From assembly GCA_008273105.1 (NCBI GenBank), contig GCA_008273105.1_4080.1: a stretch of DNA of 64,000 nucleotides. One strand, written 5' to 3'. This DNA comes from a phage. Shown one piece after another: positions 1 to 64,000 of the stretch (positions within the stretch are counted from its first letter, which is position 1; each line of letters starts with the position of its first letter). The position numbers and the translations under genes are program-made. Below the pieces are notes generated by a model that was given only the letters and a program-made list of their open reading frames with translations, made no database searches and had not been told where the DNA came from.

Positions 1-251
1 ATTAATCTTCAAATCAGACCCAGGGCAATATGAAATGTATTCTGCTTTGTAATGAAAGTCATTATCATCAAAGTACTCCGCGTAGATTTGATTACCTCTA
101 CCATTAGTAAATGCTAGTCTTCCTTTAGATGAACTGAACTCATCGTATTGAAACATACCACCAAAAGGTTTAGGACTTCTGAACTCCTTTGCAATGCGAT
201 AGATATTTTCTGCAAATTCTAAAACACCATCGTAATCATATTCTATAGTAA
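1..251 (-). CDS. hypothetical protein, 3' end beyond window
   Basis: Minus-strand frame open from ATG at 251 to window edge (MITIEYDYDGVLEF...); abuts stop of next gene. Confidence 0.4.
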
Positions 252-728
252 TCATAAACCATTTTTCTCCAGGTACTCAATAATACAATCGACATTGTTC
301 AGGTCCAAGTAGAAATGATCACTATCGGAATTTAGTTCATTTTTAAGGGCTGTTAAAATCACTGAACTGAAAACAATCCTCTCTGGATACACAGTACTGT
401 ACTGGAAGAACTCTTCTTCAGTGTTAATTACAATCGTATCAAATGCTTCATTTATAAGAAGATGATTGTAGTATTTGAAATTATCTGAACTTGGGAAATG
501 GTATGAAATAAAATCACCACTTGGTACTTCATCAAGCACTCTAATACTACAAGTTGATTCATCTGAGCTATAGAGTAACCCATCCATAAAGGAAAGATAT
601 CCATTTCGTTTAATAACTTTATTTTTATCAATTAAAAAATCTTCAGTAACATTCGCAAGGAATTTATAAACCCTGATAATGTCTTTTGCTATTTTTTGTG
701 CATTGCTAAATGATAGGTCTTTGGACAT
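252..728 (-). CDS. family-A small protein (F-Q core motif)
   Basis: ORF 158 aa; core motif TEEEFFQYSTVY then FYLD, shared with array paralogs. Confidence 0.6.
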   Translation of the reverse strand: MSKDLSFSNAQKIAKDIIRVYKFLANVTEDFLIDKNKVIKRNGYLSFMDGLLYSSDESTCSIRVLDEVPSGDFISYHFPSSDNFKYYNHLLINEAFDTIVINTEEEFFQYSTVYPERIVFSSVILTALKNELNSDSDHFYLDLNNVDCIIEYLEKNGL

Positions 729-787
729 TGTGTTATAACCCTTTACAATTAATATAAAGGGATTATATCACAAAAAATCGGTGGGTG

Positions 788-1372
788 TCAAGAGTGGTTG
801 CGAAGTTCTACCATTTCTTCCCAAACTAATTGGTAATCTTCTAAGTCCAGATAGAAGTCTTCATTCCAGTGCACATGAAAGTACTTATACATGAATAGAA
901 CTCCTAAATCGTATGCAGGAAACAATAATGATAGTTGAAAGTAGTATTCCTGATTTAAAACTATATCAATAAACTCTAATGTACGTATGCCACCTTTCGA
1001 TGAACGTATCTCAATGTGTGAGGTATCCTTCATACTGTAACACATGAAACCACCTCTAAATTCTGGATCATATTCACATTCGAACTGCTCACTGTTGTTA
1101 TAGAAATCTCTCCCACTTTCTTGATCTTTCGGTCTACGTACTGATACATGAATATTTTTATCACGGTACATTGAACGATTTAGTATTTTCAAACATTTGA
1201 ACTTATCTTCTTTAATGAACTTGATAATATCAATTATATCTTGTGCTGTACTGATAGCTGATTCGAATGTATCCAACTTAAGATGATTATATTGGGTTCC
1301 AGAGTTCATTTTTTTATCTAACATATAAACCTCATAATTCATACATTTTTGATTTGAACTGCATATGACCAC
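788..1372 (-). CDS. family-A small protein (divergent)
   Basis: ORF 194 aa; motif QEYYFQLSLLF ... FYLDLEDY; true start may be internal (about 1324). Confidence 0.5.
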   Translation of the reverse strand: MVICSSNQKCMNYEVYMLDKKMNSGTQYNHLKLDTFESAISTAQDIIDIIKFIKEDKFKCLKILNRSMYRDKNIHVSVRRPKDQESGRDFYNNSEQFECEYDPEFRGGFMCYSMKDTSHIEIRSSKGGIRTLEFIDIVLNQEYYFQLSLLFPAYDLGVLFMYKYFHVHWNEDFYLDLEDYQLVWEEMVELRNHS

Positions 1373-1667
1373 CTATTTCACATGGATAACAATTCATAAT
1401 TTTGTTCAATAGAATCTGGTATTTTTTAATAACTTCTATATCAATTTTTATATTACTATTAAAAACTAATGATTCTTGAAATAATTCCCCCTCGTCAAGT
1501 GAAGTAAAATCATTTATCTTCAAGGGTATATTGTTGCATCGCAAGGAGAATGTATTTTCATCACGAATTAAAGTATAGAAATCATTATGTTTTTTATTAT
1601 AATCAAATTTAACAAGTAGTAGTTTAATATGAGTAGCGTACATTACTTTAACTAATTCAGTCTTCAT
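1332..1667 (-). CDS. family-A small protein
   Basis: ORF 111 aa; motif DEGELFQESLVFN. Confidence 0.55.
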   Translation of the reverse strand: MKTELVKVMYATHIKLLLVKFDYNKKHNDFYTLIRDENTFSLRCNNIPLKINDFTSLDEGELFQESLVFNSNIKIDIEVIKKYQILLNKIMNCYPCEIGGHMQFKSKMYEL

Positions 1668-2019
1668 AACGGAATAAAATTCTCCTGTACTGCTCCGGTC
1701 CAGTACTCAATCTCTTCACTGGATAATTATCAAAGATTCTTTTCATTTCTTTCTGGATTAAACATAAGAAATCAAAGTTACAATCGTACTTATTATCCCA
1801 TACTAAACTTTCTTGGAATAACTCATCCTCTTGCATTAGTGTAGTGTCAATTACATCTTCACGAACATAGCTATATACTTCATAGCTCTTGAAGCCATCT
1901 TCTGATAATTCTAATTCATATGCAGCCATATCAAACATATCATCATGGTTTGTCTTCAATGATATTAAACAAGTAACTAATTTTTTAGTTGTATAGTATG
2001 TAATACTTAATGTGTTCAT
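1657..2019 (-). CDS. family-A small protein
   Basis: ORF 120 aa; motif QEDELFQESLVWD. Confidence 0.55.
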   Translation of the reverse strand: MNTLSITYYTTKKLVTCLISLKTNHDDMFDMAAYELELSEDGFKSYEVYSYVREDVIDTTLMQEDELFQESLVWDNKYDCNFDFLCLIQKEMKRIFDNYPVKRLSTGPEQYRRILFRYED

Positions 2020-2024
2020 TTGTT

Positions 2025-2627
2025 TTATACCTCAGTATAAAGCTTACAATAGCTTTCATCAAAATCACAAACACTTCTCAAGTACTGACACAGGTCATTG
2101 AAAATATTTACATTTGATATATATACATTATCAAATTCTGTTCGTTGAAAGAATGTATGCATAGAATTTGTAATATATCGCATTGCATCTTCACGTCCCA
2201 TAGTTATATCATTTGTGAACATTGCATCTTCATCAGTACTGATGTGTTCTATTTTAAATGATTTCATAAATGGAATACTCTTTCCTAGGGCATAACCATC
2301 ACCATATGATGCTTCTACTGCACCTTTAGAATAAAGGAATTGATATAAGTCCGAATCACGATTATAAAAAGTACGACATACGGAGGAACATAATTTATTA
2401 TCTATATGAAATAAAAATCTTTTAGCATTTTTGTCTAATACTATTCGCAATGCATCACTCTCTAGAAATATATCACCATCAAGCATAAATGAGAACTGTA
2501 CTAATGCTTTTTCTAAATCCGCTCGTTTGTGATAAATCATTTCCTGCATATATATAATATCATTTGCTAATTTCTTAAAAAACAAATGCACATCTGCACT
2601 ACAACATTTATTTGCATTTATTGACAT
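2025..2627 (-). CDS. hypothetical protein
   Basis: ORF 200 aa, co-oriented and abutting neighbours; no clear family motif. Confidence 0.5.
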   Translation of the reverse strand: MSINANKCCSADVHLFFKKLANDIIYMQEMIYHKRADLEKALVQFSFMLDGDIFLESDALRIVLDKNAKRFLFHIDNKLCSSVCRTFYNRDSDLYQFLYSKGAVEASYGDGYALGKSIPFMKSFKIEHISTDEDAMFTNDITMGREDAMRYITNSMHTFFQRTEFDNVYISNVNIFNDLCQYLRSVCDFDESYCKLYTEV

Positions 2628-3178
2628 AATAGTTCCTTATACATATGATGTACTTTACAAATCTCATTATAGTATTTCATATCAATGTCATTTGTATTAA
2701 AAACGGAAACAGACAATACTGCTAACTTATCAATTAAGTAATTATTATCGGCGTACTCTTTTAACTTATTGAACATATAGATGCATTTTATACTTAATTC
2801 ATCATGCAACACACTGTTCTGAAAAATATTCTCTTCAGTATTAGGAGATAAGTAATCTTCAATTATATACGATAAACTACTATCGCAATCTTTATAGATT
2901 GAAATTGATGGATGTAATGTGTCATACATTACACTAAACAGATCACCGTCATATGTGGATATTAAACTATTATTGGAAACAGTAGGATGATAATATTTCA
3001 GTACTGAAAACTTTGAACAATCAGTGCAGTAAAAATGATCCATCCCTCGACGACTTTCGTATGAGAATAGTTTACTTGTATATTCAATCCCTTTGGTGCG
3101 ACGGATTGTTTCATGCATTTCTGCACATTGCATTAAAATTACCATACGTTCAAACGCAATATCTAAATCATCGTACAT
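2618..3178 (-). CDS. family-A small protein
   Basis: ORF 186 aa; motif TEENIFQNSVLHD. Confidence 0.55.
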   Translation of the reverse strand: MYDDLDIAFERMVILMQCAEMHETIRRTKGIEYTSKLFSYESRRGMDHFYCTDCSKFSVLKYYHPTVSNNSLISTYDGDLFSVMYDTLHPSISIYKDCDSSLSYIIEDYLSPNTEENIFQNSVLHDELSIKCIYMFNKLKEYADNNYLIDKLAVLSVSVFNTNDIDMKYYNEICKVHHMYKELLCQ

Positions 3179-3359
3179 AACGGATATCCTTCTTCAGCGA
3201 ATTAATATATTCCAAAATAACTTGTTCCTGATATTGGGTTCCCAAGTACATCAGGACTTTCAACTCTTTGAATTCAGTACTATATGAGTCTGTTTGCATC
3301 ATTCTAGTAGAATATATATTGAATAGTTTAGCAATGTCATTTTGGTCTATTATTTTCAT
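3168..3359 (-). CDS. family-B small protein (LGTxxQ core)
   Basis: ORF 63 aa; motif YLGTQYQEQVI; outlying member of the 16-24 kb array family. Confidence 0.5.
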   Translation of the reverse strand: MKIIDQNDIAKLFNIYSTRMMQTDSYSTEFKELKVLMYLGTQYQEQVILEYINSLKKDIRYVR

Positions 3360-3558
3360 ATATTCTCTTCTGGATTAGTTCCTGTAAGTGCTGAATATAA
3401 CCCTTCATTGCAACATCCTGTTTGTTAGAGCCAACGAAGAACAAGAGCTTAAAGTCATGGTAATCCATTTTTGGTTTAGTAGTGAACCATATGTCCCACA
3501 CTGCACTCACAGTTCTCATGTATTCAATTCGATTAAATGTTTTTGAATACTTCATCAA
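3337..3558 (-). CDS. family-B-like small protein
   Basis: ORF 73 aa; degenerate motif FVGSNKQDVAM. Confidence 0.45.
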   Translation of the reverse strand: MMKYSKTFNRIEYMRTVSAVWDIWFTTKPKMDYHDFKLLFFVGSNKQDVAMKGYIQHLQELIQKRIYENNRPK

Positions 3559-4069
3559 TGTTAATCGCCAATAAGTTAATATACAAATTACTGTTAAATG
3601 CTATCTGCAATTCCATATAGAACTGAATGATAGCATAGTCAGGGTCAGTACACGATAGTTGAAAACACTGTTCGTCAAATGCATTGTAATTGTACTTAGG
3701 GATGTGAATTTCACGCTTCAAATCAGGTTGACCCCACTTCATCGCATACACACCAATGTTATTGTTCTTTTTCCTTTTCTTAAATGTTAATTGTTGAATA
3801 TTTCCAGCGTTGTCTAGGAAAATAGTATTATTCGACACAGGTGCACCAATAGAAAACAATGATGTATCAATTACGTGTGTCTCACGCACCTCACACTTCT
3901 GGAATGCCCCAGTACCCTGTAATACATAATGAAAATTGTACTTCTCATTAACAACAGTACTAGGATCGATTAAACCAGTACTGCATTTTTTGAGTACTGG
4001 TACAATGGTGCGAATCTTTTTTGATAAATCTTGTAATGCATCAAAGTCATTGATGTTAACTTTCATCAC
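3533..4069 (-). CDS. hypothetical protein (weak family-A signal)
   Basis: ORF 178 aa; GTGAFQKCEV weak match to F-Q core. Confidence 0.5.
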   Translation of the reverse strand: MMKVNINDFDALQDLSKKIRTIVPVLKKCSTGLIDPSTVVNEKYNFHYVLQGTGAFQKCEVRETHVIDTSLFSIGAPVSNNTIFLDNAGNIQQLTFKKRKKNNNIGVYAMKWGQPDLKREIHIPKYNYNAFDEQCFQLSCTDPDYAIIQFYMELQIAFNSNLYINLLAINIDEVFKNI

Positions 4070-4515
4070 TCGAATGTAGCCTCTTCAGTAGTAACAAAAT
4101 TGGTTAGTGTATCCAGTTCAGCAGTGTCAAGATAAAATACATCTAGTACAGATTTCTGATATATTACACTGAATGTGCATAGATTGTCAAGTGTCCCTTG
4201 TTCATAAACAGTACTACCCTGGAAGTACCCTTCTTCAGTACTCAGGGATAAAATATCTGAAATTTTAAAAGATTCTTCAGTTGCATGTCTTTCTATATTA
4301 ACTATATTGCCGTTTCGGTTCAATGAAATATAATCGTATGCTAACTCAATTAGACTATAATTATCCGCATTAGTGTCAAATAAAGCGACAATTTTTCGTC
4401 TCAATCTCTCATCGTGATCATGGTTTTCATCAGCTAAGTATTCAGGATTTTCTTTGAAGAATTTAACGACGCGTAGAATATCATTTGCTTTCTTGATTGC
4501 ACTTTCGTAACTCAT
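4066..4515 (-). CDS. family-A small protein
   Basis: ORF 149 aa; motif STEEGYFQGSTVY ... FYLD; ATGA overlap with neighbour. Confidence 0.55.
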   Translation of the reverse strand: MSYESAIKKANDILRVVKFFKENPEYLADENHDHDERLRRKIVALFDTNADNYSLIELAYDYISLNRNGNIVNIERHATEESFKISDILSLSTEEGYFQGSTVYEQGTLDNLCTFSVIYQKSVLDVFYLDTAELDTLTNFVTTEEATFE

Positions 4516-4820
4516 AATAATTCAACCACTCCATCTCTAAAGTACATATAACTACCACCATTGGATACTGTGAATTCTATTGTCCCCAATAATATATTAT
4601 ATTTTTTTATTTCACATGTAGTACTTGTAGTGTAAGGCTCACCATCTCCTAAGTACATTGACATATGACATAGAACTTTTCTACCAGCATATTTCTCTTC
4701 AAACGATTGTTCAAAACTATGCATAATTTGATTTAAAGCTGAAATGTAATTAATAAAGTCAGGTATTTCTGTCAATGAATTATAAACCGTACAAAGTGAA
4801 TCAAATTCATTTTTAGTCAT
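4512..4820 (-). CDS. hypothetical protein
   Basis: ORF 102 aa in operon context; no family motif. Confidence 0.45.
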   Translation of the reverse strand: MTKNEFDSLCTVYNSLTEIPDFINYISALNQIMHSFEQSFEEKYAGRKVLCHMSMYLGDGEPYTTSTTCEIKKYNILLGTIEFTVSNGGSYMYFRDGVVELL

Positions 4821-5134
4821 TATATTTCTATCTCAATGTAATCCTGTGTGATTAAATAATCCCAATGATACTTCACCTGCTTTTGTAATTCAATTAACGT
4901 AAAGAAGTTGATCGATTTATCCCATACGAGAGATTCCTGGAAAATAAATGATTCATGTTCATCGTAATAATCACACTCTAAAAAATCAGGTATATATTCA
5001 CTATCGTGAATGTATTCAACAAACGAACTAGCTTGGCATTTCTTTACTACTAGTAATAATGAATTATCATGATCAAACAGATACAATAAACTAATTTCAC
5101 CAGGGACGTACTGAACACTGAATAAGTTTTTCAT
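4820..5134 (-). CDS. family-A small protein
   Basis: ORF 104 aa; motif ESFIFQESLVWD. Confidence 0.55.
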   Translation of the reverse strand: MKNLFSVQYVPGEISLLYLFDHDNSLLLVVKKCQASSFVEYIHDSEYIPDFLECDYYDEHESFIFQESLVWDKSINFFTLIELQKQVKYHWDYLITQDYIEIEI

Positions 5135-5583
5135 TCTATACCTTCTGGATCTTTACGAAGTTCTTCGAAATCCAAATAAAATCGAGGACAGTTAACACTC
5201 TTTAAGTACCACATAATAACTAATGCTTCAAGTACTTCATCATCGTAAACAGTACTGTTTTGGAAGTAATACTCTTCACTATCCCACGGACCTTCCAGTA
5301 CTTCATAATTCAAAATTAATGGTTTTTTGCGATTAATAAAACGAATGCTACCATTTTCAACATAACTAATAAATTCTGCATCTCTATTGTATTCAGAAAA
5401 CGATATAGGACTATTGGAATTCAACCCAAGAATAACCCTTACACCAACGGAGTTATTATACATTTCATCCTTGTAGTAGTTGCCGTTCTCGGCTTTGTAC
5501 ACTTCTTTGAACTTTCCTGCCTTTATATCGTCAAAGTATCCATGTAGTTCTTTTGCTTTTTCAAGAGCACTTTGTAATGACAT
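5131..5583 (-). CDS. family-A1 protein (MSLQSAL... GPWDSEEYYFQ subfamily)
   Basis: ORF 150 aa; N-term MSLQSALEKAK, core GPWDSEEYYFQNSTVY, MWYLKS, FYLDF. Confidence 0.65.
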   Translation of the reverse strand: MSLQSALEKAKELHGYFDDIKAGKFKEVYKAENGNYYKDEMYNNSVGVRVILGLNSNSPISFSEYNRDAEFISYVENGSIRFINRKKPLILNYEVLEGPWDSEEYYFQNSTVYDDEVLEALVIMWYLKSVNCPRFYLDFEELRKDPEGIE

Positions 5584-6049
5584 TACCTTCTCCTACAGTA
5601 TTCTCTACATATTCATAATCAAAATAGAAACTACTGGAGTCAATACTTTTGAAATACCACATAATTACAATAACATCTAATTCTTCTTCATTGTACAACG
5701 TACTATTCTGGAAGTAATATTCTTCACTATCCCACGGTCCTTCCAGTACTGAATAAGGAATGATAGTGTCATCAGCATCACTATCTGTGTTGTAGATGGT
5801 AATATCTTCATTACGGCAATAACTAATGTACTGATTGTACATATGATATTCACAGTTATCACTGTCACCAGTATCAGTGTGCAGTACTAATGTTTCTGCA
5901 CATATCTCGGACTCGTCATAATCGTCACGGTCTTTTACAAAAAATTCAGTATCAGATGTTTTATATACACCTGGTACTGAACCTTCCTGTACCATAATCA
6001 TGTACTCATGAATCTTCTTTGCTTCTTTCAATGCACTTTGTAATGACAT
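5561..6049 (-). CDS. family-A1 protein
   Basis: ORF 162 aa; MSLQSALKEAK ... GPWDSEEYYFQNSTLY ... MWYFKS. Confidence 0.65.
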   Translation of the reverse strand: MSLQSALKEAKKIHEYMIMVQEGSVPGVYKTSDTEFFVKDRDDYDESEICAETLVLHTDTGDSDNCEYHMYNQYISYCRNEDITIYNTDSDADDTIIPYSVLEGPWDSEEYYFQNSTLYNEEELDVIVIMWYFKSIDSSSFYFDYEYVENTVGEGNVITKCS

Positions 6050-6492
6050 TACAAATCCCCTGTACTTAAATATTCACATGCTCCCCAGTCAAGAAAGAAT
6101 GGTTCAAAATTCAATTCCTTAAAGTACCACAACACAACCAAGGAATCAAGAATTTCTTGGTTAAAAATGAGACTCTGTTGGAAGTAATACTCTTCAGAAC
6201 CCCACGGGCCATCAAGTACCCCGAAGTCAACAGGTGTATTTGTTGTGTCAAAAGTAATCTTAGTACCTGGAATATATACAAAAAAATTAGTATATTGACT
6301 ACATGAAGAGTACTGTATAGTATTGTCTTTATCCTGTCCCATAAGTAAAATATCATCAGAGTATGTCTTTATACCTGATAGATAATACTCATTACCAAAT
6401 GCACTTACTTTATCACCATAGAAACCACTTTTTATGTTATCGTGGAAGTGATGTATTCTGTGTGCTAGTTCAAGTGCACTTGCTAAACTCAT
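6049..6492 (-). CDS. family-A1 protein
   Basis: ORF 147 aa; MSLASALELAH ... GPWGSEEYYFQQSLIF ... LWYFKE. Confidence 0.65.
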   Translation of the reverse strand: MSLASALELAHRIHHFHDNIKSGFYGDKVSAFGNEYYLSGIKTYSDDILLMGQDKDNTIQYSSCSQYTNFFVYIPGTKITFDTTNTPVDFGVLDGPWGSEEYYFQQSLIFNQEILDSLVVLWYFKELNFEPFFLDWGACEYLSTGDL

Positions 6493-6959
6493 ATATCCTC
6501 TTTAATAACTCGTAGTAGATCCAAGTCCAAATAGAAGCTAGGACAATCTGTATTATTAAAGTACCACAGAATGACAAGCTTGTCAAGTACATCTTCCTCG
6601 TAGATAGTATTCTGCTGGAAGTAGTACTCTTCACTTCCCCAGTCATTATCCAGTACTGAATACGGAAGATGTTTCTCTGCTGCACCAGATATAATGTCAG
6701 AATCTTGTATTAAAATATCAGCATCACGACAGAAGTACATGTAATTATCTTCCAAATTAACATCACACCCATTGAGTGTTGTTTCAGAAGAATCTAAGTT
6801 TTCTTCATACATGTGAATGTACTCACTACTGTCATCGTATCTCATTCGACAATATGATTTACCTTCCTTGAATAGATATCCATTAAGACAATTTGCTACA
6901 ATTTCTTTGCTGCATAAATCAATTAACTTCGCAATCTCTAATGCTCTTTCTAAACTCAT
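6489..6959 (-). CDS. family-A1 protein
   Basis: ORF 156 aa; MSLERALEIAK ... DWGSEEYYFQQNTIY ... LWYFNN. Confidence 0.65.
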   Translation of the reverse strand: MSLERALEIAKLIDLCSKEIVANCLNGYLFKEGKSYCRMRYDDSSEYIHMYEENLDSSETTLNGCDVNLEDNYMYFCRDADILIQDSDIISGAAEKHLPYSVLDNDWGSEEYYFQQNTIYEEDVLDKLVILWYFNNTDCPSFYLDLDLLRVIKEDI

Positions 6960-6960
6960 T

Positions 6961-7452
6961 TCAACCCCTGTTAATACCGTTATCTACAGTTTTCTTTACG
7001 TATTTGTAATCGAAATAGAAGTTCCCAGAACCAATACTTTTAAAGTACCACATAATTATAATAACATCAAGTACTTCATTATCATATACAGTACTTTGTT
7101 GGAAGTAATACTCTTCACTATCCCACGGACCTTCCAGTACTTCACTCGGAATTATAATGTCATTGGAATCGCTGTCAGTACTGTTGATGGTATCTGTATC
7201 ATTAATATAGACCATGTACTCATTATGCATATTAATGAAGCATTCATAATCATTAGGGTCGGTATCTAGTATGCACGTTTCTGTATCCAGTACGCACGTT
7301 TCTGTATCTGAGCAGTCATTATAAAGGAGGTTATCCGGTACATAATATTGAGTACTTGTGTCTTTGAAAACACCGTAAACTGAACCTTCTTTTGCCATAT
7401 TCATGTACTCATGAATCTTCTTTGCTTTTTCCAATGAACTCTGTAATGTCAT
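6961..7452 (-). CDS. family-A1 protein
   Basis: ORF 163 aa; MTLQSSLEKAK ... GPWDSEEYYFQQSTVY ... MWYFKS. Confidence 0.65.
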   Translation of the reverse strand: MTLQSSLEKAKKIHEYMNMAKEGSVYGVFKDTSTQYYVPDNLLYNDCSDTETCVLDTETCILDTDPNDYECFINMHNEYMVYINDTDTINSTDSDSNDIIIPSEVLEGPWDSEEYYFQQSTVYDNEVLDVIIIMWYFKSIGSGNFYFDYKYVKKTVDNGINRG

Positions 7453-7461
7453 TTTATAATC

Positions 7462-7821
7462 TCATATATTGAAATAATAATTATTCGTTCTTGATGGGGA
7501 TGGATTAAATACGTTTTCTTTTTCAAATCTCTTCATTTCATTTTGCAAAGAAACCATTTCTTCAAATGTACAGGAGTACTTATTCTTATCAAACACTAAT
7601 GCAGCCTGAAATAGTTCACCATCGTCCAGTACTGTATAATCTATAAGACTCTCAGATTCATAGTCATAGTCGTCATGTGATACATGAATAAATTTAAAAC
7701 AAGAATCTTTGTAATGCATATATAAACTCAACTCATGTTCCGAGTCGCCCTTAATAAGATTACAGCACAAGTCCCATCCTTTAGGTAACTTATAATAGTA
7801 CATAGAATAATCATATGTCAT
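7462..7821 (-). CDS. family-A small protein
   Basis: ORF 119 aa; motif DDGELFQAALVFD. Confidence 0.55.
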   Translation of the reverse strand: MTYDYSMYYYKLPKGWDLCCNLIKGDSEHELSLYMHYKDSCFKFIHVSHDDYDYESESLIDYTVLDDGELFQAALVFDKNKYSCTFEEMVSLQNEMKRFEKENVFNPSPSRTNNYYFNI

Positions 7822-8174
7822 TCTTGAATTCCTAAATTGAATTTGTATTCTTGATTAATACTTGCATTGGGTTTATGCAAAGCAGCATACTCTTTCATTT
7901 CATTTTGTATTGCAATAACTTCTTCAAATGTACACAAGTACTTCTTATCAAATACTAATGATTCTTGGAATAGTTCTGCGGTATCCATTAATGTATAGTC
8001 CGGCATATCTTGGTGTGGATACTGTAATGAACTGTAATCAATGAATGTAAATTTACCCTGAGTGTAATGAATATACTCATTTGCACTGTGCATTAAATCA
8101 CCTTTGTTTAAATTACAAAAGTACTGATAACTGTGCTTGAAAGTATGTACTGATATTAAAAAATCAAATTCCAT
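7818..8174 (-). CDS. family-A small protein
   Basis: ORF 118 aa; motif DTAELFQESLVFD; its N-terminal 79 bp is duplicated at 8625-8703. Confidence 0.55.
   Translation of the reverse strand: MEFDFLISVHTFKHSYQYFCNLNKGDLMHSANEYIHYTQGKFTFIDYSSLQYPHQDMPDYTLMDTAELFQESLVFDKKYLCTFEEVIAIQNEMKEYAALHKPNASINQEYKFNLGIQE
8096..8174. repeat. 79-bp direct repeat, copy 1 (5' end of gene 7818..8174)
   Basis: aatcacctttgtttaaattacaaaagtactgataactgtgctt...ccat, near-identical (2 mismatches) to 8625-8703. Confidence 0.8.
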
Positions 8175-8545
8175 CAGTACTCAACCTCTACATAAATAGA
8201 TTCAGGAAACTTAGTCATATAATCTTCTGGATAGTTCTGCATTACTTTGATCATTTCTGCCTGTGTAGCACGGACGTATTCAATTGGTGCTCCTGGTAAA
8301 TTCCAGACAGTACTTTCCTGAAAGAATTCCTCTTCTGACAGTACTGTCAGATTTACAAAATCATTACGGTAATTTTTTGAATCATCATATGTGAAGATTT
8401 TAAAAGACCCATTTTCATATAGTACAAGAACAAAATGGGAGAATTTTTGTAATGCACCACCAAGGCTTTCCACGACCGCATGATTCAGTGTACAGATGAC
8501 CTCTTTTTTCCTCATACCGAATTGAATTCTAATTTCTTTTTTCAT
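8174..8545 (-). CDS. family-A small protein
   Basis: ORF 123 aa; motif SEEEFFQESTVWN. Confidence 0.55.
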   Translation of the reverse strand: MKKEIRIQFGMRKKEVICTLNHAVVESLGGALQKFSHFVLVLYENGSFKIFTYDDSKNYRNDFVNLTVLSEEEFFQESTVWNLPGAPIEYVRATQAEMIKVMQNYPEDYMTKFPESIYVEVEY

Positions 8546-8703
8546 AAAATCTCCTTCAGATTAGTACTGAATTTGTACAGAATATTAGAACTGTATACAG
8601 CCTCTGTATCTGTATCCATAATCAAATCACCTTTGTTTAAATTACAAAAGTACTGATAACTGTGCTTAAAAGAATGTACTGATATTAAAAAATCAAATTC
8701 CAT
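8542..8703 (-). CDS. chimeric ORF / gene fragment from partial duplication
   Basis: 53-codon frame; first 27 aa duplicate N-terminus of 7818..8174 then diverge; ATGA overlaps at both ends. Confidence 0.3.
   Translation of the reverse strand: MEFDFLISVHSFKHSYQYFCNLNKGDLIMDTDTEAVYSSNILYKFSTNLKEIL
8625..8703. repeat. 79-bp direct repeat, copy 2
   Basis: Near-identical to 8096-8174. Confidence 0.8.
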
Positions 8704-9080
8704 CACTCTTCCCCTAGATTGAAATGATTACAAAAATCATCTTCACCAGTACTGCACCAGATGTCTATACATTCTCTGTGAATACATTTAATTCTACGCT
8801 GTAATTCAATCATCTCTTCTAATGTACAGATGTACTTCTTATCAAATACTAATGCCGCCTGAAACAGTGCAGCATCATCAAGTACTGTATAGTCCAACAT
8901 CTCGGTTGCTTTACCCCTAAACCCAGTACTAAAATCCATCAAATAAAAGTCAGCATTCCAGTACTTTAAAATCTTGTCCCTAGCGTAGTTTAAATCACCC
9001 TTGTATAAGTTAGAGTGCGTAACTAACTCACCAGTGTACATCCATGTCCTTGCACAAAATTCATTATATTTTATTTCCAT
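8703..9080 (-). CDS. family-A small protein
   Basis: Motif DDAALFQAALVFD; start set at MEIKYNEF (9080) because upstream 47 aa of the six-frame ORF look like translated non-coding sequence. Confidence 0.5.
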   Translation of the reverse strand: MEIKYNEFCARTWMYTGELVTHSNLYKGDLNYARDKILKYWNADFYLMDFSTGFRGKATEMLDYTVLDDAALFQAALVFDKKYICTLEEMIELQRRIKCIHRECIDIWCSTGEDDFCNHFNLGEE

Positions 9081-9276
9081 CTTAATCTCTACTATAATTA
9101 ATAAGGTAAACTCCAATATAAGGAGAACGTTCGGCGGCGGGGTATTTTTTGTTTCAAGAAACATGAACTGTACTCTGAAAAACACAATATAAAACTTTAT
9201 ATTAAACATATACCTTAGCATGTTTTTCAGCGGAAATTTTTTTGACCCCCCTGCGGCCTGTCAAAATGAAACGTCT

Positions 9277-9501
9277 CTATTTATTCAGCCTAGAAACCTT
9301 GATTTCTTCAATCCTTTTCATTGCACAAAGCCTTCGACTCGTCCTCTCGTATATATTCAATACTCGCTGTAATGCATTATCTGTATTATCTGCAACTGCA
9401 ATCTGAACCAAATATGTATCCTTCAAAATAGAATCCATCATGAATTCAAAACCTTTCACACTAAAGCAATATGCCACTTCCGGCTCTTCAAACGTAATCA
9501 T
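9277..9501 (-). CDS. hypothetical protein
   Basis: ORF 74 aa, co-oriented. Confidence 0.45.
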   Translation of the reverse strand: MITFEEPEVAYCFSVKGFEFMMDSILKDTYLVQIAVADNTDNALQRVLNIYERTSRRLCAMKRIEEIKVSRLNK

Positions 9502-9691
9502 AATTCCAATCCCCTATTCCCTCTAACCTTCTAAGATATCTTGCGTAAATTATTTCGAAATATCTGTGCAACGAAATTACGGATTGCTCATAATCATCAT
9601 TCCTGTACATTGTGCATGTCAGAAAATCATTTAACCCAAAATCTAAACTGCACTTGAACTTCTCCTTAGCAACATCTCTAAAATTATTCAT
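9488..9691 (-). CDS. hypothetical protein
   Basis: ORF 67 aa, overlaps neighbour stop. Confidence 0.45.
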   Translation of the reverse strand: MNNFRDVAKEKFKCSLDFGLNDFLTCTMYRNDDYEQSVISLHRYFEIIYARYLRRLEGIGDWNYDYV

Positions 9692-9845
9692 AATATGTCC
9701 TCTGTACAGCGTAGGTGTACTGTGAACTCAGCACCACTAATAGGTAATCTATATTGTAAGCACGATTTCCTCGTTGACTAGCACGGCTGGAATAAAGAAT
9801 ATTATCCACATATGTATTGAACTGATCTTCAAATAACTCTTTCAT
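9684..9845 (-). CDS. hypothetical small protein (53 aa, below ORF-track cutoff)
   Basis: Manual translation MKELFEDQFNTYVDN...; stop overlaps next ATG (ATGAATAA). Confidence 0.35.
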   Translation of the reverse strand: MKELFEDQFNTYVDNILYSSRASQRGNRAYNIDYLLVVLSSQYTYAVQRTYYE

Positions 9846-9873
9846 CAGCATTATACCATCACATAATCATACA

Positions 9874-10425
9874 TCATACATTAACAACTTTATCGATGTA
9901 ATCTTCTAACATATCAATATATCTGGTATTGGTTCTAACTAAAAGGTATGCAAATCCAGAGAACTCCTGTGTATAATGCTTTACAGCGTACATACAACGA
10001 AGCTTATCATTGTCATACATTGTACTGTACTGAAACAAACTCTCGTCTGATAGCTCTAATAACGCTTGGGCTTCACTTCTCGTGAACTTCATAGGGTCAT
10101 GTACTGCATCACAAAAACAAACCTGTGTCTCGCTATTGAAACCCTGTGATAGATATATACCTTCACACTCTGAACGCACCGATACTGCATTATAACTATG
10201 TGTTGCCCCCATCATATCTGAACTCAAAACTAAAATCAACCCATTTTTATTTTTAATCAACAAATCTGACTTAAGGGATTTGATCTCCGTATGGGAAATA
10301 TCACCAAATCTTCCTGGGACTTCAAACTTATCAACGTTGTATACAATCTTTTGTACTTGCTCTTTTAAACGCTTAATTGCACTTCTGTCTTTTTCTAATG
10401 TATCTAATAAACTCATTGAACTCAT
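9874..10425 (-). CDS. family-A small protein
   Basis: Motif SDESLFQYSTMYD; start set at MSSMSLL preceded by AAGGAAAG. Confidence 0.5.
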   Translation of the reverse strand: MSSMSLLDTLEKDRSAIKRLKEQVQKIVYNVDKFEVPGRFGDISHTEIKSLKSDLLIKNKNGLILVLSSDMMGATHSYNAVSVRSECEGIYLSQGFNSETQVCFCDAVHDPMKFTRSEAQALLELSDESLFQYSTMYDNDKLRCMYAVKHYTQEFSGFAYLLVRTNTRYIDMLEDYIDKVVNV

Positions 10426-10435
10426 TGTACTTTCC

Positions 10436-10780
10436 TTACATATTTGTACCGAACAAAACGGAACTTTGAATGCCATTAATCGACACTTCATGTACATATA
10501 TATTTTGTCTGAACAAAGGAACTAATTGAACTAAACTCGTTTGCATAATAATATGCATATGTACATTGTCATATGCCGTTTCGTATTGGAATCGTGCAGC
10601 TTCATCTTCTATGAAATTCGGAACTTGGACTGGATTCTCAAAATTTGTCCTTGTACTGAACTGTACATCATTGTCCTGTACCTTAATACCATATGAATTA
10701 TCATTGTTATCAACTACATCAAATTCAATTAAACTACCATCTTTACTGACGTTTACTATATAAACCGAAAATCGACTCAT
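10436..10780 (-). CDS. family-A small protein (divergent)
   Basis: ORF 114 aa; motif EDEAARFQYETAYD. Confidence 0.5.
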   Translation of the reverse strand: MSRFSVYIVNVSKDGSLIEFDVVDNNDNSYGIKVQDNDVQFSTRTNFENPVQVPNFIEDEAARFQYETAYDNVHMHIIMQTSLVQLVPLFRQNIYVHEVSINGIQSSVLFGTNM

Positions 10781-11295
10781 AAACCTATTTCCTCTAAATC
10801 TTTGACAAATGTATCATAATCCGATAATGACAAAAATATGTCTGTACTGATGTTTTGACGTAATGTATTAAACAAATTATGTACCTGTAATAAATCAGGT
10901 GCATAAATCAGGGATTGCTGGAAATACGATTCTTCTGTATCTAATATATCCCTGCACTCAATTTCACGAACTCGTTGGTATATTGAATTTAATAATACAT
11001 TTTCATCTTTGAGCATTGGAAGGTATCTGATGTACATGTGCTCCATCAACTCATCCTGGATTGAACCCCTGAACTGCAACACGTATTCAAAACACATCAC
11101 TACATCTTGTAGGTAATTGGCACTGTAATTATTGCTGTAAACAATCTTATGACTTCTGAACTCATCATCATCATTTCTGAACCAATTGTCACCCACTTTG
11201 GTGTACTTATGACTAAGCTTCCCATCCTCCAACGCTCGAATGAACTTCATAATGTTAATTGCAAAATCATATGAATGATGCTTGTGTTGATGCAT
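10777..11295 (-). CDS. family-A small protein
   Basis: ORF 172 aa; motif DTEESYFQQSLIY. Confidence 0.55.
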   Translation of the reverse strand: MHQHKHHSYDFAINIMKFIRALEDGKLSHKYTKVGDNWFRNDDDEFRSHKIVYSNNYSANYLQDVVMCFEYVLQFRGSIQDELMEHMYIRYLPMLKDENVLLNSIYQRVREIECRDILDTEESYFQQSLIYAPDLLQVHNLFNTLRQNISTDIFLSLSDYDTFVKDLEEIGL

Positions 11296-11303
11296 TTTTT
11301 ACC

Positions 11304-11498
11304 TCAATTCTGTCCGAAAAAATAACCAAAATGTTTAAAGCAAGAAAGCATTACTATGTTCATCACTCTATCATCAAATTCATCTTGTGTTTCTGCACAT
11401 AATGTTTCACAGATATTCAAATGTAATAATTCAAGCTGGAAACTGTCGGTGAACCAATCAAACTTACGGTATTTTTGTTTAACATCAACTGTAAGCAT
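11304..11498 (-). CDS. hypothetical protein
   Basis: ORF 64 aa. Confidence 0.4.
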   Translation of the reverse strand: MLTVDVKQKYRKFDWFTDSFQLELLHLNICETLCAETQDEFDDRVMNIVMLSCFKHFGYFFGQN

Positions 11499-11499
11499 A

Positions 11500-12123
11500 C
11501 TATATATCCAACCCTTTTACAACATCTACGAAATGTTCAAACACTTCTTTTGAAAAATAACCACCTTCACAAAAAAGCATACTAAACGGTGGCAGCATGT
11601 CCGATAACTCTTTAGCTAAATTGATTTCTGCTCTTAACTCTTGAACATCAATGATATCATGTACTAAAGATAATTGAAACATGAATGCATCTACATCTTC
11701 ATTCATTTCTGAATTGTAATATAACTCTTCAGGGAATTTGTCGGTTTCGTAATAATAAAAAACTTTATTGTTGAACACACCACTAATAGGAACATCATTT
11801 TCATCTTTCTTTGAAATGTTTGTTTCCCATGACTCTATATTATTAGGAACAAAAAAATCATAGGCTGATTTTGAACCCTGTACTGAATCCAACTTTATTC
11901 CATAATATTCCGTATCCATGTATTTCTGCTGTAATGTAATACCACGTGTACTGACATTCACTTGGAATATATCATCTTTATCTGGAACACTAAATGGAAT
12001 ACATAACACTGAATTCTCAGGGTATTTGGCAATGAATGCATCCAGCACTTTATTAAGCACCGGAATGGCAATTTTACTGTACTGCATCAAATCATACATT
12101 TTAATTCTGGTCATATCATTCAC
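11500..12123 (-). CDS. family-A protein
   Basis: ORF 207 aa; motif EDVDAFMFQLSLVHD. Confidence 0.55.
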   Translation of the reverse strand: MNDMTRIKMYDLMQYSKIAIPVLNKVLDAFIAKYPENSVLCIPFSVPDKDDIFQVNVSTRGITLQQKYMDTEYYGIKLDSVQGSKSAYDFFVPNNIESWETNISKKDENDVPISGVFNNKVFYYYETDKFPEELYYNSEMNEDVDAFMFQLSLVHDIIDVQELRAEINLAKELSDMLPPFSMLFCEGGYFSKEVFEHFVDVVKGLDI

Positions 12124-12655
12124 CTGTGTATGTTTTCACCCTTAGCGATTCAAAATCCCATACATCACTGATTGTACCATTGTGCCTGTAATCATAATAT
12201 TCTACTAATACATTATACAATAACTTCAACGATACAAATTCATGATTCCACGGAGCTTTATTCTCATGAACACATTTGGTGATATAAGGTATAATATATA
12301 AACTAAACAACACTAATGGTGAATGTATACATTGCATTTGAAAATATTCTTCTTCTTGCATACAATGCTCAGGAATAATCAATTCCGTATGTGACCCTAA
12401 GCTATACGAACCTGCTGTGTATTTTTTCGTATCACATGCGTACCATATTGTACTATCCGAAATAAATGGAATGATACCATTATTGTTTGCAATGTACATC
12501 ATATGGTAAGAGCGATTTGTCTTGTTAAATATCTCGATACTTTCGATATTACTACAAATCATGTATTCAAGGCAATCAATGATCTTATCTTTAAATGTAC
12601 CAATTTCATTGAATGACATTGCTTTCTGTACTTTTGATACTGTTGTACTGCTCAT
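12116..12655 (-). CDS. family-A protein (divergent)
   Basis: ORF 179 aa; motif QEEEYFQMQCIH. Confidence 0.5.
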   Translation of the reverse strand: MSSTTVSKVQKAMSFNEIGTFKDKIIDCLEYMICSNIESIEIFNKTNRSYHMMYIANNNGIIPFISDSTIWYACDTKKYTAGSYSLGSHTELIIPEHCMQEEEYFQMQCIHSPLVLFSLYIIPYITKCVHENKAPWNHEFVSLKLLYNVLVEYYDYRHNGTISDVWDFESLRVKTYTGE

Positions 12656-13326
12656 ATGTTATCCTTAAAAAAATCCAAATACTCTTCATTGAAAGCATAT
12701 GTATCATCTTTTTTGTTATGCACCACATAATCATAAAGAGCTATGAATGCAGGGATTATGATCTTACATGATTTATTATTGTATTTGTGGTACTCCAAAT
12801 CAACGGTGTTCAATTTAGCAATAAGCATAGCAACAAAGATATCTTCATGGCGATGTACTGTACTGTACTGAAAATACTCATCCTCTCCAATATCTGGATG
12901 ATATAACGGTATAACCAAATTATTACGAATTGACATCTTATATTTTTGTAATGCAGCTAAATGTATGAACCACAATCTATCTTCATTGAAATATGGAAAA
13001 ATAATTTTGTCTGTGCTAATAAAAATTTCTTCATTTCGATTATTTGTCACAAGAGGTGCATACATTTTAATTTTTGCAGATCTAATAATTAAATTAAAAA
13101 TATAATGAATCTTATGAACTGCACTTGATGCATCTTCGTATGTACTTGGGATTATGAAACTCACTATATGTTCTCCTTTAAAATGATTACACATGATAAC
13201 AGCTTTGCACTTCTTTGTCAATACCAAAACGAAAAAAGCCCATATCTTACGATACAGGCGTGCTGGGCATGTTGATTTGAATTTCATTGTACAAATCATC
13301 AATATATAGACATGAAAAAAACACAC
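12652..13326 (-). CDS. family-A protein
   Basis: ORF 224 aa; motif GEDEYFQYSTVH; start probably internal (overlap with upstream gene). Confidence 0.5.
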   Translation of the reverse strand: MCFFHVYILMICTMKFKSTCPARLYRKIWAFFVLVLTKKCKAVIMCNHFKGEHIVSFIIPSTYEDASSAVHKIHYIFNLIIRSAKIKMYAPLVTNNRNEEIFISTDKIIFPYFNEDRLWFIHLAALQKYKMSIRNNLVIPLYHPDIGEDEYFQYSTVHRHEDIFVAMLIAKLNTVDLEYHKYNNKSCKIIIPAFIALYDYVVHNKKDDTYAFNEEYLDFFKDNI

Positions 13327-13753
13327 TATCTTGTACTATATTGTTGTGATAAAGCATTTTAAATACTACATAAAAAAATAAATCAATATCATCGTGGACT
13401 AAATTCTGCTGGAACCACCACTCGTCTGTTAAATCTTGTGCATTAAAATCATCAGGAACTTCAATGAACGACATATCACAATCTTCTTTGTACTCAAACC
13501 ACATGTCGTCATTCGGATAACGTTCATGCTTCTCTGGGTAACAATTGCTGGGATTAAATGTTAAAATATTAAACCCCGTAGAGCAACGTTCTTTATTTAA
13601 AAATGTATTATTCCATACCTGATATTTTTCACCAACATCAAGCTCTTCTGTTACTGATTTTATTGCACATAATGTACTGTATATTGTTTCTATCTTGTGA
13701 ACATATTTAAATGCAGCATCTAAGCTGAACTCTAAATCATACATGTACTGCAT
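13247..13753 (-). CDS. family-A protein
   Basis: ORF 168 aa; motif TDEWWFQQNLVHD. Confidence 0.55.
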   Translation of the reverse strand: MQYMYDLEFSLDAAFKYVHKIETIYSTLCAIKSVTEELDVGEKYQVWNNTFLNKERCSTGFNILTFNPSNCYPEKHERYPNDDMWFEYKEDCDMSFIEVPDDFNAQDLTDEWWFQQNLVHDDIDLFFYVVFKMLYHNNIVQDSVFFSCLYIDDLYNEIQINMPSTPVS

Positions 13754-14073
13754 AAAATTACCTCAACTAAAGCAAGGACTGTATTGAATTCCACTATACT
13801 TGTAATTCCTTGAAGGTACATGTACTTTGCTACTACATATTTCTGTACTAAATTATAATTTTTAAATTCCTCAAAATTGTAATTTAGAACAAAATCTGTA
13901 CTCAAAAATAACTTATGCATCTCTAATGCACTTTGATAATACGCGTACAACTCACTGATATCAATACTGGTTAAATTATATTGTTCATATCTATGATACG
14001 GGATGGCTTCAATTTCAATACTATAAAACCATTCTCTTAACTTATTAATATCAAATGTATTATTCAGCTTCAT
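13732..14073 (-). CDS. hypothetical protein
   Basis: ORF 113 aa. Confidence 0.45.
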   Translation of the reverse strand: MKLNNTFDINKLREWFYSIEIEAIPYHRYEQYNLTSIDISELYAYYQSALEMHKLFLSTDFVLNYNFEEFKNYNLVQKYVVAKYMYLQGITSIVEFNTVLALVEVILCSTCMI

Positions 14074-14626
14074 AACTCAATACCTCCATTAAACACTCAT
14101 ACACACCATCAATCGCATAAGCACAAAAATTGAAATTAATTTTGTGATTCTTGTGTAATGGACTATTGTGTACTGTACTCATTATGACATTATAAAATAA
14201 CAAACGCACTGGTACAAGCATTGAACCTTGGAAAAATTCTTCCTCTGATTTATATGTATTGTACTCTATTGTTTTGTTCGTTTCTTTATCATATGTTACC
14301 ATTACTAATGGGGCATTTTTATTATACCATGCGTACTCTAAATCATTCTTTCCAATAACAGCACCAGGTGCGAAATCCAAAAGACCAATAACACTACGGG
14401 AATTTGGGGTATCAGGTGTATTGAATCGTTTATCAAAATGACTCGTGCACGCAATATATGTATTGTACTTCGATGGAATAATACCAATACATTTGTGGAA
14501 ATGACGCTTGTGATATTTCTGGGCATTATATAAGGCTGCAACAATACAAGCTAACTTTTGTCCCATAAGGATTGCATTAGCGTAGGTGTACTGAATTTCA
14601 TTGCTGGTACGGTACTTCGAGGTCAT
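14060..14626 (-). CDS. family-A protein
   Basis: ORF 188 aa; motif SEEEFFQGSMLV. Confidence 0.55.
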   Translation of the reverse strand: MTSKYRTSNEIQYTYANAILMGQKLACIVAALYNAQKYHKRHFHKCIGIIPSKYNTYIACTSHFDKRFNTPDTPNSRSVIGLLDFAPGAVIGKNDLEYAWYNKNAPLVMVTYDKETNKTIEYNTYKSEEEFFQGSMLVPVRLLFYNVIMSTVHNSPLHKNHKINFNFCAYAIDGVYECLMEVLSYEAE

Positions 14627-14909
14627 AATATTTCCTTTGCCATATCATGGGCTTAAAATCAATAACAGCTTTCTGTATCTTTTTTAATAATAAGACATCA
14701 TAACCACCCGTGTCAATCACTAATTGCTGTTGGAACAATTCTTCATCGGATAATGTATTGAAATCTACAAAATAATCTGTAACTATCGAATCATTTAAAT
14801 GTGCCATGTACCAACCTGAACTTCTTGAATAAATCAAATTCCACCCATCGTCATCATCTTCTAATTCAACATAAATCATATCTGGGGTATACATCATTTT
14901 ATACTTCAT
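14598..14909 (-). CDS. family-A small protein
   Basis: ORF 103 aa; motif SDEELFQQQLVID. Confidence 0.55.
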   Translation of the reverse strand: MKYKMMYTPDMIYVELEDDDDGWNLIYSRSSGWYMAHLNDSIVTDYFVDFNTLSDEELFQQQLVIDTGGYDVLLLKKIQKAVIDFKPMIWQRKYYDLEVPYQQ

Positions 14910-15447
14910 AACTATATCCTTGCATTAATAAATCATAAACTACATGGACTAAATTTAATTGAATATAAAATTTTAAACCTTTAATTAATGGATTCAAATG
15001 CATTGTACTGAATAACATTAGATACATCATCTCATGCGGTTTTGTGATTAATGATTGTTGGAATACGCCAGCTTCATCATAAGGGTCTATGAACTGAAAT
15101 TTGTCTTCATCATAATTTGTATTGGAATGCTGATATATAAAATAATCATCATTGGTATTGTACCACAAATACCCTTCGAATCCTGTACTAACACCTTTGG
15201 TCAATGGGGATGCTGATACTGGATTTGAACTGATTAATGCACCTACATCAACAATCCCCGTTGTATCATATTCGATTTCAACATCAATATCAATGTATTT
15301 CCTTGCGATATCTGCGTTTATGGACAAATATAAACTACCACCTGTCCTCTGACTCAGGATTCCATCTATATGCGATATAGGATGGTTGTTATTGAGGATA
15401 AGCATTATTGTACTTATCTTGTGTGCTAATAACTCTATCTCATTCAT
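14899..15447 (-). CDS. family-A protein
   Basis: ORF 182 aa; motif DEAGVFQQSLIT. Confidence 0.5.
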   Translation of the reverse strand: MNEIELLAHKISTIMLILNNNHPISHIDGILSQRTGGSLYLSINADIARKYIDIDVEIEYDTTGIVDVGALISSNPVSASPLTKGVSTGFEGYLWYNTNDDYFIYQHSNTNYDEDKFQFIDPYDEAGVFQQSLITKPHEMMYLMLFSTMHLNPLIKGLKFYIQLNLVHVVYDLLMQGYSYEV

Positions 15448-15647
15448 AATTTACCTATCGATGGATACCTAGGATTTGTAGGATGTAAAATCCTGTCCTG
15501 TACTGAAAGGTGCTCAAATGTAATTAAACTCAAATAATAATCGTAATTATCAATACCACCCTTCAAATGTATATTGTAATACATCTTAATACTATCTAAT
15601 AATGAATCCTGTAATGCATTTAATGTTATCGTATTAATCTTTTGCAT
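15444..15647 (-). CDS. hypothetical protein
   Basis: ORF 67 aa. Confidence 0.45.
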   Translation of the reverse strand: MQKINTITLNALQDSLLDSIKMYYNIHLKGGIDNYDYYLSLITFEHLSVQDRILHPTNPRYPSIGKL

Positions 15648-15810
15648 TAATGTTCTTCTCTTAAAAATCGTTTGATAGCATAATCTAAATAAAATTCATA
15701 ACACATGCTATCTCTGTTCTTTATCCATATTTTGTAATCGGATTTTATATTACGCAACAAATAATTTGTATTAATTGTGTAATAATCTAATCGCCCTAAT
15801 CTTTCCATTT
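15646..15810 (-). CDS. hypothetical small protein (54 aa, below ORF-track cutoff)
   Basis: Manual translation MERLGRLDYYTINTNYLLRN...; TAATG overlap with downstream gene start. Confidence 0.4.
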
Positions 15811-16185
15811 AATAGGATACTCCTTTCCTTGTACTATGTACGACAAAATCCATCCGTAATGAATAGGATGATTTTTGTCTGAATCAGGAATAAAATATAA
15901 AGCTGTACTTGGATTGTGACTGAATAAATCTTTATTGTCAAATGTAAAATGATCTAATTTTATTATACGCGTTGATAAAGAACGTAATACATTTTTAACA
16001 CTGAACTCTGTTCCTTTGTATTTTTCCGATAATTCAAATAATGCATCTGTAATTAAATCACTGAACTCTTGAATTACAAAATTCTGATAAAATGCATTAA
16101 TCTCTTTAAACTCTGTATACATTTCACTTCTTGTATTCAAAAGGAATATTACTTGTTTAAGATCCTGTACTATTGTTGGGTTCAT
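15796..16185 (-). CDS. hypothetical protein
   Basis: ORF 129 aa. Confidence 0.5.
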   Translation of the reverse strand: MNPTIVQDLKQVIFLLNTRSEMYTEFKEINAFYQNFVIQEFSDLITDALFELSEKYKGTEFSVKNVLRSLSTRIIKLDHFTFDNKDLFSHNPSTALYFIPDSDKNHPIHYGWILSYIVQGKEYPIKWKD

Positions 16186-16423
16186 ATTTGTTTATCTCAT
16201 TATGTACCTTAAGCATCAAAATTTGCATATGAATTTTTTGTTCAAGGTGCTTGATAAATTTCTGTGCCATTTCTTCTTGTTCCGATGTACCAAGATAAAA
16301 TAACAGATTAAATTCTGATAATCGCAAAGAAAAATCTTCATCACCACCCTTTAAACAAAAATCCCTGTACTTCGATGCGTACAAATATTGGTTTACTTTT
16401 TTATAATACCCTGTGTTTTGCAT
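16157..16423 (-). CDS. family-B small protein
   Basis: ORF 88 aa; motif YLGTSEQEEMA. Confidence 0.55.
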   Translation of the reverse strand: MQNTGYYKKVNQYLYASKYRDFCLKGGDEDFSLRLSEFNLLFYLGTSEQEEMAQKFIKHLEQKIHMQILMLKVHNEINKYEPNNSTGS

Positions 16424-16608
16424 ACGATCTCCGTTCGCAATGAACTTATATAATAATGAATGTATTGTTCCTGTGAACGTGTTCCAAGAAAAATAAACAT
16501 ATCAAACTCTGTTCTTTTTAAATTCAATTCATCTTTTGTTAAACTAGTACTGAATTCCCTGTACTTTTGGGTCTTCCATTCTTGATTAATTGTCTTGTAC
16601 ATTGACAT
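16393..16608 (-). CDS. family-B small protein
   Basis: ORF 71 aa; motif FLGTRSQEQYI. Confidence 0.55.
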   Translation of the reverse strand: MSMYKTINQEWKTQKYREFSTSLTKDELNLKRTEFDMFIFLGTRSQEQYIHYYISSLRTEIVCKTQGIIKK

Positions 16609-16912
16609 ATATGGTTCTTCCTTGTGTGCCTTGTATTAGCCTATCAAACACATCGAGCATCACTTTTTGAATATTAATTAGTACTGGCATCGTGCAAATA
16701 TCAATGTCGTATACTAAGCTGTACTGGAATAATTCATCTTCCTGCATTTGTACTAAATTAGGTAAAGGATAATTGTCTGCCTCTTCATCCTGGTACTTGA
16801 AATGCATAACACCATCCTTTTTGTACAAAAGAATGTCAATATCACCTAACTCTTCTGCATAACCAAAAATACATATACTCGATGTTTTTGCTATATTAAA
16901 TTTCATCTCCAC
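16586..16912 (-). CDS. family-A small protein
   Basis: ORF 108 aa; motif QEDELFQYSLVYD. Confidence 0.55.
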   Translation of the reverse strand: MEMKFNIAKTSSICIFGYAEELGDIDILLYKKDGVMHFKYQDEEADNYPLPNLVQMQEDELFQYSLVYDIDICTMPVLINIQKVMLDVFDRLIQGTQGRTIYVNVQDN

Positions 16913-17148
16913 CTCTCTCCGTCAGCACAAGAGTACTGGTACGTTGTCGTTAGGGTAGGGACCATGTTTGTAATGGGCATGTTGTTAACAATAACCGTAA
17001 CAGGCATAAGAATCGTCTCTTCTCTACTCTGTCCTGTCCTTGTGCAATTCATCTTCTGCATTTCATCTGAATCCATGAAATACAATACAAATGGTGCAAT
17101 CCCAAGAACAATACACAAAACGATAAGGAAATTTAAAAAATTTAACAT
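16903..17148 (-). CDS. hypothetical small membrane protein
   Basis: ORF 81 aa with hydrophobic N-terminus (LNFLNFLIVLCIVLGIAPFVLYF); sigma70-like promoter directly upstream. Confidence 0.45.
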   Translation of the reverse strand: MLNFLNFLIVLCIVLGIAPFVLYFMDSDEMQKMNCTRTGQSREETILMPVTVIVNNMPITNMVPTLTTTYQYSCADGERWR

Positions 17149-17177
17149 AATTTTTACCCTATGATTAACGTTAGTGT

Positions 17178-17206
17178 ACTATATCAGTAATGAAAAGTAC
17201 TGTCAA
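17178..17206 (-). promoter_or_regulatory. sigma70-type promoter (TTGACA-N17-TATAGT)
   Basis: Minus-strand TTGACA gtacttttcattactga TATAGT upstream of 16903..17148. Confidence 0.45.
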
Positions 17207-17207
17207 G

Positions 17208-17612
17208 CTAGTATTGCACTGTTCTAATGAAAGTACCTGAACTCATGGATTTAAGCTTATGAACCTCTTCCTGCATACCCTTGATTAACCCTAAAGGTAT
17301 AGGTACATCATGTACTAAGCTGTACTGAAAGTATTCTTCTTCAGATAAAGTACTAACATCTGGAACGCCAATTTTAGTTATATAATCTTGATGTGTTGAC
17401 CAATAAATTATATCTTCAGTAGAATTGTACTCCCCATATACTGAACAGTATTGATGAATATCTTTCCTGTACCCTTGAGCAATAAAGAACTTATCTACTG
17501 CATTACCAGCATTAATAGAATTCACTTCGATTGTCACAGTACTTGAGCTTGTATAACTCTTAGTATTATCAGTACTTTTAATACTCAACTGTGTGTTCTT
17601 CATAATCACCAT
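17208..17612 (-). CDS. family-A small protein
   Basis: ORF 134 aa; motif SEEEYFQYSLVHD. Confidence 0.55.
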   Translation of the reverse strand: MVIMKNTQLSIKSTDNTKSYTSSSTVTIEVNSINAGNAVDKFFIAQGYRKDIHQYCSVYGEYNSTEDIIYWSTHQDYITKIGVPDVSTLSEEEYFQYSLVHDVPIPLGLIKGMQEEVHKLKSMSSGTFIRTVQY

Positions 17613-17922
17613 TAGGCTCCTGTTTAGATTCTTTCATTAGTACTATCATCTTATGTACTAATGGCATAGGAAACTCTAAATCCCATACTAATGATTCCTG
17701 AAAGTATTCCTCTGGTGATAAAGTACTTAAATCTTTAATATCAACGTGCTTGTATATTTTATTTTCGTAATTAACAAATGATATATATAAATCACTAACA
17801 TAAGAATCATAGGTAATTGTGAATGGCTTACCCTTGTAATCCATTACATCTCTACATAGACTACTTTTGATATATGTATGTTCAAATGATTTATATACCT
17901 TGAGTTGTATATTAGTTTTCAT
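17578..17922 (-). CDS. family-A small protein
   Basis: ORF 114 aa; motif SPEEYFQESLVWD. Confidence 0.55.
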   Translation of the reverse strand: MKTNIQLKVYKSFEHTYIKSSLCRDVMDYKGKPFTITYDSYVSDLYISFVNYENKIYKHVDIKDLSTLSPEEYFQESLVWDLEFPMPLVHKMIVLMKESKQEPNGDYEEHTVEY

Positions 17923-18187
17923 ATTTCTCTTTATTAGCTTGTTTGGTTTTATAGTGAATTAAATCTATTAATGTAATCAAGTACAACGTCAAATAGTACT
18001 CTTGTTGATCTGTACCTAATGATACAAAGAACTTGTGCTCATAGATTAAAACCTGTTTCTCTTCAAATGGACATTTAATCCTCTGTATAGGCTTAAGTAA
18101 ATGATAGTACTTATTAAATCTATGATACATTTCTAGTTCTGTCAGTACTTTCATATTAAACACATACTCCATTAGCTGTAGCATCAC
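17912..18187 (-). CDS. family-B small protein
   Basis: ORF 91 aa; motif VSLGTDQQEYY. Confidence 0.55.
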   Translation of the reverse strand: MMLQLMEYVFNMKVLTELEMYHRFNKYYHLLKPIQRIKCPFEEKQVLIYEHKFFVSLGTDQQEYYLTLYLITLIDLIHYKTKQANKEKYEN

Positions 18188-18377
18188 GTAAAGCTGTCAA
18201 ATACTTCTGTACGGCTTGCTCTTGCTTATTTGTACCTAAAAGTATATACATCCATAATTCACTGTAATGTACATCTTGTGTATAAGGGTCATTGTAACTT
18301 TTTGATAATATAGCATCAAATTCAGATGCATGAACCCTTGTGAACTTAAGAATATCTTGTTGTGTTATGATTCTCAT
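18156..18377 (-). CDS. family-B small protein
   Basis: ORF 73 aa; motif LLGTNKQEQAV. Confidence 0.55.
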   Translation of the reverse strand: MRIITQQDILKFTRVHASEFDAILSKSYNDPYTQDVHYSELWMYILLGTNKQEQAVQKYLTALRDATANGVCV

Positions 18378-18589
18378 ATCTTTTCCTGTACTATCTGTAT
18401 AAGAATCCCTATGTGTGAATTAACAGTTCTCTCTTGGTGCTGTGTTCCTAAGAGTGTCAGTACTATCATATCTGAACGCAAAAGATTTTTTTCAAGTTCA
18501 CTTATATCAGTTCTTGAATCAAGTGCCATATATTTGTGATTATTCTTCCTGAATAGTGCCAAGTACTCTTGGTTTGATATTATCTTCAT
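18374..18589 (-). CDS. family-B small protein
   Basis: ORF 71 aa; motif LLGTQHQERTV. Confidence 0.55.
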   Translation of the reverse strand: MKIISNQEYLALFRKNNHKYMALDSRTDISELEKNLLRSDMIVLTLLGTQHQERTVNSHIGILIQIVQEKI

Positions 18590-18801
18590 AGTTTACTTTT
18601 AATTTCCATTAAAAGTGCTCTAATATGCTCATTGACAAATCGCTCTTGGGAATCTGTGTCTAGGGTGAGAAGCATTCTTAAATCGGAACCTCTGATGGTA
18701 TATTCTAAATCATTCTTTGATTCTCGCATAAGTTTCTGAAAGGATGAGAAGTGTAATCCCATGAGTTCAATGTATTCTGCTGTTCCTAGTGGTTTTGGCA
18801 T
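18586..18801 (-). CDS. family-B small protein
   Basis: ORF 71 aa; motif LTLDTDSQERFV. Confidence 0.55.
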   Translation of the reverse strand: MPKPLGTAEYIELMGLHFSSFQKLMRESKNDLEYTIRGSDLRMLLTLDTDSQERFVNEHIRALLMEIKSKL

Positions 18802-19019
18802 TTTAGTTCAATAGCTCGTTTAAGTGTATTAATATAATCTTTAATGTCGTGTTCTTGATAGTTCGTTCCAAGGGTAGCTAGAACATAGACTTCATTTCTC
18901 TTAATAATTTTATCCATATCTGGTATATCTGATGTGTTAATGACGAAGAGCTTCAAAAACAGTCCATTTATGATTGTTAGGTATTCTACATCGGTAATGA
19001 TTTTCATTTGCATTTGCAT
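18786..19019 (-). CDS. family-B small protein
   Basis: ORF 77 aa; motif ATLGTNYQEHDI. Confidence 0.55.
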   Translation of the reverse strand: MQMQMKIITDVEYLTIINGLFLKLFVINTSDIPDMDKIIKRNEVYVLATLGTNYQEHDIKDYINTLKRAIELKCQNH

Positions 19020-19225
19020 TTTCTCAGTACTGATTCTTTAAGTTCATTGATGTAGCACTCTACATATTCTTCTTGTAGGTTTGTTCCGATATGTAACAGT
19101 ACTCTTAAATCTGCTCTCAGTACTTCTTTGTCATCTTCATCTATATCAGACAGTGTTATGTTTAAGAATTTACTTGAACTCTCTATAAGTAATATTACTG
19201 AATCACCTTTGCTTAAAATTTTCAT
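19004..19225 (-). CDS. family-B small protein
   Basis: ORF 73 aa; motif HIGTNLQEEYV. Confidence 0.55.
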   Translation of the reverse strand: MKILSKGDSVILLIESSSKFLNITLSDIDEDDKEVLRADLRVLLHIGTNLQEEYVECYINELKESVLRKCKCK

Positions 19226-19433
19226 AATCTCTTTTTGCTTTCCTCGCCAAAAGGTACATATACGATTCTTCGTATTGTGCTTGGTAGTTTGTGTTTAAGA
19301 GTCGAAACAACTTCTGTTCTGCTAGAACGAGTTGCTTATCTTCATAACAACGATAGCGTATCAACTTTTTGTATTCGATGTTGATTACATCCATTACTAT
19401 AAGCCCATGTTCATCATCTGTCAAGTGTTTCAT
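19203..19433 (-). CDS. family-B small protein
   Basis: ORF 76 aa; motif LLNTNYQAQYE. Confidence 0.55.
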   Translation of the reverse strand: MKHLTDDEHGLIVMDVINIEYKKLIRYRCYEDKQLVLAEQKLFRLLNTNYQAQYEESYMYLLARKAKRDYENFKQR

Positions 19434-19672
19434 GCATTTTTTCTTTTTCTTATATGTTTAGTTAAAAGGTATATTAGTTTTCTATTGTATTCTTCCTGAT
19501 AGTTTGTTCCTAATAGTGCAAGAAGTTTTGCTTCAACTAAAGCTAATTGACGTTCTTCAAATGTGTGTTCCAGTATGTACTTTGGGTTTGATTTTTTAGC
19601 GTAATCACTATTAGTTTTCATTACAATCTTATGATATTCATTAACTGTTAGGATTTTTAAATACTTGATCAT
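19430..19672 (-). CDS. family-B small protein
   Basis: ORF 80 aa; motif LLGTNYQEEYN. Confidence 0.55.
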   Translation of the reverse strand: MIKYLKILTVNEYHKIVMKTNSDYAKKSNPKYILEHTFEERQLALVEAKLLALLGTNYQEEYNRKLIYLLTKHIRKRKNA

Positions 19673-19892
19673 GTATCTTTTCCTTTATAGAGAATTTAAG
19701 ATATCGAAGCATACTTTCAATGTAATACTCTTGTCTGTCAGTGCCAAGAAAGTACATGAGTTGAATGTATAAAACTTCTGCACTCCTTTCCGCTGGAGAC
19801 TTGTTTGTGTCGTTTGGAAGTTGATTTGTATGTTTTCTTGATTTAATTAGTCGTTCTTTTAACTCATCGTCTGTTAAGTATTTCATTTGCAT
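19641..19892 (-). CDS. family-B small protein
   Basis: ORF 83 aa; motif FLGTDRQEYYI. Confidence 0.55.
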   Translation of the reverse strand: MQMKYLTDDELKERLIKSRKHTNQLPNDTNKSPAERSAEVLYIQLMYFLGTDRQEYYIESMLRYLKFSIKEKIHDQVFKNPNS

Positions 19893-20118
19893 TTACTTTT
19901 TCCTTAATAGTGATTTTAAGATATCTAATCATACGTGCAACATATTCCTCTTGTCTATCAGTTCCCAGAAGATATGGTAGTGATTGGAATAATACTTCTG
20001 CACTCCTTTCTGCTGGGGTTTGGTTTAGGTCAATTGGACGTTTATTGGTATATCTCTTGGCACGAACTAATCTCTCGACGTATTCATTATAGGTTAAGTA
20101 TATCATTTCATTTTGCAT
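19864..20118 (-). CDS. family-B small protein
   Basis: ORF 84 aa; motif LLGTDRQEEYV. Confidence 0.55.
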   Translation of the reverse strand: MQNEMIYLTYNEYVERLVRAKRYTNKRPIDLNQTPAERSAEVLFQSLPYLLGTDRQEEYVARMIRYLKITIKEKVNANEILNRR

Positions 20119-20338
20119 TAACTTTTTCCTTAATACTCATTATAAGATGTTCAATCATATTTTGAACCATAAATTCTTGTTTATCAGTTCCAAGAACGTA
20201 TGGTAGCTTCTGAAACAATACATTTGCAGATACTTCAGATATTGATTGATTTGGAACGAACTTAAGAGTAATGTTTTTGGTTTTTAACATCTTCTCTTGA
20301 AATTCTTCATTCGTTAAGTATATCATTTCATTTTGCAT
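20108..20338 (-). CDS. family-B small protein
   Basis: ORF 76 aa; motif VLGTDKQEFMV. Confidence 0.55.
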   Translation of the reverse strand: MQNEMIYLTNEEFQEKMLKTKNITLKFVPNQSISEVSANVLFQKLPYVLGTDKQEFMVQNMIEHLIMSIKEKVNAK

Positions 20339-20554
20339 TTACATTCTCTCATATATATTTTGGGTTAAAAGGTCAATCCAGATTTCCACATATCGTTGTT
20401 GGTGTTGCGTCCCTAACAGTACACCCAACTTAGCTTCACACTCTAATAACAATCTGGTTTTGTATGGTAGACTTTGGAATCCTATAGTAGCATCTAATTT
20501 GGTAATTGCATAGTTGATTCGGATGAATCTTTCTTGCAATGTGATGTTGATCAT
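20339..20554 (-). CDS. family-B small protein
   Basis: ORF 71 aa; motif LLGTQHQQRYV. Confidence 0.55.
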   Translation of the reverse strand: MINITLQERFIRINYAITKLDATIGFQSLPYKTRLLLECEAKLGVLLGTQHQQRYVEIWIDLLTQNIYERM

Positions 20555-20841
20555 TTCTTAGTACACCTCAGTGGTTGGGTCATTTGATGAAAGTACAGCT
20601 TACCTCTGATTTCCAGTAGTAACTCCGCGATTAAGCGATTTACTTCTGTATCTTGATAGTTTGTTCCTAAGAATACACCCATCTTTAACTCACGCATCAT
20701 AATCATTTTCTTACTGTGTTGAATTTCTGGGTTGTGATAGATTGTATTACGTTTGTGCGTAATTTTTGTCATACGCTCGGTATATTCATCTTTACTTAAA
20801 TTGATCATTTGCATGTTCATCAACCTCACATTTATTTTCAA
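20551..20841 (-). CDS. family-B small protein
   Basis: ORF 96 aa; motif FLGTNYQDTEV. Confidence 0.55.
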   Translation of the reverse strand: MKINVRLMNMQMINLSKDEYTERMTKITHKRNTIYHNPEIQHSKKMIMMRELKMGVFLGTNYQDTEVNRLIAELLLEIRGKLYFHQMTQPLRCTKK

Positions 20842-20843
20842 TA

Positions 20844-21110
20844 CTATTCTTTAGTTTGTAGATATAGTTTTCTTCCAATGTATCTCTTAAGTGCGATTAT
20901 GTATTCATCTACATAATACTCCTGATAGTTTGTTCCTATGAATGCACCCACCTTTAACTCAAGTTTCATAATCATCTTATTTCCGTGTTTAATGACTTCT
21001 CCGTGATGGATTTCATTAAGTCCAGGTGCAATTTTCACCAGGCGTTCTTTATATTTTGCTTGAGATAATTTAATCATTTTCATGTTAATTACCCTTACAT
21101 TTATTTTCAA
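20844..21110 (-). CDS. family-B small protein
   Basis: ORF 88 aa; motif FIGTNYQEYYV. Confidence 0.55.
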   Translation of the reverse strand: MKINVRVINMKMIKLSQAKYKERLVKIAPGLNEIHHGEVIKHGNKMIMKLELKVGAFIGTNYQEYYVDEYIIALKRYIGRKLYLQTKE

Positions 21111-21315
21111 TACTATTCATTAGTTCTCTAAGATAGTTTTTTACCTTACCTGCCTGATAGTTGGTCCCTAGAAAGTTGCATAACTCTGCTTCTATAATTT
21201 TGATTTTTCTGATATCAGGCTTCAATCTTTTGTTATTGAATATTTGAATCCTTATATCTCTGGATGCATTTAAACGTTTTTGATATTCATGGTAAGTTAA
21301 ATGAATCATTTTCAT
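21085..21315 (-). CDS. family-B small protein
   Basis: ORF 76 aa; motif FLGTNYQAGKV. Confidence 0.55.
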   Translation of the reverse strand: MKMIHLTYHEYQKRLNASRDIRIQIFNNKRLKPDIRKIKIIEAELCNFLGTNYQAGKVKNYLRELMNSIENKCKGN

Positions 21316-21530
21316 TTACGTTTAACCTCTCGCTGGAGGGCATCAATTAACATCAGTACAGCATTCTCTTGATAGTTTGTTCCTAAGACTGAAAGCATCT
21401 TTATCTCATTTACTAAAATCAACTTCTTTGAGGGTTCAATAATGTTACTATCATAAACGGCCTTACGTGCTGGATAAGTTTTCGCCAGTATAACATAAAA
21501 TTCGTCTTTACTTAAATTAATCATTTGCAT
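21312..21530 (-). CDS. family-B small protein
   Basis: ORF 72 aa; motif VLGTNYQENAV. Confidence 0.55.
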   Translation of the reverse strand: MQMINLSKDEFYVILAKTYPARKAVYDSNIIEPSKKLILVNEIKMLSVLGTNYQENAVLMLIDALQREVKRK

Positions 21531-21739
21531 TTACTTTTAACCTCTTTCTGTAGAGCGTCAATCCATAGATCTACATACATTTGTTGATAGTTTGTGCCTA
21601 AGAGTGCACCTACATAGAGTTCAGTTACTAGTGCGTGCTTAAGGTTAGCTTGGATGCTCTTATCGCTTGATATCATTCTCCTTCTGCTTCCACATGTTTT
21701 CAGGAGTCTGATGTATTCAAAGCCTTGTAAATTTCTCAT
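21521..21739 (-). CDS. family-B small protein
   Basis: ORF 72 aa; motif LLGTNYQQMYV. Confidence 0.55.
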   Translation of the reverse strand: MRNLQGFEYIRLLKTCGSRRRMISSDKSIQANLKHALVTELYVGALLGTNYQQMYVDLWIDALQKEVKSKCK

Positions 21740-21951
21740 ATTTTGGATACCACCTTGTTACGTAAGGAACTTAATAATACGTCAGTGTAGATGTTTTGAT
21801 AGTTTGTCCCTACGAATACACCCAACTTCATTTCAGCTATTATAACACATTTGTCCTCTTGTGCAATAGATTTGTTTAACACAATACTATACACTTTTGA
21901 TTTGATAGTTTGTAACCTCCAATGATACTGATACTCATTAAGAATTATCAT
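21736..21951 (-). CDS. family-B small protein
   Basis: ORF 71 aa; motif FVGTNYQNIYT. Confidence 0.55.
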   Translation of the reverse strand: MIILNEYQYHWRLQTIKSKVYSIVLNKSIAQEDKCVIIAEMKLGVFVGTNYQNIYTDVLLSSLRNKVVSKI

Positions 21952-22186
21952 TCTCTTTCCTCCAGATTTCGGTTCTCATGTGTTGGCAGTGTGCATCAAT
22001 ATATTGCTCTATCGATCTGGCGATTGCTGTTTTATCAGTGCCTGTCATCAGTACAAGCATCTCGGCCTCACAGTGAAGTAAACGCATGATATCATAGGGT
22101 AATATTTCAGATACCGTGTCATAGTGTTTCTGTGCCAGTGTCTGCAATAGTTTACAATACATTTTGTGATTTAGTCTTTGTCGCAT
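21938..22186 (-). CDS. family-B-like small protein (divergent)
   Basis: ORF 82 aa; degenerate motif LMTGTDKTAIA. Confidence 0.45.
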   Translation of the reverse strand: MRQRLNHKMYCKLLQTLAQKHYDTVSEILPYDIMRLLHCEAEMLVLMTGTDKTAIARSIEQYIDAHCQHMRTEIWRKENDNS

Positions 22187-22443
22187 TGTTTATTCCATTC
22201 TTTTTTGGCTCTCTGGGTTTTATATTGGATTTGGTTTCTTAATGCTGCCAAGTATCGTTGAATGAACAGATCTTGATAGTTTGTTCCAATGAATTTCATA
22301 AGATAAACATCACCGTTGATAACATCCACTTCAGGTGCACCATGTAATGCATTGTTTTTTCTAAGGGTGTTAATAAGAGAGAAGAGGGCAGTTTGATACT
22401 CAACTCCTGATAAAGTCTTCATGTTTTGCGAGCCAATATTCAT
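22171..22443 (-). CDS. family-B small protein
   Basis: ORF 90 aa; motif FIGTNYQDLFI. Confidence 0.55.
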   Translation of the reverse strand: MNIGSQNMKTLSGVEYQTALFSLINTLRKNNALHGAPEVDVINGDVYLMKFIGTNYQDLFIQRYLAALRNQIQYKTQRAKKEWNKQCDKD

Positions 22444-22663
22444 CTAGTTTATCCTGTATAACATTCATTAATTGATCGACAAATTCTTTGCAAAACTTAT
22501 CTTGATATTGAGTCCCCATAAAGTACAGCAACCATAGCTCATTAACTTTAGCTCGCATTTGGTTCCATGTAAGGGTGGGGTCATCGTAGATTACTCTTGC
22601 TTCTGGGGTGAGCTTTCGAATTCTAAGTGAATATTCATCTTGTGTTAAGTATTTCATTTGCAT
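22400..22663 (-). CDS. family-B small protein
   Basis: ORF 87 aa; motif FMGTQYQDKFC. Confidence 0.55.
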   Translation of the reverse strand: MQMKYLTQDEYSLRIRKLTPEARVIYDDPTLTWNQMRAKVNELWLLYFMGTQYQDKFCKEFVDQLMNVIQDKLDEYWLAKHEDFIRS

Positions 22664-22812
22664 TTGTCCATAATGTAATTCTTGAGTGCAACTATGTGTT
22701 CATGGATATAAAAATTCTGATGAGAAGTTCCAAGAAAGTACAGCATCCATCCCTCACTCTGCTCGACTTCTAGTTTAGTATCGAGTTGGTCAGATATGTT
22801 AATGAAAACCAT
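22657..22812 (-). CDS. family-B small protein (51 aa, below ORF-track cutoff)
   Basis: Manual translation MVFINISDQLDTKLEVEQSEGWMLYFLGTSHQNFYIHEH...; motif FLGTSHQNFYI. Confidence 0.5.
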
Positions 22813-23036
22813 TAGTTCTTTTCCTTTCTTTCTATTTGTTTCATAAGAACATTGATATACTCACCCGCAAACCTATTCTGATACTGCGTCCCCATGAATT
22901 CCAACATCCATACTTCAGCAACCTTTTCTTCAATTTCAGTTCATTGTAAGTACATCATAGTGAAGTAAATGGTGTTCTCTTTTTTTCTGGCACTCTTAGC
23001 ACGGGCCTCGTATTCAAAGTTATTAATGATGTTCAT
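22812..23036 (-). pseudogene. family-B member disrupted by frameshift
   Basis: ATG at 23036 gives MNIINNFEYEARAKSA... ending at in-frame TGA after 32 aa; family motif FMGTQYQNRFAGEYINVLMKQIERK continues in another frame to TAA at 22812. Confidence 0.45.
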
Positions 23037-23250
23037 TACATTTGTCCATTATGTAATTAGTGAGTGCAACTATGTGTGCAACAACATACTCTTCCTGAAA
23101 GTTCGTCCCCAGTACAGCCAACATGCGTACATCGGTGGTGTTTATCTTGTGTTCCAATCGAGTTAAACCTTTTATTTGTAAAAGGGTATCGTATTTGTTT
23201 AATGCATCAATGATAATTCTCATCTTCTCAATATTACTTAAATGTTTCAT
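23023..23250 (-). CDS. family-B small protein
   Basis: ORF 75 aa; motif VLGTNFQEEYV. Confidence 0.55.
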   Translation of the reverse strand: MKHLSNIEKMRIIIDALNKYDTLLQIKGLTRLEHKINTTDVRMLAVLGTNFQEEYVVAHIVALTNYIMDKCNEHH

Positions 23251-23459
23251 AGTTTACTCTTAATGTAGTTCTGAAGTTCAATTAAGTATTTCCCTACATA
23301 ATACTCCTGAAAGTCTGTATCCAAAAATGCACCCATAAGTAAATCCTTCTCCATTGCCCTTGATAAGTTAAGGTCTGCATTTGAAAGGTATATAAGTAAT
23401 ATTTCAGTCTGGACAGAATTGAAACGTTTCTTATATTCTTCTGGTGTTAATATAATCAT
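23247..23459 (-). CDS. family-B small protein
   Basis: ORF 70 aa; motif FLDTDFQEYYV. Confidence 0.55.
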   Translation of the reverse strand: MIILTPEEYKKRFNSVQTEILLIYLSNADLNLSRAMEKDLLMGAFLDTDFQEYYVGKYLIELQNYIKSKL

Positions 23460-23671
23460 AATTTGATCCTGATGTATTTCTCAAGAGATGACAAATACTT
23501 TTCCTCATAATACTCCTGATAGTCTGTTCCCAAGAATGCACCCAAAAGTATTTCATTTTCCAATACCTCGGCTAAGTTTAAATCAGAAGTCTCTTCGTAT
23601 ATTATGAGGATTTCAAGTTGTCTGGCAGCGATGCGTTTAGTATATTGATATGAGTTTTCTATAATAATCAT
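23456..23671 (-). CDS. family-B small protein
   Basis: ORF 71 aa; motif FLGTDYQEYYE. Confidence 0.55.
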   Translation of the reverse strand: MIIIENSYQYTKRIAARQLEILIIYEETSDLNLAEVLENEILLGAFLGTDYQEYYEEKYLSSLEKYIRIKL

Positions 23672-23877
23672 AGTTTACTCTTTATATCTTGAATTAAAAA
23701 TCGAATCCATTCTTCAACATAATCTTCCTGATGGTTTGTGTTCAGTACAGCCAACATGCGGATCTCTGCTCTTGCAACTTCAATTTCAGTTTTAGGCAGG
23801 TCTTTGCTGATATCCACCATTAAGTCCATGTATTTCAAGATAAGACCGTATGATTGGGTTCGTGTTATAGTTTTCAT
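23668..23877 (-). CDS. family-B small protein
   Basis: ORF 69 aa; motif VLNTNHQEDYV. Confidence 0.55.
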   Translation of the reverse strand: MKTITRTQSYGLILKYMDLMVDISKDLPKTEIEVARAEIRMLAVLNTNHQEDYVEEWIRFLIQDIKSKL

Positions 23878-24074
23878 TGTTTCCTCGTGGACAATATTTT
23901 ATTTTTCAATGTATCCATATATTGCCACACCCATCTACCCTGATAGTTTGTTCCCAATGTAATCAAAAGGTATAACTCCATTCGTTCTACGTGTGTGTCT
24001 GTATTATAAATCTTTGTGAAGTTTTTACGTAACAGTGATTGATATTCTTCTTTATTTAAAATACGCATTTTCAT
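23874..24074 (-). CDS. family-B small protein
   Basis: ORF 66 aa; motif TLGTNYQGRWV. Confidence 0.55.
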   Translation of the reverse strand: MKMRILNKEEYQSLLRKNFTKIYNTDTHVERMELYLLITLGTNYQGRWVWQYMDTLKNKILSTRKQ

Positions 24075-24268
24075 AGTTTACTCGTTATATCTTCAATTAA
24101 ATACCAAATCCAATCGTTGACATACCTTTCCTGAAAGTTAGTTCCAATGAATAGTGCCATAATTAATTCACGCTTATAGGCAATACCACGGTCATGTGAC
24201 TTATACATTATCATAGCCATGTTATTGATAAGTCTTTCGTGGTGTTCTGCTTGAGTTAAAATACGCAT
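24071..24268 (-). CDS. family-B small protein (first gene of array)
   Basis: Motif FIGTNFQERYV; start set at MRILTQ preceded by AAGGGAG; promoter-like TTGACT...TAAAAT upstream. Confidence 0.5.
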   Translation of the reverse strand: MRILTQAEHHERLINNMAMIMYKSHDRGIAYKRELIMALFIGTNFQERYVNDWIWYLIEDITSKL

Positions 24269-24517
24269 AGGGACTCCCTTGAAAATAATATCAATCATAT
24301 TTTATACGATTCATATAAAAAGTCAATAACATTTTATTCGTAATACCCCTTTATCGAAGTCGCTAAGGTTACCCGCCCTTTAGCCCCCTACGCATTTTGC
24401 CATAGTCCAATCCCTTTTATTTCAAAAAAGTCAAGGGATTACCTATGCATTTTTTTAACGCATAATTTTAAAAACGCCTTGACTTTTTTCTGAATCAGTA
24501 CTAGATCCCTTTACGCA

Positions 24518-24727
24518 TTAATCCTTCGTTACGCTAACGATTATCTGTGTATCCCCGTAGTCCTGCCATACTTCCACGCCATCGGTCGCCCTGGTTAGTC
24601 GTGCTGTCATCTGCTTAATGGTCTTAGGCTTTAGTGGAACCTGTTGCAGTACTGTACGCATAGCATCATTGACGTTATCATGTACGCCTGCAATAGTACC
24701 TAGAACGCTGTATACTGTATAGAACAT
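24518..24727 (-). CDS. hypothetical early protein
   Basis: ORF 69 aa; AGGAGGG SD 7 nt upstream of ATG. Confidence 0.55.
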   Translation of the reverse strand: MFYTVYSVLGTIAGVHDNVNDAMRTVLQQVPLKPKTIKQMTARLTRATDGVEVWQDYGDTQIIVSVTKD

Positions 24728-24795
24728 ATGTATGCCCTCCTGATATAGTTAAGGCCGCTACAAGGCGGCCTATGATGTTTGGTGATGTGTAACGC

Positions 24796-25197
24796 TTACA
24801 GTCCTAAGATAGTGCGTGCTTCGTTACGTTCCGTACACAGCTGCATGATGTGAGCAAGTAAGTCCTTGCTAATGTATCCGGTGTTCATAGCTTCACGAAT
24901 AGATACATCATAAGCACCGAACCCCGTGCGAACGATACGCACATCATTCAGGTTAGTATTATAGATACCGCCGAGATCAACGGCTTCGAATACTACATCA
25001 ACAGAATATTCATTGTTGCCATCGTGGAAGTTTTCCAGTGCAATAGTATTGGATACCGCCCAACGTTTGCAGTTTCCAATGATGCGGCACTGTTCCGGTT
25101 GGATAGTACCATTACTTACAGCGTACTCCAGTGCATCTTTACCGAAAGTCCGAGCCAGTACTAAAACGTCAGCGAAGGAATTGATTGAGAAGGTCAT
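24796..25197 (-). CDS. hypothetical early protein
   Basis: Start set at MTFSINSF after AAGGAG; six-frame N-terminal extension MVLPPKLRSFI is the translated 5'-UTR hairpin. Confidence 0.55.
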   Translation of the reverse strand: MTFSINSFADVLVLARTFGKDALEYAVSNGTIQPEQCRIIGNCKRWAVSNTIALENFHDGNNEYSVDVVFEAVDLGGIYNTNLNDVRIVRTGFGAYDVSIREAMNTGYISKDLLAHIMQLCTERNEARTILGL

Positions 25198-25250
25198 GAT
25201 AAAACTCCTTAATTTAGGAGGGAGAACCATTTCCCCCTCTCTATGTAAAA

Positions 25251-25278
25251 CATTATACTTGATTCTAAGTACTATGCA
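25251..25278 (-). promoter_or_regulatory. sigma70-type early promoter (TTGCAT-N16-TATAAT)
   Basis: Minus strand: aaaaagtac TTGCAT ... TATAAT gttttacat, followed by GC hairpin and SD. Confidence 0.6.
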
Positions 25279-25286
25279 AGTACTTT

Positions 25287-25619
25287 TTACATTTTAATAC
25301 CTGGATTCAGGTAGCGGTGAGATCCATATTCTGGATCGGTTTCGGTCCAGTACTGTAAATCGATAGTACCTTTCGCGTTAATCTTGTCTACCAGCTTATT
25401 CATCTTAGTGTATACTACGTCAGCATCGATGCGTTTAAAGCCAGTAGCTTTAGTGAAGTAGTAGTGATTTGCTTCACTATCATTAAGGATATACCGAGCA
25501 CCGTTTGCAGTCTGTGCGATAATGATTGAGTATTCTACTTCCCGATCCAGACCGTCGATGAATACAGATGAAACATTGGTACGGATGAAAGCTTTAACGA
25601 TAGCGATTGAAGTACTCAT
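25287..25619 (-). CDS. hypothetical early protein
   Basis: ORF 110 aa; AGGAG SD; TTGACA-N17 promoter upstream. Confidence 0.55.
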   Translation of the reverse strand: MSTSIAIVKAFIRTNVSSVFIDGLDREVEYSIIIAQTANGARYILNDSEANHYYFTKATGFKRIDADVVYTKMNKLVDKINAKGTIDLQYWTETDPEYGSHRYLNPGIKM

Positions 25620-25825
25620 TTTGAATCTCCTAACTTTGTGGGCCGTCGCACCATTGCCGCCCTACGAGATACATTATTGCAGTACTGATATACTTTGTCA
25701 ATACTTTTTTTATTAATAGTTTTCACTTCACCAGCAGATAGTTACTCACCGTTATTAACTATATATTTTGGATACACTTATGCACCCTGTGGGCTAGTTT
25801 TTGTCTATGCGTATATAATAGCAAA

Positions 25826-25858
25826 GGAACTGACCGGAGTCAATCCCTTTTTTATTCT
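25826..25858 (-). terminator. intrinsic terminator hairpin (in repeated intergenic module)
   Basis: ggaactgaccggagtcaatccc hairpin with flanking A/T runs immediately downstream of gene 25861..26118; overlaps a TTGACT -35-like hexamer. Confidence 0.45.
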
Positions 25859-25860
25859 TT

Positions 25861-26118
25861 TTATGAAATATCTTCGATGTAGTCGGCCCATTTCATTTTT
25901 TCAGTACTGTCAATGGCTACCGGATTATTTGGATCAAACCATTCACCATTCCCGCAATACATACCCACGGCAACGGTTTTATAGCCATCCTGTGCAGTAC
26001 TCCACGACATAGCACGATAGATATGGCCTTTAACTGGTTGCAGTACTGGTAATGTTTTATGGTCTTCTACGTAGGCCATAGCTTGAGGATTTACCCGATA
26101 TTGTGTGAACTGTTCCAT
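25861..26118 (-). CDS. hypothetical early protein
   Basis: ORF 85 aa; AGGGGA SD. Confidence 0.55.
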   Translation of the reverse strand: MEQFTQYRVNPQAMAYVEDHKTLPVLQPVKGHIYRAMSWSTAQDGYKTVAVGMYCGNGEWFDPNNPVAIDSTEKMKWADYIEDIS

Positions 26119-26194
26119 TATGTTTCCCCTTGTAGTTAGTAAAGTTATTACATCAGTACTATCAAGCTATGTCAATAGTACTGAAATAAAACTT

Positions 26195-26419
26195 TTAGAT
26201 TAGATTATTGATGCCGTTGATGGTAGACTCGCTTTCTTCTTTCTCCCATTGGCGGTAGTACTTCCATGCTTCATGATATGTGGCGATTAGTTCATCTTTT
26301 TGATCCTGAGTACATGCCAGTACTGAATCACGATGAGCGGTGTTATAGATAGAATCGAATGATTTCTTCTCTTCTGCCAGGTTAGCTACTTCCCGCATTA
26401 GTTCATCAAAGTTAGCCAT
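26195..26419 (-). CDS. hypothetical early protein
   Basis: ORF 74 aa (MANFDEL...); AAGGAG SD; 5'-UTR hairpin gggggaggatatctccccc. Confidence 0.6.
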   Translation of the reverse strand: MANFDELMREVANLAEEKKSFDSIYNTAHRDSVLACTQDQKDELIATYHEAWKYYRQWEKEESESTINGINNLI

Positions 26420-26466
26420 TTTATTACTCCTTTTAGTGGGGGAGGATATCTCCCCCTATGCAAAAC

Positions 26467-26494
26467 ATTATACTTTGTTTTAGTTATTATGCAA
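26467..26494 (-). promoter_or_regulatory. sigma70-type early promoter (TTGCAT-N16-TATAAT)
   Basis: Minus strand TTGCAT aataactaaaacaaag TATAAT, then UTR hairpin 26438-26456. Confidence 0.6.
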
Positions 26495-26750
26495 GTACTT
26501 TTTTCATATAAAGATTATATTCTACACCGCCGTAACCTTCTACGATGATATGTTTTGCGTTATCACGTTTGCACATAGTGAAACCGTTGTTGATGTGTTC
26601 TGCATTTTCCAGGGCGACATCACCGATAGCGGCACATACGGCACTAATAACAGTATTCCGCAAAGTACTGGTATCATTAGCGGTCATAGTAGTTTGCAGT
26701 ACTACGTTGTCGTATACGTGTGCATTGATAGTGATTTCGATAGTGTTCAT
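26487..26750 (-). CDS. hypothetical early protein
   Basis: ORF 87 aa; AGGAG SD. Confidence 0.55.
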   Translation of the reverse strand: MNTIEITINAHVYDNVVLQTTMTANDTSTLRNTVISAVCAAIGDVALENAEHINNGFTMCKRDNAKHIIVEGYGGVEYNLYMKKVLA

Positions 26751-26836
26751 GGTGTATCTCCTGGACTGGCGGGAGAACTATTCCCCCGCTCTATGTAAAA
26801 CATTATACGTTAATCTAACTACAATGCAAGTACTTT

Positions 26837-27028
26837 TTAAATTTTATTTCCGATATAGTCCGGTCTATTCTTTTCGGTCATACGCTTTGCTAATGTTTGC
26901 ATATGGCTTATTGCGTTTAATGTGTCTTCCTCCAGGGATGAATCAACATAATCAGGATCATTCTTCACCTTGCAATGATTATGATAGCGTAGTACTGCCA
27001 GTACTTTTTTAACTTCTTCTACTGTCAT
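26837..27028 (-). CDS. hypothetical early protein
   Basis: ORF 63 aa; ATGA overlap with upstream gene (coupled). Confidence 0.5.
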   Translation of the reverse strand: MTVEEVKKVLAVLRYHNHCKVKNDPDYVDSSLEEDTLNAISHMQTLAKRMTEKNRPDYIGNKI

Positions 27029-27297
27029 AATAAGTACCCCACTTCGTTAGCTTTCAGGTTAGTATCAATCATCAGTGGATTTTTGTAGTTCACAAAACGA
27101 TTAGTTTTCTCGATAGCGAATCCCATATAATCCAGCTTACTAACAGTACATTCATTCTTAAAAACTTCTTTCGCTGCATCGATGGCTGATTGCATGGATA
27201 ACCGACCATCTAAATTAATGTTTCCAAATGATCCACCAGCAGAAGTAGGATTACCGTTCATATCTTTAATGATCATAGTAGCGGAGTAGCTGGACAT
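27025..27297 (-). CDS. hypothetical early protein
   Basis: ORF 90 aa; AGGAA SD; hairpin ggggagaactattctcccc in 5' UTR. Confidence 0.55.
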   Translation of the reverse strand: MSSYSATMIIKDMNGNPTSAGGSFGNINLDGRLSMQSAIDAAKEVFKNECTVSKLDYMGFAIEKTNRFVNYKNPLMIDTNLKANEVGYLL

Positions 27298-27381
27298 AAT
27301 TTTGTTTCCTTTTAGTATCGGGGAGAACTATTCTCCCCTTGATGTAAACTATTATACAGTACTGATATACTTTGTCAATAC

Positions 27382-27603
27382 TTAATTACGTTTAAAATGA
27401 TATGTGCCTTTATCATCCTGTACGCCCCATACTGATTTACCATCAACACCAGTGAAACCGGATTGTAATTCAATATGGAAACCATTATTATCAACTACAA
27501 AAACTTTTTTATTTTCATCCCGATAACATTGATATTCTGAATCAACATTAAAGGCCGCATCATTCAGAAGATTGGAAGCGTAAATGCAAGTCATTGTAGT
27601 CAT
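27382..27603 (-). CDS. hypothetical early protein
   Basis: Start set at MTTMTCIY after AAGGAA; upstream extension is translated UTR hairpin. Confidence 0.5.
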   Translation of the reverse strand: MTTMTCIYASNLLNDAAFNVDSEYQCYRDENKKVFVVDNNGFHIELQSGFTGVDGKSVWGVQDDKGTYHFKRN

Positions 27604-27657
27604 GATTTTATTCCTTATTCTTTGAGGGAGAACCATTTCCCCCTCTCGATATAAAAC

Positions 27658-27685
27658 ATTATACTTGATTCTAAGTACAATGCAA
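27658..27685 (-). promoter_or_regulatory. sigma70-type early promoter (TTGCAT-N16-TATAAT)
   Basis: Minus strand TTGCAT tgtacttagaatcaag TATAAT. Confidence 0.6.
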
Positions 27686-27779
27686 GTACTTTTTAAAAAA
27701 TAGTTTTCAGTACTGAATACTTATATAATAGATACATTTATGCACCCTGTGGGTCAGTGAGCTATCTCTCAATGAATAT

Positions 27780-27828
27780 ATAATAGCAAAGGGACTGACC
27801 GAAGTCAATCCCTTTTTTAATCTTTTTT
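27780..27828 (-). terminator. terminator hairpin overlapping a promoter-like TTGACT-N17-TATTAT element
   Basis: gggactgaccgaagtcaatccc hairpin with A/T flanks just downstream of kinase-like gene; same module at 25.8, 30.7 and 34.4 kb. Confidence 0.45.
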
Positions 27829-28411
27829 ATCGTGTTATAGTTACGGCTTTTACATCCCGCTTTTTATAGTACTGATTCCAGATATTGCGGGTTAAACCGT
27901 AATCAAGTACTTTAATAAGGCCGTTGCGATCCTGGCCGATATTCTGTTTTCTGATATCTCTTATCGTTAGTGTTGACAGTGTATCATCAACGTGTTGTAG
28001 TGCATCAGCAAAGCGGTGCTGGCGTTCAATTGCATTACGTTTAATATTGTACTTTAATTCGTTGCACGCGTTAACGTGCTTTACACTGCCTTTGCTTGCA
28101 GTACTCAACCGATCCATAACGATAAACATATTATCAGGATCGCTTAAATGCATATGCACTTTAGCAAAGTACTGTTTCAATTGAGGGCGGTCATAGTCTA
28201 AAAAATTCCATACCTTACATTCAGTTTCATTTTGTTCTACACCCGCATCACAATTGGCGACCTTAATCACTAACCGATCATTTAAAGCGAAAACTATACG
28301 GGAAGAACCTGCACCGATGATCTCCAAGCCAGCTAACCGACAAGCTGAAAGGATCTCTTTGTTGGTTTCCATTTCTGACAGTGTACGGATGAATTTAGTA
28401 TAATTACGCAT
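27827..28411 (-). CDS. protein kinase-like protein (truncated ePK-like fold)
   Basis: Gly-rich loop IGAGSSRIVF, VIK lysine, catalytic-loop-like IRDIRKQNIG, DYG (DFG-like) with typical spacing; start set at MRNYTKF after AAGGAGA. Confidence 0.6.
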   Translation of the reverse strand: MRNYTKFIRTLSEMETNKEILSACRLAGLEIIGAGSSRIVFALNDRLVIKVANCDAGVEQNETECKVWNFLDYDRPQLKQYFAKVHMHLSDPDNMFIVMDRLSTASKGSVKHVNACNELKYNIKRNAIERQHRFADALQHVDDTLSTLTIRDIRKQNIGQDRNGLIKVLDYGLTRNIWNQYYKKRDVKAVTITR

Positions 28412-28442
28412 TGCATGTTCTCCTTGAGTTAATGAAACTATA

Positions 28443-28685
28443 TTACAGTACTTTACTATCAATGGCAACTACTTTTTTAACATTAACGGCGTGGATCACT
28501 TCCTTCGTGTTTTTAGTACTGAATACTTTTGCCGTACCTTGTTCGACCGCAATACGATAGCGACCGTTAACGTCCACCATGTTGATAAAGTCCGGGGTAC
28601 TGAATGGAGTTACCCGGCATTTAAGAACGGTTAACAGTTCCACCAGCGTTGTAGTCTCTTTGATACGTTTTTCTAAAGTAATCAT
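28443..28685 (-). CDS. hypothetical early protein (paralog of 28743..28961)
   Basis: Start set at MITLEKRIK downstream of TTGACA-N17-TACTAT; six-frame extension MTVLKCFS is translated promoter. Confidence 0.5.
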   Translation of the reverse strand: MITLEKRIKETTTLVELLTVLKCRVTPFSTPDFINMVDVNGRYRIAVEQGTAKVFSTKNTKEVIHAVNVKKVVAIDSKVL

Positions 28686-28742
28686 TTTGTTTTCCCCGTG
28701 TTGGTATGCGTACATAGTACTAAAACATTTGAGTACTGTCAA

Positions 28743-28961
28743 TTAGATAATAGAATATTTCTTTAGTGATAATGCGTCTTCTGTCGGTTGATATTCTACA
28801 CCGTTCCCGTTATCTACCTTAGTGAGTAAACCTTTATCAATGAGTTTTTTGATGGTACGGTTTCCCTGTTGAAAACTGGTGAAGTGTGAATCATTACGAA
28901 AGGTATAACCGTGCTTCACTGCTTCATCAATAGTTTTCTTTTCGATTTTAGATAATTTCAT
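28743..28961 (-). CDS. hypothetical early protein, possible HTH DNA-binding
   Basis: Start set at MKLSKIEKK downstream of TTGACA-N17-TATTAT; HTH assignment is a guess from sequence appearance. Confidence 0.45.
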   Translation of the reverse strand: MKLSKIEKKTIDEAVKHGYTFRNDSHFTSFQQGNRTIKKLIDKGLLTKVDNGNGVEYQPTEDALSLKKYSII

Positions 28962-29017
28962 TTTGTTTCTCTCTCTGTGTTGGTATAGATACATAATACT
29001 AAAACATTTGAGTACTG

Positions 29018-29272
29018 TCAACGTGATATTAGTTTTATTTTTTTATTGTATTGTTGGTGTTCATATAGATTAATTTTTCCAGTACTCTCGATCACTATTC
29101 TATTGTTAGTGTCTACGTCGATTACACGTAGTTTCCCGTTGCTTAACTTCCTAGGCAATAGACTACCATTAATAAACTCATTAGCAAGCTGTACGGCCTT
29201 TGAGATGATTCTCTGTGGGGCTTTATAGTGTACCCGTAATACATTATCGTTTGATAGTTGAACCTTAATCAT
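29018..29272 (-). CDS. hypothetical early protein
   Basis: ORF 84 aa. Confidence 0.5.
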   Translation of the reverse strand: MIKVQLSNDNVLRVHYKAPQRIISKAVQLANEFINGSLLPRKLSNGKLRVIDVDTNNRIVIESTGKINLYEHQQYNKKIKLISR

Positions 29273-29285
29273 TTTGTTTATCCTA

Positions 29286-29311
29286 TAAAAAAGGCGGGAA
29301 CAGTTCCCGCC
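29286..29311 (-). terminator. intrinsic terminator
   Basis: Hairpin ggcgggaacagttcccgcc followed on minus strand by TTTTTTAT, just downstream of 29335..29730. Confidence 0.6.
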
Positions 29312-29334
29312 GTGTTGTTAGTACTGCAATGTTA

Positions 29335-29730
29335 TTAGATAACCTGGCGGCGTTTACTGTATACTGTTACACGGTTTCCTTTACGGTCATGACGGATCTC
29401 TTTCTGGTTACGAATCAGTTCACTTGGACGCTTAAGGTTTGCCAGGTGATCCGCGTGAGTCCATGCATTTGCGTTAACTGTAACTTCAATATCAGAACCT
29501 TCCAAGAAGTCATCTTGAGCGTTCAGTACTTCAGCCAGTTCTTGAGCTTTCTTCAGTTCTGCTTCAGTAAGTACAGGCTCAGGTGAATTCACAATATCAG
29601 AGATCTCTTTGAACTGTACCGCCCAGCGTTGTCCTTTCGGTGCATCTTTGCCCATGTCTTTAAATGTTTCACCTTCTTCACGAGCAACGATGCGAGCTTG
29701 TTCACGGGTAGCGAAGAATTTAGTAATCAT
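29335..29730 (-). CDS. hypothetical early protein (paralog of 41617..41880)
   Basis: Shares KFFATREQARI, TFKDMG, RWAV, DRKGNRVTVY with 41617 gene. Confidence 0.55.
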   Translation of the reverse strand: MITKFFATREQARIVAREEGETFKDMGKDAPKGQRWAVQFKEISDIVNSPEPVLTEAELKKAQELAEVLNAQDDFLEGSDIEVTVNANAWTHADHLANLKRPSELIRNQKEIRHDRKGNRVTVYSKRRQVI

Positions 29731-29829
29731 GGTGTACATCCTATTAGTTAAGTTAATTAGTACTACAAGTTAGAGTCTATTATAAAGTACTATCTGGGCA
29801 ATGTCAAATAGTACTTTAAATGGATTCTA

Positions 29830-30153
29830 TTACATGTCTTTCTTACGTTTTACATCGTAGTAACGAACTGTAATTTCTTTGTTGATCTCTTCCTCGATGC
29901 GGTGAATAACTTTTTCTTTCGGGTTGAAACCTATTACAGTTTCTTTAATGATCTCCAAGCCCGTGTATTCGCCTTGTGTACCGTAACCGTAAGTAAAGGT
30001 TTCATGTCCCAGGTCTTCCCAGCGGTCACCAATCAATGCAGACACGTAGCATGAGTGGTAAGTATTGCCGTGGCTATCAGTCCACCGATTAACTTTAATG
30101 TCAAAGGAAGTTACAATTTTCATTTCTACTTTCTGGGTAAGGATCATAGCCAT
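29830..30153 (-). CDS. hypothetical early protein (paralog of 35992..36315)
   Basis: Shares RWTDSxGNTYHSC, FTYGY and C-terminal VKRKKD. Confidence 0.55.
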   Translation of the reverse strand: MAMILTQKVEMKIVTSFDIKVNRWTDSHGNTYHSCYVSALIGDRWEDLGHETFTYGYGTQGEYTGLEIIKETVIGFNPKEKVIHRIEEEINKEITVRYYDVKRKKDM

Positions 30154-30242
30154 TTTAATTTCTCTCTTTGTTAGGTGGGGAACTATTCCCCACTTGATGT
30201 AAAATATTATACAGTACTAAAAACTATTGTCAAACTATTTTA

Positions 30243-30443
30243 TCAAATTGTTTCCCATTTCATGTTACCCGCTTTACGCTGTGAAACAGGAATAAACATG
30301 TTATTAATGTTACTAATATAACCGACCTGTAAGTCACGCTGTGAACCATACGCCCGACTTGCTGCATTTTTAGCACCGCGTTCTGATTTATAAACGCCGC
30401 TGGATACTGTAAAGCCTACTACACCGAAAGTAAAATGTTTCAT
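30243..30443 (-). CDS. hypothetical early protein
   Basis: ORF 66 aa; TTGACA-N16-TATAAT and AGAGGAA SD upstream; long duplicated leader further upstream. Confidence 0.55.
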   Translation of the reverse strand: MKHFTFGVVGFTVSSGVYKSERGAKNAASRAYGSQRDLQVGYISNINNMFIPVSQRKAGNMKWETI

Positions 30444-30493
30444 TTTGTATTCCTCTTTGTGGTTGATGTAAGTATTATACTCGTTTAATTTCT

Positions 30494-30600
30494 ATTGTCA
30501 AACTATTTTATCAGGGGAGGTTTTCGTATGTCTTACTCCTGGACTACTTAACGGGGAGTTACTTGTTTCGTTCCCCGTCCTGATGTAAAACATTATACGC
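30494..30600 (-). repeat. about 107-bp structured leader repeat (copy 1)
   Basis: Near-identical to 40926-41035; contains hairpin acggggag...ctccccgt and the early promoter -10 region. Confidence 0.7.
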
Positions 30601-30766
30601 TTATCGTGATACTTTGCAAGTACTTTTTAAAAATAGTTTTCAGTACTATCAAATACTAGCCGCCAGCATATAATAGATACATTTATGCACCCTGTGGGCT
30701 GATTTGTTTCTATGCGTATATAATAGCAAAGGGACTGACCGGAGTCAATCCCTTTTTTAATTCTTT

Positions 30767-30916
30767 TTAAACTTGTTTTGGGTTGCGATATGTGATAGCG
30801 TTCGGGTACATTTGTTTAATGTTATTCCATGCCTGGTTAACATTGTAACCACTTGAGCGAATCAGTTGGTTACTACCGACACCTTGAAACACTACTTCGA
30901 ATAAGAATTCTTTCAT
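30767..30916 (-). CDS. hypothetical small protein (49 aa, below ORF-track cutoff)
   Basis: Manual translation MKEFLFEVVFQGVGSNQLIR...; AGGTGA SD; ATGA overlap with upstream gene. Confidence 0.4.
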   Translation of the reverse strand: MKEFLFEVVFQGVGSNQLIRSSGYNVNQAWNNIKQMYPNAITYRNPKQV

Positions 30917-31086
30917 GCTTTCACCTCGCGATCTGCTTTACCTTTACGCCACGACATTACTAATTGTTCGCGTTGCCATAAGTCGAGTGATACAAAAAGT
31001 TTTGCGGTATCACTTTTAGGATACTCGCCATTAGTACCTAACCGATAAAACAGATCTTTCAGTACTGATAATTCTACTTGAATCAT
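30913..31086 (-). CDS. hypothetical small protein (57 aa, below ORF-track cutoff)
   Basis: Manual translation MIQVELSVLKDLFYRLGTNGEYPK...; AGGAG SD; ATGA overlaps both ends. Confidence 0.45.
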   Translation of the reverse strand: MIQVELSVLKDLFYRLGTNGEYPKSDTAKLFVSLDLWQREQLVMSWRKGKADREVKA

Positions 31087-31175
31087 TTTATTACTCCTGA
31101 TTGCGTTAATACTTCTACTATTGCATGAATGATCATAAGTACAGCTAAAACAATAATCATCGGATTCATTTGCAT
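31083..31175 (-). CDS. hypothetical small hydrophobic peptide (30 aa)
   Basis: MQMNPMIIVLAVLMIIHAIVEVLTQSGVIK; AAGGAG SD 8 nt upstream; first gene of a 3-gene mini-operon. Confidence 0.35.
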   Translation of the reverse strand: MQMNPMIIVLAVLMIIHAIVEVLTQSGVIK

Positions 31176-31192
31176 AAGCTGTACTCCTTATA

Positions 31193-31405
31193 TTAATCTT
31201 TCAGCCAATGATCTTGAATGAATTTTTCACAGAATCCCTGTTTCATGGATTCTAACAGGCGTTCGCGGTGAGCGGCGGCATATTGCTCAGTACTATGCGT
31301 TACGCCAGGCTGATAACGTGATACCCCATCCGGTCCGATGTATTGTACATCCCACGGTTTTTCGTTAGTATCAGACCATTTACGAACGATTAGTTGACCT
31401 TGCAT
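31193..31405 (-). CDS. hypothetical early protein
   Basis: ORF 70 aa; AGGAAA SD; UTR hairpin. Confidence 0.55.
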   Translation of the reverse strand: MQGQLIVRKWSDTNEKPWDVQYIGPDGVSRYQPGVTHSTEQYAAAHRERLLESMKQGFCEKFIQDHWLKD

Positions 31406-31489
31406 TTTTCTTTCCTCTTAGTGGGGAGAATCATTTCTCCCCTTCATGTAACTTATTATACAGTACTATAATCTATTGTCAAATACTTT

Positions 31490-31678
31490 TTAAAGTTTAT
31501 GAATCAATTCTTTATCTAAGCGATAGCGTACATTATTAATGGTAACAGCATTATTTTTAATGCTACGCTGTACAGGTCCACCAGCAATAACAAACGTTGC
31601 TTTATTACCCCGAACAATGATAGCACTTCCAGGATTACCGAAATCATCTTGTACTAAAATACTTGATAAGTTTTCCAT
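31490..31678 (-). CDS. hypothetical early protein
   Basis: ORF 62 aa; AGGAAA SD; UTR hairpin aggggaagatgtttcccct. Confidence 0.55.
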   Translation of the reverse strand: MENLSSILVQDDFGNPGSAIIVRGNKATFVIAGGPVQRSIKNNAVTINNVRYRLDKELIHKL

Positions 31679-31756
31679 TTTTATTTCCTCTTAGTAGGGG
31701 AAGATGTTTCCCCTTGATGTAAGTACTATAACAGTACTTAAAACTAAATGCAAGTA

Positions 31757-32113
31757 CTATGATAAAATCATGATAGGATATTCACTATCGATCAGTACCT
31801 CGAATCCGAACCCTTCGTACCATTCTTTAAGATTAAAGGCGTTATCTTCTCCCGTATCGCATTCTAAGATGATACAATCTGAATCATCGGCGGCATCGAT
31901 AAAGGCATTCATTAATTCGTTACCTTCACCATTGCCCCGACTATCAGGATCAACATAAAGAGAATCAATAAACGCTACACGGTCATAATCAAGATCCGGT
32001 GCAATGATTCCACGTTTAACAAACCAGTACTGCAACTGTGCTACTTTGCCCTGTACTTGATAGCCAGTGATCTCGCCATTGTCAGTAGTACGCGTGATAT
32101 GTTGTATTCCCAT
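31757..32113 (-). CDS. GNAT-like acetyltransferase (tentative)
   Basis: VAFIDSLYVDPDSRGNGEGNELMNAF resembles GNAT motif A (R-x-x-G-x-G); short for a GNAT. Confidence 0.35.
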   Translation of the reverse strand: MGIQHITRTTDNGEITGYQVQGKVAQLQYWFVKRGIIAPDLDYDRVAFIDSLYVDPDSRGNGEGNELMNAFIDAADDSDCIILECDTGEDNAFNLKEWYEGFGFEVLIDSEYPIMILS

Positions 32114-32142
32114 GATTTCAATCCTCAGTTAAGATATAAAAT

Positions 32143-32170
32143 ATTATACACTATCTTTCAGTACTGTCAA
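32143..32170 (-). promoter_or_regulatory. sigma70-type promoter (TTGACA-N16-TATAAT)
   Basis: Minus strand TTGACA gtactgaaagatagtg TATAAT upstream of 31757 gene. Confidence 0.6.
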
Positions 32171-32176
32171 TACTTT

Positions 32177-32434
32177 TTATCTCATAGATCTATGCCAACA
32201 ATTACGCGGATCTCTTTTAAAAGTACTATCATGATCCTCCTGGCAAGTAATACAATACATGCACCCTATAACGGCCTGGCGTCGATTCTCAGGGATTTTA
32301 TCGCCGCAGTCGAGGCAATGTACTAGTGATTCTCTTTGTGCGTTAATTTGCTTTCTAGCGTGGTTAACGGCGGCCTGAATCACTGCGTTAATCTCGTCTT
32401 GTTCGGCCCCGTCTTTCGCGAATCCTACAGCCAT
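32177..32434 (-). CDS. traR: TraR/DksA-family C4 zinc-finger protein
   Basis: CLDCGDKIPENRRQAVIGCMYCITCQ matches the TraR/DksA zinc-finger pattern C-x2-C-G-x2-I-P-x2-R ... C-x2-C-Q. Confidence 0.65.
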   Translation of the reverse strand: MAVGFAKDGAEQDEINAVIQAAVNHARKQINAQRESLVHCLDCGDKIPENRRQAVIGCMYCITCQEDHDSTFKRDPRNCWHRSMR

Positions 32435-32763
32435 TATTTTAACCTCATTATAAAAATACTATAGTACTGTAATGCTACAATAATACTACTAGTGCTAATC
32501 TTATTCAAACCACATGATACTACATATCCACCAGCATTACCACGGATAGTAACGCCTTTGTACTGTCTATATAAATTCAACTGCGTATATTGCCTTTGAT
32601 CAAGAATTGATCAGAATTATACGCCTTATGCTAAATTGATCCAGTACTTTTTTGATCATTTATTGATCGATATTATATAGTTACATTTGTGCACCCTATG
32701 GGTTAGTGACGTTCTCGTCTTGATGTAAGTATTATGCCAGTACTGGAGGATATTGTCAATAGA

Positions 32764-32961
32764 TTATTTTAATTTTTTTCTGTCATTGATTAATGCTTTC
32801 AGTACTATACTAATGATTTGCAATGATTCATCAATGACTATAAAATTATTCTCTTTCATTAGATGATAGTTACCATTGATTGTATATTCTAAGGAGTACT
32901 GTTTACGTTTAATTTTTGATAATGTTTCTATTTGTTTTTGTACTGATTTCATGCTAATCAT
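32764..32961 (-). CDS. hypothetical early protein
   Basis: ORF 65 aa. Confidence 0.5.
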   Translation of the reverse strand: MISMKSVQKQIETLSKIKRKQYSLEYTINGNYHLMKENNFIVIDESLQIISIVLKALINDRKKLK

Positions 32962-33066
32962 TGTTAAACGTCCTGTAACGCATTCTAACGAGATAAACGG
33001 TTTAGTACTGACATTGTATAGGGTAATGAATTAAAGCCCACCAGCGTTAACTAGTGGGCTATAATC

Positions 33067-33210
33067 TTACATCTTGCGGATAATCTTAACAGTATCTTTC
33101 ACCGATTTACCGTCTTGCTGGCATTGCTCGATCATTGCGTATTGTTCTGCGGTCAGATCCTCGCCAGTTTTTGCCAGTACTGCGTCGATGAATGAATCCA
33201 GTGCGATCAT
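33067..33210 (-). CDS. hypothetical small protein (47 aa, below ORF-track cutoff)
   Basis: Manual translation MIALDSFIDAVLAKTGEDLTAEQYAMIEQCQQDGK...; hairpin downstream. Confidence 0.4.
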   Translation of the reverse strand: MIALDSFIDAVLAKTGEDLTAEQYAMIEQCQQDGKSVKDTVKIIRKM

Positions 33211-33309
33211 TTTGTTTCTCTCTTAGGTTAAGTTAACTACTGTTGATAAAACTTATTATACAGTACTATCAAACTATGTCAATAACTTTAATAGTACTGG
33301 TAATATATT

Positions 33310-33489
33310 TTAGCGGTAGTCGTCGTATGCTTTATTCACCTGGCGAATGTAACTTTCAAAGGCTTCGTCTACCGTTTCATACTCCCGAACATAATCACCA
33401 TAGGAAACCACATACATACCTTTTTGATCTTCAAACGACATGATGATAGAATCCAGGCCGATGATTTCAGTTTTTGCGATGATAGCCAT
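33310..33489 (-). CDS. hypothetical small protein (59 aa, below ORF-track cutoff)
   Basis: MAIIAKTEIIGLDSIIMSFEDQKG...; preceded by TTGACA-N17-CATAAT and AAGGA SD. Confidence 0.5.
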   Translation of the reverse strand: MAIIAKTEIIGLDSIIMSFEDQKGMYVVSYGDYVREYETVDEAFESYIRQVNKAYDDYR

Positions 33490-33523
33490 TTTTAATTCCT
33501 TAGTAGTGTAGTTGATAAAAGTT

Positions 33524-33552
33524 ATTATGTCAGTACTATCAAACTATGTCAA
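33524..33552 (-). promoter_or_regulatory. sigma70-type promoter (TTGACA-N17-CATAAT)
   Basis: Minus strand TTGACA tagtttgatagtactga CATAAT; AGTACTG sits just upstream of the -10, as in several other promoters. Confidence 0.55.
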
Positions 33553-33571
33553 TAGTACTGTGATAATATTT

Positions 33572-33784
33572 TTAGTTAATGATAGTCAGTGTAAAATTGT
33601 AATCCCCTGCCTGGTATAGTACTTTGTCGCCGAACGTTCCAACACGTTTCATATTGCAATAGATACCCATAACACTTTTTACATCTTTGATATTCCGAAC
33701 GCCAGTAATATCCTTGTTGAAAGTATCATGATCAGAAAATAAAACTTGTTTTGCATTTTTCAGTACAGTGCGGATATTAGCCAT
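33572..33784 (-). CDS. hypothetical early protein
   Basis: ORF 70 aa; UTR hairpin ggggagaactattctcccc upstream. Confidence 0.55.
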   Translation of the reverse strand: MANIRTVLKNAKQVLFSDHDTFNKDITGVRNIKDVKSVMGIYCNMKRVGTFGDKVLYQAGDYNFTLTIIN

Positions 33785-33876
33785 TTTGTTTTTTCTCTGT
33801 TAGTGGGGAGAACTATTCTCCCCTTGATGTAAACTATTATACAGTACTATAATCTATTGTCAAACTATTTTTTATA

Positions 33877-34218
33877 TTATTCGAAATCTTCCGGTACTGA
33901 CTGATAATCATCTTCACCATAAGCACTTTCTAACCGCTCACCAGTGTAATCATCAGTTAGTGAGTCATCCTCATAGTTCACGTCTACGCCAGTGATGTAA
34001 AACTGGCTATCGTCTGGATCATTGAAATTAATTTTTTGGATGTTTACAATAACTGTATTGATGCCCAGGACACCGCCATCAGCCGTTACAAAGTACTGAT
34101 AGTTTTCACAACCGCCTGAATTGAAACCGTAATTAATTTCGGCCCGACCATCATTTAAACGCAGTACCTGGGCGATGATTTCATTTTCAAAGTTAGATTG
34201 AGCAATTGAGATAGTCAT
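33877..34218 (-). CDS. hypothetical early protein, acidic C-terminus
   Basis: ORF 113 aa. Confidence 0.55.
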   Translation of the reverse strand: MTISIAQSNFENEIIAQVLRLNDGRAEINYGFNSGGCENYQYFVTADGGVLGINTVIVNIQKINFNDPDDSQFYITGVDVNYEDDSLTDDYTGERLESAYGEDDYQSVPEDFE

Positions 34219-34428
34219 GATTCGTTTCCTTATTACCAGGGGAAACCGTTTCCCCTTGCGATGTAAAACATTATACGCTTATTGAGATAGTTTGCAAGTA
34301 CTTTTTAAAAATAGTTTTCAGTACTCAAACATTATACAATAGATACACTCCTGCACCCTGTGGGCTAGTGAGCTATCTCTCAATGAATATATAATAGCAA
34401 AATGGCTGACCGAAGTCAACCACTTTTT

Positions 34429-34566
34429 TCATTTATTTTTAGCTTTTAGAATCGCCGCCTTTCGCGTCATGCCTTGCTTGATGTACTCCTTTACTTTCGC
34501 TTTTTTAGCGTTTACCTTGTCTGCTTTCGTTTTAGGAGTACTGTAAATTATACTGTTAGGATTCAT
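34429..34566 (-). CDS. hypothetical small basic protein (45 aa)
   Basis: MNPNSIIYSTPKTKADKVNAKKAKVKEYIKQGMTRKAAILKAKNK; Lys-rich; GGTGA SD; abuts upstream gene stop. Confidence 0.4.
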   Translation of the reverse strand: MNPNSIIYSTPKTKADKVNAKKAKVKEYIKQGMTRKAAILKAKNK

Positions 34567-34656
34567 TTAAATCACCATAAAGAATAGATAGGTTACTAAC
34601 AACGCCGCGATCAATGCACCGACCAGGGCCGAACTGTAATAAGCTAATGATTTCAT
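34567..34656 (-). CDS. hypothetical small hydrophobic peptide (29 aa)
   Basis: MKSLAYYSSALVGALIAALLVTYLFFMVI; ATGA overlap with upstream gene. Confidence 0.3.
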   Translation of the reverse strand: MKSLAYYSSALVGALIAALLVTYLFFMVI

Positions 34657-34805
34657 TTTTTAGCCTGAAAATAATGTTTAATTTGAGCGGCGGTCAGTGC
34701 ACAATTACGCAGGAAGTTTTCTGTATAACTGCGTCGAGTACTGAAAGAAAATTGACCTTTGCCGTTACCGATAGTAACATCAAACCGAGCATTATATTGT
34801 TTCAT
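34656..34805 (-). CDS. hypothetical small protein (49 aa)
   Basis: MKQYNARFDVTIGNGKGQFSF...; AGGAG SD; UTR hairpin ggggagaaccatttccccc. Confidence 0.5.
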
Positions 34806-34886
34806 TTTGATTCTCCTTGTATCAGGGGAGAACCATTTCCCCCTCTATGTAAACAATTATACAGTACTAAAAACTAATTGCAAGTA

Positions 34887-35033
34887 TTATTTTTTAGATT
34901 TACGCAAACTTTCTACCATCTCAGGAGTAAGGCCCGGTGGGTAGGAAACCACTTCATCAACGAAACGTAAAGGGAATACCCCAGCGAAAGGTGAACATGC
35001 TTTCTTAGTATTACTCTTTTTTGATGCTTTCAT
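34887..35033 (-). CDS. hypothetical small protein (48 aa)
   Basis: MKASKKSNTKKACSPFAGVFPLRFVDEVV...; AAGGAA SD; UTR hairpin. Confidence 0.45.
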   Translation of the reverse strand: MKASKKSNTKKACSPFAGVFPLRFVDEVVSYPPGLTPEMVESLRKSKK

Positions 35034-35102
35034 TTCATATTCCTTAATTAGTGGGGAGAATCATTTCTCCCCTTCATGTAAAACATTATACAGTACTGAA
35101 AA

Positions 35103-35312
35103 CTAATTGCAAGTACTATTTGAAAGTAAATGCTCATACGCTGCATTAACTACATTTTCAATAACCGACTGTACAGAAAGATCCCCCACGTCCTGGCTAT
35201 AGTAGAAATTGCTTACAGTGGTGTCATCGTATGCAAATACTTTACCAGGTACTGCATCAATCACATACATATTAACCTTTAAGATGTCGATCTTATCCTG
35301 TACAGTAAGCAT
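35103..35312 (-). CDS. hypothetical early protein
   Basis: ORF 69 aa. Confidence 0.5.
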   Translation of the reverse strand: MLTVQDKIDILKVNMYVIDAVPGKVFAYDDTTVSNFYYSQDVGDLSVQSVIENVVNAAYEHLLSNSTCN

Positions 35313-35317
35313 ATTAA

Positions 35318-35590
35318 TTAACCTTTTAAGTACTGGCTTAAGTAGTCTTTTTGATCTTCGGTGATTGCAGTCATCTTCCCTAGTACTGGATTAATGATAT
35401 AATCCCCTGTAACGTCCTGTAACGCATTCTCAGGCGGTGAAACGGCTGGGGTAGCCATAGCCATTGCCTGGACTTGTTCGACGCTGTAACGCTCATAAAG
35501 GCGGCATTCTTCCGGTGTTAACATAGCATCAGTACGCTTCATCGGTTTAATGATGCTTTCGATCTCATTCAGTACTTGATTAACGTTCAT
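35318..35590 (-). CDS. hypothetical early protein
   Basis: ORF 90 aa. Confidence 0.5.
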   Translation of the reverse strand: MNVNQVLNEIESIIKPMKRTDAMLTPEECRLYERYSVEQVQAMAMATPAVSPPENALQDVTGDYIINPVLGKMTAITEDQKDYLSQYLKG

Positions 35591-35641
35591 GGTATAATCC
35601 CCAATATAAGCGGCCTAAATCGACCGCTAACGATGTTTTGA

Positions 35642-35911
35642 TTAATAGGTGTAAGGTTGACGCTCAAACAATGATTGTACGCTGTACGCCCCGCTAATGG
35701 GCTTCGCTGGCAAATCAATTTTATATTGTTCACGCTTAAAGATAATAAAACGGCAATTGTTTTTAACATCAAAATTGATTGAACGTTCCAGGAGTTTTCC
35801 ATCGTGCACAAATACAAGATAACCGCTTGGTACTTGTTTTGTAGAACTGGTTGCAACCATAGACCGACGAACATGTGTACCTGCATCGATTAAAGTACTG
35901 ATATTTTTCAT
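35642..35911 (-). CDS. hypothetical early protein
   Basis: ORF 89 aa with AGAGGA SD; preferred over overlapping low-complexity frame 35587..35886. Confidence 0.5.
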   Translation of the reverse strand: MKNISTLIDAGTHVRRSMVATSSTKQVPSGYLVFVHDGKLLERSINFDVKNNCRFIIFKREQYKIDLPAKPISGAYSVQSLFERQPYTY

Positions 35912-35991
35912 TTTACTATCCTCTTAAGTTGATTTAATTTCTTTCCCCTATGCAGACACTGTATCAAAGTATCTGCATAAAGTAAAGCTAA

Positions 35992-36315
35992 TTAAAGATC
36001 TTTTTTACGTTTTACATCCTGTACAGTACAATGCAACGGGATAGACAAATCATTACACAAACGAGTAAGGGAGGTTTCAACAGTATCAAGCCCGTCTACT
36101 GATTCCTTTAAGAGATCAAACGCCGTTTGTTGATATGCATCTTCATAGCCATAAGTAAATGATTCAACCGCCAGATCATTCAAACCGTTATCCAGTTCAA
36201 CGCTTACATGACAAGAATGATAAGTATTGCCATATGAATCAGTCCAACGTTTACCGTCAACATTGATTGCATGGATTGCAGCCAGGGAAACGGTGTTGAT
36301 GATAGTTTTAGCCAT
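35992..36315 (-). CDS. hypothetical early protein (paralog of 29830..30153)
   Basis: Shares RWTDSYGNTYHSC, FTYGY, VKRKKD; AAGGAA SD. Confidence 0.55.
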   Translation of the reverse strand: MAKTIINTVSLAAIHAINVDGKRWTDSYGNTYHSCHVSVELDNGLNDLAVESFTYGYEDAYQQTAFDLLKESVDGLDTVETSLTRLCNDLSIPLHCTVQDVKRKKDL

Positions 36316-36406
36316 TTTAGTATTCCTTAAATTAATATGTGTCGTCTTGATAAAATCTATTATGCCAGTACTATCAAACTATGTCAATAGTACTGTGATA
36401 ATATTT

Positions 36407-36619
36407 TTACTTACTTTCTTTCGCTGCTTTATATGTTGCCACTGCCATAACCACATCAGCACGAACAAAGTTTTTAACCGTGTCACTGTAATAATTGATC
36501 GCATCATCTATATCTGCGAACGTCCGATACATACCGCACCAAGATACTTTATAACCTTCTTTCACTTCTGCCAGTTTAACGATAGTCTTGTTAACTTTGA
36601 TTTTAGTAATGATAGCCAT
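36407..36619 (-). CDS. hypothetical early protein
   Basis: ORF 70 aa; AGGAAA SD; UTR hairpin. Confidence 0.55.
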   Translation of the reverse strand: MAIITKIKVNKTIVKLAEVKEGYKVSWCGMYRTFADIDDAINYYSDTVKNFVRADVVMAVATYKAAKESK

Positions 36620-36705
36620 TTTAGTTTCCTTGTAGTGGGGAGAATCATTTCTCCCCTTGATGTAATGTATTATACTTTATTCGATTTACTTTGCAAGTAC
36701 TTTTT

Positions 36706-36933
36706 TTAATTTAATTCATCCAGGCAAAGGATACGCTCAACGCCCAAATCAGTTAAACTAATCGACGGCACTTGATAGGTTTCAATGTATGCTACACTTG
36801 CCCACTGACCGAACTCATTAACGGCCCAGGTATTCATTGCATTTTGCAATTCCGCACCTGCCTTGTTAGTAATGACTGCAACTACTTGTTCGTTGCCAGT
36901 AGTACCAGATACGCGAGTAATGATAATAGCCAT
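36706..36933 (-). CDS. hypothetical early protein
   Basis: Start set at MAIIITRV after AAGGAA; six-frame extension MFYIERG is the translated -10 region. Confidence 0.5.
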   Translation of the reverse strand: MAIIITRVSGTTGNEQVVAVITNKAGAELQNAMNTWAVNEFGQWASVAYIETYQVPSISLTDLGVERILCLDELN

Positions 36934-37170
36934 TGTTTTGATTCCTTTGATTTGGAAGGAGAACCGTTTCCCCCTCTCGATGTAAAACATTATACGCTAA
37001 TCTCTTAATCGTGCAAGTACTTTTTATTACTTTTTGCAAAATACTTTAAACGCTCTCAATCGCATTCTAACGACCTTAACGCCACCAGCTAGGGCGATGT
37101 ATCAGATAATCAGTTTAATGCGTTAGAATCGATTCTAGGCGGTGCTGGTGGACTGGAATACTACAGACAC

Positions 37171-37197
37171 AAAAAAGCCCACTGTTTAAGGTGGGCT
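37171..37197 (-). terminator. intrinsic terminator
   Basis: Hairpin agcccacc ttaaacag tgggct followed on minus strand by TTTTTT; identical copy at 37906-37932. Confidence 0.65.
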
Positions 37198-37218
37198 AGT
37201 GATTCAGTACTTTAATTG

Positions 37219-37701
37219 TTATGCTTCAACTTTGCGATGAGCTTCGATCCATTCCTCGCGAGTCATACCGCTTTCTTTGATAGCGTCCAGTACTACCGCA
37301 ATGCAGTTACCGCGTACAGGAATCATATGTTCTTCCCCGTTATCAAGTACTACAGTAACACGTTCTTGAATCCATTTTTTAGGTTTAGATTCTGGCTTAT
37401 CTTCACCATACTTAACCGCCAGGGCTTTATGTGCCATTTCTACAACTACTTCCAGATCCAATCCAGCCACCGCCGCCTGGATACTTTCGATTGTTGCTTG
37501 CAGTTCGGCTTCACGGGCTTTTTTCTGTTCTTCCAGTTCTGCTACCTTTTTGGCTTGCAGTTCTTTAGCTTCACTGTACGCAATGTTAAAATTGTTGCGT
37601 ACTGCTTTCATGGTATCGTTATCCAGGTCAGCCAACAATTCAGCAGCAATAACAGTATCGTTTGAAATCAGTGCTTTCAGGAATGATTTTACATTAGCCA
37701 T
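37219..37701 (-). CDS. H-NS-like nucleoid-associated protein (tentative)
   Basis: Helical charged N-terminal region (AKELQAKKVAELEEQKKAREAELQ); C-terminus VVLDNGEEH...PVRGNC...AIKESGMTREEWI loosely resembles, from memory, the H-NS C-terminal DNA-binding region; start at MANVKSF after GAGGA. Confidence 0.35.
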   Translation of the reverse strand: MANVKSFLKALISNDTVIAAELLADLDNDTMKAVRNNFNIAYSEAKELQAKKVAELEEQKKAREAELQATIESIQAAVAGLDLEVVVEMAHKALAVKYGEDKPESKPKKWIQERVTVVLDNGEEHMIPVRGNCIAVVLDAIKESGMTREEWIEAHRKVEA

Positions 37702-37905
37702 TTTATAAATCCTCAATTAAAGTTTAGTTTACGTTTATTAGTGTATCAAAGTTTTATCGACGTGTCCAGTTTTTCGTTCGACTTACTGGCGGTCTACTTA
37801 GTGCTCCCCGTCTTGATGTAATACATTCTACGCCTTTTTGTGGTAATGTCAACTACTATTTTAAAACTATTTTTAAAGTATGCAGTACTACGATAATACA
37901 AAAAC

Positions 37906-37932
37906 AAAAAAGCCCACTGTTTAAGGTGGGCT
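37906..37932 (-). terminator. intrinsic terminator (second copy)
   Basis: Same hairpin agcccacc...tgggct + T-run downstream of 37950..38249. Confidence 0.65.
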
Positions 37933-37949
37933 AGTGATTCAGTACTATA

Positions 37950-38249
37950 TTATAAACAGTTAATTACTCCGGTGTGCGTTACTTTCTCAGTATCCATAAC
38001 CGTGACCGATCCACGCTTAGTACTTACATCGTAATAAATTGTCGTGCTACCTTTTTCGTCTTCTTCATGGAACGGGCCGCTTTTAAATGCTTCTGGCTGG
38101 ATCTCTAAATCCTTTAAAACAATCTCGCCAGTACTTTCATCTGTCATCGCAACAGTGCACTGAATGAATTTTTCACTACTTACATCTAACGACGCATTAA
38201 CAGCGAAAGAGGAAACAGATAAAGCCAGGGCGATGATTGCAATTTTCAT
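37950..38249 (-). CDS. secreted/periplasmic protein with N-terminal signal peptide
   Basis: MKIAIIALALSVSSFAVNA-SLD: n-region, hydrophobic core and AxA-like cleavage site; AAGGA SD. Confidence 0.55.
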   Translation of the reverse strand: MKIAIIALALSVSSFAVNASLDVSSEKFIQCTVAMTDESTGEIVLKDLEIQPEAFKSGPFHEEDEKGSTTIYYDVSTKRGSVTVMDTEKVTHTGVINCL

Positions 38250-38333
38250 TTGATTATCCTTAGTTACCAGGGGGAACCGCTCCCCCGTGCGATGTAAAAT
38301 ATTGTACAGTACTAAAAACTAATTGCAAGTACT

Positions 38334-38570
38334 TTATGATTTTTTATAAAACATTTCGGCAGTAATATTTTTACCCGTTGGTTGTACTTTATCCAGAATT
38401 TTTTGATGCCCTGGCCGTCCAAATGAATATGATCCGTAAACCGTAAACCAGTAGTTACCCTCAGTGTTTACATGTACAGCACAATAGGGAACGCCCCGCG
38501 ATTCATCACCAATAAAGTGTGATACCGTTCCCGTTACATTAGCAGACGTTGATTTGATTTGTTCAAGCAT
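38334..38570 (-). CDS. hypothetical early protein
   Basis: ORF 78 aa; AAGGAA SD; UTR hairpin gggggaaccgctccccc. Confidence 0.55.
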   Translation of the reverse strand: MLEQIKSTSANVTGTVSHFIGDESRGVPYCAVHVNTEGNYWFTVYGSYSFGRPGHQKILDKVQPTGKNITAEMFYKKS

Positions 38571-38679
38571 TTTCTTATTCCTTAGTTACCAGGGGGAACC
38601 GCTCCCCCTATGCAAAACATTATACGCGTTTAAAAACTAATAGCAAGTATTTTAATAAAAAGTATTTGAAAAATAATTG

Positions 38680-38708
38680 TTGACAACTGCATCCAGTACT
38701 GGCATAAT
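38680..38708 (+). promoter_or_regulatory. plus-strand sigma70-type promoter (TTGACA-N17-CATAAT), antisense to early genes
   Basis: TTGACA actgcatccagtactgg CATAAT, followed about 28 nt later by CCCACAGGGTGCA at 38737-38749. Confidence 0.45.
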
Positions 38709-38788
38709 TACTACATAAAGACGATACAGTCACTAACCCACAGGGTGCATAGATCCGTCTATTAAATGATTCAGTACTTAACAATAAA

Positions 38789-38806
38789 GGGGATCAATCG
38801 ATCCCC
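38789..38806 (-). terminator. hairpin terminator downstream of 38813..39034
   Basis: ggggatcaatcgatcccc followed on minus strand by TTTATTGTT. Confidence 0.45.
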
Positions 38807-38812
38807 TATGTA

Positions 38813-39034
38813 TTACTTAGTAAGGTATAAACAGAAGTCACCTTTATTTGCTACGCCGCCAGTGTAACGCGATGAATAGTTAGAAACGTCCTGGACTTCT
38901 GCTATTACCAGTGTATCATCATTCAATTCGTCGCAGAAGCAAACGGCTGGATCTTTTACGCCGATCTTGTCGGCATGTTCCCGCATAGATTTAACCAGTG
39001 CTTCCAGTTGAGAAAGAGTAGTGATATTAGCCAT
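38813..39034 (-). CDS. hypothetical early protein
   Basis: Start set at MANITTL after GAGGA; upstream extension is translated hairpin. Confidence 0.5.
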   Translation of the reverse strand: MANITTLSQLEALVKSMREHADKIGVKDPAVCFCDELNDDTLVIAEVQDVSNYSSRYTGGVANKGDFCLYLTK

Positions 39035-39118
39035 TGTATTTTCCTCATTACCAGGGAGAACCATTTCTCCCCTCTATGTAAACTATTATACAGTACTGAA
39101 AACTAATTGCAAGTACTT

Positions 39119-39307
39119 TTAATTAAATTCCATAAAATCATTCTCAACGTGCACAACAATTTGATTGTTTTTAAAGTCCGCAGCGAACTCGATGCAATCA
39201 TAAACCGCTTTTTGTGTTACAATGCTATGAGTACCAATCGGATTAATAGGGGATTGAATTGTTTCAATCTCGTTCCCTTGCTCATTAACAATTAAAATAT
39301 TAAACAT
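39119..39307 (-). CDS. hypothetical early protein
   Basis: ORF 62 aa; AGGAG SD. Confidence 0.5.
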   Translation of the reverse strand: MFNILIVNEQGNEIETIQSPINPIGTHSIVTQKAVYDCIEFAADFKNNQIVVHVENDFMEFN

Positions 39308-39363
39308 CGCTGTTACTCCTGGGTAGTGTTAACTCGATATAAAGTATTATACGCCTTTATTGC

Positions 39364-39567
39364 TTAGTGTCCAGTACTTTTTAAAACATATTCATAAACA
39401 CTACGCACATCATTGATCATCGCCTGGCGGTTAGCAGGTAACGCACCAGGATCGCCACTATCCCAGGCATTGATAAAACTCCCCAAATCATGAAAGATTT
39501 TATTCTGTAAGCCGATTAACTGCAATTCTTTTTCTTCAAGCTCTTTGATACGGTCAATTAAAAGACT
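39364..39567 (-). CDS. hypothetical early protein
   Basis: Start set at MSLLIDRIK after GAGGA. Confidence 0.45.
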   Translation of the reverse strand, partial: SLLIDRIKELEEKELQLIGLQNKIFHDLGSFINAWDSGDPGALPANRQAMINDVRSVYEYVLKSTGH

Positions 39568-39587
39568 CATTAGATAATCCTCAGTAC

Positions 39588-39875
39588 TTAATTGTAAGAT
39601 CCGCAACGGTTACAATAGTGCCCGTCTTCCTCGTCATCGTCAACGAATTGACCGACGAAATTATCTACTTTCTCTTTGAGATTCTGATAATTGTTTTCAA
39701 CTTCCTTTAGACGTTCCTGGTAGTATTCCAGGGCTTGCACATACGCCGCCTCAGCCGTTTTCGCTCTTAAGGCTAAATTCATGCCACGCGTTTCATCGTA
39801 CATCCAAAAGCCATCGGTGCACTCACTGATTGACAATGATTTGGTTAACACTTTATAGTCAATTACTTTGCTCAT
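39588..39875 (-). CDS. hypothetical early protein with C-terminal Cys pair
   Basis: Start set at MSKVIDYKVL after GAGGA; C-terminus HYCNRCGSYN. Confidence 0.45.
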   Translation of the reverse strand: MSKVIDYKVLTKSLSISECTDGFWMYDETRGMNLALRAKTAEAAYVQALEYYQERLKEVENNYQNLKEKVDNFVGQFVDDDEEDGHYCNRCGSYN

Positions 39876-39931
39876 TAGATAATCCTCAGTAAAGGCGGGA
39901 ACCACACCCGCCATTGATTCAGTACTGAATG

Positions 39932-40171
39932 TTACATTCCAACCATTGCAGCACGGATCGCCGTAGTGCTATACTTGAATCCGTCCGGTGTTGTAGTAGT
40001 ACCGTTGGCTTTTAATCTGCGGTACATACATTGGGCCGCAATATCTTTAGTTTTACATTGTGCGATGCAACTTTGAGCAAGCCGATATAATGACTCACCG
40101 TTATTAATCCACAATGAAACATTCCAATGAGTTTTGTTTTTGTGTCCGTTGTAAGTTTTAGTACTAGCCAT
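39932..40171 (-). CDS. hypothetical early protein (paralog of 41972..42211)
   Basis: Shares GHKNKTHWNVSLWINN.ESLYRLAQ and TPDGFKYSTTAIRAAMVGM. Confidence 0.55.
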   Translation of the reverse strand: MASTKTYNGHKNKTHWNVSLWINNGESLYRLAQSCIAQCKTKDIAAQCMYRRLKANGTTTTPDGFKYSTTAIRAAMVGM

Positions 40172-40261
40172 TTTTAAATCCTCGTTTGAGCGGGGAACCA
40201 TTCCCCGCCTCGATATAAAGTATTATACGCTTTTAAACTTAGTTTGCAAGTACTTTTTAAA

Positions 40262-40873
40262 TTAATATGCGATTGATTCTACTACGTCATCAATAACATT
40301 GAATTGATATTCGTTACCCTCAATCAGTGCCGTAATGTTTTCAGTAGTGAATTGATCCTCATATGCATTCTCTAAATCACGGTACAACTTGCGGGATAAT
40401 TCACGAATAGTTTCAGTGAGTAGTTCCTCAAGCTCATTAACTAACGTTTCTTGTTTTGCGGTTAAATCAGTGTAAGCCGATTCAATGTACCCGCTTACAG
40501 TATTCTCATGTGAGTACAAAGAATGAGAACGCTTTACACTCATCGCCAAATCATCTTCATTCAGCAGGTGACGGATTGAGCGATACTTAGTTAATGCTCT
40601 TACCTTGCGTAAAAACTTCACTGCGTCAACGTGGTCAGTACTGATTGATGCACCGTCACCCTGGGACCAAAAACCACTGAATTGTATTTCAGCGTCATTA
40701 ATGCCATATTCCGGTAGTACTGTTTCTTTATAGTATTCAATTTCACTTTCAGAAAAATAATTGTCGTTTGAGTTTTTTTCACGTTCCCGAACCAGTTCGA
40801 TAGCCGCCGCTTGTTGTTCTGCGTTCAGTTCAGAAAAAGCCATAACGAAAGTAGTAGTAGTGATAGTTTTCAT
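40262..40873 (-). CDS. acidic hypothetical protein
   Basis: ORF 203 aa, many D/E residues, motif FSGFWSQGDGASI; GAGGG SD. Confidence 0.55.
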   Translation of the reverse strand: MKTITTTTFVMAFSELNAEQQAAAIELVREREKNSNDNYFSESEIEYYKETVLPEYGINDAEIQFSGFWSQGDGASISTDHVDAVKFLRKVRALTKYRSIRHLLNEDDLAMSVKRSHSLYSHENTVSGYIESAYTDLTAKQETLVNELEELLTETIRELSRKLYRDLENAYEDQFTTENITALIEGNEYQFNVIDDVVESIAY

Positions 40874-40925
40874 TTTGTAACCCTCATTCAGTAGTTTATG
40901 TAAGTATTATACGCTTTTAAAAACA

Positions 40926-41035
40926 TTTGTCAAACTATTTTATCAGGGGAGTTTTTCGTGTGCCTTACTCCTGGGCTACTTAACGGGGAGTTACTTATTT
41001 CGTTCCCCGTCCTGATGTAAAACATTATACGCCTT
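40926..41035 (-). repeat. about 107-bp structured leader repeat (copy 2)
   Basis: Near-identical to 30494-30600. Confidence 0.7.
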
Positions 41036-41095
41036 TAAACATAGTTTGCAAGTACTTTTTAAAAATAGTTTTCAGTACTGAATATTAAAAAAGTA

Positions 41096-41124
41096 TTGAC
41101 AGCATTATCAAGTACTGGCATAAT
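41096..41124 (+). promoter_or_regulatory. plus-strand sigma70-type promoter (TTGACA-N17-CATAAT)
   Basis: Followed by CCCACCGGGTGCA at 41146-41158; convergent with an inverted copy at 41203-41216. Confidence 0.45.
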
Positions 41125-41298
41125 ATACCCCATGACAACAGCTAACCCACCGGGTGCACAATTGTAACTATACTAAACTAATTTTTCTATAGATACACTC
41201 CCGCACCCTATGGGCTACGGCTTATCTGCCAATGAATACATTATGCCAGTACTGACAAAATAAGTCAATACCGGCAATTGTAAAGATTTGTAAACTGC

Positions 41299-41529
41299 TT
41301 ATACTGCAATCGCGTCCAGGCTATAATAATAATAAGTGCCGTATTGGTGTACTTTATTACCTTTTATTTCAGTACTGAATGAATCCGAACGGTTTGCATA
41401 TGATGTTAATTTAAAGTACTTTGATTTGCTGATACGTTGCCATACACCGCAGATCCGCTGTAAGTAAGTAGTTTTATTAGTGGTAGTATCTTTTACGGTT
41501 TTAACTTCAGTCATATACATATTAGTCAT
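41299..41529 (-). CDS. hypothetical early protein
   Basis: ORF 76 aa. Confidence 0.5.
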   Translation of the reverse strand: MTNMYMTEVKTVKDTTTNKTTYLQRICGVWQRISKSKYFKLTSYANRSDSFSTEIKGNKVHQYGTYYYYSLDAIAV

Positions 41530-41616
41530 TTTTATTACTCCAGGTTATAGGCGGGAAGTGTTCCCGCTCTCGATGTAAAACATTATACGCCATTAAACAT
41601 AGTTTGCAAGTACTTT

Positions 41617-41880
41617 TTATTCAAGTACTGCAATCTTTTTAGTACGGTACACGGTCACGCGGTTGCCCTTTCGGTCGAGCTTTATTTCTACCACTCGACG
41701 CGATACACTATCGGGACTTTTTAAGGCCGCTAACCAGTACTGTAATGATCTGGCGGTACTACGCTTTACAATGGCCCAACGTTTACCACGTTCCGATTGT
41801 ACGCCCATATCTTTAAACGTTGCCCCGGCGTGGCGTGCGGCGATCCGAGCTTGTTCACGCGTCGCAAAATACTTAATATT
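41617..41880 (-). CDS. hypothetical early protein (paralog of 29335..29730)
   Basis: Start set at MNIKYFATREQ; shared motifs with 29335 gene. Confidence 0.5.
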   Translation of the reverse strand, partial: NIKYFATREQARIAARHAGATFKDMGVQSERGKRWAIVKRSTARSLQYWLAALKSPDSVSRRVVEIKLDRKGNRVTVYRTKKIAVLE

Positions 41881-41971
41881 CATGCTGTTGCCCTTATCGT
41901 TGGTGTATGAATAAAACACTATTATAAAGTACTATCCCCGTGCAATAGTACTTTAAATAAATTCTATTCTA

Positions 41972-42211
41972 TTACATTCCAACCATTGCCGCACGGATCG
42001 CAGTAGTGCTATATTTGAATCCGTCCGGTGTTTTATCTTGTCCAGTCTGTTCTAAAAATAACATCATATGACGGGCCGCATCATTGCGATTAGTGCTATC
42101 GTTAATAAAGTCCTGGGCCAACCGGTATAATGATTCATCGTTATTAATCCAAAGGCTTACATTCCAATGAGTTTTGTTTTTGTGACCTAAGAACATTTTT
42201 GATTTAGCCAT
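41972..42211 (-). CDS. hypothetical early protein (paralog of 39932..40171)
   Basis: ORF 79 aa; GAGGA SD. Confidence 0.55.
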   Translation of the reverse strand: MAKSKMFLGHKNKTHWNVSLWINNDESLYRLAQDFINDSTNRNDAARHMMLFLEQTGQDKTPDGFKYSTTAIRAAMVGM

Positions 42212-42306
42212 TTTTTTTTAATCCTCTTATATAGTGGGGAACTATTCCCCACCTGATGTAAAACATTATACGCCATTAAACATAGTTTGCAAGTACTTTA
42301 TTAAAC

Positions 42307-42669
42307 TTATTTGTAAATTTTACCACTGTCAGCCCATACCAGGAAACGAGGCATATTATCCCATGCATCTTGTTTTAAGTTTAAGCCGTGCAATTCCTCA
42401 GTTGTTGCCATCCCTGGTACTGGCTTACTACACACCGCGAAATTTTCGCCCATATACTGATAAACCATCGTCAAATCATTTGAGATCATTATATGGATCA
42501 TTGAATCCAGCATCAAAGTAGCGGCGTATTGTTCACGCTTAAGCGGCAACATTGCAATAAGTTCCCGATAAGCTGCAATGTGAATTTTTACAGTTTCAGC
42601 CGGAAGACCTTTCATCTCATCGCGGAAGTTTACCAGGTTAAGCATGATTTTATTGATTTGAGTCGCCAT
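42307..42669 (-). CDS. hypothetical early protein
   Basis: Start set at MATQINKIM; six-frame extension MFYIESG is the translated -10 region. Confidence 0.5.
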   Translation of the reverse strand: MATQINKIMLNLVNFRDEMKGLPAETVKIHIAAYRELIAMLPLKREQYAATLMLDSMIHIMISNDLTMVYQYMGENFAVCSKPVPGMATTEELHGLNLKQDAWDNMPRFLVWADSGKIYK

Positions 42670-42724
42670 CGTTTTAATCTCTCTTAATGTGTAGCGGGAA
42701 GTGTTCCCGCTCTCGATGTAAAAC

Positions 42725-42752
42725 ATTATACGCTTTTATCAGTACGGTGCAA
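42725..42752 (-). promoter_or_regulatory. sigma70-type early promoter (TTGCAC-N16-TATAAT)
   Basis: Minus strand TTGCAC ... TATAAT gttttacatcgag, then hairpin gcgggaagtgttcccgc. Confidence 0.55.
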
Positions 42753-42784
42753 GTACTTTCTACAAATACTTTTAAAATAGTTTT

Positions 42785-42876
42785 CTTTCTATATAGGAGT
42801 ACTATTATTCAGTACTGAATCAATCCAGGGGAACTATCTTTCTATATAGGAGTACTATTATTCAGTACTGAATCAA
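42785..42876. repeat. 39-bp direct repeat x2 (14-bp spacer)
   Basis: ctttctatataggagtactattattcagtactgaatcaa at 42785-42823 and 42838-42876; contains palindrome ttcagtactgaa. Confidence 0.8.
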
Positions 42877-43028
42877 CCAAATCACTACTACACCCCATAA
42901 AACGGCCTCAGACGCATTCTAACGCATTAATACACATAAGCTATACATTTGCACCATTCCAATCATTCCAGGGCTTTACAGGCCGTTTAAACGCGTTAAA
43001 TTATTTTCAATTATTTTGTTTTTAGGTA

Positions 43029-43056
43029 TTGACTTGATCCTGAAAAAGCGTATAAT
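43029..43056 (+). promoter_or_regulatory. plus-strand sigma70-type promoter (TTGACT-N16-TATAAT)
   Basis: Initial transcribed sequence tactacatagacg matches the 38.7 kb copy; CCCAGAGGGTGCG at 43084-43097. Confidence 0.45.
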
Positions 43057-43495
43057 TACTACATAGACGCGAGAAAGCGGAAACCCCAGAGGGTGCGGAA
43101 TTACGCCCAAAATTCAAGATATAAAAAAAGGATACACTCCCGCACCCTAGCAGGTAAACGCACTTTCTCAGTACTGAAATATAGTACCATAGTCCGGCCC
43201 AGGATAGCAAGCAAATTAATTAAAACTTTTTTGCTTCCAGGGTATTGCTTTATTTTTTCAGTACTGTATAATAGTTCCATCAAGTCGAGAAAGACTCAAG
43301 CCCACCGGGTGCATAGTTACGCCCAAAATTCAGTACTGAAAAAAATTTTAAAAATATCCGTCCAGGCCGTTGACATTGCCCCCAGTTTATAAGATAATGA
43401 TTCCAGATTCAGAAAAATCTAACGTTCGATACTGCTGGGGAATTTACCCCGACGCGGTAGGGGAACTATTGGAAAAAACAAAATAAAATTTTGAT

Positions 43496-43600
43496 TTAGC
43501 CGTCTATACTTCCAGACGTGTAACCATCTAGCCGTTTAGCCGTCCAGAAATCTAGCCGTTTAGCCGTCTAGATGGATAGCCATCTTTACTTCCAGACTTC
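43496..43600. repeat. iteron-like cluster (AGCCGT x6, CTTCCAGAC x2, CCATCTAG/CTAGATGG inverted pair)
   Basis: tagccgtttagccgtc repeated; visible by eye in the non-coding hub. Confidence 0.7.
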
Positions 43601-44657
43601 TGGAGGGCTAGACATATCTACGCCCAAAATCCATCCAGGGTAACTACACCCAAAATCCGTCAGTACTATACCATAGATCTATCTTTTGAAAGGGAGTATT
43701 CAGTACTGCCATCATAGCCCTCACTATGTTACCCTAGGAGGATGAAGACCATCATGTAGTACTGAATACTGTTAGAGGGAATCCACCAGCTTGTGCTGGT
43801 GGCATAATGCTTTAGATTAAAATCAGTACTAATACCATTCTGTTAATATCAGTACTGTTATTACGATTTTCATATGAGGTTCAAAAAGATGTACCACCAC
43901 AGGAGGAACTATCTTTTCTGTACTGTACTGTCTCACGACAGGAGGTAGAGTAAATGAATTGTTCGCAGCAACTCATCTCTCTATGTAGAACATTATACAG
44001 TACTGAATCATAATGTCAATAACTTTCTTTCATCTTTCAGTACTGATATTCTTGAGAACTACCCGACTACAATCATCATTATATCCCACAAATCATAAAC
44101 GTCCCAACGTAAATTTCAACTTTCGAAGATCCAACTTTTATTTCATAGGTACTCCAAAATTTTTAGGATCGAGATTTAGGATGGAGTACTAACCAACTTT
44201 TTGCTGGAGCCTCAAGGGGTAATTGAATTTTACCCCGAAGGGTAAAAGGGTAATTGTAATTAAGGTGAAAGTAATAATTCAGTACTAATCATTGCGTGAT
44301 TACTTTTGATTACATTTGATGTAATTTGCAAAATGGAAAAGGAGCTTGGAAACTAAAAAGTACGGCAGACTTCCTCTGCCTACTTAGTGGCATATCAGTA
44401 CTGAATCATTCACACACATTTCCGTGCATTCTTGAGCAATCTTGTCTATACTAATCAGTACTGAATCATATATAATCATTCTGTGATTCTACGGTGCTCA
44501 TATAAATGTTTATATATGATTACTTATGACTACCTATGATTACGGGGTTTAGCCTGGGGAGAATCCTAGTGATCGCATTTGTCCAGGCTGAATTTTAACA
44601 ATTCGCCTGTACATAAAGGTTGTTCACTAGGAGCTTCCCCTGTCTCTATGTGTTTAA

Positions 44658-44849
44658 TTACTTTCTATATATAAGCATTAAGATATAGTAGTACTGATTA
44701 TACTGTACATTCTCTTTAATATTATAAGGGTCTATAGCAATCTCGGTACATCTGTTAAATGCATATCTATTAAATGCCAGTGGAATTATAGATCTAATCC
44801 ATACTTGTTCATTTTCTTTTAGTTTACTTATATAGAAGTTTTTATACAT
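44658..44849 (-). CDS. family-C small protein
   Basis: ORF 63 aa; MYKNFYISKL ... YYILMLIYRK. Confidence 0.55.
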   Translation of the reverse strand: MYKNFYISKLKENEQVWIRSIIPLAFNRYAFNRCTEIAIDPYNIKENVQYNQYYYILMLIYRK

Positions 44850-44864
44850 AGTATTCTCTATTAA

Positions 44865-45047
44865 TTAATATGATAGTACTAGTGTTAGTACTGAGCACAA
44901 TTGTTCTTTATAGTTCTTATGGTATATAGAATCTTTTATGCACTCATTGAAGTGCCATAGGTATAATCTTGGGTCGCATTCTTTATATATTCTTACGGGG
45001 ACGAATGTTAGTTTTCGTATATAGAATTCTTTATGTTCTTTATTCAT
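44865..45047 (-). CDS. family-C small protein
   Basis: ORF 60 aa; MNKEHKEFYIRKL ... LTLVLSY. Confidence 0.55.
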   Translation of the reverse strand: MNKEHKEFYIRKLTFVPVRIYKECDPRLYLWHFNECIKDSIYHKNYKEQLCSVLTLVLSY

Positions 45048-45048
45048 A

Positions 45049-45237
45049 TTAGTACCTGAATATAAGTAGGATTATGTTATAGTACTGGTTAGTACTGCAA
45101 TGATTCTCTATACATCGATTAACAGTTATGGAATAGCTATATCTGGCGTAAGCATTATCCAGGGGGATTTTACATTGAGCACTTAGAGAAAGTACAGTAG
45201 GTAGTGTATTCAAATAGAAGTCTTTGTAATTATTCAT
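45049..45237 (-). CDS. family-C small protein
   Basis: ORF 62 aa; MNNYKDFYLNTL ... ILLIFRY; 1-nt gap to next gene. Confidence 0.55.
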   Translation of the reverse strand: MNNYKDFYLNTLPTVLSLSAQCKIPLDNAYARYSYSITVNRCIENHCSTNQYYNIILLIFRY

Positions 45238-45439
45238 ACAGGAATAGTATACCTATGATACCTGAGTACAGGTTAGTACTGTTACCATCTTCGTTTGCGT
45301 TTAAAGTCATTTGAATACAATTATTGTAGCATACTCTGCCGAAAAATGTATTAGTACTTAAAGGTGGAGTAGTCCTTAGAAACATTTGTTCTGAGGGGCT
45401 TATGTATTTGGAGTAGAATTCTTTATGTTCTTTATTCAT
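45230..45439 (-). CDS. family-C small protein
   Basis: ORF 69 aa; MNKEHKEFYSKY ... IGILFLYE. Confidence 0.55.
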   Translation of the reverse strand: MNKEHKEFYSKYISPSEQMFLRTTPPLSTNTFFGRVCYNNCIQMTLNANEDGNSTNLYSGIIGILFLYE

Positions 45440-45444
45440 ATTAG

Positions 45445-45630
45445 TTAGTGTCTGTATATAAGTAATAGTAAGAATACGTACTGCACATCTTCATCTTTAG
45501 TATTGAGTACTGTACGTATTGCGTCATTAAACAAGAATATAGTACTTGGGTCATGAGAATTTAAAGGGGTTCTGGGTACGGCACATTTGTAGTTCCCTTT
45601 AACAAATTGTGTGTAGTATTCTCTATGCAT
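45445..45630 (-). CDS. family-C small protein
   Basis: ORF 61 aa; MHREYYTQF ... LLLLIYRH. Confidence 0.55.
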   Translation of the reverse strand: MHREYYTQFVKGNYKCAVPRTPLNSHDPSTIFLFNDAIRTVLNTKDEDVQYVFLLLLIYRH

Positions 45631-45631
45631 A

Positions 45632-45817
45632 TTAGTACCTATATATTAGGGCGATAATGTAGTACAATTCATATGGAATGTAATTTGGGGTGATCGCACA
45701 CTGTGTATGGTAAATGAATTGTTCGGTATTTTTCTTATCCTTGATATCTATTGGGATTAGTGGTATAAGCATTTGGGAGTTTAGATCGAGATGGCTTAAG
45801 TAGAATTCTTTATGCAT
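45632..45817 (-). CDS. family-C small protein
   Basis: ORF 61 aa; MHKEFYLSHL ... IIALIYRY. Confidence 0.55.
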   Translation of the reverse strand: MHKEFYLSHLDLNSQMLIPLIPIDIKDKKNTEQFIYHTQCAITPNYIPYELYYIIALIYRY

Positions 45818-45826
45818 ATTGTTCTT

Positions 45827-46015
45827 TTAGAATACGAAAGCTAGGTACAGGGTATGATACAGTACTCGATGATAGCTGTCAAAATCTAGTATACATGCTT
45901 TAGTGCACATAGTAAAGTACACTTTATCGTTTTGTGCATTGATACCGCGAGGTTTATCTAATAGATTAGTACTGAGGTACATTGGGAAATATTTTGTGTA
46001 GTATTCTTTATGCAT
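45827..46015 (-). CDS. family-C small protein
   Basis: Start set at MHKEYYTKY (family N-terminus); ... HTLYLAFVF. Confidence 0.5.
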   Translation of the reverse strand: MHKEYYTKYFPMYLSTNLLDKPRGINAQNDKVYFTMCTKACILDFDSYHRVLYHTLYLAFVF

Positions 46016-46016
46016 A

Positions 46017-46199
46017 TTAGTACCTGAATATAAGTAGGATAGTGTTATATAGCTGGTCATAACTACTACTATTTTCTATACTTCGTTCTATGCAGTTATT
46101 GAATCCCAGTACTACCAAATCGTTATCCATAGGGACTTTGTATCTGGCGTAGTGTTCAAAAATGCTGGGGAGAAATTGTGTGTAGTATTCTTTGTGCAT
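46017..46199 (-). CDS. family-C small protein
   Basis: ORF 60 aa; MHKEYYTQF ... TILLIFRY. Confidence 0.55.
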   Translation of the reverse strand: MHKEYYTQFLPSIFEHYARYKVPMDNDLVVLGFNNCIERSIENSSSYDQLYNTILLIFRY

Positions 46200-46200
46200 A

Positions 46201-46392
46201 TTAGTACCTATATATTAGTAAAAGGATGTGATACAGTACTCGATTATAGTCTTCAATATATATCGAGGATTTAGTGCACTGAATGAAGTAGTCTTTTTCG
46301 TAGTTTTTTTCTATACCCAATGCAACGTTTGGTACAAGGTGTTGGAGATACATTGGGAGTTTCTCTATGTAGTATTCTTTGTGGTTATTCAT
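46201..46392 (-). CDS. family-C small protein
   Basis: ORF 63 aa; MNNHKEYYIEKL ... ILLLIYRY. Confidence 0.55.
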   Translation of the reverse strand: MNNHKEYYIEKLPMYLQHLVPNVALGIEKNYEKDYFIQCTKSSIYIEDYNRVLYHILLLIYRY

Positions 46393-46393
46393 A

Positions 46394-46576
46394 TTAGTAC
46401 CTGAATGTTAGCATTACTACGTAGTACAGCATATATGGATTATCATCGTATATGAGCGTGTACTTAGTACATTATTGGAACATTATCTTTGCGTGATCTT
46501 TTATGCCTATTGGTTCTGTTGGTATATGGTGCTGGAGATGCATAGGGATTTTATCCCTGTAGTATTCTTTGTGCAT
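46394..46576 (-). pseudogene. family-C member with in-frame TAA nonsense codon
   Basis: MHKEYYRDKIPMHLQHHIPTEPIGIKDHAKIMFQ-stop, same frame continues CTKYTLIYDDNPYMLYYVVMLTFRY-stop giving the family C-terminus. Confidence 0.5.
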
Positions 46577-46586
46577 GTTGTTCTCT

Positions 46587-46769
46587 TTAGTACTTATATA
46601 TTAGGAGTAAAATGTTATAGTACTGGTTCATTGTATCATCATTTTCTATAGCACGTTTTACGCTATTCATGTAGTTAGATCGAGCGGCACGAGTTATGAG
46701 AAGAACTTTGTATGCAGCAAAGTATTTTTGCTGCACGGGTAGTTTAGAGATATAGTATTCTTTATACAT
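46587..46769 (-). CDS. family-C small protein
   Basis: Start set at MYKEYYISKL; ... ILLLIYKY. Confidence 0.5.
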   Translation of the reverse strand: MYKEYYISKLPVQQKYFAAYKVLLITRAARSNYMNSVKRAIENDDTMNQYYNILLLIYKY

Positions 46770-47433
46770 AGTTTGTAATATACGTAATGAGGTGATGCAT
46801 TTTCTTATTAGTACTGATAATTTCCTGTACATGTTTTGTCAGATTGTACGCGTTTTTATAGAGTACTGGATTATCGATTACAGTACTGTACATGAATAGT
46901 TCTTCTTCCTGTAGTTCTTTGTGTTCTAGTTCTTTGAGGAATTGCAGTACTGTATCAGTTTCTTCTGTACGTTGTGCTTGCCAGAAGTGCATATTCTCGT
47001 GTACTTTTTCTGCATCAGTAGAGTATATGCCACCCATTTGGAATTGTGCTGTATTGACATCGTGGGAGGTGTTACAATTCCCGAAGAAGTATGTATTCCC
47101 GAAGTATAGCATTAAAGTGCACGGGGTATTATCCAACTGCATATTGATGATGAAGGATGCGTTCTTTAGTACCTTTGTGCTCGTATTAGTACTCAATACT
47201 TTTAAATCAGTATTATAGATATTCATATAATGAACAGCTATATTATTTTTCTTCATGTACAATTCAAGGTTCTTTGATACGTTAACTCCATTTGTACTGG
47301 ATTTTTCCTTTTTATTTCGTTTCTTTAGTACATTCGGGTGATACGTATATGCAGATGTAACTGATTCTGCCTGAATACTATTGAGGTACTTAAAGTGCTT
47401 AAGGTATTGTTTGCTGTGTGCATTAAGTTTCAT
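46762..47433 (-). CDS. hypothetical protein with family-A-like core, embedded in family-C array
   Basis: ORF 223 aa; contains QEEELFMYSTVIDN resembling the family-A F-Q core. Confidence 0.5.
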   Translation of the reverse strand: MKLNAHSKQYLKHFKYLNSIQAESVTSAYTYHPNVLKKRNKKEKSSTNGVNVSKNLELYMKKNNIAVHYMNIYNTDLKVLSTNTSTKVLKNASFIINMQLDNTPCTLMLYFGNTYFFGNCNTSHDVNTAQFQMGGIYSTDAEKVHENMHFWQAQRTEETDTVLQFLKELEHKELQEEELFMYSTVIDNPVLYKNAYNLTKHVQEIISTNKKMHHLITYITNYV

Positions 47434-47443
47434 TTGGTTTCCT

Positions 47444-47623
47444 TTATATAGATGCCAGGGCGAGGATTTCCCTGTAGGGATTATCTTGTGTTAGTACAGC
47501 ATAAATGCAGCTATTGAGATTAATATTTTTAGTACTTTTTGTTCCTAGTTTGTAGTAATCAACGAATGTGTCGTACATGAAACGGTCTTTAATGCTTATG
47601 TGTTCTCTATAGAATTGTTGCAT
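47444..47623 (-). CDS. family-C small protein (59 aa, below ORF-track cutoff)
   Basis: Manual translation MQQFYREHISIKDRFMYDTF ... YREILALASI. Confidence 0.45.
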   Translation of the reverse strand: MQQFYREHISIKDRFMYDTFVDYYKLGTKSTKNINLNSCIYAVLTQDNPYREILALASI

Positions 47624-47631
47624 AGTATTCC

Positions 47632-47820
47632 TTACATAGAGATGAGTTTCAGTACATCAATATACATATAACGTTCAGATGACTGTACACGGGTAGTGAT
47701 AATCTCAATCGATATGTTTTTAATTAGAGGTGAAGATGATTGATGGTTCTGAATAAATGTGTGGTGCATACTTTGTTCTATGTGGTTTAGTTTATTGAAG
47801 TAGTACTCAAAAGTGTTCAT
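47632..47820 (-). CDS. family-C small protein (subtype 2)
   Basis: ORF 62 aa; MNTFEYYFNKL ... YIDVLKLISM. Confidence 0.55.
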   Translation of the reverse strand: MNTFEYYFNKLNHIEQSMHHTFIQNHQSSSPLIKNISIEIITTRVQSSERYMYIDVLKLISM

Positions 47821-47827
47821 GTCTACC

Positions 47828-48007
47828 TTAGATTGAGATTAGTTTAAGTACTTCTCTGTACGTGTACTTTTCGTTTTGTGCTTCTACTGTACACGAGAGT
47901 AGATAACGTTTTTTATCTCTTTTGTTCCCGACTGTGTAGTACCTTTGGAATTTATTATAGTTGTATCTATCTTTGTGCTGGAGGTTATAGATATAGAATT
48001 CTTGCAT
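47828..48007 (-). CDS. family-C small protein (59 aa, below ORF-track cutoff)
   Basis: Manual translation MQEFYIYNLQHKDRYNYNKFQRYY ... YREVLKLISI. Confidence 0.5.
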   Translation of the reverse strand: MQEFYIYNLQHKDRYNYNKFQRYYTVGNKRDKKRYLLSCTVEAQNEKYTYREVLKLISI

Positions 48008-48015
48008 AGAGTACC

Positions 48016-48201
48016 TTATATTGCTATCAGTTTGAGTACTTCAATATATGTGCGGTACTCTGCTTTAATTAAATTTGTACACACTGTAAGGGAATTTCTT
48101 TGTATAAGTTTATTGCCGCTTTTATACGCATTTCTCCACACATAGAGATGAGATCTTTCAGGCATAGATAGTTTATTGGTATAGTACTCAAATGTATTCA
48201 T
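48016..48201 (-). CDS. family-C small protein (subtype 2)
   Basis: ORF 61 aa; MNTFEYYTNKL ... YIEVLKLIAI. Confidence 0.55.
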   Translation of the reverse strand: MNTFEYYTNKLSMPERSHLYVWRNAYKSGNKLIQRNSLTVCTNLIKAEYRTYIEVLKLIAI

Positions 48202-48209
48202 ATATTACC

Positions 48210-48392
48210 TCAAATAGAGATTAGTTTAAGTACTTCTCTGTATGTGTACTTTTCGTTTTGTGCATCTCTTGTGCTTGTATATAGGTATCCTCGACGATAT
48301 TTGTTGCTCCCGTTCTTGTAGTGGAATTCGAACTTATTGTAGATGAATCTATCGCCAGGCTGTAATTTACTTAAGTACAATTCAATGCTCAT
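48210..48392 (-). CDS. family-C small protein (subtype 2)
   Basis: Start set at MSIELYLSKL; ... YREVLKLISI. Confidence 0.5.
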   Translation of the reverse strand: MSIELYLSKLQPGDRFIYNKFEFHYKNGSNKYRRGYLYTSTRDAQNEKYTYREVLKLISI

Positions 48393-48402
48393 AGTATTCT
48401 CT

Positions 48403-48588
48403 TTACATATCAATAAGTTTCAGTACTGCTCGGTACGTGTACTTAGTTGTCAGTGCTTCTTTAATAGAAATACAGAAGTAATGTTGTTTGTCTCTTATAC
48501 TGCCGCGTTTGTAGTACCACACATGGGAGTTGTGACTGTACTTGTCTCTGTCGGATAGTTGTTGGTAGTAGTAGCTTATATGATTCAT
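48403..48588 (-). CDS. family-C small protein (subtype 2)
   Basis: ORF 61 aa; MNHISYYYQQL ... YRAVLKLIDM. Confidence 0.55.
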   Translation of the reverse strand: MNHISYYYQQLSDRDKYSHNSHVWYYKRGSIRDKQHYFCISIKEALTTKYTYRAVLKLIDM

Positions 48589-48640
48589 TATAATGTAATT
48601 AGCCTTACTATATTAAAGTACTCGGTCCCTGGTGTACCTT

Positions 48641-48835
48641 TTAGAACTTAAAGATGAGGTTCAGGATAGAGCGGTACTTAGTTTCAGGGAACTGATGTTC
48701 TATTGCATAACGTGTCACCATCCTGAAATCGTAATTATAATACAGATTATCCTTTCTCATAGGTGGTGCTAAAGAGAATGATAGCTGTTCTTGTTTGGGT
48801 AGTTTACTACAATAGAAATCTTTATGATTATTCAT
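48641..48835 (-). CDS. family-C small protein
   Basis: ORF 64 aa; MNNHKDFYCSKL ... ILNLIFKF. Confidence 0.55.
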   Translation of the reverse strand: MNNHKDFYCSKLPKQEQLSFSLAPPMRKDNLYYNYDFRMVTRYAIEHQFPETKYRSILNLIFKF

Positions 48836-49037
48836 AGAAATATATTAGTCCTATTAAACCTGAGTACATAATATTTTTGTTATTGCATTCGATTGCTTCT
48901 AGAGTACTACGTATACAATTATTAAAGCAATCTCTACCGAATTGAGTATTGGTACTTACAGGTGATACACTCCTTAGAAACAATTGTTCTTCGTTGCTAA
49001 GGTATTTGGTGTAGAATTCTTTATGTTCAGTATTCAT
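48828..49037 (-). CDS. family-C small protein
   Basis: ORF 69 aa; MNTEHKEFYTKYL ... IGLIYFYE; near-duplicate architecture of 45230..45439. Confidence 0.55.
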   Translation of the reverse strand: MNTEHKEFYTKYLSNEEQLFLRSVSPVSTNTQFGRDCFNNCIRSTLEAIECNNKNIMYSGLIGLIYFYE

Positions 49038-49038
49038 A

Positions 49039-49242
49039 TTAGTACTCGATTAATAGGGTAAGGATGTAATAGTATTGCATACATTCTACCCCTTGTAAAG
49101 CATTTCTTATGTTATTATTCCTGTACGAGTTCAGGAGTTTAGGGCTACGTTTGAGGTGTTTGAAATTAGTTTGTGTATGCAGTAGGCTTTCACGTAGACC
49201 TTTTGTTGGTAGTGCATCGATGTAGTACTGTTCGATATTCAT
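49039..49242 (-). CDS. family-C small protein
   Basis: ORF 67 aa; MNIEQYYIDAL ... ILTLLIEY. Confidence 0.55.
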   Translation of the reverse strand: MNIEQYYIDALPTKGLRESLLHTQTNFKHLKRSPKLLNSYRNNNIRNALQGVECMQYYYILTLLIEY

Positions 49243-49466
49243 ATAGATAGCAGTACTAAGATTTTTGATAATTGTTTATTGCTATCCCCGCAGATGTTGC
49301 TGTGTAAAATACTCACAATGAGGGTATCAATTGCATTGTTCATCATAAGGGTGCATCCTGGACTATTATAATTTTTTAGCTCAATTAGCCACGAACTATC
49401 CGCGAGAAATTCCCCGTACTCTAGTTCATTTAGAGTATTGAGGTAGTACTTAAGAGTATTTGTCAT
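49239..49466 (-). CDS. family-C small protein (first gene of operon)
   Basis: ORF 75 aa; MTNTLKYYLNTL; AAGGAGA SD and sigma70-type promoter upstream. Confidence 0.55.
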   Translation of the reverse strand: MTNTLKYYLNTLNELEYGEFLADSSWLIELKNYNSPGCTLMMNNAIDTLIVSILHSNICGDSNKQLSKILVLLSI

Positions 49467-49491
49467 GTGTAGTTCTCCTTATATTCCTTCT

Positions 49492-49520
49492 ATAGTACAC
49501 CAGTACTGAAAGGATGTCAA
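49492..49520 (-). promoter_or_regulatory. sigma70-type promoter for family-C operon (TTGACA-N17-TACTAT)
   Basis: Minus strand TTGACA tcctttcagtactggtg TACTAT, then AAGGAGA SD and ATG at 49466. Confidence 0.55.
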
Positions 49521-49539
49521 GGGTTTTCTTTATGGGGTA

Positions 49540-49568
49540 AATATGATATAATGAATAAGGAGGGATTT
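49540..49568 (+). promoter_or_regulatory. promoter -10 (TATAAT) and SD of first leader-tagged cassette
   Basis: aaatatgatataatgaataaggaggg then ATG at 49569; no good -35. Confidence 0.5.
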
Positions 49569-50678
49569 ATGTTACCTTTTGGAAGAATGTTAAAGTATGG
49601 GAATGTAGCACCTGTACCCAAAAAAATAAAGAAAGTTATTGCAGGATATGATAATTTATATGTACTATATGGTGATGGATCGCTATATGGTTGTGGAATC
49701 AATAACTATCAACAGTTAAATATTACTGGAACTACTACACAAAATAAATGGGTACTGATTACAAATGGCGTTAATAATGCATGGGCTGGTGGATATAATA
49801 TTTTATATTTTAAAGAAGATAAATTTATAATGCACGGAACTAATGTCTCATTAGGTTTAGGAAATAATACAATTCCACTAGGTGGAGTAGATGTAACTTC
49901 TTCATTTCCAGATATATCTGATATTAAAATGATATCCATTGGTTTTGATTCAATGCACTATGTTAGTGCTGATGGTAAAATTGTATATGGAAGAGGTATG
50001 AACACAAATGGTTCTGTTGGTTCAGGTAGTACTTACTCACAGAGTACTTTTACTTCAGTACTGAATAATGGCACTAATCAGGTTATTGATATATTTGGTA
50101 ACGTTAATAATACAGTGCTTCTAACGTCAAATGGCGAGCTTCGTGCGTGTGGTACAAGTGCTTATGGTTCCATAGGAAATGAAACTGGTAAGTGGACATC
50201 GTTTGGTTTAAAATTATCTGGCACTAAAATAATGGGTGGTAATGCGTATAGTACGCTTGCATATACAAATGCGGGAATGTACCACACAGGGTGGCAGTTA
50301 AATGGGGAACTGGGAAATGGTTTAGATACTAACGTACAGGTATATCCATTTCAATTTAACTCTAAAACAATAGATAGCAAGATAGATAAAATTGCTAAAT
50401 CATCATCTGGGTCATATGTTAATATGTACTCAACAACAGAAGGAAAGATATATACTACAGGTGCATATGGTAAAAACGGCTCAACTACTGCATTGAATTT
50501 GTTCACCAATACACTAACACTTGAAAATTACAATCCAGATGCCGCAGCGTTGTATACGTGCACAAACTTCAGTGTTGTATATGATGGTAATGAAACTATT
50601 GCTGTAAGTGGTAGTCCTACATATGTACCAGGTGACGTTGCCGCAAATAGATGGACCACAATTCCATTACCCAAGTAA
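49569..50678 (+). CDS. MLPF-leader RCC1-like beta-propeller repeat protein 1
   Basis: Start MLPFGRMLKYGN after AAGGAGG; body has repeated G-x-L/V-Y-G-C/R-G-x-N-x-x-G-x-L/V/I-G-x-G units (YGCGINNYQQL, YGRGMNTNGSVGSG, ACGTSAYGSIGN). Confidence 0.75.
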   Translation: MLPFGRMLKYGNVAPVPKKIKKVIAGYDNLYVLYGDGSLYGCGINNYQQLNITGTTTQNKWVLITNGVNNAWAGGYNILYFKEDKFIMHGTNVSLGLGNNTIPLGGVDVTSSFPDISDIKMISIGFDSMHYVSADGKIVYGRGMNTNGSVGSGSTYSQSTFTSVLNNGTNQVIDIFGNVNNTVLLTSNGELRACGTSAYGSIGNETGKWTSFGLKLSGTKIMGGNAYSTLAYTNAGMYHTGWQLNGELGNGLDTNVQVYPFQFNSKTIDSKIDKIAKSSSGSYVNMYSTTEGKIYTTGAYGKNGSTTALNLFTNTLTLENYNPDAAALYTCTNFSVVYDGNETIAVSGSPTYVPGDVAANRWTTIPLPK

Positions 50679-50684
50679 TACGAT

Positions 50685-50714
50685 GCCAGTACTTGATACT
50701 GGCTTTCTTATTTG
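50685..50714 (+). terminator. intrinsic terminator (cassette boundary)
   Basis: gccagta cttga tactggc hairpin + tttcttatttg T-run. Confidence 0.65.
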
Positions 50715-50747
50715 TATTAAATATAGTATAATGATAAAGGAGGAACT
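50715..50747 (+). promoter_or_regulatory. cassette promoter -10 (TATAAT) and SD
   Basis: gtattaaatatagTATAATgataAAGGAGG; weak or absent -35. Confidence 0.5.
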
Positions 50748-51926
50748 ATGTTACCTTTTGGAAGAATGTTGAATTATGGAAATGAAGCACCGGGCGTACC
50801 AACACCAAAAGATTTCTTTTTGGATGTATCATCCGGCAAACCTACTATGTTGATGCTTTTGGATAACGGCGAAGTATGGGGTTGTAGTAATGATGGACAA
50901 CTATTAGGTTTAAACACTACCGCGTCAGCATACGGTAAGCCATACTTTGTTATGGAAAATGTTAAGTTAATGTTCGCGTCAGTGTGGGGGACATTACTTA
51001 TCACTAACGATAATAAAGTGAAGTACACTGGTAGACAAACCATGTTTAATGGTTCATCTAATTATTGGAGTACTTTTCAAGATTTTACAACGAAGTACAC
51101 GACTGTTGGTATTGACATAAGTACTATAGAAAAAGTTGGATTCAATACTGGTACATTATTCCTACGCACAACTAATGGTGATTTATGGGGTCATGGAAAT
51201 AACGCTAATGGTTATTTCGGAAAAGGAAATACCGTGGCGAATTACACACCAACCAAGATCAAGACTAATACATTAGATTTTTGGTTAACTAATGGGAATG
51301 CAATTGTACAAACTGGCCCTAAAGAATTCTATGCTACTGGTGATAATTATTATTATCAAATGGGTGTTACGACTACTGGTAATATAACAACATGGACACA
51401 GATTTTTAAGGACGCTACTGATGATCCTGAGTTTGAATATAATGCAATGCGAACAAGTCAAGCAACATTAATACTTTACGGTAAAGGAACTACATTCTAC
51501 GCAAGTGGGAGAAACTATATGAGTTCATGGGGTGTATCTGGAGCACCAGTGGATGTTAATACTACACTATATAAAGGTACGTTACCATTTGTACCCGGGG
51601 ATTTAACATATTTTTATGCTGGTCGAGAACAAGCATATTGGACTAACTTAATCATTGATACTAATGGAGTTCTGTACATATCTGGAACAAAAGATGGGGG
51701 TGGTGGTTCAAATGCACCTATATTTGAAGTATTACCAACCCCAAGTAGTGCAGTTGGATTCAAATGTGGTACAGCAACACGTTCTTATGCTATAATGGAT
51801 TGTACTGGCAATCAATTTATGTACGCACGTGGTACAGCTTTGTCAGACCCTGCTGGCTTTACACCAATGAGTACACCATTAAATCATACATGGACACACA
51901 TAACAGATTTTAAATTTAACCGATAA
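50748..51926 (+). CDS. MLPF-leader RCC1-like beta-propeller repeat protein 2
   Basis: MLPFGRMLNYGN leader; repeats of WGCSNDGQLLG / WGHGNNANGYFGKG type. Confidence 0.75.
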   Translation: MLPFGRMLNYGNEAPGVPTPKDFFLDVSSGKPTMLMLLDNGEVWGCSNDGQLLGLNTTASAYGKPYFVMENVKLMFASVWGTLLITNDNKVKYTGRQTMFNGSSNYWSTFQDFTTKYTTVGIDISTIEKVGFNTGTLFLRTTNGDLWGHGNNANGYFGKGNTVANYTPTKIKTNTLDFWLTNGNAIVQTGPKEFYATGDNYYYQMGVTTTGNITTWTQIFKDATDDPEFEYNAMRTSQATLILYGKGTTFYASGRNYMSSWGVSGAPVDVNTTLYKGTLPFVPGDLTYFYAGREQAYWTNLIIDTNGVLYISGTKDGGGGSNAPIFEVLPTPSSAVGFKCGTATRSYAIMDCTGNQFMYARGTALSDPAGFTPMSTPLNHTWTHITDFKFNR

Positions 51927-51932
51927 TATTAT

Positions 51933-51966
51933 GCCAGTACTTGATACTGGCATTTCTTTTTGTATT
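51933..51966 (+). terminator. intrinsic terminator (cassette boundary)
   Basis: gccagtacttgatactggc + atttctttttgtatt. Confidence 0.65.
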
Positions 51967-51997
51967 AAATATAATATAATGAATAAAGGAGGGAAAT
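51967..51997 (+). promoter_or_regulatory. cassette promoter -10 and SD
   Basis: aaatataatataatgaataAAGGAGGG. Confidence 0.5.
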
Positions 51998-53191
51998 ATG
52001 TTACCTTTTGCAAGAATGGTTAAATACGGGAATAAACAGCCTATTCCTGAACCAGTTGAGTTCACTGATGTTTTACAGCAACATTATACTAATGCTATGT
52101 ATCTACATAAGCCCACGAATACACTATACGGTTATGGTGGTAATAACTTGAGCCAATTAGGTCTAGGGAATCAATCGACAGTTTCTACTTTTACAGTACT
52201 GGCAACGCACTGTGCAGCCTTTTGGTTAGGCGTTCATGGATCATTGATGATTGACTTGGATAATAGAATATATTTCACAGGGAATACAGTAGCATTCCCC
52301 GATTATGGAGATGCAACTCCAGTTAATGGTTATTTTAGAACATGGACTGATGTTACTGCCGCATTTAACAAAATAAATATACACGCTAATTTAATCAAGA
52401 GTGTACATATAGGTGAAAGTACTAGAATATTACTACACGATGGAAGAGTCGTTGTTTGTGGTAAAAATGCAAATGCCGAATGTGGAACAGGTAACCAAAA
52501 TCCCATTCCAGTACTAACAGTTGTTACTGGTATGGGTGAAGTTTCTCAATTGGCGTGTTCATTACAGGGTACGCACTATCTCAAAACAAATAAAGAAGCA
52601 TGGTTTTGTGGTAAGGATAACTTTGGTGAAAGTGGTGGTGGGACTAGCTCATACGTTTTTACTAATAAATTAATACGAACCAACGTCGATTATATAAGTG
52701 CTACTTATGATGTTACCTGGTGGTTCACTGCCGGTAGGGTGTACTGGAGTGGTAGAAACAATTCTGGACAAGCTGGGAATGGTACTACTTCAACTACAAA
52801 CCAATTAACTACAGTTCAGAATTCACAGGTTATAGTGAATATTAGTGATGGTTTCCTGTGTCCTAGTAATATGGGTAACTCAACAATTGGTGCACCTATG
52901 GCTCAATACCCATCATATGTCAGGAGTGCAGGCATCAATACATATGGTCAAGAAGGGACGGGAAATACAACAGTAATTACTTCGTGGGGGGCGTTTTCTT
53001 TAAGTGCGATACAGGGTGGATATGACAATGTTCTTATGGCATCCAAAGACTGGTCCAGAACAATAATTATAACTAAAGATTATAAATTATATGCATGTGG
53101 GGGCTTTAACGGTTCAGGTGGTAACTTACCGGATGGTACTTCCTTAATTAAAACATTAACATTAATGCCAACGCAGTTATGGCAACAATAG
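51998..53191 (+). CDS. MLPF-leader RCC1-like beta-propeller repeat protein 3
   Basis: MLPFARMVKYGN leader; repeats YGYGGNNLSQLGLG, VCGKNANAECGTG, WSGRNNSGQAGNG. Confidence 0.75.
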   Translation: MLPFARMVKYGNKQPIPEPVEFTDVLQQHYTNAMYLHKPTNTLYGYGGNNLSQLGLGNQSTVSTFTVLATHCAAFWLGVHGSLMIDLDNRIYFTGNTVAFPDYGDATPVNGYFRTWTDVTAAFNKINIHANLIKSVHIGESTRILLHDGRVVVCGKNANAECGTGNQNPIPVLTVVTGMGEVSQLACSLQGTHYLKTNKEAWFCGKDNFGESGGGTSSYVFTNKLIRTNVDYISATYDVTWWFTAGRVYWSGRNNSGQAGNGTTSTTNQLTTVQNSQVIVNISDGFLCPSNMGNSTIGAPMAQYPSYVRSAGINTYGQEGTGNTTVITSWGAFSLSAIQGGYDNVLMASKDWSRTIIITKDYKLYACGGFNGSGGNLPDGTSLIKTLTLMPTQLWQQ

Positions 53192-53199
53192 GAGGGAAT

Positions 53200-54309
53200 A
53201 TGTTACCTTTTGGAAGAATGATTAGGTATGGAAATATTGTCCCTGGTCCTAAAAAAATAATTAAAGTTGGTGCTTCTACCCAAGGCCAATTCTTATTGAC
53301 TGATTCACATGATTTATATTACATAGGTAGAAATCAAGGTGGTGAATCTGGAAATGGTAATACCAACACGGTATCTTCATGGATATTAGTAAGTGCAGAT
53401 GTTTCTAATTTTTTCGTGGGTGATCGTACACTTGTTATTATTAAAAATGATAATACTATATGGACATCAGGTCAAACGTACTGGTTCTCATCTTCTACAA
53501 CTACTTCTTACAGTACTGTATTAGTTGAAAGGACTAGTTGGTTTACCAATGCTATACCAGTCAGTGAAATTGCTAATATTGTATGCACAAATGGTTTAAT
53601 ATTTGTACTTAGCACTAATTCAGTACTCTATGGTGCAGGAGATAATGGATATCGTGGTTCTTTGGGTATTGGTTCCTCATCAATTTACACATTAACTCAA
53701 TGTGCTACGAACGTTCGTAAAGTAATGACCAATGCGAATGATAGTATATATCTTACATTAGATAATAAGCTATATAGTTCTGGATGGAATAGTAGTGGGC
53801 AGCATGGTACGGGGAACCAAACACAAATTAACACTTGGGGATTGCGTAGTTCTGGTGTAATCGATGCAGCCATTGGTGGTAATGCATTAAATTACTATAA
53901 TGGTACATCATATTTCGTATGTGGTCAAACTCCAAACTTTCTTAGTTCAGGTACGACTACATTCCGTGCAGTTCCTTTAAGTACTTTGCCTAATAGTTCT
54001 CCGTTGTTTATGACGAATTCACCTGCCTTAAATACTGCTACACAAATGGTAATTACTAGTACATATCAGAAGGGTGTTGGGGCGAACCGTGGTTTGGGAT
54101 TAAACAATTCTCAAACTGGTGCTATATATAGTGCTACCAATTTACAATTACCCGTTGAAGTTAGTGAGATTAGGGATGTTCTTTTTAGTGATGGTTTGAC
54201 ATCGATATTAACCAAAAATGGAGATGTGTATAGTACTGGATCGTATTACGCCATTCCAGGTGCAATCGAGGATGTTGCAGTCTTTACTAAAATTGATTTA
54301 CCAAAATAA
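53200..54309 (+). CDS. MLPF-leader RCC1-like beta-propeller repeat protein 4
   Basis: Start MLPFGRMIRYGN 8 nt after stop of gene 3 (TAG overlaps AGGAGGG SD); no terminator/promoter cassette, so likely co-transcribed. Confidence 0.75.
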   Translation: MLPFGRMIRYGNIVPGPKKIIKVGASTQGQFLLTDSHDLYYIGRNQGGESGNGNTNTVSSWILVSADVSNFFVGDRTLVIIKNDNTIWTSGQTYWFSSSTTTSYSTVLVERTSWFTNAIPVSEIANIVCTNGLIFVLSTNSVLYGAGDNGYRGSLGIGSSSIYTLTQCATNVRKVMTNANDSIYLTLDNKLYSSGWNSSGQHGTGNQTQINTWGLRSSGVIDAAIGGNALNYYNGTSYFVCGQTPNFLSSGTTTFRAVPLSTLPNSSPLFMTNSPALNTATQMVITSTYQKGVGANRGLGLNNSQTGAIYSATNLQLPVEVSEIRDVLFSDGLTSILTKNGDVYSTGSYYAIPGAIEDVAVFTKIDLPK

Positions 54310-54315
54310 CATAAT

Positions 54316-54346
54316 GCCAGTACACTGTACTGGCTTTCTTATTTGT
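54316..54346 (+). terminator. intrinsic terminator (cassette boundary)
   Basis: gccagtac act gtactggc + tttcttatttg; loop differs from other copies, stem conserved. Confidence 0.65.
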
Positions 54347-54379
54347 ATTAAATATAGTATAACAAATAAAGGAGGGAAT
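54347..54379 (+). promoter_or_regulatory. cassette promoter -10 (TATAAC variant) and SD
   Basis: gtattaaatatagTATAACaaataAAGGAGGG. Confidence 0.45.
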
Positions 54380-55519
54380 ATGTTACCTTTTGCAAGAATG
54401 GTTAAGTACGGGAATATCGCACCTGAACTGATTCTACCTAAAAACAGGTTACAATGTTCTGCTGATGCCAAATTTTATTTACACACAAATGGCAATCTAT
54501 ATTGGTTTGGTTCTTCAGCATATGGACAAAGTGGTAATAGTTCATTGGACTCTTCAACTGAATGGACTCTTGTCAACTCAAATGTTACACGATATTGGGG
54601 TGGGGTACAAGGAACAATTGCTATAAAGAAAGATGGTACTATTTGGTACACTGGTAGACGTACTGTTATTCCAATACTATCTTCAAACACTAACGGCGTT
54701 TGGGTTGATATAACACAGAACTTTACTGATTTCGGTGTCAGTGCAGATGATATTGATAGTGTTGTGATATCTTCGTGTATGCGTGTATTTTTAAAAAATG
54801 GAAAGTGGTTCTACTGTGGTGCTGGTACTGGTGGTGTTTTTGGGAATGGATCAACTTCAAGCGTTTCACGATTCACCTATAGTACAATAGAAAATGTTAT
54901 CAGTGCTGGTTGTGCAATATATAGTACTGGATTAGTACTAAATGATGGTTCATATTGGTATGCAGGTAGAACGTTTGTATCAGGAACGACGACACAAAAC
55001 TTGCTCACATTTACACAAGATACTTCGATTAGTAATGCAATTAAAGCAGTCAATACAAATGAAACTTCTTATATATTTCTTAATGATGGTAATGTTAAAG
55101 TTGCATCTATTAACGACTATGGACAAGCAGGTACAGGAAATAGGTCAGTAGCCCCAATGAGTACATTAATTCCAAATTTATCATTCCAAGGAGAAGTGGA
55201 GTTGGTGGGTGAGCTTGGGACAAACCTTACCGGACCATCCTGTATAATTAATAATAATAATAAGTTATTTTCATGTGGCCTTAATTCAAATGGTCAATGT
55301 GGTATTGGTACAACTGATATGTATATAACATCATTCGCTGAAATGGATCTTACTGCATTAGAAGGTAGTAATCTTAGTAGTTTTTGTAAGAGCTATTCTT
55401 ATACGATGTTAGTTGACGAATATAATAATTTATACACATGTGGTGTACCCAATCTTACTGGAATGTCTTCAACTACTGTACCAACAAGGGTTCCTGATTC
55501 ACTTCTACCGTGGAAATAA
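54380..55519 (+). CDS. MLPF-leader RCC1-like beta-propeller repeat protein 5
   Basis: MLPFARMVKYGN leader; repeats WFGSSAYGQSGN, YCGAGTGGVFGNG, SCGLNSNGQCGIG. Confidence 0.75.
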   Translation: MLPFARMVKYGNIAPELILPKNRLQCSADAKFYLHTNGNLYWFGSSAYGQSGNSSLDSSTEWTLVNSNVTRYWGGVQGTIAIKKDGTIWYTGRRTVIPILSSNTNGVWVDITQNFTDFGVSADDIDSVVISSCMRVFLKNGKWFYCGAGTGGVFGNGSTSSVSRFTYSTIENVISAGCAIYSTGLVLNDGSYWYAGRTFVSGTTTQNLLTFTQDTSISNAIKAVNTNETSYIFLNDGNVKVASINDYGQAGTGNRSVAPMSTLIPNLSFQGEVELVGELGTNLTGPSCIINNNNKLFSCGLNSNGQCGIGTTDMYITSFAEMDLTALEGSNLSSFCKSYSYTMLVDEYNNLYTCGVPNLTGMSSTTVPTRVPDSLLPWK

Positions 55520-55525
55520 TATAAT

Positions 55526-55556
55526 GCCAGTACACTGTACTGGCTTTCTTATTTGT
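55526..55556 (+). terminator. intrinsic terminator (cassette boundary)
   Basis: gccagtacactgtactggc + T-run. Confidence 0.65.
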
Positions 55557-55590
55557 ATTAAATATAGTATAATGAATAAAGGAGGGAAAT
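55557..55590 (+). promoter_or_regulatory. cassette promoter -10 and SD
   Basis: attaaatatagTATAATgaataAAGGAGGG. Confidence 0.5.
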
Positions 55591-56739
55591 ATGTTACCTT
55601 TTGTAAGAATGATGAATTATGGGAATATTGCCCCTGGTAAGGATAGGCGTTTTAAAATATATTCAAGTGATTCTATGTATCTTCATGATACTTATACTAA
55701 TAAGTTGTATGCATCTTCTGCGACGAATTGGGGTACTGGAACAGGTGTAGCATCGAGTAAATTTATTCTTTGTGCAGAGAATGTTAAACGAGTTCTATTG
55801 GAAGATAACAGTAGTAGTTGTCAATTGTATGAAGAGAAAGGTACTGGAAAAGTTTTTATCACTGGTAACACGAAGGCATTCACTGGTGTAACTGATACAA
55901 AAACTTTGTGGACGGACTGTACTACGTGGATAACATCAGGTGGTATTAATGTTTCTGATATAAAATACATGAGTAGTTTTAATGATATGAAGGTGAATTT
56001 GATAACAAACGATGGTACGTTGTATTGTTGTGGAGTTAACAATAACTCGAACCTATCATCATTTGGTGATGGTACAAACATTAATTCTTTTAACACATTC
56101 AAAAGGGTAGATACTATAACTTCGGTTAAAAAGGCAGTTGGTAACATATACCTAAAAGAAGATAATACTTTATGGGGTTGTGGTTTTAACTATTACTATC
56201 AGTTAGGTACAGGTAATCAAACTTCTATTACTGGGGTGACGATGATTTCTTCGGATGTTATAGATTTTGATGTAAGTTATCAGAGTACATTTTTTATTAA
56301 ATCGGATAATAATTTGTACGCTTGTGGTAAACAGTTCGGTGCACAATACGGGAACGAATTTGGCACAGGTGGTACTTCTTCATCTACCGATATACAATAC
56401 AAAACTCCGACATTATTGAGTTCGGGAGTTTATACTCTATATACGTGTGTTAGTAACATGGCATCACATATAGCTAAAGGTGATGAAGTTCTATACGCAT
56501 CTGGGTCGAATGGATTTGGTCAATTAGGTGTTGGTAATAATATTAATCAGTACTCATATACTCCTTCGTATACTTCGTTTAATAGTTCGTGTAATTTGGT
56601 ACGCACTCCATCTGGTTCACTTATACTTACGGACACTGAGCAATTATATTATTGTGGGTATGCTATGGTAGTAATGGGGGGAATTGCTGGACAAAACATT
56701 CTTAGTTATACAGAAGTTGATATGTCATTTATACAATGA
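55591..56739 (+). CDS. MLPF-leader RCC1-like beta-propeller repeat protein 6
   Basis: MLPFVRMMNYGN leader; repeats YCCGVNNNSNLSSFGDG, WGCGFNYYYQLGTG, YASGSNGFGQLGVG. Confidence 0.75.
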   Translation: MLPFVRMMNYGNIAPGKDRRFKIYSSDSMYLHDTYTNKLYASSATNWGTGTGVASSKFILCAENVKRVLLEDNSSSCQLYEEKGTGKVFITGNTKAFTGVTDTKTLWTDCTTWITSGGINVSDIKYMSSFNDMKVNLITNDGTLYCCGVNNNSNLSSFGDGTNINSFNTFKRVDTITSVKKAVGNIYLKEDNTLWGCGFNYYYQLGTGNQTSITGVTMISSDVIDFDVSYQSTFFIKSDNNLYACGKQFGAQYGNEFGTGGTSSSTDIQYKTPTLLSSGVYTLYTCVSNMASHIAKGDEVLYASGSNGFGQLGVGNNINQYSYTPSYTSFNSSCNLVRTPSGSLILTDTEQLYYCGYAMVVMGGIAGQNILSYTEVDMSFIQ

Positions 56740-56745
56740 TTTAAT

Positions 56746-56776
56746 GCCAGTACAGAGTACTGGCTTTCTTATTTGT
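56746..56776 (+). terminator. intrinsic terminator (cassette boundary)
   Basis: gccagtac aga gtactggc + T-run. Confidence 0.65.
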
Positions 56777-56810
56777 ATTAAATATAGTATAATGAATAAA
56801 GGAGGAATTT
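56777..56810 (+). promoter_or_regulatory. cassette promoter -10 and SD
   Basis: attaaatatagTATAATgaataAAGGAGG. Confidence 0.5.
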
Positions 56811-58001
56811 ATGTTACCTTTTGTAAGAATGATGAATTATGGGAATATTGTCCCAGTACCACTTCAAATTAAGAAAATAATCCCAACTGATTTAGATGTT
56901 GTTGTTCTGTATACGGATGGTCAACTATATGCACGTGGGAATAATAGTTTTGGGAAATTTGGTAGGGGAAACAACACTGCATTAAAATCATGGACATTAA
57001 TTAGAGAAAACGTTAACGATTGCTGGGTTACACAAGGAACTTTATTAGTAAAAGATAATGACTCAAATTATTTTTATTGTGGATATGGTGATCATGTTGG
57101 TTTACCAACTAGTACTACTACGTTTTTAAGTTATAACCAATATATTGAAAATTTGTACACGCAAAGTTCAAGTACTTCAATTAAACAGATGTATGGAGGT
57201 ACTACGTGGTTTACGGTATTAATGGATAATAATACAATATGGAGTACTGGTTGGAGTGGGGCTAGACAATTCGCTGATGGTACTGGTAGTACTCAACAAA
57301 TAACAGATGGATCATTTGTAAAAGCTGTCACGCCTAATGTTGATATTGCACAAATACTGTCAACAAATAACTGTGTAATGTTTTTTGATACACAAAATAA
57401 TTTATATATTGGTGGTGGTACGTCAGGTATAAGTACCAGTACCACATGGACACCATTTAATGAATATACTTTATATAAACCAAGTACAACATACACAAAA
57501 ACGTTACAATACACTGGATGCTCAAGTGGTGCAGTCAGTGCTTTGGTTGAGAATCCAAGTACTGGTGCACGTCAGTTTCTAGTTGGTGGTTTAGCGAGTA
57601 ATGGTGCATGGGGTAACAATACCACAACCAGTTCGGCAATTGCTGTATTAGGGAGCAATAGTACGACATTACCAACTGGAACTTTGTATTCAATTCATAC
57701 AGGATACCCAACACAATCTAGTATACTAGTTACGAGTACTGGTGTATATGCAACTGGTTTAAATGCGAGTAGTTATGCTGGTTCGTTGGGTGTTGGTTCT
57801 AATGTTACTATTGGTAGATTTACTATATGTCCAATGCCAGCAGAAATATCATATTCTATGTATGATAAAATAAAAATATATCGCGGTTCGTATCGTACTT
57901 TTCTAACTGCTGATATGAAAAATATATATTCAACCGGAACGTATGATGATGGTGGTCCTAGTACAAATAGATATGTTCTGGATACACCTAGACAATTGTA
58001 A
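56811..58001 (+). CDS. MLPF-leader repeat protein 7 (RCC1-like, more divergent)
   Basis: MLPFVRMMNYGN leader; YARGNNSFGKFGRG and Gly/Thr-rich repeats. Confidence 0.7.
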   Translation: MLPFVRMMNYGNIVPVPLQIKKIIPTDLDVVVLYTDGQLYARGNNSFGKFGRGNNTALKSWTLIRENVNDCWVTQGTLLVKDNDSNYFYCGYGDHVGLPTSTTTFLSYNQYIENLYTQSSSTSIKQMYGGTTWFTVLMDNNTIWSTGWSGARQFADGTGSTQQITDGSFVKAVTPNVDIAQILSTNNCVMFFDTQNNLYIGGGTSGISTSTTWTPFNEYTLYKPSTTYTKTLQYTGCSSGAVSALVENPSTGARQFLVGGLASNGAWGNNTTTSSAIAVLGSNSTTLPTGTLYSIHTGYPTQSSILVTSTGVYATGLNASSYAGSLGVGSNVTIGRFTICPMPAEISYSMYDKIKIYRGSYRTFLTADMKNIYSTGTYDDGGPSTNRYVLDTPRQL

Positions 58002-58008
58002 TAATTTA

Positions 58009-58039
58009 GCCAGTACAAAGTACTGGCTTTCTTATTTGT
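58009..58039 (+). terminator. intrinsic terminator (cassette boundary)
   Basis: gccagtac aaa gtactggc + tttcttatttg. Confidence 0.65.
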
Positions 58040-58072
58040 ATTAAATATAGTATAATGAATAAAGGAGGAAGT
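58040..58072 (+). promoter_or_regulatory. cassette promoter -10 and SD
   Basis: attaaatatagTATAATgaataAAGGAGG. Confidence 0.5.
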
Positions 58073-59206
58073 ATGTTACCTTTTGGAAGAATGGTTAAGT
58101 ACGGAAATAAAAGACCATCTAATAATATCAAAAAGATTTCATGCACAACCAATAACAGTGTTTTGGTGCTCACCGAAAGTGGAGATTTGTATGGTTTTGG
58201 ATTCAATTCAGGTGGTGAACTTGGCACTGGTGCAACAACTAGTGTTACTTCAGTTATTCAAATTGACACTGGAGTTGATGATGTATGGGGTGGCAGTCTA
58301 TGTGCAATGTACAGAAAAGGCGATGAATTCTTTGGTAGCGGGAACGGTTCTTATTATGGTTCAAGTACTGTTAACTCAACCACATTTGTAAATGTAACAC
58401 ACATATTCCAAGATATAGATATTCTTAATATTAAGAAAATTAAAATGACAACAGGTTTGTTTATATTAATGCAAAACGGCAACTTATATGGATGTGGGGT
58501 AAACACCAATTGTCAATTTGGTACTGGTGAGGCAGGGAATTTTCGTTATCCTATAGCTACATTAACACAAACGGATGTTGTTGATTTTGATATTTTAGGA
58601 AACGCTAGTATAATATTAAAGACCGATGGGTACATGTACAGTGCGGGTGATAATGGTCGTGGACAACTTGGTAGTGCTGCCGCAACCACAGTTCTGGTAT
58701 ATACACAAATTAGTAAATTTCCAAATGTAACCAATTTGAATCTGTTCGGATGCACACAATCCTGTTCATTATTCAAAGATAGTGATGGTAAAACGTGGTT
58801 GAGTGGTAATAGTTATGGTATTGATTACCCAGTAGTAGCTACAACATTATTCAGTAAAGAAGCACCAGTACCTGAAGGTACATTTAGATTTATCCACACG
58901 AGATCAGGGGCAAATTCACCAGTAATATGTACACCCACTGGGTATTATGTTGCTGGTACTAACCCTTATGGTGCATATGGTATAGGTACAAATGTAACTC
59001 TGACTGCATACACTAGAATGGATTCAATGGATAATTACATATCAAATTATAATGATGTTCCTGTGTTTGATGGTTGTTTCTATGGGACATATTTTGCAGT
59101 CGGAGAACGTCTGTTTGGTGCAGGTAATGGAAATTTAGGTAATGTTCCAGGATATACTGGAACACAACGTAACTATGTAGAAATTAATTATAAAAATAAA
59201 CCTTAA
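58073..59206 (+). CDS. MLPF-leader RCC1-like beta-propeller repeat protein 8
   Basis: MLPFGRMVKYGN leader; repeats YGFGFNSGGELGTG, YGCGVNTNCQFGTG, YSAGDNGRGQLG. Confidence 0.75.
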   Translation: MLPFGRMVKYGNKRPSNNIKKISCTTNNSVLVLTESGDLYGFGFNSGGELGTGATTSVTSVIQIDTGVDDVWGGSLCAMYRKGDEFFGSGNGSYYGSSTVNSTTFVNVTHIFQDIDILNIKKIKMTTGLFILMQNGNLYGCGVNTNCQFGTGEAGNFRYPIATLTQTDVVDFDILGNASIILKTDGYMYSAGDNGRGQLGSAAATTVLVYTQISKFPNVTNLNLFGCTQSCSLFKDSDGKTWLSGNSYGIDYPVVATTLFSKEAPVPEGTFRFIHTRSGANSPVICTPTGYYVAGTNPYGAYGIGTNVTLTAYTRMDSMDNYISNYNDVPVFDGCFYGTYFAVGERLFGAGNGNLGNVPGYTGTQRNYVEINYKNKP

Positions 59207-59212
59207 TACAAT

Positions 59213-59243
59213 GCCAGTACTTGATACTGGCTTTTCTTTTTGG
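59213..59243 (+). terminator. intrinsic terminator (cassette boundary)
   Basis: gccagtacttgatactggc + ttttctttttg. Confidence 0.65.
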
Positions 59244-59276
59244 TTAAATATAGTATAATGAATAAAGGAGGGAATT
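59244..59276 (+). promoter_or_regulatory. cassette promoter -10 and SD
   Basis: gttaaatatagTATAATgaataAAGGAGGG. Confidence 0.5.
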
Positions 59277-60014
59277 ATGTTACCTTTTGCAAGAATGGTT
59301 AAGTTCGGGAATAAAATTGAATATAAGCCACATGGTGAACAATTAATCACGACAATAGGAACAACACAATTTACAGTTCCTGCTGGCGTTACCGAAATAT
59401 CAGTATGTGTTATTTCGCCGGGTGGTCAACGTGGTGCTGGTGGCGGCTTATCGTGGCGTAATAATATTCCGGTTTCTGGTGGTGAGTACTTAAGTGTTTC
59501 TCTTACACATCCCAACACTACTACAGCAGTTGAAAACGGTTTATATCGTGGAACTGAAAAACTATGTGTTAGCTTCACTGGTGAATATAGGGTTGGTGGA
59601 CTAGGTGGGAAAGCTGCTAACGCTATTAATGATGGTGGTGGTAATGGGGGCAACGCTGGTGTAAGTGGTGGTGCAGTCATTGGTGGTGGTGCTGGTGGCT
59701 ACACTGGTAAAGGTGGTAACGGAGATGCAATCACTGGTGAAAATGGTGCTGGCGGCGGCGGTGGTGGTGGTGCATTCTATAATACCTCGTTCATTGGTAC
59801 GGGTGGTGGTACTGGTATCATTGTTCAAGGTGCTAATGGTATTGGCGGTAGATACGATGGTTCATATAATGGTGGTGCTGGTAGTGGTGGTGCTGGTAAG
59901 ATGTATGGTGGTGGTGGTAGTATATGGGATAATTTTTCTTATACGGCTGCTGGTGGTGGTGCTGTGCGAATAATATGGGGACGTGGGAGATATTATCCTA
60001 ACAATTCAGTCTAA
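59277..60014 (+). CDS. MLPF-leader glycine-rich protein (non-RCC1 cargo)
   Basis: Same leader MLPFARMVKFGN fused to a Gly-rich body (GGGNGGNAGVSGG, GAGGGGGGGAF, GGAGSGGAG) unrelated to the propeller paralogs. Confidence 0.7.
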   Translation: MLPFARMVKFGNKIEYKPHGEQLITTIGTTQFTVPAGVTEISVCVISPGGQRGAGGGLSWRNNIPVSGGEYLSVSLTHPNTTTAVENGLYRGTEKLCVSFTGEYRVGGLGGKAANAINDGGGNGGNAGVSGGAVIGGGAGGYTGKGGNGDAITGENGAGGGGGGGAFYNTSFIGTGGGTGIIVQGANGIGGRYDGSYNGGAGSGGAGKMYGGGGSIWDNFSYTAAGGGAVRIIWGRGRYYPNNSV

Positions 60015-60021
60015 AATATAG

Positions 60022-60052
60022 GCCAGTACTTGATACTGGCTTTCTTATTTGT
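60022..60052 (+). terminator. intrinsic terminator (cassette boundary)
   Basis: gccagtacttgatactggc + tttcttatttg. Confidence 0.65.
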
Positions 60053-60085
60053 ATTAAATATAGTATAATGAATAAGGAGGGAATT
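60053..60085 (+). promoter_or_regulatory. cassette promoter -10 and SD
   Basis: attaaatatagTATAATgaatAAGGAGGG. Confidence 0.5.
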
Positions 60086-61228
60086 ATGTTACCTTTTGGA
60101 AGAATGGTTAAGTACGGGAATATTGCACCAGTTCCGGTAGTTCCTACAATAAAAGATTTTAAGATTGGCTTTTCGCATGAAGTGTTATTGGACAGTGCAG
60201 GTGATGCATGGGGTATTGGATACAATACAGATGGGCAGTTAGGCTTTTTGGATGCAAATACCAATTCACTAGGTGCGTGGTCTAAGATATATACTGATGT
60301 TCGATTAATTGGAGTTACTGCTAGATATACAGTGGTAGTTACTAATAATAATAGAATCCTTTACGCAGGAAATAACTTAATTTCTAGTACTACTACTCTT
60401 GGGTGGACCGATATAACTGCCAGTATGGGTCCGGTTGCGGTGGATAGCATCGATGCATTATATTGCACAGATGGTATGATGCATATTAAAACTTCAGATG
60501 GTTCTTTATATGCATATGGTCGTAACATGAACGCAAACAGTGGTGTTACTGGTGGTGTTATTAGTGTTGCAACTAAGGTTAATTTGCCTTCTGCTGTAAA
60601 TGACATGCGATATACGTTTAGTTATGGTTCAGTACTATGTCGATTGGATACGACTTCTATATACGCATGGGGACGAAACACAAATGGTGAATTAGGCCAG
60701 GGTAATACAACAGCTATCGTTACACCAAAACTATTGTCTGGTGCTTCTATTGCAATGGGTACTTCGTATAATGCTACTGCAATTGTTTCTGGTTCTGCAT
60801 CGTTAGTTACGTGTGGTGGTCAGAACAGTGGTCAGTTGGGTAATGGTATTACTACTGATGGTAATGTTTACGTATATGCTGCTAGAACATACCCTGGCGA
60901 TCTTAATACTATAAGAAGTCCAGTGGATTGTAGTACAACGTACACCTCTGCATTTATGAGTCCAGATGGTATATATTACACTGGTGCTAACCGAAGCATG
61001 TTTGGTGGTATTAGTGGTGCTGCTACCGTTGGTGTATATACTAAATGTAGTGATTTACCAATAACATATTCTAATATAATTCAGTGGGGTAGTGGTACTA
61101 TTGGTGGTGCTATATGTAGTAGTACAGAGTTATACCAATGTGGCATCGGTCGATACATTGCTGGAGATGGTGCGAGCACAACCAGGTATGGATTTAGGAA
61201 GACCCCATTACCTTGGGATGTTTATTGA
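60086..61228 (+). CDS. MLPF-leader RCC1-like beta-propeller repeat protein 10
   Basis: MLPFGRMVKYGN leader; repeats WGIGYNTDGQLG, YAYGRNMNANSG, WGRNTNGELGQG, CGGQNSGQLGNG. Confidence 0.75.
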   Translation: MLPFGRMVKYGNIAPVPVVPTIKDFKIGFSHEVLLDSAGDAWGIGYNTDGQLGFLDANTNSLGAWSKIYTDVRLIGVTARYTVVVTNNNRILYAGNNLISSTTTLGWTDITASMGPVAVDSIDALYCTDGMMHIKTSDGSLYAYGRNMNANSGVTGGVISVATKVNLPSAVNDMRYTFSYGSVLCRLDTTSIYAWGRNTNGELGQGNTTAIVTPKLLSGASIAMGTSYNATAIVSGSASLVTCGGQNSGQLGNGITTDGNVYVYAARTYPGDLNTIRSPVDCSTTYTSAFMSPDGIYYTGANRSMFGGISGAATVGVYTKCSDLPITYSNIIQWGSGTIGGAICSSTELYQCGIGRYIAGDGASTTRYGFRKTPLPWDVY

Positions 61229-61234
61229 AATAAT

Positions 61235-61268
61235 GCCAGTACTCAAGTACTGGCATTTCTTTTTGATT
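61235..61268 (+). terminator. intrinsic terminator (cassette boundary)
   Basis: gccagtac tcaa gtactggc + atttctttttg. Confidence 0.65.
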
Positions 61269-61299
61269 AAATATAGTATAATGAATAAAGGAGGGAAGT
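61269..61299 (+). promoter_or_regulatory. cassette promoter -10 and SD
   Basis: attaaatatagTATAATgaataAAGGAGGG. Confidence 0.5.
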
Positions 61300-62475
61300 A
61301 TGTTACCTTTTGCAAGAATGGTTAAGTATGGGAATATTAAACCTGCACCTTCGGGTGTATTAAAGATTAGTACATCTGTAACACATATGGGTATGTTATT
61401 TGATAGTGGTAACTTATATCTACGTGGGCGTGGTGCATATTATATGCTAGGAAATAATAGTACTGAGTATGTACAAAATGGGTGGGTACTTTGTCCATAT
61501 AAAGTTTCTAATGTTTGGTGTTTATTCGCAGGGACAATTATACTTACGACTGACGGAGAATTTTACTTAGCAGGGCAAATGAACTATCTCGGTGTATCTG
61601 CATCACCTGTTCCTGGATGGACTAATATTACATCTATATTGTCTACAATTCCAAGCCTTACTACAGTTCAAGATATAGCTTCTACCGAAACTACCGCATT
61701 TAATGGTTCTTTATTAATTCTGTTAAGTGATGGTAACTTATATGGGATAGGCCGTAATGCTGGGGGTGAATTGGGTGTTACTGGAATACAATCAACACCT
61801 ATTTTGATTAACACGGGTGTTACTTTAATCGCAGGAACACAGTCGGGTGGTGCTTTCCATTTTGTAAAAAATGGACAATATTACAGATGTGGTAATAATG
61901 CAAGTTATAACCTAGGTACAAGTTCATCTAAACTATCCACATTTACAGTAAGTACTGATATATCAGGAACAGTTATTGGTATTTCATGTACTACTGAAAC
62001 GACTTCAGTACTTACATCGAATAATGGTAATATTACAGTATATACGGCTGGAAAAAACACTGATTATTGTTTAGGAATAGGGTATGGAGACACTACGATT
62101 ATCATGAGTCCATTTAGTGCTACTCCCGCAATTAGTGGGATTATACCAGATGCTGCTTCGATGAATAACCACAGTTTGAATTATTTTATAATGGCAATGA
62201 CACAGAATGGTAAACTTTATACATGTGGTAGTGGTGTTCCTCTGGGTTGGCCTCCTTCTAGTGCATCAGAAAGATCTTCTTACCACCAAGTACAATATGA
62301 GGATATGGATATTGCTCCAGATGTTAATGCATTTGCAGTACAAGGTGGTTCTGGTGTGTTATACGCGTTAGTGGGGACTAATGAGGTGTACTGGTGTGGT
62401 AATGGGTCTATGTTTCAGGAACAGAGTCCGGGTACACAACAAGTTAAAATGAAGAAAATGATTTTACCAGAATAG
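61300..62475 (+). CDS. MLPF-leader RCC1-like beta-propeller repeat protein 11
   Basis: MLPFARMVKYGN leader; repeats YGIGRNAGGELG, RCGNNASYNLG. Confidence 0.75.
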   Translation: MLPFARMVKYGNIKPAPSGVLKISTSVTHMGMLFDSGNLYLRGRGAYYMLGNNSTEYVQNGWVLCPYKVSNVWCLFAGTIILTTDGEFYLAGQMNYLGVSASPVPGWTNITSILSTIPSLTTVQDIASTETTAFNGSLLILLSDGNLYGIGRNAGGELGVTGIQSTPILINTGVTLIAGTQSGGAFHFVKNGQYYRCGNNASYNLGTSSSKLSTFTVSTDISGTVIGISCTTETTSVLTSNNGNITVYTAGKNTDYCLGIGYGDTTIIMSPFSATPAISGIIPDAASMNNHSLNYFIMAMTQNGKLYTCGSGVPLGWPPSSASERSSYHQVQYEDMDIAPDVNAFAVQGGSGVLYALVGTNEVYWCGNGSMFQEQSPGTQQVKMKKMILPE

Positions 62476-62483
62476 GAGTGAAT

Positions 62484-63626
62484 ATGTTACCTTTTGCAAG
62501 AATGGTTAAGTACGGGAATATTATAATCCCCCTTGATATAAAAAAAGTTGATTTAACAATAAATGGTTGTATAATACTTACAAGTGATGGTAAATTATAT
62601 GCAAGTGGGACTCAATCAGCAGGTCAATTTGGATTAGGAAATAGAACAACACTTACAGTACGTACATTAATAGCCGAAAATGTGGTTAATTTTTGGTTTA
62701 GTCAGTCTGGATTAACTATTTTAAAAAATGATAGTTCATATTGGTTTAGTGGAGCAGCATATGCATATGGAGATAGTGGTAATGTTTTTATTAACATTGA
62801 TAGTTTAATCAAAGACAAATTTGACAATGCGAGCGAAATATATGTTGCACGTGATCATGCAACTGTTATTGTAAACGCCGATGGTTCAGTTTGGGTTTTA
62901 GGTTCTAATTTATATGGTATGATTGGGTTAGCAAGTACTACAACATACGCCCCTACATGGACACAAAATACAAACCTTACTGGTGTTTCTAAAATGCAAT
63001 TTGGTCATCTGAACGCATGTGGAATAAGATCGAATGGCGACGTTGTTGCGTGGGGTGAGAACAGATTCAACTGCTTCACAACTGTGGGCGGTACTGGTTA
63101 CCTGACACCAAGAGTAGTTAAGTCAAATGTGATTGATTTTTATTTAACTGCAACATCTTGTTTTATGTGGAGTGATGCTACTTCAGTTTATTTTAGTGGC
63201 TATACTGGGGACACTGGATTATTAAATTCTGCGGCTGGTAGTACCTTTCAGTCATACAATATATACAGTGTAGCTCAACCGGAAACATATGTAAGTTCAG
63301 AGTTTCGTTTTATAAAGCATACAAACTACAACTATGGTAATGCTGTTAACTTACCAGTATACGTTAAATTTAGAATTAATGGTGAAGTTTATAGTAGTGG
63401 ATATAACTTAAGTAGTAGTTTGGGGGTAAATTCCGTTTCCACCAGCGTAAAAAATACAACTTTAGTTCCAGGTGCATCAAAAATGACATCGTGGGTGGCT
63501 GGTGATACTAATGTTAAATTAGCTACTATTGATGGTAGTTTATATGGTGCAGGTAACGTACAATATATTTTAGATAAACCAAGTCAAGAAATATATCCCA
63601 CATATCAAAAATTAAATATAATATAA
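62484..63626 (+). CDS. MLPF-leader RCC1-like beta-propeller repeat protein 12
   Basis: Start MLPFARMVKYGN 8 nt after stop of gene 11 (TAGGAG overlap); no cassette, likely co-transcribed. Confidence 0.75.
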   Translation: MLPFARMVKYGNIIIPLDIKKVDLTINGCIILTSDGKLYASGTQSAGQFGLGNRTTLTVRTLIAENVVNFWFSQSGLTILKNDSSYWFSGAAYAYGDSGNVFINIDSLIKDKFDNASEIYVARDHATVIVNADGSVWVLGSNLYGMIGLASTTTYAPTWTQNTNLTGVSKMQFGHLNACGIRSNGDVVAWGENRFNCFTTVGGTGYLTPRVVKSNVIDFYLTATSCFMWSDATSVYFSGYTGDTGLLNSAAGSTFQSYNIYSVAQPETYVSSEFRFIKHTNYNYGNAVNLPVYVKFRINGEVYSSGYNLSSSLGVNSVSTSVKNTTLVPGASKMTSWVAGDTNVKLATIDGSLYGAGNVQYILDKPSQEIYPTYQKLNII

Positions 63627-63636
63627 AGGAGGGAAT

Positions 63637-64000
63637 ATGTTACCTTTTGGAAGAATGTTAAAGTACGGAAATATTAAACCAACTCTTCCTGAAATAAAGA
63701 AATTGGATGGTAGTCAATTACATGTCGGATTACTTTATAGTACAGGGAATATGTACATGCGTGGTTCTGGTTCGAACTATAAATTAGGTACAGGGGATGC
63801 TAGTGATGTATTCGGTGGTTGGGTACATGTACCCTATGAAGTTGATGATTTTTGGGCGTGTGTATCCGGTACATTAATAAAGACTGTTGATAATAAATTA
63901 TATTGTGCAGGTCTATACATGGGTGGATATTTTGGGGCTAGTGGTTCATATGTTAACTGGACTGAAGTAACTTCATTATTTGTAGGTATTGACGTGTCGC
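63637..64000 (+). CDS. MLPF-leader RCC1-like repeat protein 13 (3' end beyond window)
   Basis: Start MLPFGRMLKYGN 10 nt after stop of gene 12 with AAGGAGGG SD; frame open to window end. Confidence 0.7.
   Translation, partial: MLPFGRMLKYGNIKPTLPEIKKLDGSQLHVGLLYSTGNMYMRGSGSNYKLGTGDASDVFGGWVHVPYEVDDFWACVSGTLIKTVDNKLYCAGLYMGGYFGASGSYVNWTEVTSLFVGIDVS

Follow-up and report, generated by a model that had tools for sequence, protein, structure and literature searches.

The promoter-dense interval in the 64-kb window (the whole stretch of phage DNA analyzed here) is the long direct terminal repeat (DTR), of about 20 kb, of a giant phage of the 121Q/PBECO4 type (Table 1). Judging by nucleotide comparison, in which all relatives with 90-98% identity belong to Asteriusvirus, the source is a jumbo coliphage (jumbo myovirus) of this genus, in the 121Q/PBECO4/G17 group. 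The DTR is probably the immediate-early region of this phage, driven by the host RNA polymerase. The initial annotation described an early host-takeover module but missed that the interval is the DTR, that its gene cassettes are dispersed repeats with a role in recombination, and that some promoters have no open reading frame (ORF) behind them.

Limits and layout of the DTR

The limits of the DTR were set from three independent records (fEgEco12, vB_Ec-M-J and JP4) together with published end mapping: the genome end of fEgEco12 is confirmed, the vB_Ec-M-J record ends on the base that corresponds to position 24,366, and the JP4 record joins 24,366 directly onto 44,384, that is, it contains a DTR-DTR junction. 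At the inner end, the promoter-dense region and the DTR agree to within ~70 bp, and the architecture switches at the boundary, from gene spacing of 55-100 nt inside to 4-nt overlaps outside, where a further promoter heads the tightly overlapping small-gene array that follows the DTR. At the other end lies a non-coding leader that also holds convergent leader-motif units (see below); in fEgEco12, the first annotated CDS does not start before nt 1689.

Table 1. Features of the DTR and its inner flank (positions in the window)
Feature	Position	Strand	Remark
Long DTR, 20,019 bp	24,366-44,384	minus	read 44,384 down to 24,366
Non-coding DTR leader, ~1.6 kb	42760..44384	minus	sequence reading
Perfect promoter without ORF	44019-43992	minus	in DTR leader
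24-nt tandem repeats	43526-43581		in DTR leader
Promoter TTGACT-16-TAAAAT	24299..24326	minus	40 bp outside inner DTR boundary
Gene-proximal promoters, 31 in all (-35 start to -10 end; within 25252..42752)	42752-42725, 42292-42265, 41609-41582, 40933-40906, 40249-40222, 39373-39346, 39112-39085, 38646-38619, 38328-38301, 37016-36989, 36696-36669, 36387-36359, 35112-35085, 34883-34856, 34297-34270, 33863-33836, 33552-33524, 33282-33255, 32170-32143, 31482-31455, 30501-30474, 30233-30206, 29807-29779, 29021-28993, 28742-28714, 27685-27658, 27378-27351, 26829-26802, 26494-26467, 25701-25673, 25279-25252	minus	promoter scans
Class C elements, four	34426-34399, 30755-30728, 27815-27788, 25850-25823	minus	repeat D7
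5' UTR GC-rich hairpins, 21 in all (within 25218..42711)	42711-42693, 42253-42233, 41567-41551, 40209-40189, 39072-39053, 38610-38590, 38286-38270, 36976-36955, 36656-36637, 35072-35053, 34843-34826, 34256-34238, 33823-33805, 31714-31696, 31442-31423, 30193-30175, 27645-27624, 27338-27320, 26789-26769, 26456-26438, 25239-25218	minus
Canonical intrinsic terminators (hairpin + T-run)	38807-38788, 37932-37911, 37197-37176, 29311-29293	minus
Leader motif (within 25781..43313)	25781, 27741, 30686, 32690, 34352, 41202	minus
Leader motif (within 25781..43313)	38737, 41146, 43085, 43301	plus
Conserved ORF-less element, ~90 nt	30502..30591	minus	between class-A and class-B promoters
ORF-less element, second copy	41023-40934	minus	repeat D6
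Mini protein-kinase-like gene, 194 aa	27827..28411	minus
GNAT acetyltransferase	32113-31757	minus	domain match and annotations in relatives
DksA/TraR C4 zinc-finger protein	32434-32177	minus	domain match and annotations in relatives
ParE-like toxin domain protein, 84 aa	29018..29272	minus	PF24732, E = 3.6e-10, above curated cut-off

Promoters and small genes

The coding strand of the DTR carries ~45 near-consensus sigma70 promoter elements. On this (minus) strand, 10 perfect 12/12 matches were found versus 0.10 expected from dinucleotide-type shuffles, 18 matches of at least 11/12 versus 2.3, and 40 of at least 10/12 versus 14.3; the flanks contain one and no perfect matches. A regular expression for both consensus forms places all 33 of its matches in the window at 25.8-44.0 kb. 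Class A, aaaaagtacTTGCAA-N16-TATAATgttttacat, is present in 12 copies, and class B, (c)agtactaTTGACA-N16/17-[T/C]ATAAT, in 16, two of these on the plus strand. In the four elements of a further class, C, the -35 box (TTGACT) lies within a terminator-like hairpin of 12 bp, AAAGGGATTGAC-tccg-GTCAGTCCCTTT, and a TATTAT -10 follows; this arrangement matches the subclass of PeSL elements in which the stem-loop overlaps the -35 (PMC2839356).

ORF calling combined with Shine-Dalgarno (SD) sequences yielded 51 ORFs on the minus strand (29-203 aa; 24,518 to 42,669), of which one (ORF 41025, 31 aa) is doubtful; the resulting set of about 50 genes matches the fEgEco12 annotation (g01-g056). These ORFs form expression cassettes of one gene or of 2-4 genes. 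A promoter of its own (TTG-type, at least 9/12, within 60 nt of the ATG) was detected for 31 of the ~50 genes (62%), standing 20-56 nt before the gene, and degenerate copies precede two more; nine genes are translationally coupled to the upstream gene (gap of at most 31 nt, often a 4-nt overlap), and the rest follow a terminator or lack a promoter. Accordingly, the initial annotation holds for the density and both forms of the promoters, the gene number, the hairpins with SD sequences and the prevalence of unrecognizable products, but not for its statement that nearly every gene has its own promoter.

Across five relatives, which are not independent of one another, divergence is 1.6% in the -10 and 2.3% in the -35, compared with 5.4% in the spacer and 3.3, 2.6 and 10.1% at codon positions 1, 2 and 3, respectively (hexamers versus third codon positions, Fisher p = 6e-44). 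The comparison shows the hexamers to be under apparently strong purifying selection, stronger than at second codon positions, a pattern that gene conversion between cassettes could mimic.

Dense early regions of this kind are already known in phages. In the related jumbo phage PA5oct, RNA-seq detected high transcription of most long-DTR genes at 5 min, with TTGAC/TATAATA promoters at the transcription start sites (PMC7318152). In another relative, CBB, RpoD-like promoters with an UP-like element precede short ORFs in what was already read as the early region, and the terminal repeat of that phage measures 22 kb and holds 51 ORFs (PMC5259590). The searchable literature contains no transcription data for any Asteriusvirus; start sites, timing and promoter activity in the DTR are predictions, and early expression is suggested by analogy. 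As an inference, the designation of the region as early-type is well supported by the placement and orientation of near-consensus sigma70 promoters, selection on the hexamers, the overlap with the DTR, and the PA5oct and CBB precedents.

Cassette exchange and the gene repertoire

The cassettes belong to a dispersed direct-repeat family of 90-100 nt; families D1-D5 have 7-15 copies each, with 60-89% identity, upstream of unrelated genes. In every record, coverage of the 20-45 kb segment stays below 80%, and six genomes are separated by 15 or more events (indels or replacements). Gene content varies cassette by cassette between phages whose shared DNA is 93-98% identical. Among 30 distinct breakpoints, 26 are intergenic or no more than 25 nt from a gene boundary (p = 5.5e-7 against an expected fraction of 0.42), although such a bias is also expected from selection against broken genes, whatever the recombination mechanism. 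Five indels are flanked by duplicated cassettes of 43-99 nt. In phi92-like phages, one hairpin and its gene have a class-A promoter in JLBYU50 and a class-B promoter in muut, these being the promoter classes of the window. Genome comparison thus shows the cassettes as apparent linkers for homologous recombination, whereby genes are inserted, deleted or replaced one cassette each and promoters are transferred between genes. Gains, losses and replacements break at cassettes, as they do with the PeSL cassettes of T4-type phages (PMC2839356 and PMC4122927).

Most of the products are unrecognizable: for 45 of the 50 DTR proteins, Pfam gave nothing at E<=1e-3, and, among the PHROG matches listed, there was no functional description except for two acetyltransferase families and one DNA ligase, the latter a weak match from a ten-protein scan. 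Recognizable domains are limited to about five products, namely, a mini protein kinase-like protein, a GNAT acetyltransferase, a DksA/TraR zinc finger, a ParE-like protein and DUF7249 (present in two proteins). In the kinase-like protein, GAGSSRIV, VIK, E64, RDIRKQN and DYG are invariant among homologs, and a profile search of PDB sequences matched MKK4/7 at E = 1e-4; the Pfam Pkinase match (E = 0.0013) is below the curated cut-off, and the AF2 model is of low confidence. The gene for the ParE-like protein has a terminator upstream and no promoter of its own.

Because only ~5 of 50 products have any recognizable domain, the proteins themselves lend no support to host takeover; takeover, exclusion and counter-defense are all candidate roles. 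A serious competitor, to which we give somewhat less than even chances, is that the DTR is an accessory arsenal (anti-defense, superinfection exclusion, toxin-like) in a hyperplastic locus, whose strong promoters only secure expression on arrival of independently acquired genes, as in morons or PeSL cassettes. The cassette-by-cassette variation fits this possibility, given that one would expect conservation, not shuffling, of essential takeover genes, as do the ParE-like domain, an fEgEco12 ORF annotated 'spackle', individual genes shared with more than 100 rV5-like and phi92-like phages at 84-90% nucleotide identity, and the homologs in rV5, Felix O1, RB49, JS98 and G7C noted in the phAPEC6 record. 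However, about half of the DTR genes are retained in each of the five relatives, and the Pfam and PHROG searches of the DTR proteins recognized no known anti-defense family. An arsenal is also compatible with early expression, differing from the takeover module only in the roles of the proteins.

The AGTACT motif and possible two-tier control

The class-A -35, TTGCAA, is non-consensus and, together with conserved AGTACT boxes, could mean that class A depends on a phage factor or is controlled by one. A two-tier scheme, which we consider possible but rather unlikely, would make only the perfect TTGACA (class B) promoters constitutive immediate-early promoters of the host RNA polymerase, with a phage-encoded dimeric DNA-binding protein operating class A (AGTAC-TTGCAA-N16-TATAAT) and the AGTACT boxes flanking the -35, either as an activator (delayed-early/middle; compare the MotA boxes of T4) or to shut off early transcription; the region would then not be simply early. 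Consistent with such an operator, AGTACT has two fixed positions: in 15 promoters it covers the first T of the -35, and in 10 it stops 1 nt short of the -10; jumbo contigs of RaK2 size, GAP32 size and others share both positions but do not conserve the intervening spacer; and the -35 of class A matches at only 4/6 positions. Divergence within intergenic AGTACT is 1.7% versus 5.4%, indicative of purifying selection, and at third codon positions inside the motif 4.7% versus 10.1% (p = 3e-5). Some 15 copies of (T)TCAGTACTGA(A) lie in the DTR leader, and TCAGTACTGA itself is a palindrome of 10 bp, as is typical of sites bound by dimers. Yet AGTACT is also enriched 10-fold within coding sequences, in all three frames and throughout the window, and is therefore not an operator specific to promoters; no candidate regulator was identified. 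The -10 of class A, moreover, is perfect, and with a spacer of 16 bp and an A-tract upstream this should be enough for sigma70. The motif itself is clade-wide and selected.

Hairpins, terminators and ORF-less promoters

In 21 cassettes, the -10 is followed by a perfect GC-rich hairpin of 7-9 bp, which begins within the transcript, 8-14 nt (mode 12) from the -10, and precedes a strong SD sequence (AAGGA/GAGGA/AGGAG). Stems diverge by 3.1% and loops by 9.6% among the same non-independent relatives (Fisher p = 8e-7). Sense-strand pairing is kept in 19 of 27 stem changes (7 double compensatory, 12 G.U-type), the others being 2 A.C and 6 other mismatches; the G.U-type and compensatory changes indicate that pairing is maintained on the sense strand. 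Across cassettes, there are 20 distinct complementary stems, in copies that had been selected as hairpins. The comparison shows a hairpin that appears to be conserved by structure.

Located at about +5 of each mRNA, the hairpin would most likely be a message stabilizer or insulator, acting as a 5'-terminal stem-loop that protects from RNase E/RppH entry and, in read-through RNAs, as a 3' exonuclease barrier; this assignment draws on position and general knowledge of E. coli mRNA decay. That the hairpins instead attenuate or terminate transcripts reading through from the gene upstream, a role proposed for PeSL, whose stem-loops (GGGG...CCCC) lowered lacZ expression like a strong terminator (PMC2839356), would accord with their similar G-run/C-run composition and with the scarcity of canonical terminators, which leaves some other limit on read-through accumulation needed, but is improbable because none of the 21 is followed by a U-tract, the region has separate canonical terminators, and a hairpin ~12 nt after the -10 would terminate its own cassette transcript, which the placement of the PeSL stem-loops avoids. 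Terminator-like sites on the minus strand number only ~10 (both strands, 18 versus 12.1 +/- 3.0 in shuffles), and not the many hairpin plus T-run terminators of the initial annotation, whose interpretation is supported in part, with promoter and terminator coverage overstated.

Several promoters have no ORF behind them. Ten copies of the leader motif CCCAYAGGGTGC(A) were found versus 0.4 expected, and a strong promoter of this kind precedes each, with its -10 lying 27-28 nt upstream of the motif. The motif is conserved and promoter-proximal, and the unit of promoter and motif is found at identical spacing in other Rak2-like genera. The six minus-strand 'block-head' units and the ~10 terminators would partition the region into blocks. 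Another ORF-less element, of ~90 nt, is present in 45 phage records at 86-98% identity, with a predicted RNA fold of -20.4 kcal/mol (z = -2.2); an Rfam search gave no hit.

Implications for Asteriusvirus

With a DTR copy presumably at each end of the virion DNA, these genes would be delivered by whichever end enters first, and the E. coli sigma70 holoenzyme would fire all DTR promoters at once, yielding a burst of ~50 small proteins without any phage factor. Exchange by cassette makes the DTR a hyperplastic accessory-gene pool that trades cassettes even with phi92-like phages, and such extreme mosaicism between near-identical phages suits an accessory, counter-defense or exclusion pool at least as well as host takeover.

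The terminal repeat of an Asteriusvirus genome

The region analyzed here is the predicted early region of a known phage genus, namely, its long direct terminal repeat (DTR), and is built from promoter cassettes resembling the PeSLs (promoter-early stem-loops) of T4-type phages. In a megablast search of GenBank phages, long matches to the 30-36 kb and 20-45 kb segments of the window came only from jumbo coliphages of the 121Q/PBECO4/G17/phAPEC6 group, that is, the genus Asteriusvirus, so the window is a piece of a ~350-kb Rak2-like myovirus. Identity to the Asteriusvirus records is 90-98%, yet coverage of the 25-kb query stays below 80% in every record; this part of the window is unusually mosaic.

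The limits of the DTR were set in window coordinates by alignment with relatives in which physical ends have been mapped. Phage fEgEco12 has a DTR of 20,993 bp, with ends determined by PhageTerm and confirmed with restriction digests (PMC13070987). Nucleotide 1 of fEgEco12 aligns with window position 44,384, from which the alignment continues down the minus strand; the final base of the vB_Ec-M-J record (annotated DTR of 21,525 bp) aligns with position 24,366; and at the junction of the two DTR copies in the JP4 record, 44,384 is joined straight to 24,366. Together, these three alignments define the DTR as 24,366-44,384 (20,019 bp), present in the window as a single copy embedded in flanking unique DNA. 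With its 50-51 open reading frames (ORFs), it falls within the size class of ~20-22 kb and ~50 small ORFs expected of Rak2-like DTRs; the DTR of Sharanji is 20,668 bp, that of fEgEco12 comprises genes g01-g056, and the repeat of vB_PcaM_CBB is 22.5 kb with 51 ORFs (PMC5259590). The initial annotation had drawn an early host-takeover module at 24,300-42,760; this is a genuine gene region, and corresponds to the coding part of the DTR.

Gene architecture changes at the DTR boundary. In fEgEco12, genes g01-g056, inside the DTR, are spaced by gaps of 55-100 nt, whereas from g057 onward genes overlap by 4 nt; the same switch occurs in the window at ~24.3 kb. Beyond the DTR start, the interval from 49.5 to 44.6 kb holds a second array of tightly packed genes of ~60 aa, which share the strand of the DTR genes. 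Indeed, both flanks (44,658-49,466 and ~16,000-24,268, minus strand) are occupied by arrays of ~24 or more packed genes of 60-75 aa, transcribed in the direction of the DTR and, in many cases, with overlapping start and stop codons; these are apparently arrays of paralogs. A strand switch at 43-44 kb, considered on the basis of GC skew, was rejected because the minus-strand small genes run on to 49.5 kb and the plus-strand genes, which encode RCC1-like repeats, start only at 49,551. ARAGORN detected no tRNA or tmRNA in the window. The DTR leader contains 24-nt tandem repeats (TAGCCGTTTAGCCGTCCAGAA; 43,497-43,581), and a small hairpin, GGCAGA-ggaa-gTCTGCC, lies exactly at the mapped genome end (44,384-44,300); these may be packaging or end-recognition features.

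Small genes and dense sigma70-type promoters

The minus strand of the DTR carries 51 ORFs of 29-203 aa (24,518-42,669; one of these is doubtful), in agreement with the ~50 small genes initially proposed. The density of sigma70-type promoters noted at the same time is likewise borne out, being far beyond chance in comparison with shuffled sequences. On the DTR minus strand, there are 10 perfect (12/12) matches to TTGACA-N16-18-TATAAT compared to 0.10 expected, 18 matches of at least 11/12 compared to 2.3, and 40 of at least 10/12 compared to 14.3; perfect matches number one in the 24-kb flank and none in the 20-kb flank. All 33 regular-expression matches to the two consensus forms recognized initially, as well as a third, hairpin-embedded form, lie inside the DTR.

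The coverage of these features had been inflated, although the underlying observation is real. Instead of nearly every gene, about two thirds possess a promoter of their own: 31 genes have a TTG-type promoter (at least 9/12) in the sense orientation 20-56 nt before the ATG, and degenerate copies precede a further two; nine are coupled to the upstream neighbor, and the others lie behind a terminator or lack a promoter. About 12 further promoters have no ORF behind them, bringing the total to ~45 promoter elements in 20 kb. Similarly, hairpins followed by T-runs do occur, with ~10 terminator-like sites on the minus strand, but "many" was an overstatement: 18 such sites were found on both strands combined compared to 12.1 +/- 3.0 in shuffles. 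The GC hairpin and Shine-Dalgarno sequence (SD) were found as described, a perfect, GC-rich hairpin of 7-9 bp followed by a strong SD being present in 21 cassettes (intergenic units consisting of a promoter, a 5'-UTR hairpin, and an SD before a small gene).

In three cassettes, the hairpin loop contains an in-frame ATG (gaaATGgtt; 27,636, 39,064, and 40,201) located 10-11 codons upstream of the true, SD-preceded start, so that mechanical ORF calls over-extend those genes. Strong plus-strand promoters also occur within this minus-strand gene region, at 38,680-38,812 and 41,096-41,230, with predicted transcripts of ~100 nt. The transcript of the first unit ends at a bidirectional hairpin (38,788-38,807), and the second unit is convergent with, and complementary to, a minus-strand unit at 41,268-41,200.

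Conservation of promoters and 5'-UTR hairpins

We compared the window with five relatives over all aligned DTR positions. Divergence at codon positions 1, 2, and 3 is 3.3%, 2.6%, and 10.1%, respectively. The promoter hexamers diverge by 1.6% (-10) and 2.3% (-35), the 12 nt upstream of the -35 by 3.8%, and the spacer by 5.4%; in the hairpins, stems diverge by 3.1% and loops by 9.6%. The differences between hexamers and third codon positions (Fisher test, p = 6e-44) and between stems and loops (p = 8e-7) are pronounced, with p values that are optimistic given that the relatives are not independent.

When the cassettes are considered together with two phi92-like phages, 20 different complementary stems can be counted, but the copies were preselected as hairpins, which makes this test partly circular; the unbiased test is the comparison of orthologs, that is, the divergence and the stem changes in the relatives. 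Alignment of whole cassettes with MAFFT mis-registers the hairpin arms, and therefore, pairs were counted on arm-only sequences joined by a dummy loop. Among 27 stem-pair changes in the relatives, 7 are double compensatory, 12 involve G.U on the sense strand, 2 yield A.C, and 6 are other mismatches. An A.C pair on the sense strand corresponds to G.U on the antisense strand. This pattern is indicative of a structure formed by the sense RNA or by the non-template strand of the DNA.

The 21 hairpins start 8-14 nt (mode, 12) and end 27-35 nt after the -10 element, which places all of them within their own transcript, assuming the usual 6-8 nt from the -10 to the start site. In E. coli mRNA decay, 5'-terminal stem-loops block 5'-end-dependent entry of RNase E, and internal hairpins stop 3' exonucleases. 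On the strength of this knowledge, an mRNA stabilizer or insulator is the most likely role of the hairpins. A role as intrinsic terminators is unlikely and was rejected, a U-tract being absent after all 21 hairpins. An Rfam search of the 24-45 kb segment (E<=1), covering the hairpins as well as the leader motif and the 90-nt element described below, returned only three chance-level matches (mir-1000 twice and Trp leader), and none of these features is accounted for by a known RNA family. The TACTGTATAAT...ACAT segment was considered as a LexA/SOS box and rejected by inspection, its CTGT-N10-ACAT spacing being unlike CTGT-N8-ACAG.

Cassettes as recombination linkers

A repeat finder groups the cassettes into families of 7-15 copies, 70-97 nt long and 60-89% identical, located before unrelated genes; a copy consists of an A-tract, the -35, the spacer, the -10, 'gttttacatc', the hairpin, and the SD. 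Over 18 kb, the window and the five relatives are separated by a minimum of 15 distinct events in which sequence was inserted, deleted, or replaced. Of the 30 distinct breakpoints, 26 are intergenic or lie within 25 nt of a gene end, compared to an expected fraction of 0.42 (binomial p = 5.5e-7). Breakpoints at gene ends are also what selection against broken genes would leave behind; the more specific evidence is the duplicated cassette of 43-99 nt that flanks five of the indels. At 27,285-27,383, for example, the two cassette copies in three relatives enclose an additional gene of 405 nt.

Exchange apparently extends further. The gene at 42,211-41,972 is common to more than 100 rV5-like and phi92-like phages at 84-88% identity, and in Justusliebigvirus loci, each small gene is preceded by the same arrangement of promoter, hairpin, and SD as in the window. 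In JLBYU50, this shared gene carries the class-A promoter of the window (AGTAC-TTGCAA-N16-TATAAT); muut has the identical hairpin and gene but a class-B promoter of the window (the perfect TTGACA type, specifically, that of 27,378). The point of crossover falls after the -10/'ACAT' segment and before the hairpin. On this comparative evidence, the cassettes cross genus borders and are, to all appearances, PeSL-like recombination linkers.

PeSLs, the closest described system, were reported in the T4-type phages RB49/phi1, PST/T4, and nt-1/KVP40 (Arbiol et al. 2010, PMC2839356; Comeau et al. 2014, PMC4122927). They combine a near-consensus sigma70 promoter, AT-rich upstream DNA, and a G-run/C-run stem-loop, are mostly found in hyperplastic regions, and bring about the shuffling of modules and the formation of mini-circles (PMC2839356, PMC4122927). 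The likeness is extensive: the units in the window are intergenic cassettes of ~100 nt with a sigma70 promoter, an A/T-rich upstream part, a G-run/C-run stem-loop, an SD, and an ATG; they occur in many copies gathered among small ORFans of a hyperplastic region; and single-gene insertions, deletions, and replacements in close relatives break at cassettes, with duplicated cassettes beside the indel. The PeSL stem-loop, for which a terminator function has been proposed, is located upstream of, within, or just before the start of its own promoter (PMC2839356). Only the four class-C elements, in which a 12-bp hairpin encloses TTGACT and is followed by TATTAT, share this defining position and correspond to the described subclass with a stem-loop over the -35. 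In contrast, the stem-loops of the 21 main cassettes lie 3' of the start site, in their own 5' UTR and without a U-tract, and hence the terminator logic of PeSLs does not apply to them. Further differences are the location in the terminal repeat of a Rak2-like jumbo phage and the AGTACT boxes that here form part of the promoter. Three features are variants with respect to the known systems: the hairpin in the 5' UTR, the AGTACT boxes at the promoters, and the leader motif.

The AGTACT motif

The palindrome AGTACT is 12-18-fold over-represented in the window as a whole (loci L001-L005, L008, L011, L014, L026, L027, and L031): there are 259 copies in the 64 kb compared to ~22 expected, and 52 copies of CAGTACTG compared to less than one expected. 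Coding sequence of the DTR contains 3.7 copies of AGTACT per kb, distributed over all three frames, and intergenic DTR sequence contains 11.9 per kb. At promoters, it occupies two fixed places, one over the first T of the -35 and the other ending 1 nt before the -10. IMG/VR contigs corresponding in length to RaK2 and GAP32 have the same two-place promoter anatomy and the same enrichment; the phi92-like loci show no enrichment of AGTACT.

Third codon positions within AGTACT diverge by 4.7% compared to 10.1% elsewhere (p = 3e-5), and intergenic copies diverge by 1.7% compared to 5.4%; by this measure, the motif is under purifying selection. AGTACT is wholly absent from two segments, 9,000-16,000 and 20,000-24,366, where AGTACA or TGTACT occurs instead. 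In the former, the coding strand has AGTACA ~39 times, counting a tandem cAGTACAGTACAGTACA at ~12,868; in the latter, where the overall density of GTAC is low, 10 of the 11 GTAC sites are TGTACT. Here, the motif seems to have a non-palindromic 'dialect', which is oriented one way in the first segment and the other way in the second. A targeted literature search yielded nothing specific on over-representation of AGTACT in phages. The overall pattern suggests that AGTACT could be the site of a clade-specific DNA-binding or DNA-modifying protein.

A leader motif and a 90-nt element

Some of the promoters without an ORF behind them head a second type of conserved unit. The motif CCCAYAGGGTGC(A) occurs in 10 copies, on both strands and only in the DTR, compared to 0.4 expected, and each copy follows the -10 of a strong, ORF-less promoter at a distance of 27-28 nt. 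Equally spaced units of promoter and leader motif are found in several Rak2-like genera; these number 79, or 54 once duplicates are removed. From 46 of these units, RNAalifold recovers only an invariant mini-hairpin of 4 bp, closed by an A-U pair in 23 copies and by a G-U pair in 21; in ~30 copies, the motif is preceded by an additional covarying hairpin of 3-5 bp with a purine-rich loop. A long-range helix between the 5' end of the leader and the region after the motif was rejected, being no better than in shuffles (mean run of 5.54 compared to 5.25). The leader motif may serve in antitermination or regulation in the manner of nut, put, or ops sites, or else, may belong to a small-RNA family.

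An element of ~90 nt, also devoid of ORFs, is present in two copies. It is 86-98% identical in 45 phage records (all Asteriusvirus, with two copies per DTR, plus ~8 phi92-like phages), and most of the listed records carry no annotation for it. Its predicted fold has an energy of -20.4 kcal/mol (z = -2.2).

Features located in the terminal repeat (window coordinates)
Feature	Coordinates	Strand	Evidence or context
GNAT acetyltransferase	32,113-31,757	minus	Pfam
DksA/TraR zinc finger	32,434-32,177	minus	Pfam
ParE-like toxin domain, 84 aa	29,272-29,018	minus	Pfam, E = 3.6e-10
Mini-kinase-like protein, 194 aa	28,411-27,827	minus	catalytic motifs
Leader motif CCCAYAGGGTGC(A)	25781, 27741, 30686, 32690, 34352, 41202	minus	
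Leader motif CCCAYAGGGTGC(A)	38737, 41146, 43085, 43301	plus	
ORF-less ~90-nt element, two copies	30,591-30,502; 41,023-40,934	minus	between tandem class-A and class-B promoters

Gene content and a putative mini-kinase

As initially stated, most of the products have no recognizable function: 45 of 50 proteins have no Pfam match at E<=1e-3. The matches are to GNAT, DksA/TraR, a ParE-like domain, and DUF7249 (two proteins), with a few marginal ones. The PHROG families listed carry no functional description except for two acetyltransferase families and, in a scan of ten proteins, a weak match to one labeled DNA ligase. The gene for the ParE-like protein lacks its own promoter and is immediately preceded by a strong terminator.

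One protein contains every motif of the protein-kinase catalytic core (GAGSSRIV, VIK(50), E64, RD(152)IRKQN(157), and D(170)YG), and these are invariant or nearly so in 11 homologs, down to 39% identity. It stops just after DYG, the DFG equivalent, hence the designation 'mini-kinase'. In the database, no homolog is named for a function; a single one has a name at all, 'hypothetical protein'. The Pfam Pkinase profile scores 18.6 bits, below the cut-off of 31.7; a profile of the family matches MKK4/7 among PDB sequences at E = 1e-4 to 5e-4, from the N-lobe through DFG; and the AlphaFold2 model is poor (mean pLDDT of 49). A role like that of T7 gp0.7 would be a reasonable guess. More generally, host takeover is one hypothesis for the function of the DTR products, and for such a mosaic region, a pool of accessory or counter-defense genes is an equally good one.

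Predicted early transcription and other terminal-repeat systems

The description of the region as early-type is well supported, by inference, from the promoter excess, the placement of the promoters, the conservation of the hexamers, and the analogy with the Pseudomonas jumbo phage PA5oct. We infer that the DTR would be transcribed early by the host RNA polymerase (RNAP).

Classical terminal-repeat systems have the same design. The pre-early (first-step-transfer) genes of T5 are located in its terminal repeat, and the host-takeover module of SPO1 lies in its terminal redundancy. As in the DTR, these are small genes, mostly of unknown function, in a terminal repeat behind very strong promoters for host RNAP; in T5 and SPO1, they are expressed first and act on the host. 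The DTR differs in being four to five times richer in genes and strongly mosaic. These modules can be regarded as functional analogs of the DTR. Among the 50 proteins, there is no Pfam match to the T5 (A1, A2, dmp) or SPO1 (gp44, gp50, gp51, gp56) proteins, and none appears by description among the best 25 of the 42 PHROG families. The temporal classes of T5 genes are covered in PMC7472727.

The best precedent for the timing is PA5oct. In that phage, most genes of the long DTR are highly transcribed at 5 min by RNA-seq, and 32 promoters with TTGAC and TATAATA boxes are located at start sites (Lood et al. 2020, PMC7318152). PA5oct belongs to a related jumbo-phage clade and resembles the phage studied here in its long DTR with small uncharacterized genes and in these promoter boxes; it represents another genus with another host, and the likeness is one of published description. 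The passages of the paper that we searched contain no analysis of cassettes, hairpins, or recombination.

In the Rak2-like phage CBB, RpoD-like promoters with an UP-like element before short hypothetical ORFs were read as marking early host-takeover genes (Buttimer et al. 2017, PMC5259590). There, such promoters number only 18 genome-wide, including three in the repeat, which is a far lower density than the ~45 in 20 kb here; hairpin or AGTACT features were not found in the passages searched (PMC5259590). Our literature search found no promoter or transcription analysis of any Asteriusvirus (121Q, PBECO4), and promoters are absent from the fEgEco12 and Sharanji papers.

Implications

As it stands, the DTR is a very clean but ordinary case of a classical design: the genes that a large virulent phage would express first are placed in a terminal repeat, under strong promoters of the host type. 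The analysis yields the exact DTR limits for this genome and a catalog of ~45 strong, compact, predicted E. coli-type promoters and 21 promoter-hairpin-SD expression cassettes. The ~50 small early ORFs, including the one for the mini-kinase-like protein, are candidates for screens for host-acting or anti-defense activity. The comparative results extend the PeSL idea beyond T4-type phages, and the cassette-by-cassette turnover, together with the promoter swap shared with phi92-like phages, indicates how 350-kb phages renew their accessory genes.

With more doubt than confidence, we raise the possibility that Rak2-like phages (Asteriusvirus, the contigs of RaK2 and GAP32 length, and others) superimpose on the sigma70 promoters of their terminal-repeat early region a regulatory code not described so far, which would consist of AGTACT as a protein site, the promoter-N27-CCCAYAGGGTGC unit heading blocks of genes, and the 5'-UTR hairpin cassettes that move genes from one phage genus to another. 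If confirmed, the selected, genome-wide AGTACT motif with its 'dialect' segments and the promoter-proximal leader motif conserved in several genera would point to clade-specific regulators that have not been sought, and would be of greater import than the main finding itself.

Follow-up and report, generated by a model that had tools for sequence, protein, structure and literature searches.

The closest described relatives of the element reported here are the promoter-early stem-loop (PeSL) cassettes of the T4-type phages RB49/phi1, PST and nt-1 (PMC2839356, PMC4122927). Both are repeated composites of about 100 bp in which an AT-rich segment leads into a near-consensus sigma70 promoter, accompanied by a G-run/C-run stem-loop and a Shine–Dalgarno (SD) sequence, and both precede small orphan early genes in a plastic genome region, where they bound insertions, deletions and replacements. 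However, the PeSL stem-loop precedes the -35 and -10 hexamers, falls between them, overlaps them or sits just before the start site, and its interpreted role is to terminate or attenuate transcription arriving from upstream, whereas the Asteriusvirus element always lies 3' of the predicted start, in the leader, lacks a U-tract and shows covariation specific to the mRNA strand. Its carrier phages are unrelated to the T4-type phages.

Short stable hairpins near the mRNA 5' end, with an accessible ribosome-binding site (RBS) downstream, are also known from ompA (hp1) and papA (Emory, Bouvet, Arnold, Bricker and Belasco, cited in PMC3997798 and PMC7509114), and the ompA, papA, recA and vacA mRNAs are stabilized by 5' UTR stem-loops (PMC7509114 and works cited in PMC3997798). 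The ompA and papA hairpins leave fewer than about 2–3 unpaired 5' nucleotides (PMC8833179), whereas the predicted tail here is about 5 nt. In phage T7, the phi10 (gene 10) RNA begins with an 8-bp GGGAGACC/GGUUUCCC hairpin and the A1 RNA begins AUCGAGAGGG, identical to several leaders here, with a GGGA...UCCC hairpin from +2; each is a single locus, in contrast to the array of more than 20 in the present phage, and the phi10 hairpin, a product of T7 RNA polymerase, occupies the very 5' end of its RNA. The phi10 hairpin is said to stabilize its mRNA. The lambda nut boxB and HK022 put elements likewise place an RNA hairpin soon after an early promoter, where it modifies RNA polymerase, but they rely on conserved loops or bulges and are found only once in an operon, whereas the loops here are freely variable and nearly every second gene has the element in front of it. 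GC-rich stems of similar size are also found in intrinsic terminators and intercistronic REP-like hairpins, and the same stem sequence serves as a true terminator at 29293-29311; the leader copies differ in their A-rich tails and fixed relation to a promoter.

Hairpin array in the early block

The DNA analysed, a stretch of 64 kb (the window), is assigned by its sequence to an Asteriusvirus jumbo coliphage, and vB_Eco_slurp01 is identical (100%) to it over the single 95-nt cassette used as a query. The region from 25.2 to 42.7 kb is a minus-strand block of about 50 small early genes, the counterpart of which is the left end of the G17 genome (49 annotated CDS in 17.4 kb); position 1 of G17 aligns with window position 24366, and the block begins at about 850 in G17 record coordinates. 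It is at this end that relatives have a direct terminal repeat, described as about 20.7–21 kb long (PMC11895373, PMC13070987). When both strands of the entire window were scanned, GGGG(A)GAA/TTC(T)CCCC-type hairpins were confined to 25218-42711, where 21 short-loop copies and two long-loop variants bear out the initial annotation, which had reported a conserved stem-loop in more than 20 early leaders. The four example sequences that it quoted were all found; they had been read on the plus strand, whereas the genes and promoters lie on the minus strand.

25218..42752, minus: array of promoter–hairpin–RBS cassettes preceding small early genes
42693..42711, minus: leader hairpin AGCGGGAA-cac-TTCCCGCT; -10 at 42730-42725; gene 42307-42669
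42233..42253, minus: leader hairpin GGTGGGGAA-tag-TTCCCCACT; gene 41972-42211 (DUF7249)
41551..41567, minus: leader hairpin GCGGGAA-cac-TTCCCGC; gene 41299-41529
40983..41010, minus: long-loop variant ACGGGGA-(14 nt)-TCCCCGT, within a structured leader of ~75 nt
-35 hexamers at 41051 and 40933, minus: tandem promoters bracketing the 40983..41010 variant
40189..40209, minus: leader hairpin GGCGGGGAA-tgg-TTCCCCGCT; gene 39932-40171 (DUF7249)
39889..39917, minus: GGCGGG-tgtggtt-CCCGCC followed by TTTAC; no upstream promoter; related stem used in the manner of a terminator, weak
39053..39072, minus: leader hairpin GGGGAGAA-atgg-TTCTCCCT
38590..38610, minus: leader hairpin TAGGGGGAG-cgg-TTCCCCCTG
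38270..38286, minus: leader hairpin GGGGGAG-cgg-TTCCCCC
36955..36976, minus: leader hairpin GAGGGGGAA-acgg-TTCTCCTTC; two G.U pairs on the mRNA strand
36637..36656, minus: leader hairpin GGGGAGAA-atga-TTCTCCCC
35053..35072, minus: leader hairpin GGGGAGAA-atga-TTCTCCCC
34826..34843, minus: leader hairpin GGGGGAA-atgg-TTCTCCC; one G.U pair
34238..34256, minus: leader hairpin AGGGGAAA-cgg-TTTCCCCT
33805..33823, minus: leader hairpin GGGGAGAA-tag-TTCTCCCC
31696..31714, minus: leader hairpin AGGGGAA-acatc-TTCCCCT; -10 is TATAGT
31423..31442, minus: leader hairpin GGGGAGAA-atga-TTCTCCCC
30551..30578, minus: second long-loop variant ACGGGGA-(14 nt)-TCCCCGT
30175..30193, minus: leader hairpin GTGGGGAA-tag-TTCCCCAC
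29293..29311, minus: GGCGGGAA-ctg-TTCCCGCC, same stem type, TTTTTT after the stem, no upstream promoter; an ordinary intrinsic terminator, outside the leader-hairpin set
27624..27645, minus: leader hairpin GAGGGGGAA-atgg-TTCTCCCTC; one G.U pair
27320..27338, minus: leader hairpin GGGGAGAA-tag-TTCTCCCC
26769..26789, minus: leader hairpin GCGGGGGAA-tag-TTCTCCCGC; one G.U pair
26438..26456, minus: leader hairpin GGGGGAG-atatc-CTCCCCC
25218..25239, minus: leader hairpin GAGGGGGAA-atgg-TTCTCCCTC; one G.U pair; gene 24796-25197

Upstream of each hairpin is a minus-strand promoter of the form TTGACA/TTGCAA-N16-TATAAT. The stem starts 8–14 nt (mode 12) 3' of the -10 in all 21 short-loop copies and the hairpin ends 17–23 nt before the ATG in 21/21, confirming the proposed fixed position between the -10 and the SD. 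The element has a stem of 7–9 bp, a loop of 3–5 nt and a folding energy of -8 to -15 kcal/mol, in a leader of about 45 nt; the RBS starts 5–10 nt 3' of the hairpin, and in 19 of the 21 leaders the minimum-energy fold leaves the SD free of pairing. The short loops vary in both sequence and length (UAG, AUGA, AUGG, CAC, CGG, ACAUC, AAAC and others).

With a hairpin defined as at least 7 bp including at least 4 G–C pairs, a short-loop copy is present at 21 of the 39 strong sigma70-type minus-strand promoters between 25 and 43 kb, compared with a chance expectation of 0.16 ± 0.38 (maximum 2) from dinucleotide shuffles of the same downstream sequences. The hairpins are thus real, yet they had been ascribed to most early genes and are found at only about half of the strong promoters, 18/39 being without one. 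A covariance model of the hairpin alone gave no further matches in the 64-kb window, and its scores on the gene strand were about 20 bits above those on the opposite strand.

A role of the leader hairpins as terminators was ruled out by their A-rich tails (means of 1.6 T and 4.0 A in the 8 nt after the stem), the absence of a U-tract in 21/21 and a terminator scan passed by 0/21. True terminators with T-runs are scattered through the early block.

Base pairing and its polarity

The initial annotation had also claimed compensatory changes and proposed a covariation analysis of the leaders. When 11 window copies are aligned without gaps or fitting, 91.9% of the cells are paired and double changes occur at 6/9 pairs; the covariation score is 0.455, against 0.191 ± 0.040 for shuffles (0/500 as high) and at most 0.16 for slid controls. 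In a wider set of 67 distinct copies, from the window and five phages (G17, 121Q, JP4, A73 and nepoznato), the score is 0.397 versus 0.173 when shuffled, with slid controls of at most 0.145; covariation is strong in both sets.

G.U outnumbers A.C by 26:7 in the inner eight pairs (binomial p = 0.0013, for sequences that are phylogenetically non-independent), and one stem pair occurs as A-U 16, G.U 13 and G-C 37 times, with zero A.C. This excess indicates that selection on structure acts at the mRNA strand. The upper five pairs are never flipped, the 5' arm being purine and the 3' arm pyrimidine throughout, which points to a sequence constraint besides pairing (on the initial transcribed sequence or for a binding factor) that pure stabilization would leave unexplained. 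The hairpin is very probably a selected RNA structure.

Orthologues and the mobile cassette

Comparison with the orthologous genes of 121Q, G17 and JP4 reveals compensatory swaps in the hairpin. Thus, GTGGGGAA/TTCCCCAC at 30175..30193 is GAGGGGAA/TTCCCCTC in the G17 and JP4 orthologues, a U-A to A-U swap; AGCGGGAA/TTCCCGCT at 42693..42711 corresponds to GACGGGGG/CTCCCGTT in an orthologous gene, with pairing retained; and the 38590..38610 hairpin lacks one G and one C jointly in the G17 and JP4 orthologues, a paired 1-bp deletion. The 36955..36976 hairpin is cleanly absent from the orthologous genes of G17 and 121Q and, because of this loss and the hairpin-less strong promoters of the block, the hairpin is judged dispensable.

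The hairpin is one module of a portable promoter–hairpin–SD cassette shared with other large coliphages, which bounds insertions, deletions and replacements of single genes. Where the window and G17 differ by single-gene indels or replacements, cassettes lie at the boundaries, and window 27285-27383, which includes the 27320..27338 hairpin, matches each flank of an extra G17 gene, a duplicated cassette around an insertion. The cassette also occurs in Vequintavirinae (A73, W70, FV3 and LTH01; rV5-like) and in Phapecoctavirus (nepoznato and muut; phAPEC8-like), and the rV5-like phage A73 carries the tandem-promoter unit of the 30551..30578 long-loop variant. In RaK2, which belongs to a different genus, 8/44 promoters have stems at an equal offset, 8–14 nt after the -10 (0.01 expected), which finish about 20–22 nt ahead of the ATG as read from the printed leaders; they are of at least six kinds, unrelated to the window stems and mutually quite different within one genome.

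A GTGGGGAA/TTCCCCAC hairpin is also present in the first-step-transfer region of T5, between the A2 gene and T5.005.

Discussion

As part of the leader of immediate-early mRNAs, the element is transcribed by host sigma70 RNA polymerase. It is real and apparently undescribed, leader hairpins being unmentioned in the genome and transcriptome literature that was searched by text, although its general kind is familiar.

Several explanations of its role were weighed. A nascent hairpin or purine-rich initial sequence acting on RNA polymerase, whether in escape from very strong consensus promoters, in preventing promoter-proximal backtracking or as a promoter-proximal pause, would account for the tight spacing from the -10, the unflipped purine-rich 5' arm and the several leaders that start ATCGAGAGGG, the same as the annotated T7 A1 transcript. 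It is nevertheless unlikely: the hairpin-less promoters of the block are of equal -35/-10 quality without a G-rich initial sequence, inspection of the 21 tails by eye revealed no common pause-like signal 10–12 nt past the stems, and a purely transcriptional role does not predict equally tight spacing to the ATG. No more probable is a recognition handle for a trans-acting factor, a generalization of the RegB/RegA-like idea in which an RNA-binding protein or nuclease, of phage or host origin, singles out the immediate-early regulon for timed shut-off, for protection or for control of translation. The element is common to more than 20 transcripts belonging to one temporal class, and within Asteriusvirus the upper stem (G-G/A-G-A-A / U-U-C-Y-C) has kept both its sequence and its polarity, but the loops are conserved in neither sequence nor length, the RaK2 stems differ among themselves, and Pfam matches of the hairpin-led genes are uninformative (DUF7249 twice above the curated cutoff; SRAP and SAM_SMF weak and sub-threshold). 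The specific suggestion of a GGAG target for RegB is not supported, as GGAG occurs in just 9/21 5' arms, within the stem, and RaK2 stems differ again; a tblastn search with T4 RegB showed no jumbo phage among 12 matches sampled non-exhaustively across the ranking (records of 8–175 kb, mostly T4-type genomes).

A strictly PeSL-type function, in which the stem-loop attenuates or terminates upstream read-through, the ~100-bp cassette is mainly a recombination substrate for small-gene shuffling and the RNA leader fold is incidental, agrees with the cassette-bounded differences from G17, including the duplicated cassette at the inserted gene, with the spread into unrelated phage subfamilies and with the termination by PeSL stem-loops shown in a reporter assay (PMC2839356). 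We consider it improbable, since the 21 stems lack the hallmarks of the real terminators found elsewhere in the block, a stem located 3' of the start site in its cassette would attenuate the very transcript that carries it, and recombination requires identity, whereas here pairing is kept while sequence changes, with strand-specific G.U; intergenic breakpoints are in any case expected, since recombinants with a disrupted gene are eliminated. Paralogy of the copies and the fact that the hairpin can disappear are as expected of a functionless repeat hitch-hiking on duplicated promoter cassettes, but covariation already disfavours this reading: it is very unlikely given the compensatory double changes, the G.U intermediates, the paired indel and the independent stems that RaK2, of another genus, has at the same position. 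Least probable, and likewise already disfavoured, is a DNA-level palindrome, either an early-promoter operator for a dimeric repressor or a cruciform; an inverted repeat at +6 to +25 is in a classical operator position, but the half-sites covary instead of holding a consensus, the spacer is 3–5 nt and reaches 14 nt, the RaK2 genome alone has its several different stems, and the G.U/A.C asymmetry is unexpected for recognition of dsDNA and also for a cruciform, where folding involves both strands.

The best explanation overall, with a probability that we place a little short of even, is a cis-acting leader stabilizer or insulator; that stabilization or insulation is the main function is held still more tentatively. 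Among the roles initially put forward, a 5' stabilizer is the most plausible. Transcription is predicted to begin at the A located 8 nt past the -10, a position that matches the annotated T7 A1 start in geometry and sequence, and given this start about 5 nucleotides (range 1–7) are unpaired before the stem. RppH and RNase E require at least 2 unpaired 5' nucleotides and prefer at least 3 (PMC8833179), and RNase E scanning readily bypasses simple stem-loops (PMC9943677); classical 5'-terminal protection therefore fits poorly. A leader stabilizer or insulator would act in cis and post-transcriptionally: with the leader folded and a ribosome on the RBS, single-stranded AU-rich RNA would be almost fully hidden, and the RBS would be shielded from context-dependent pairing regardless of the upstream gene or read-through transcript. 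The early messages of these phages would then be longer-lived and their translation more reliable.

Position and number of the leader hairpins

The minus strand of the window carries a closely packed series of TTGACA/TTGCAA-N16-TATAAT promoters, and a hairpin scan of both strands found stems of the GGGG(A)GAA/TTC(T)CCCC type confined to 25218–42711. The tally of these leader hairpins, short GC-rich RNA stem-loops between an early promoter and the ribosome-binding site (RBS), is 21 short-loop copies and two long-loop variants. The stem starts 8–14 nt past the −10 hexamer in every copy (mode 12), the start codon lies 17–23 nt past the 3' end of the hairpin in 21 of 21 copies, and the Shine–Dalgarno sequence (SD) is free of pairing in 19 of the 21 leaders when these are folded to minimum energy. 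Of the 39 strong promoters of the block, 21 carry a hairpin with 7 bp or more, against 0.16 ± 0.38 expected when the sequences downstream of them are dinucleotide-shuffled. A covariance model built on the hairpin only had no other match in the 64 kb window and favoured the gene strand by about 20 bits. The leader RNA hairpin is strongly supported as real, and it appears to be so far undescribed. No Rfam family fell on any leader hairpin, with three chance-level matches (E 0.15–0.74) in 24–45 kb, an exact-pattern scan of IMG/VR returned 121Q itself as the sole match, and the hairpins are unmentioned in the RaK2, CBB, rV5, Sharanji, fEgEco12 and PA5oct papers.

Long-loop variants and tandem-promoter units
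41010–40983, minus strand: long-loop leader hairpin
30578–30551, minus strand: long-loop leader hairpin
41051–40880, minus strand: tandem promoters about 118 nt apart, with a leader of about 75 nt between them
30619–30450, minus strand: tandem promoters of the same arrangement

In the predicted fold (−22 kcal/mol) of the leader of about 75 nt between the tandem promoters, the 5' end of the leader pairs with CCCCUGAU; the unit is shared with the rV5-like phage A73 (locus L004, 11880–12060). The long-loop leader was also compared with the T7 A1–A2 spacer, and their resemblance was too weak to count as homology (local score 26; shuffles 17.5 ± 2.6, maximum 28).

Genomic setting

By megablast, window 29–35 kb matched 85 phage records, nearly all of them Asteriusvirus jumbo coliphages, including 121Q, PBECO4, G17 and JP4; Escherichia phage vB_Eco_slurp01 shows 100% identity to one 95 nt cassette (promoter–hairpin–SD unit) of the window. 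Since position 1 of the G17 record aligns with window position 24366 and relatives have direct terminal repeats of 20.7–21 kb (PMC11895373, PMC13070987), we take 25.2–42.7 kb to be a gene block, of about 50 small genes on the minus strand, that occupies the terminal repeat. The G17 annotation has 49 CDS across 17.4 kb, each 'hypothetical', with true terminators the only ones marked and the leader stems carrying no annotation. In a Pfam scan of 20 hairpin-led proteins, two matches exceeded the curated cutoff, both to DUF7249, besides two weak sub-threshold matches.

The hairpin-bearing promoters (window 24366–44200) are all directed toward lower coordinates; from this uniform orientation, and judging by the G17 coordinates only, those in the right terminal-repeat copy would fire inward from the physical end of the genome, which is reminiscent of the leading-end early regions of T7 and T5. 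Window 43400–43700, situated between the last of the early promoters and the block of plus-strand genes, contains clustered short direct repeats (ccgtttagccgtct[ag]...) together with other odd repeats; the site is probably close to the terminal repeat's inner edge.

Selection on pairing

The pairing of the hairpin is selected. When 11 window copies were aligned without gaps or fitting, 91.9% of the cells were paired, six of the nine pairs showed changes on both sides, and the covariation score was 0.455 versus 0.191 ± 0.040 for shuffles (0 of 500), with slid-partner controls at 0.16 or less. The wider set, with 104 hits that reduce to 67 distinct sequences, was taken from the window, G17, 121Q, JP4, A73 and the Phapecoctavirus nepoznato; it gave 91.6% paired cells, double changes at six of nine pairs and a covariation of 0.397 versus 0.173 for shuffles. 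The initial annotation had claimed compensatory changes in more than 20 leaders, and the covariation of the aligned copies in both sets bears this out. A loop-anchored gapless seed was substituted for a −10-anchored MAFFT alignment; the latter placed gaps in the 5' arm, and RNAalifold recovered just three pairs from it.

Between phages, the hairpins of orthologous genes are altered in sequence with the pairing retained, as in the swaps of GTGGGGAA/TTCCCCAC for GAGGGGAA/TTCCCCTC and of AGCGGGAA/TTCCCGCT for GACGGGGG/CTCCCGTT, and in a paired one-base deletion (TAGGGGGAG/TTCCCCCTG versus TAGGGGAG/TTCCCCTG). At a single pair the wider set holds 16 A-U, 13 G.U, 37 G-C and no A.C combinations, and over the inner eight pairs 26 G.U stand against seven A.C among the 67 distinct copies, counts that are not phylogenetically independent. 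This direction is as expected for gene-strand RNA and contrary to a DNA palindrome, and the count is a better strand test than the window-only folding energies, which did not differ significantly (sense −11.7 versus antisense −10.7 kcal/mol; p = 0.10 by Wilcoxon test).

The strongest comparison for selected pairing is the Klebsiella phage RaK2, of another genus, in which stems unrelated to those of the window follow early promoters at the same distance from the −10. Position-based scanning detected them at eight of 44 promoters, where 0.01 would be expected, and in the printed leaders the ATG follows about 20–22 nt past the stem ends. The hairpin covariance model gave no convincing match in the RaK2 locus, where its best score was 13 bits.

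Stems at RaK2 early promoters (5' arm/3' arm)
GGGGATACA/TGTATCCCT
GGGAATGAA/TTCATTCCC
GGAGATTCCA/TGGAATCTCC
AGGAGGT/ACCTCCT
GGGAGAGA/TCTCTCCC
GGGGCAA/TTGCCCC

Modularity of the cassette

The promoter–hairpin unit also occurs, with unchanged geometry and 75–94% identity across 50–90 nt, in the rV5-like phages A73, W70, FV3 and LTH01 and in the Phapecoctavirus phages nepoznato and muut. Between the window and G17, single-gene insertions, deletions and replacements have breakpoints at cassettes, as taken by eye from the BLAST table without a null model, and in orthologous genes the hairpin is sometimes lost or swapped.

Cassette breakpoints, window versus G17
27285–27383: duplicated cassette, flanking an extra G17 gene on either side
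30241/30459
31490
31738/32160
36429/36617
39902/40184

In these respects the cassettes resemble PeSL (Arbiol et al., 2010): both combine a repeated near-consensus sigma70 early promoter with a stable stem-loop and an SD, both place the composite motif ahead of small orphan genes, and in both the cassettes stand at the edges of the gene indels and replacements that distinguish close relatives, here the window and G17, as reported for the PeSL cassettes of T4-type phages (PMC2839356, PMC4122927). However, the PeSL stem-loop lies upstream of or overlaps the promoter, or precedes the start site, in five published subclasses (PMC2839356), and is interpreted as a transcription terminator (PMC2839356, PMC4122927), whereas here all 21 stems start 8–14 nt past the −10, downstream of the predicted +1, and by sequence do not qualify as terminators or attenuators, with neither a U-tract nor a call in the scan. 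The leader hairpin can be seen as a variation on two known ideas, promoter/stem-loop cassettes and 5' leader hairpins. In T5, a stem GTGGGGAA/TTCCCCAC identical to the window hairpin at 30175–30193 is found on the minus strand (locus L012, 3695–3722), between A2 and T5.005 in the first-step-transfer repeat, with no promoter ahead of it and no T-run behind.

Other repeats in the window

A second repeated unit, conserved in Asteriusvirus and RaK2, has its own strong promoter (TTGAC[AT]-N17-[CT]AT[AT]AT, often TG-extended), followed by a 3–4 bp, apparently co-varying hairpin with a purine-rich loop (GACGagaaCGTC, GTCgagaaaGAC, GAGagatagCTC, GGCagataaGCC), by TA[AG]CCCAC-AGGGTGC[AG] and then by TGTATCTAT. 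Its minus-strand copies lie directly behind terminators, with the −35 within the terminator stem. No Rfam match to the unit was found; it could represent either a small RNA or a structured RNA close to the promoter.

Motif positions of the second unit
Window, plus strand: 38737, 41146, 43084, 43301
Window, minus strand: 41214, 34364, 32702, 30698, 27753, 25793
RaK2 locus L006, plus strand: 1915, 8504, 9937, 13871, 16512, 18390
RaK2 locus L006, minus strand: 11802, 4734

The window as a whole contains 259 copies of AGTACT, where base composition predicts about 22, and the runner-up palindromic hexamer has 77. AGTACT is densest at 24000–44500; its copies frequently extend to tCAGTACTGa and frequently fall in promoter spacers and intergenic DNA. 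Among the plus-strand genes of 50685–61257, nearly identical terminators recur (GCCAGTAC-N3-GTACTGGC then TTTCTTATTTG), in a block that corresponds to the annotated repeated RCC1-like genes of 121Q.

Discussion

Several familiar roles for a stem at this position can be set aside. An intrinsic terminator would carry a U-tract, but the 8 nt tails of the leader hairpins are A-rich with a mean of 1.6 T, and none of the 21 was called by the terminator scan; genuine T-run terminators stand every few genes within the same block, and at 29293–29311 the same stem followed by a T-run, with the promoter absent, forms an ordinary terminator. A palindromic DNA operator or cruciform is contradicted by half-sites that co-vary, a variable spacing and a strand-asymmetric mismatch spectrum, and a boxB/nut-type antitermination hairpin, which would offer an N-type protein a conserved loop, by loops that vary in sequence and length across copies. 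For an SD-sequestering switch, the 3' arm was paired against the SD region with the 5' arm removed, and this pairing is weak (mean −2.5 kcal/mol) and does not exceed that of shuffled arms (−3.2 kcal/mol), so the switch was rejected. The RegB target proposed in the initial annotation from GGAG in the stems is not supported, as GGAG occurs in nine of the 21 5' arms and is base-paired there; a tblastn search with T4 RegB returned 1138 records, of which 12 rows sampled across the ranking were of 8–175 kb and mostly T4-type genomes.

Because several leaders (TATAAT-gttttac-ATCGAGAGGG) resemble the annotated T7 A1 start (GATACT-tacagcc-ATCGAGAGGG), transcription probably starts at the A 8 nt past the −10. 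With the start placed by the T7 A1 analogy alone, the predicted unpaired 5' tail is 1–7 nt (mode 5); a 5'-terminal stabiliser would be expected to have its hairpin within about 0–2 unpaired nucleotides of the 5' end. At least two unpaired 5' nucleotides suffice for RppH and RNase E, and at least three are preferred (PMC8833179); moreover, RNase E scanning is reported to bypass simple stem-loops (PMC9943677). With a predicted tail of about 5 nt, classical 5'-end protection would thus be a poor fit. The anatomy is consistent with a compact leader, in which a 5 nt tail, the stem and an RBS with a ribosome footprint that adjoins the stem would expose almost no single-stranded AU-rich RNA, and the stem would insulate the RBS against whatever lies upstream. 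A cis-acting stabiliser or insulator is accordingly our first-ranked, if tentative, candidate for the putative role. Behind it come a role at the level of transcription, which we consider unlikely, and a handle for a trans-acting factor, which seems equally improbable; either would better explain why purines are kept on the 5' arm of the upper stem.

On a broader and rather doubtful reading, the hairpin would be the defining cis-signal of an immediate-early regulon in large coliphage lineages, Asteriusvirus and Alcyoneusvirus, with Vequintavirinae and Phapecoctavirus joining through transfer, and would act by a mechanism new for sigma70 transcripts. Possibly a structure-specific factor senses the purine/pyrimidine polarity of the upper stem and protects or shuts off early messages, or possibly a nascent-RNA element influences RNA polymerase during its escape from very strong promoters.

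In conclusion, annotation would gain from recognition of these leader stems, which could be mistaken for terminators, and the more than 20 natural stem variants in one genome, with the orthologous swaps and losses in relatives, provide a ready-made mutational series suited to the study of near-5' hairpins with few unpaired nucleotides in RNase E/RppH-dependent decay and in translation. If the hairpin raises the stability or reliability of early messages, the cassettes are a natural plug-and-play module of promoter, structured leader and RBS; if true, phages would use such cassettes to move small genes for host takeover or anti-defence and to express them, which would help to account for the fast turnover of the gene sets in jumbo-phage terminal repeats.
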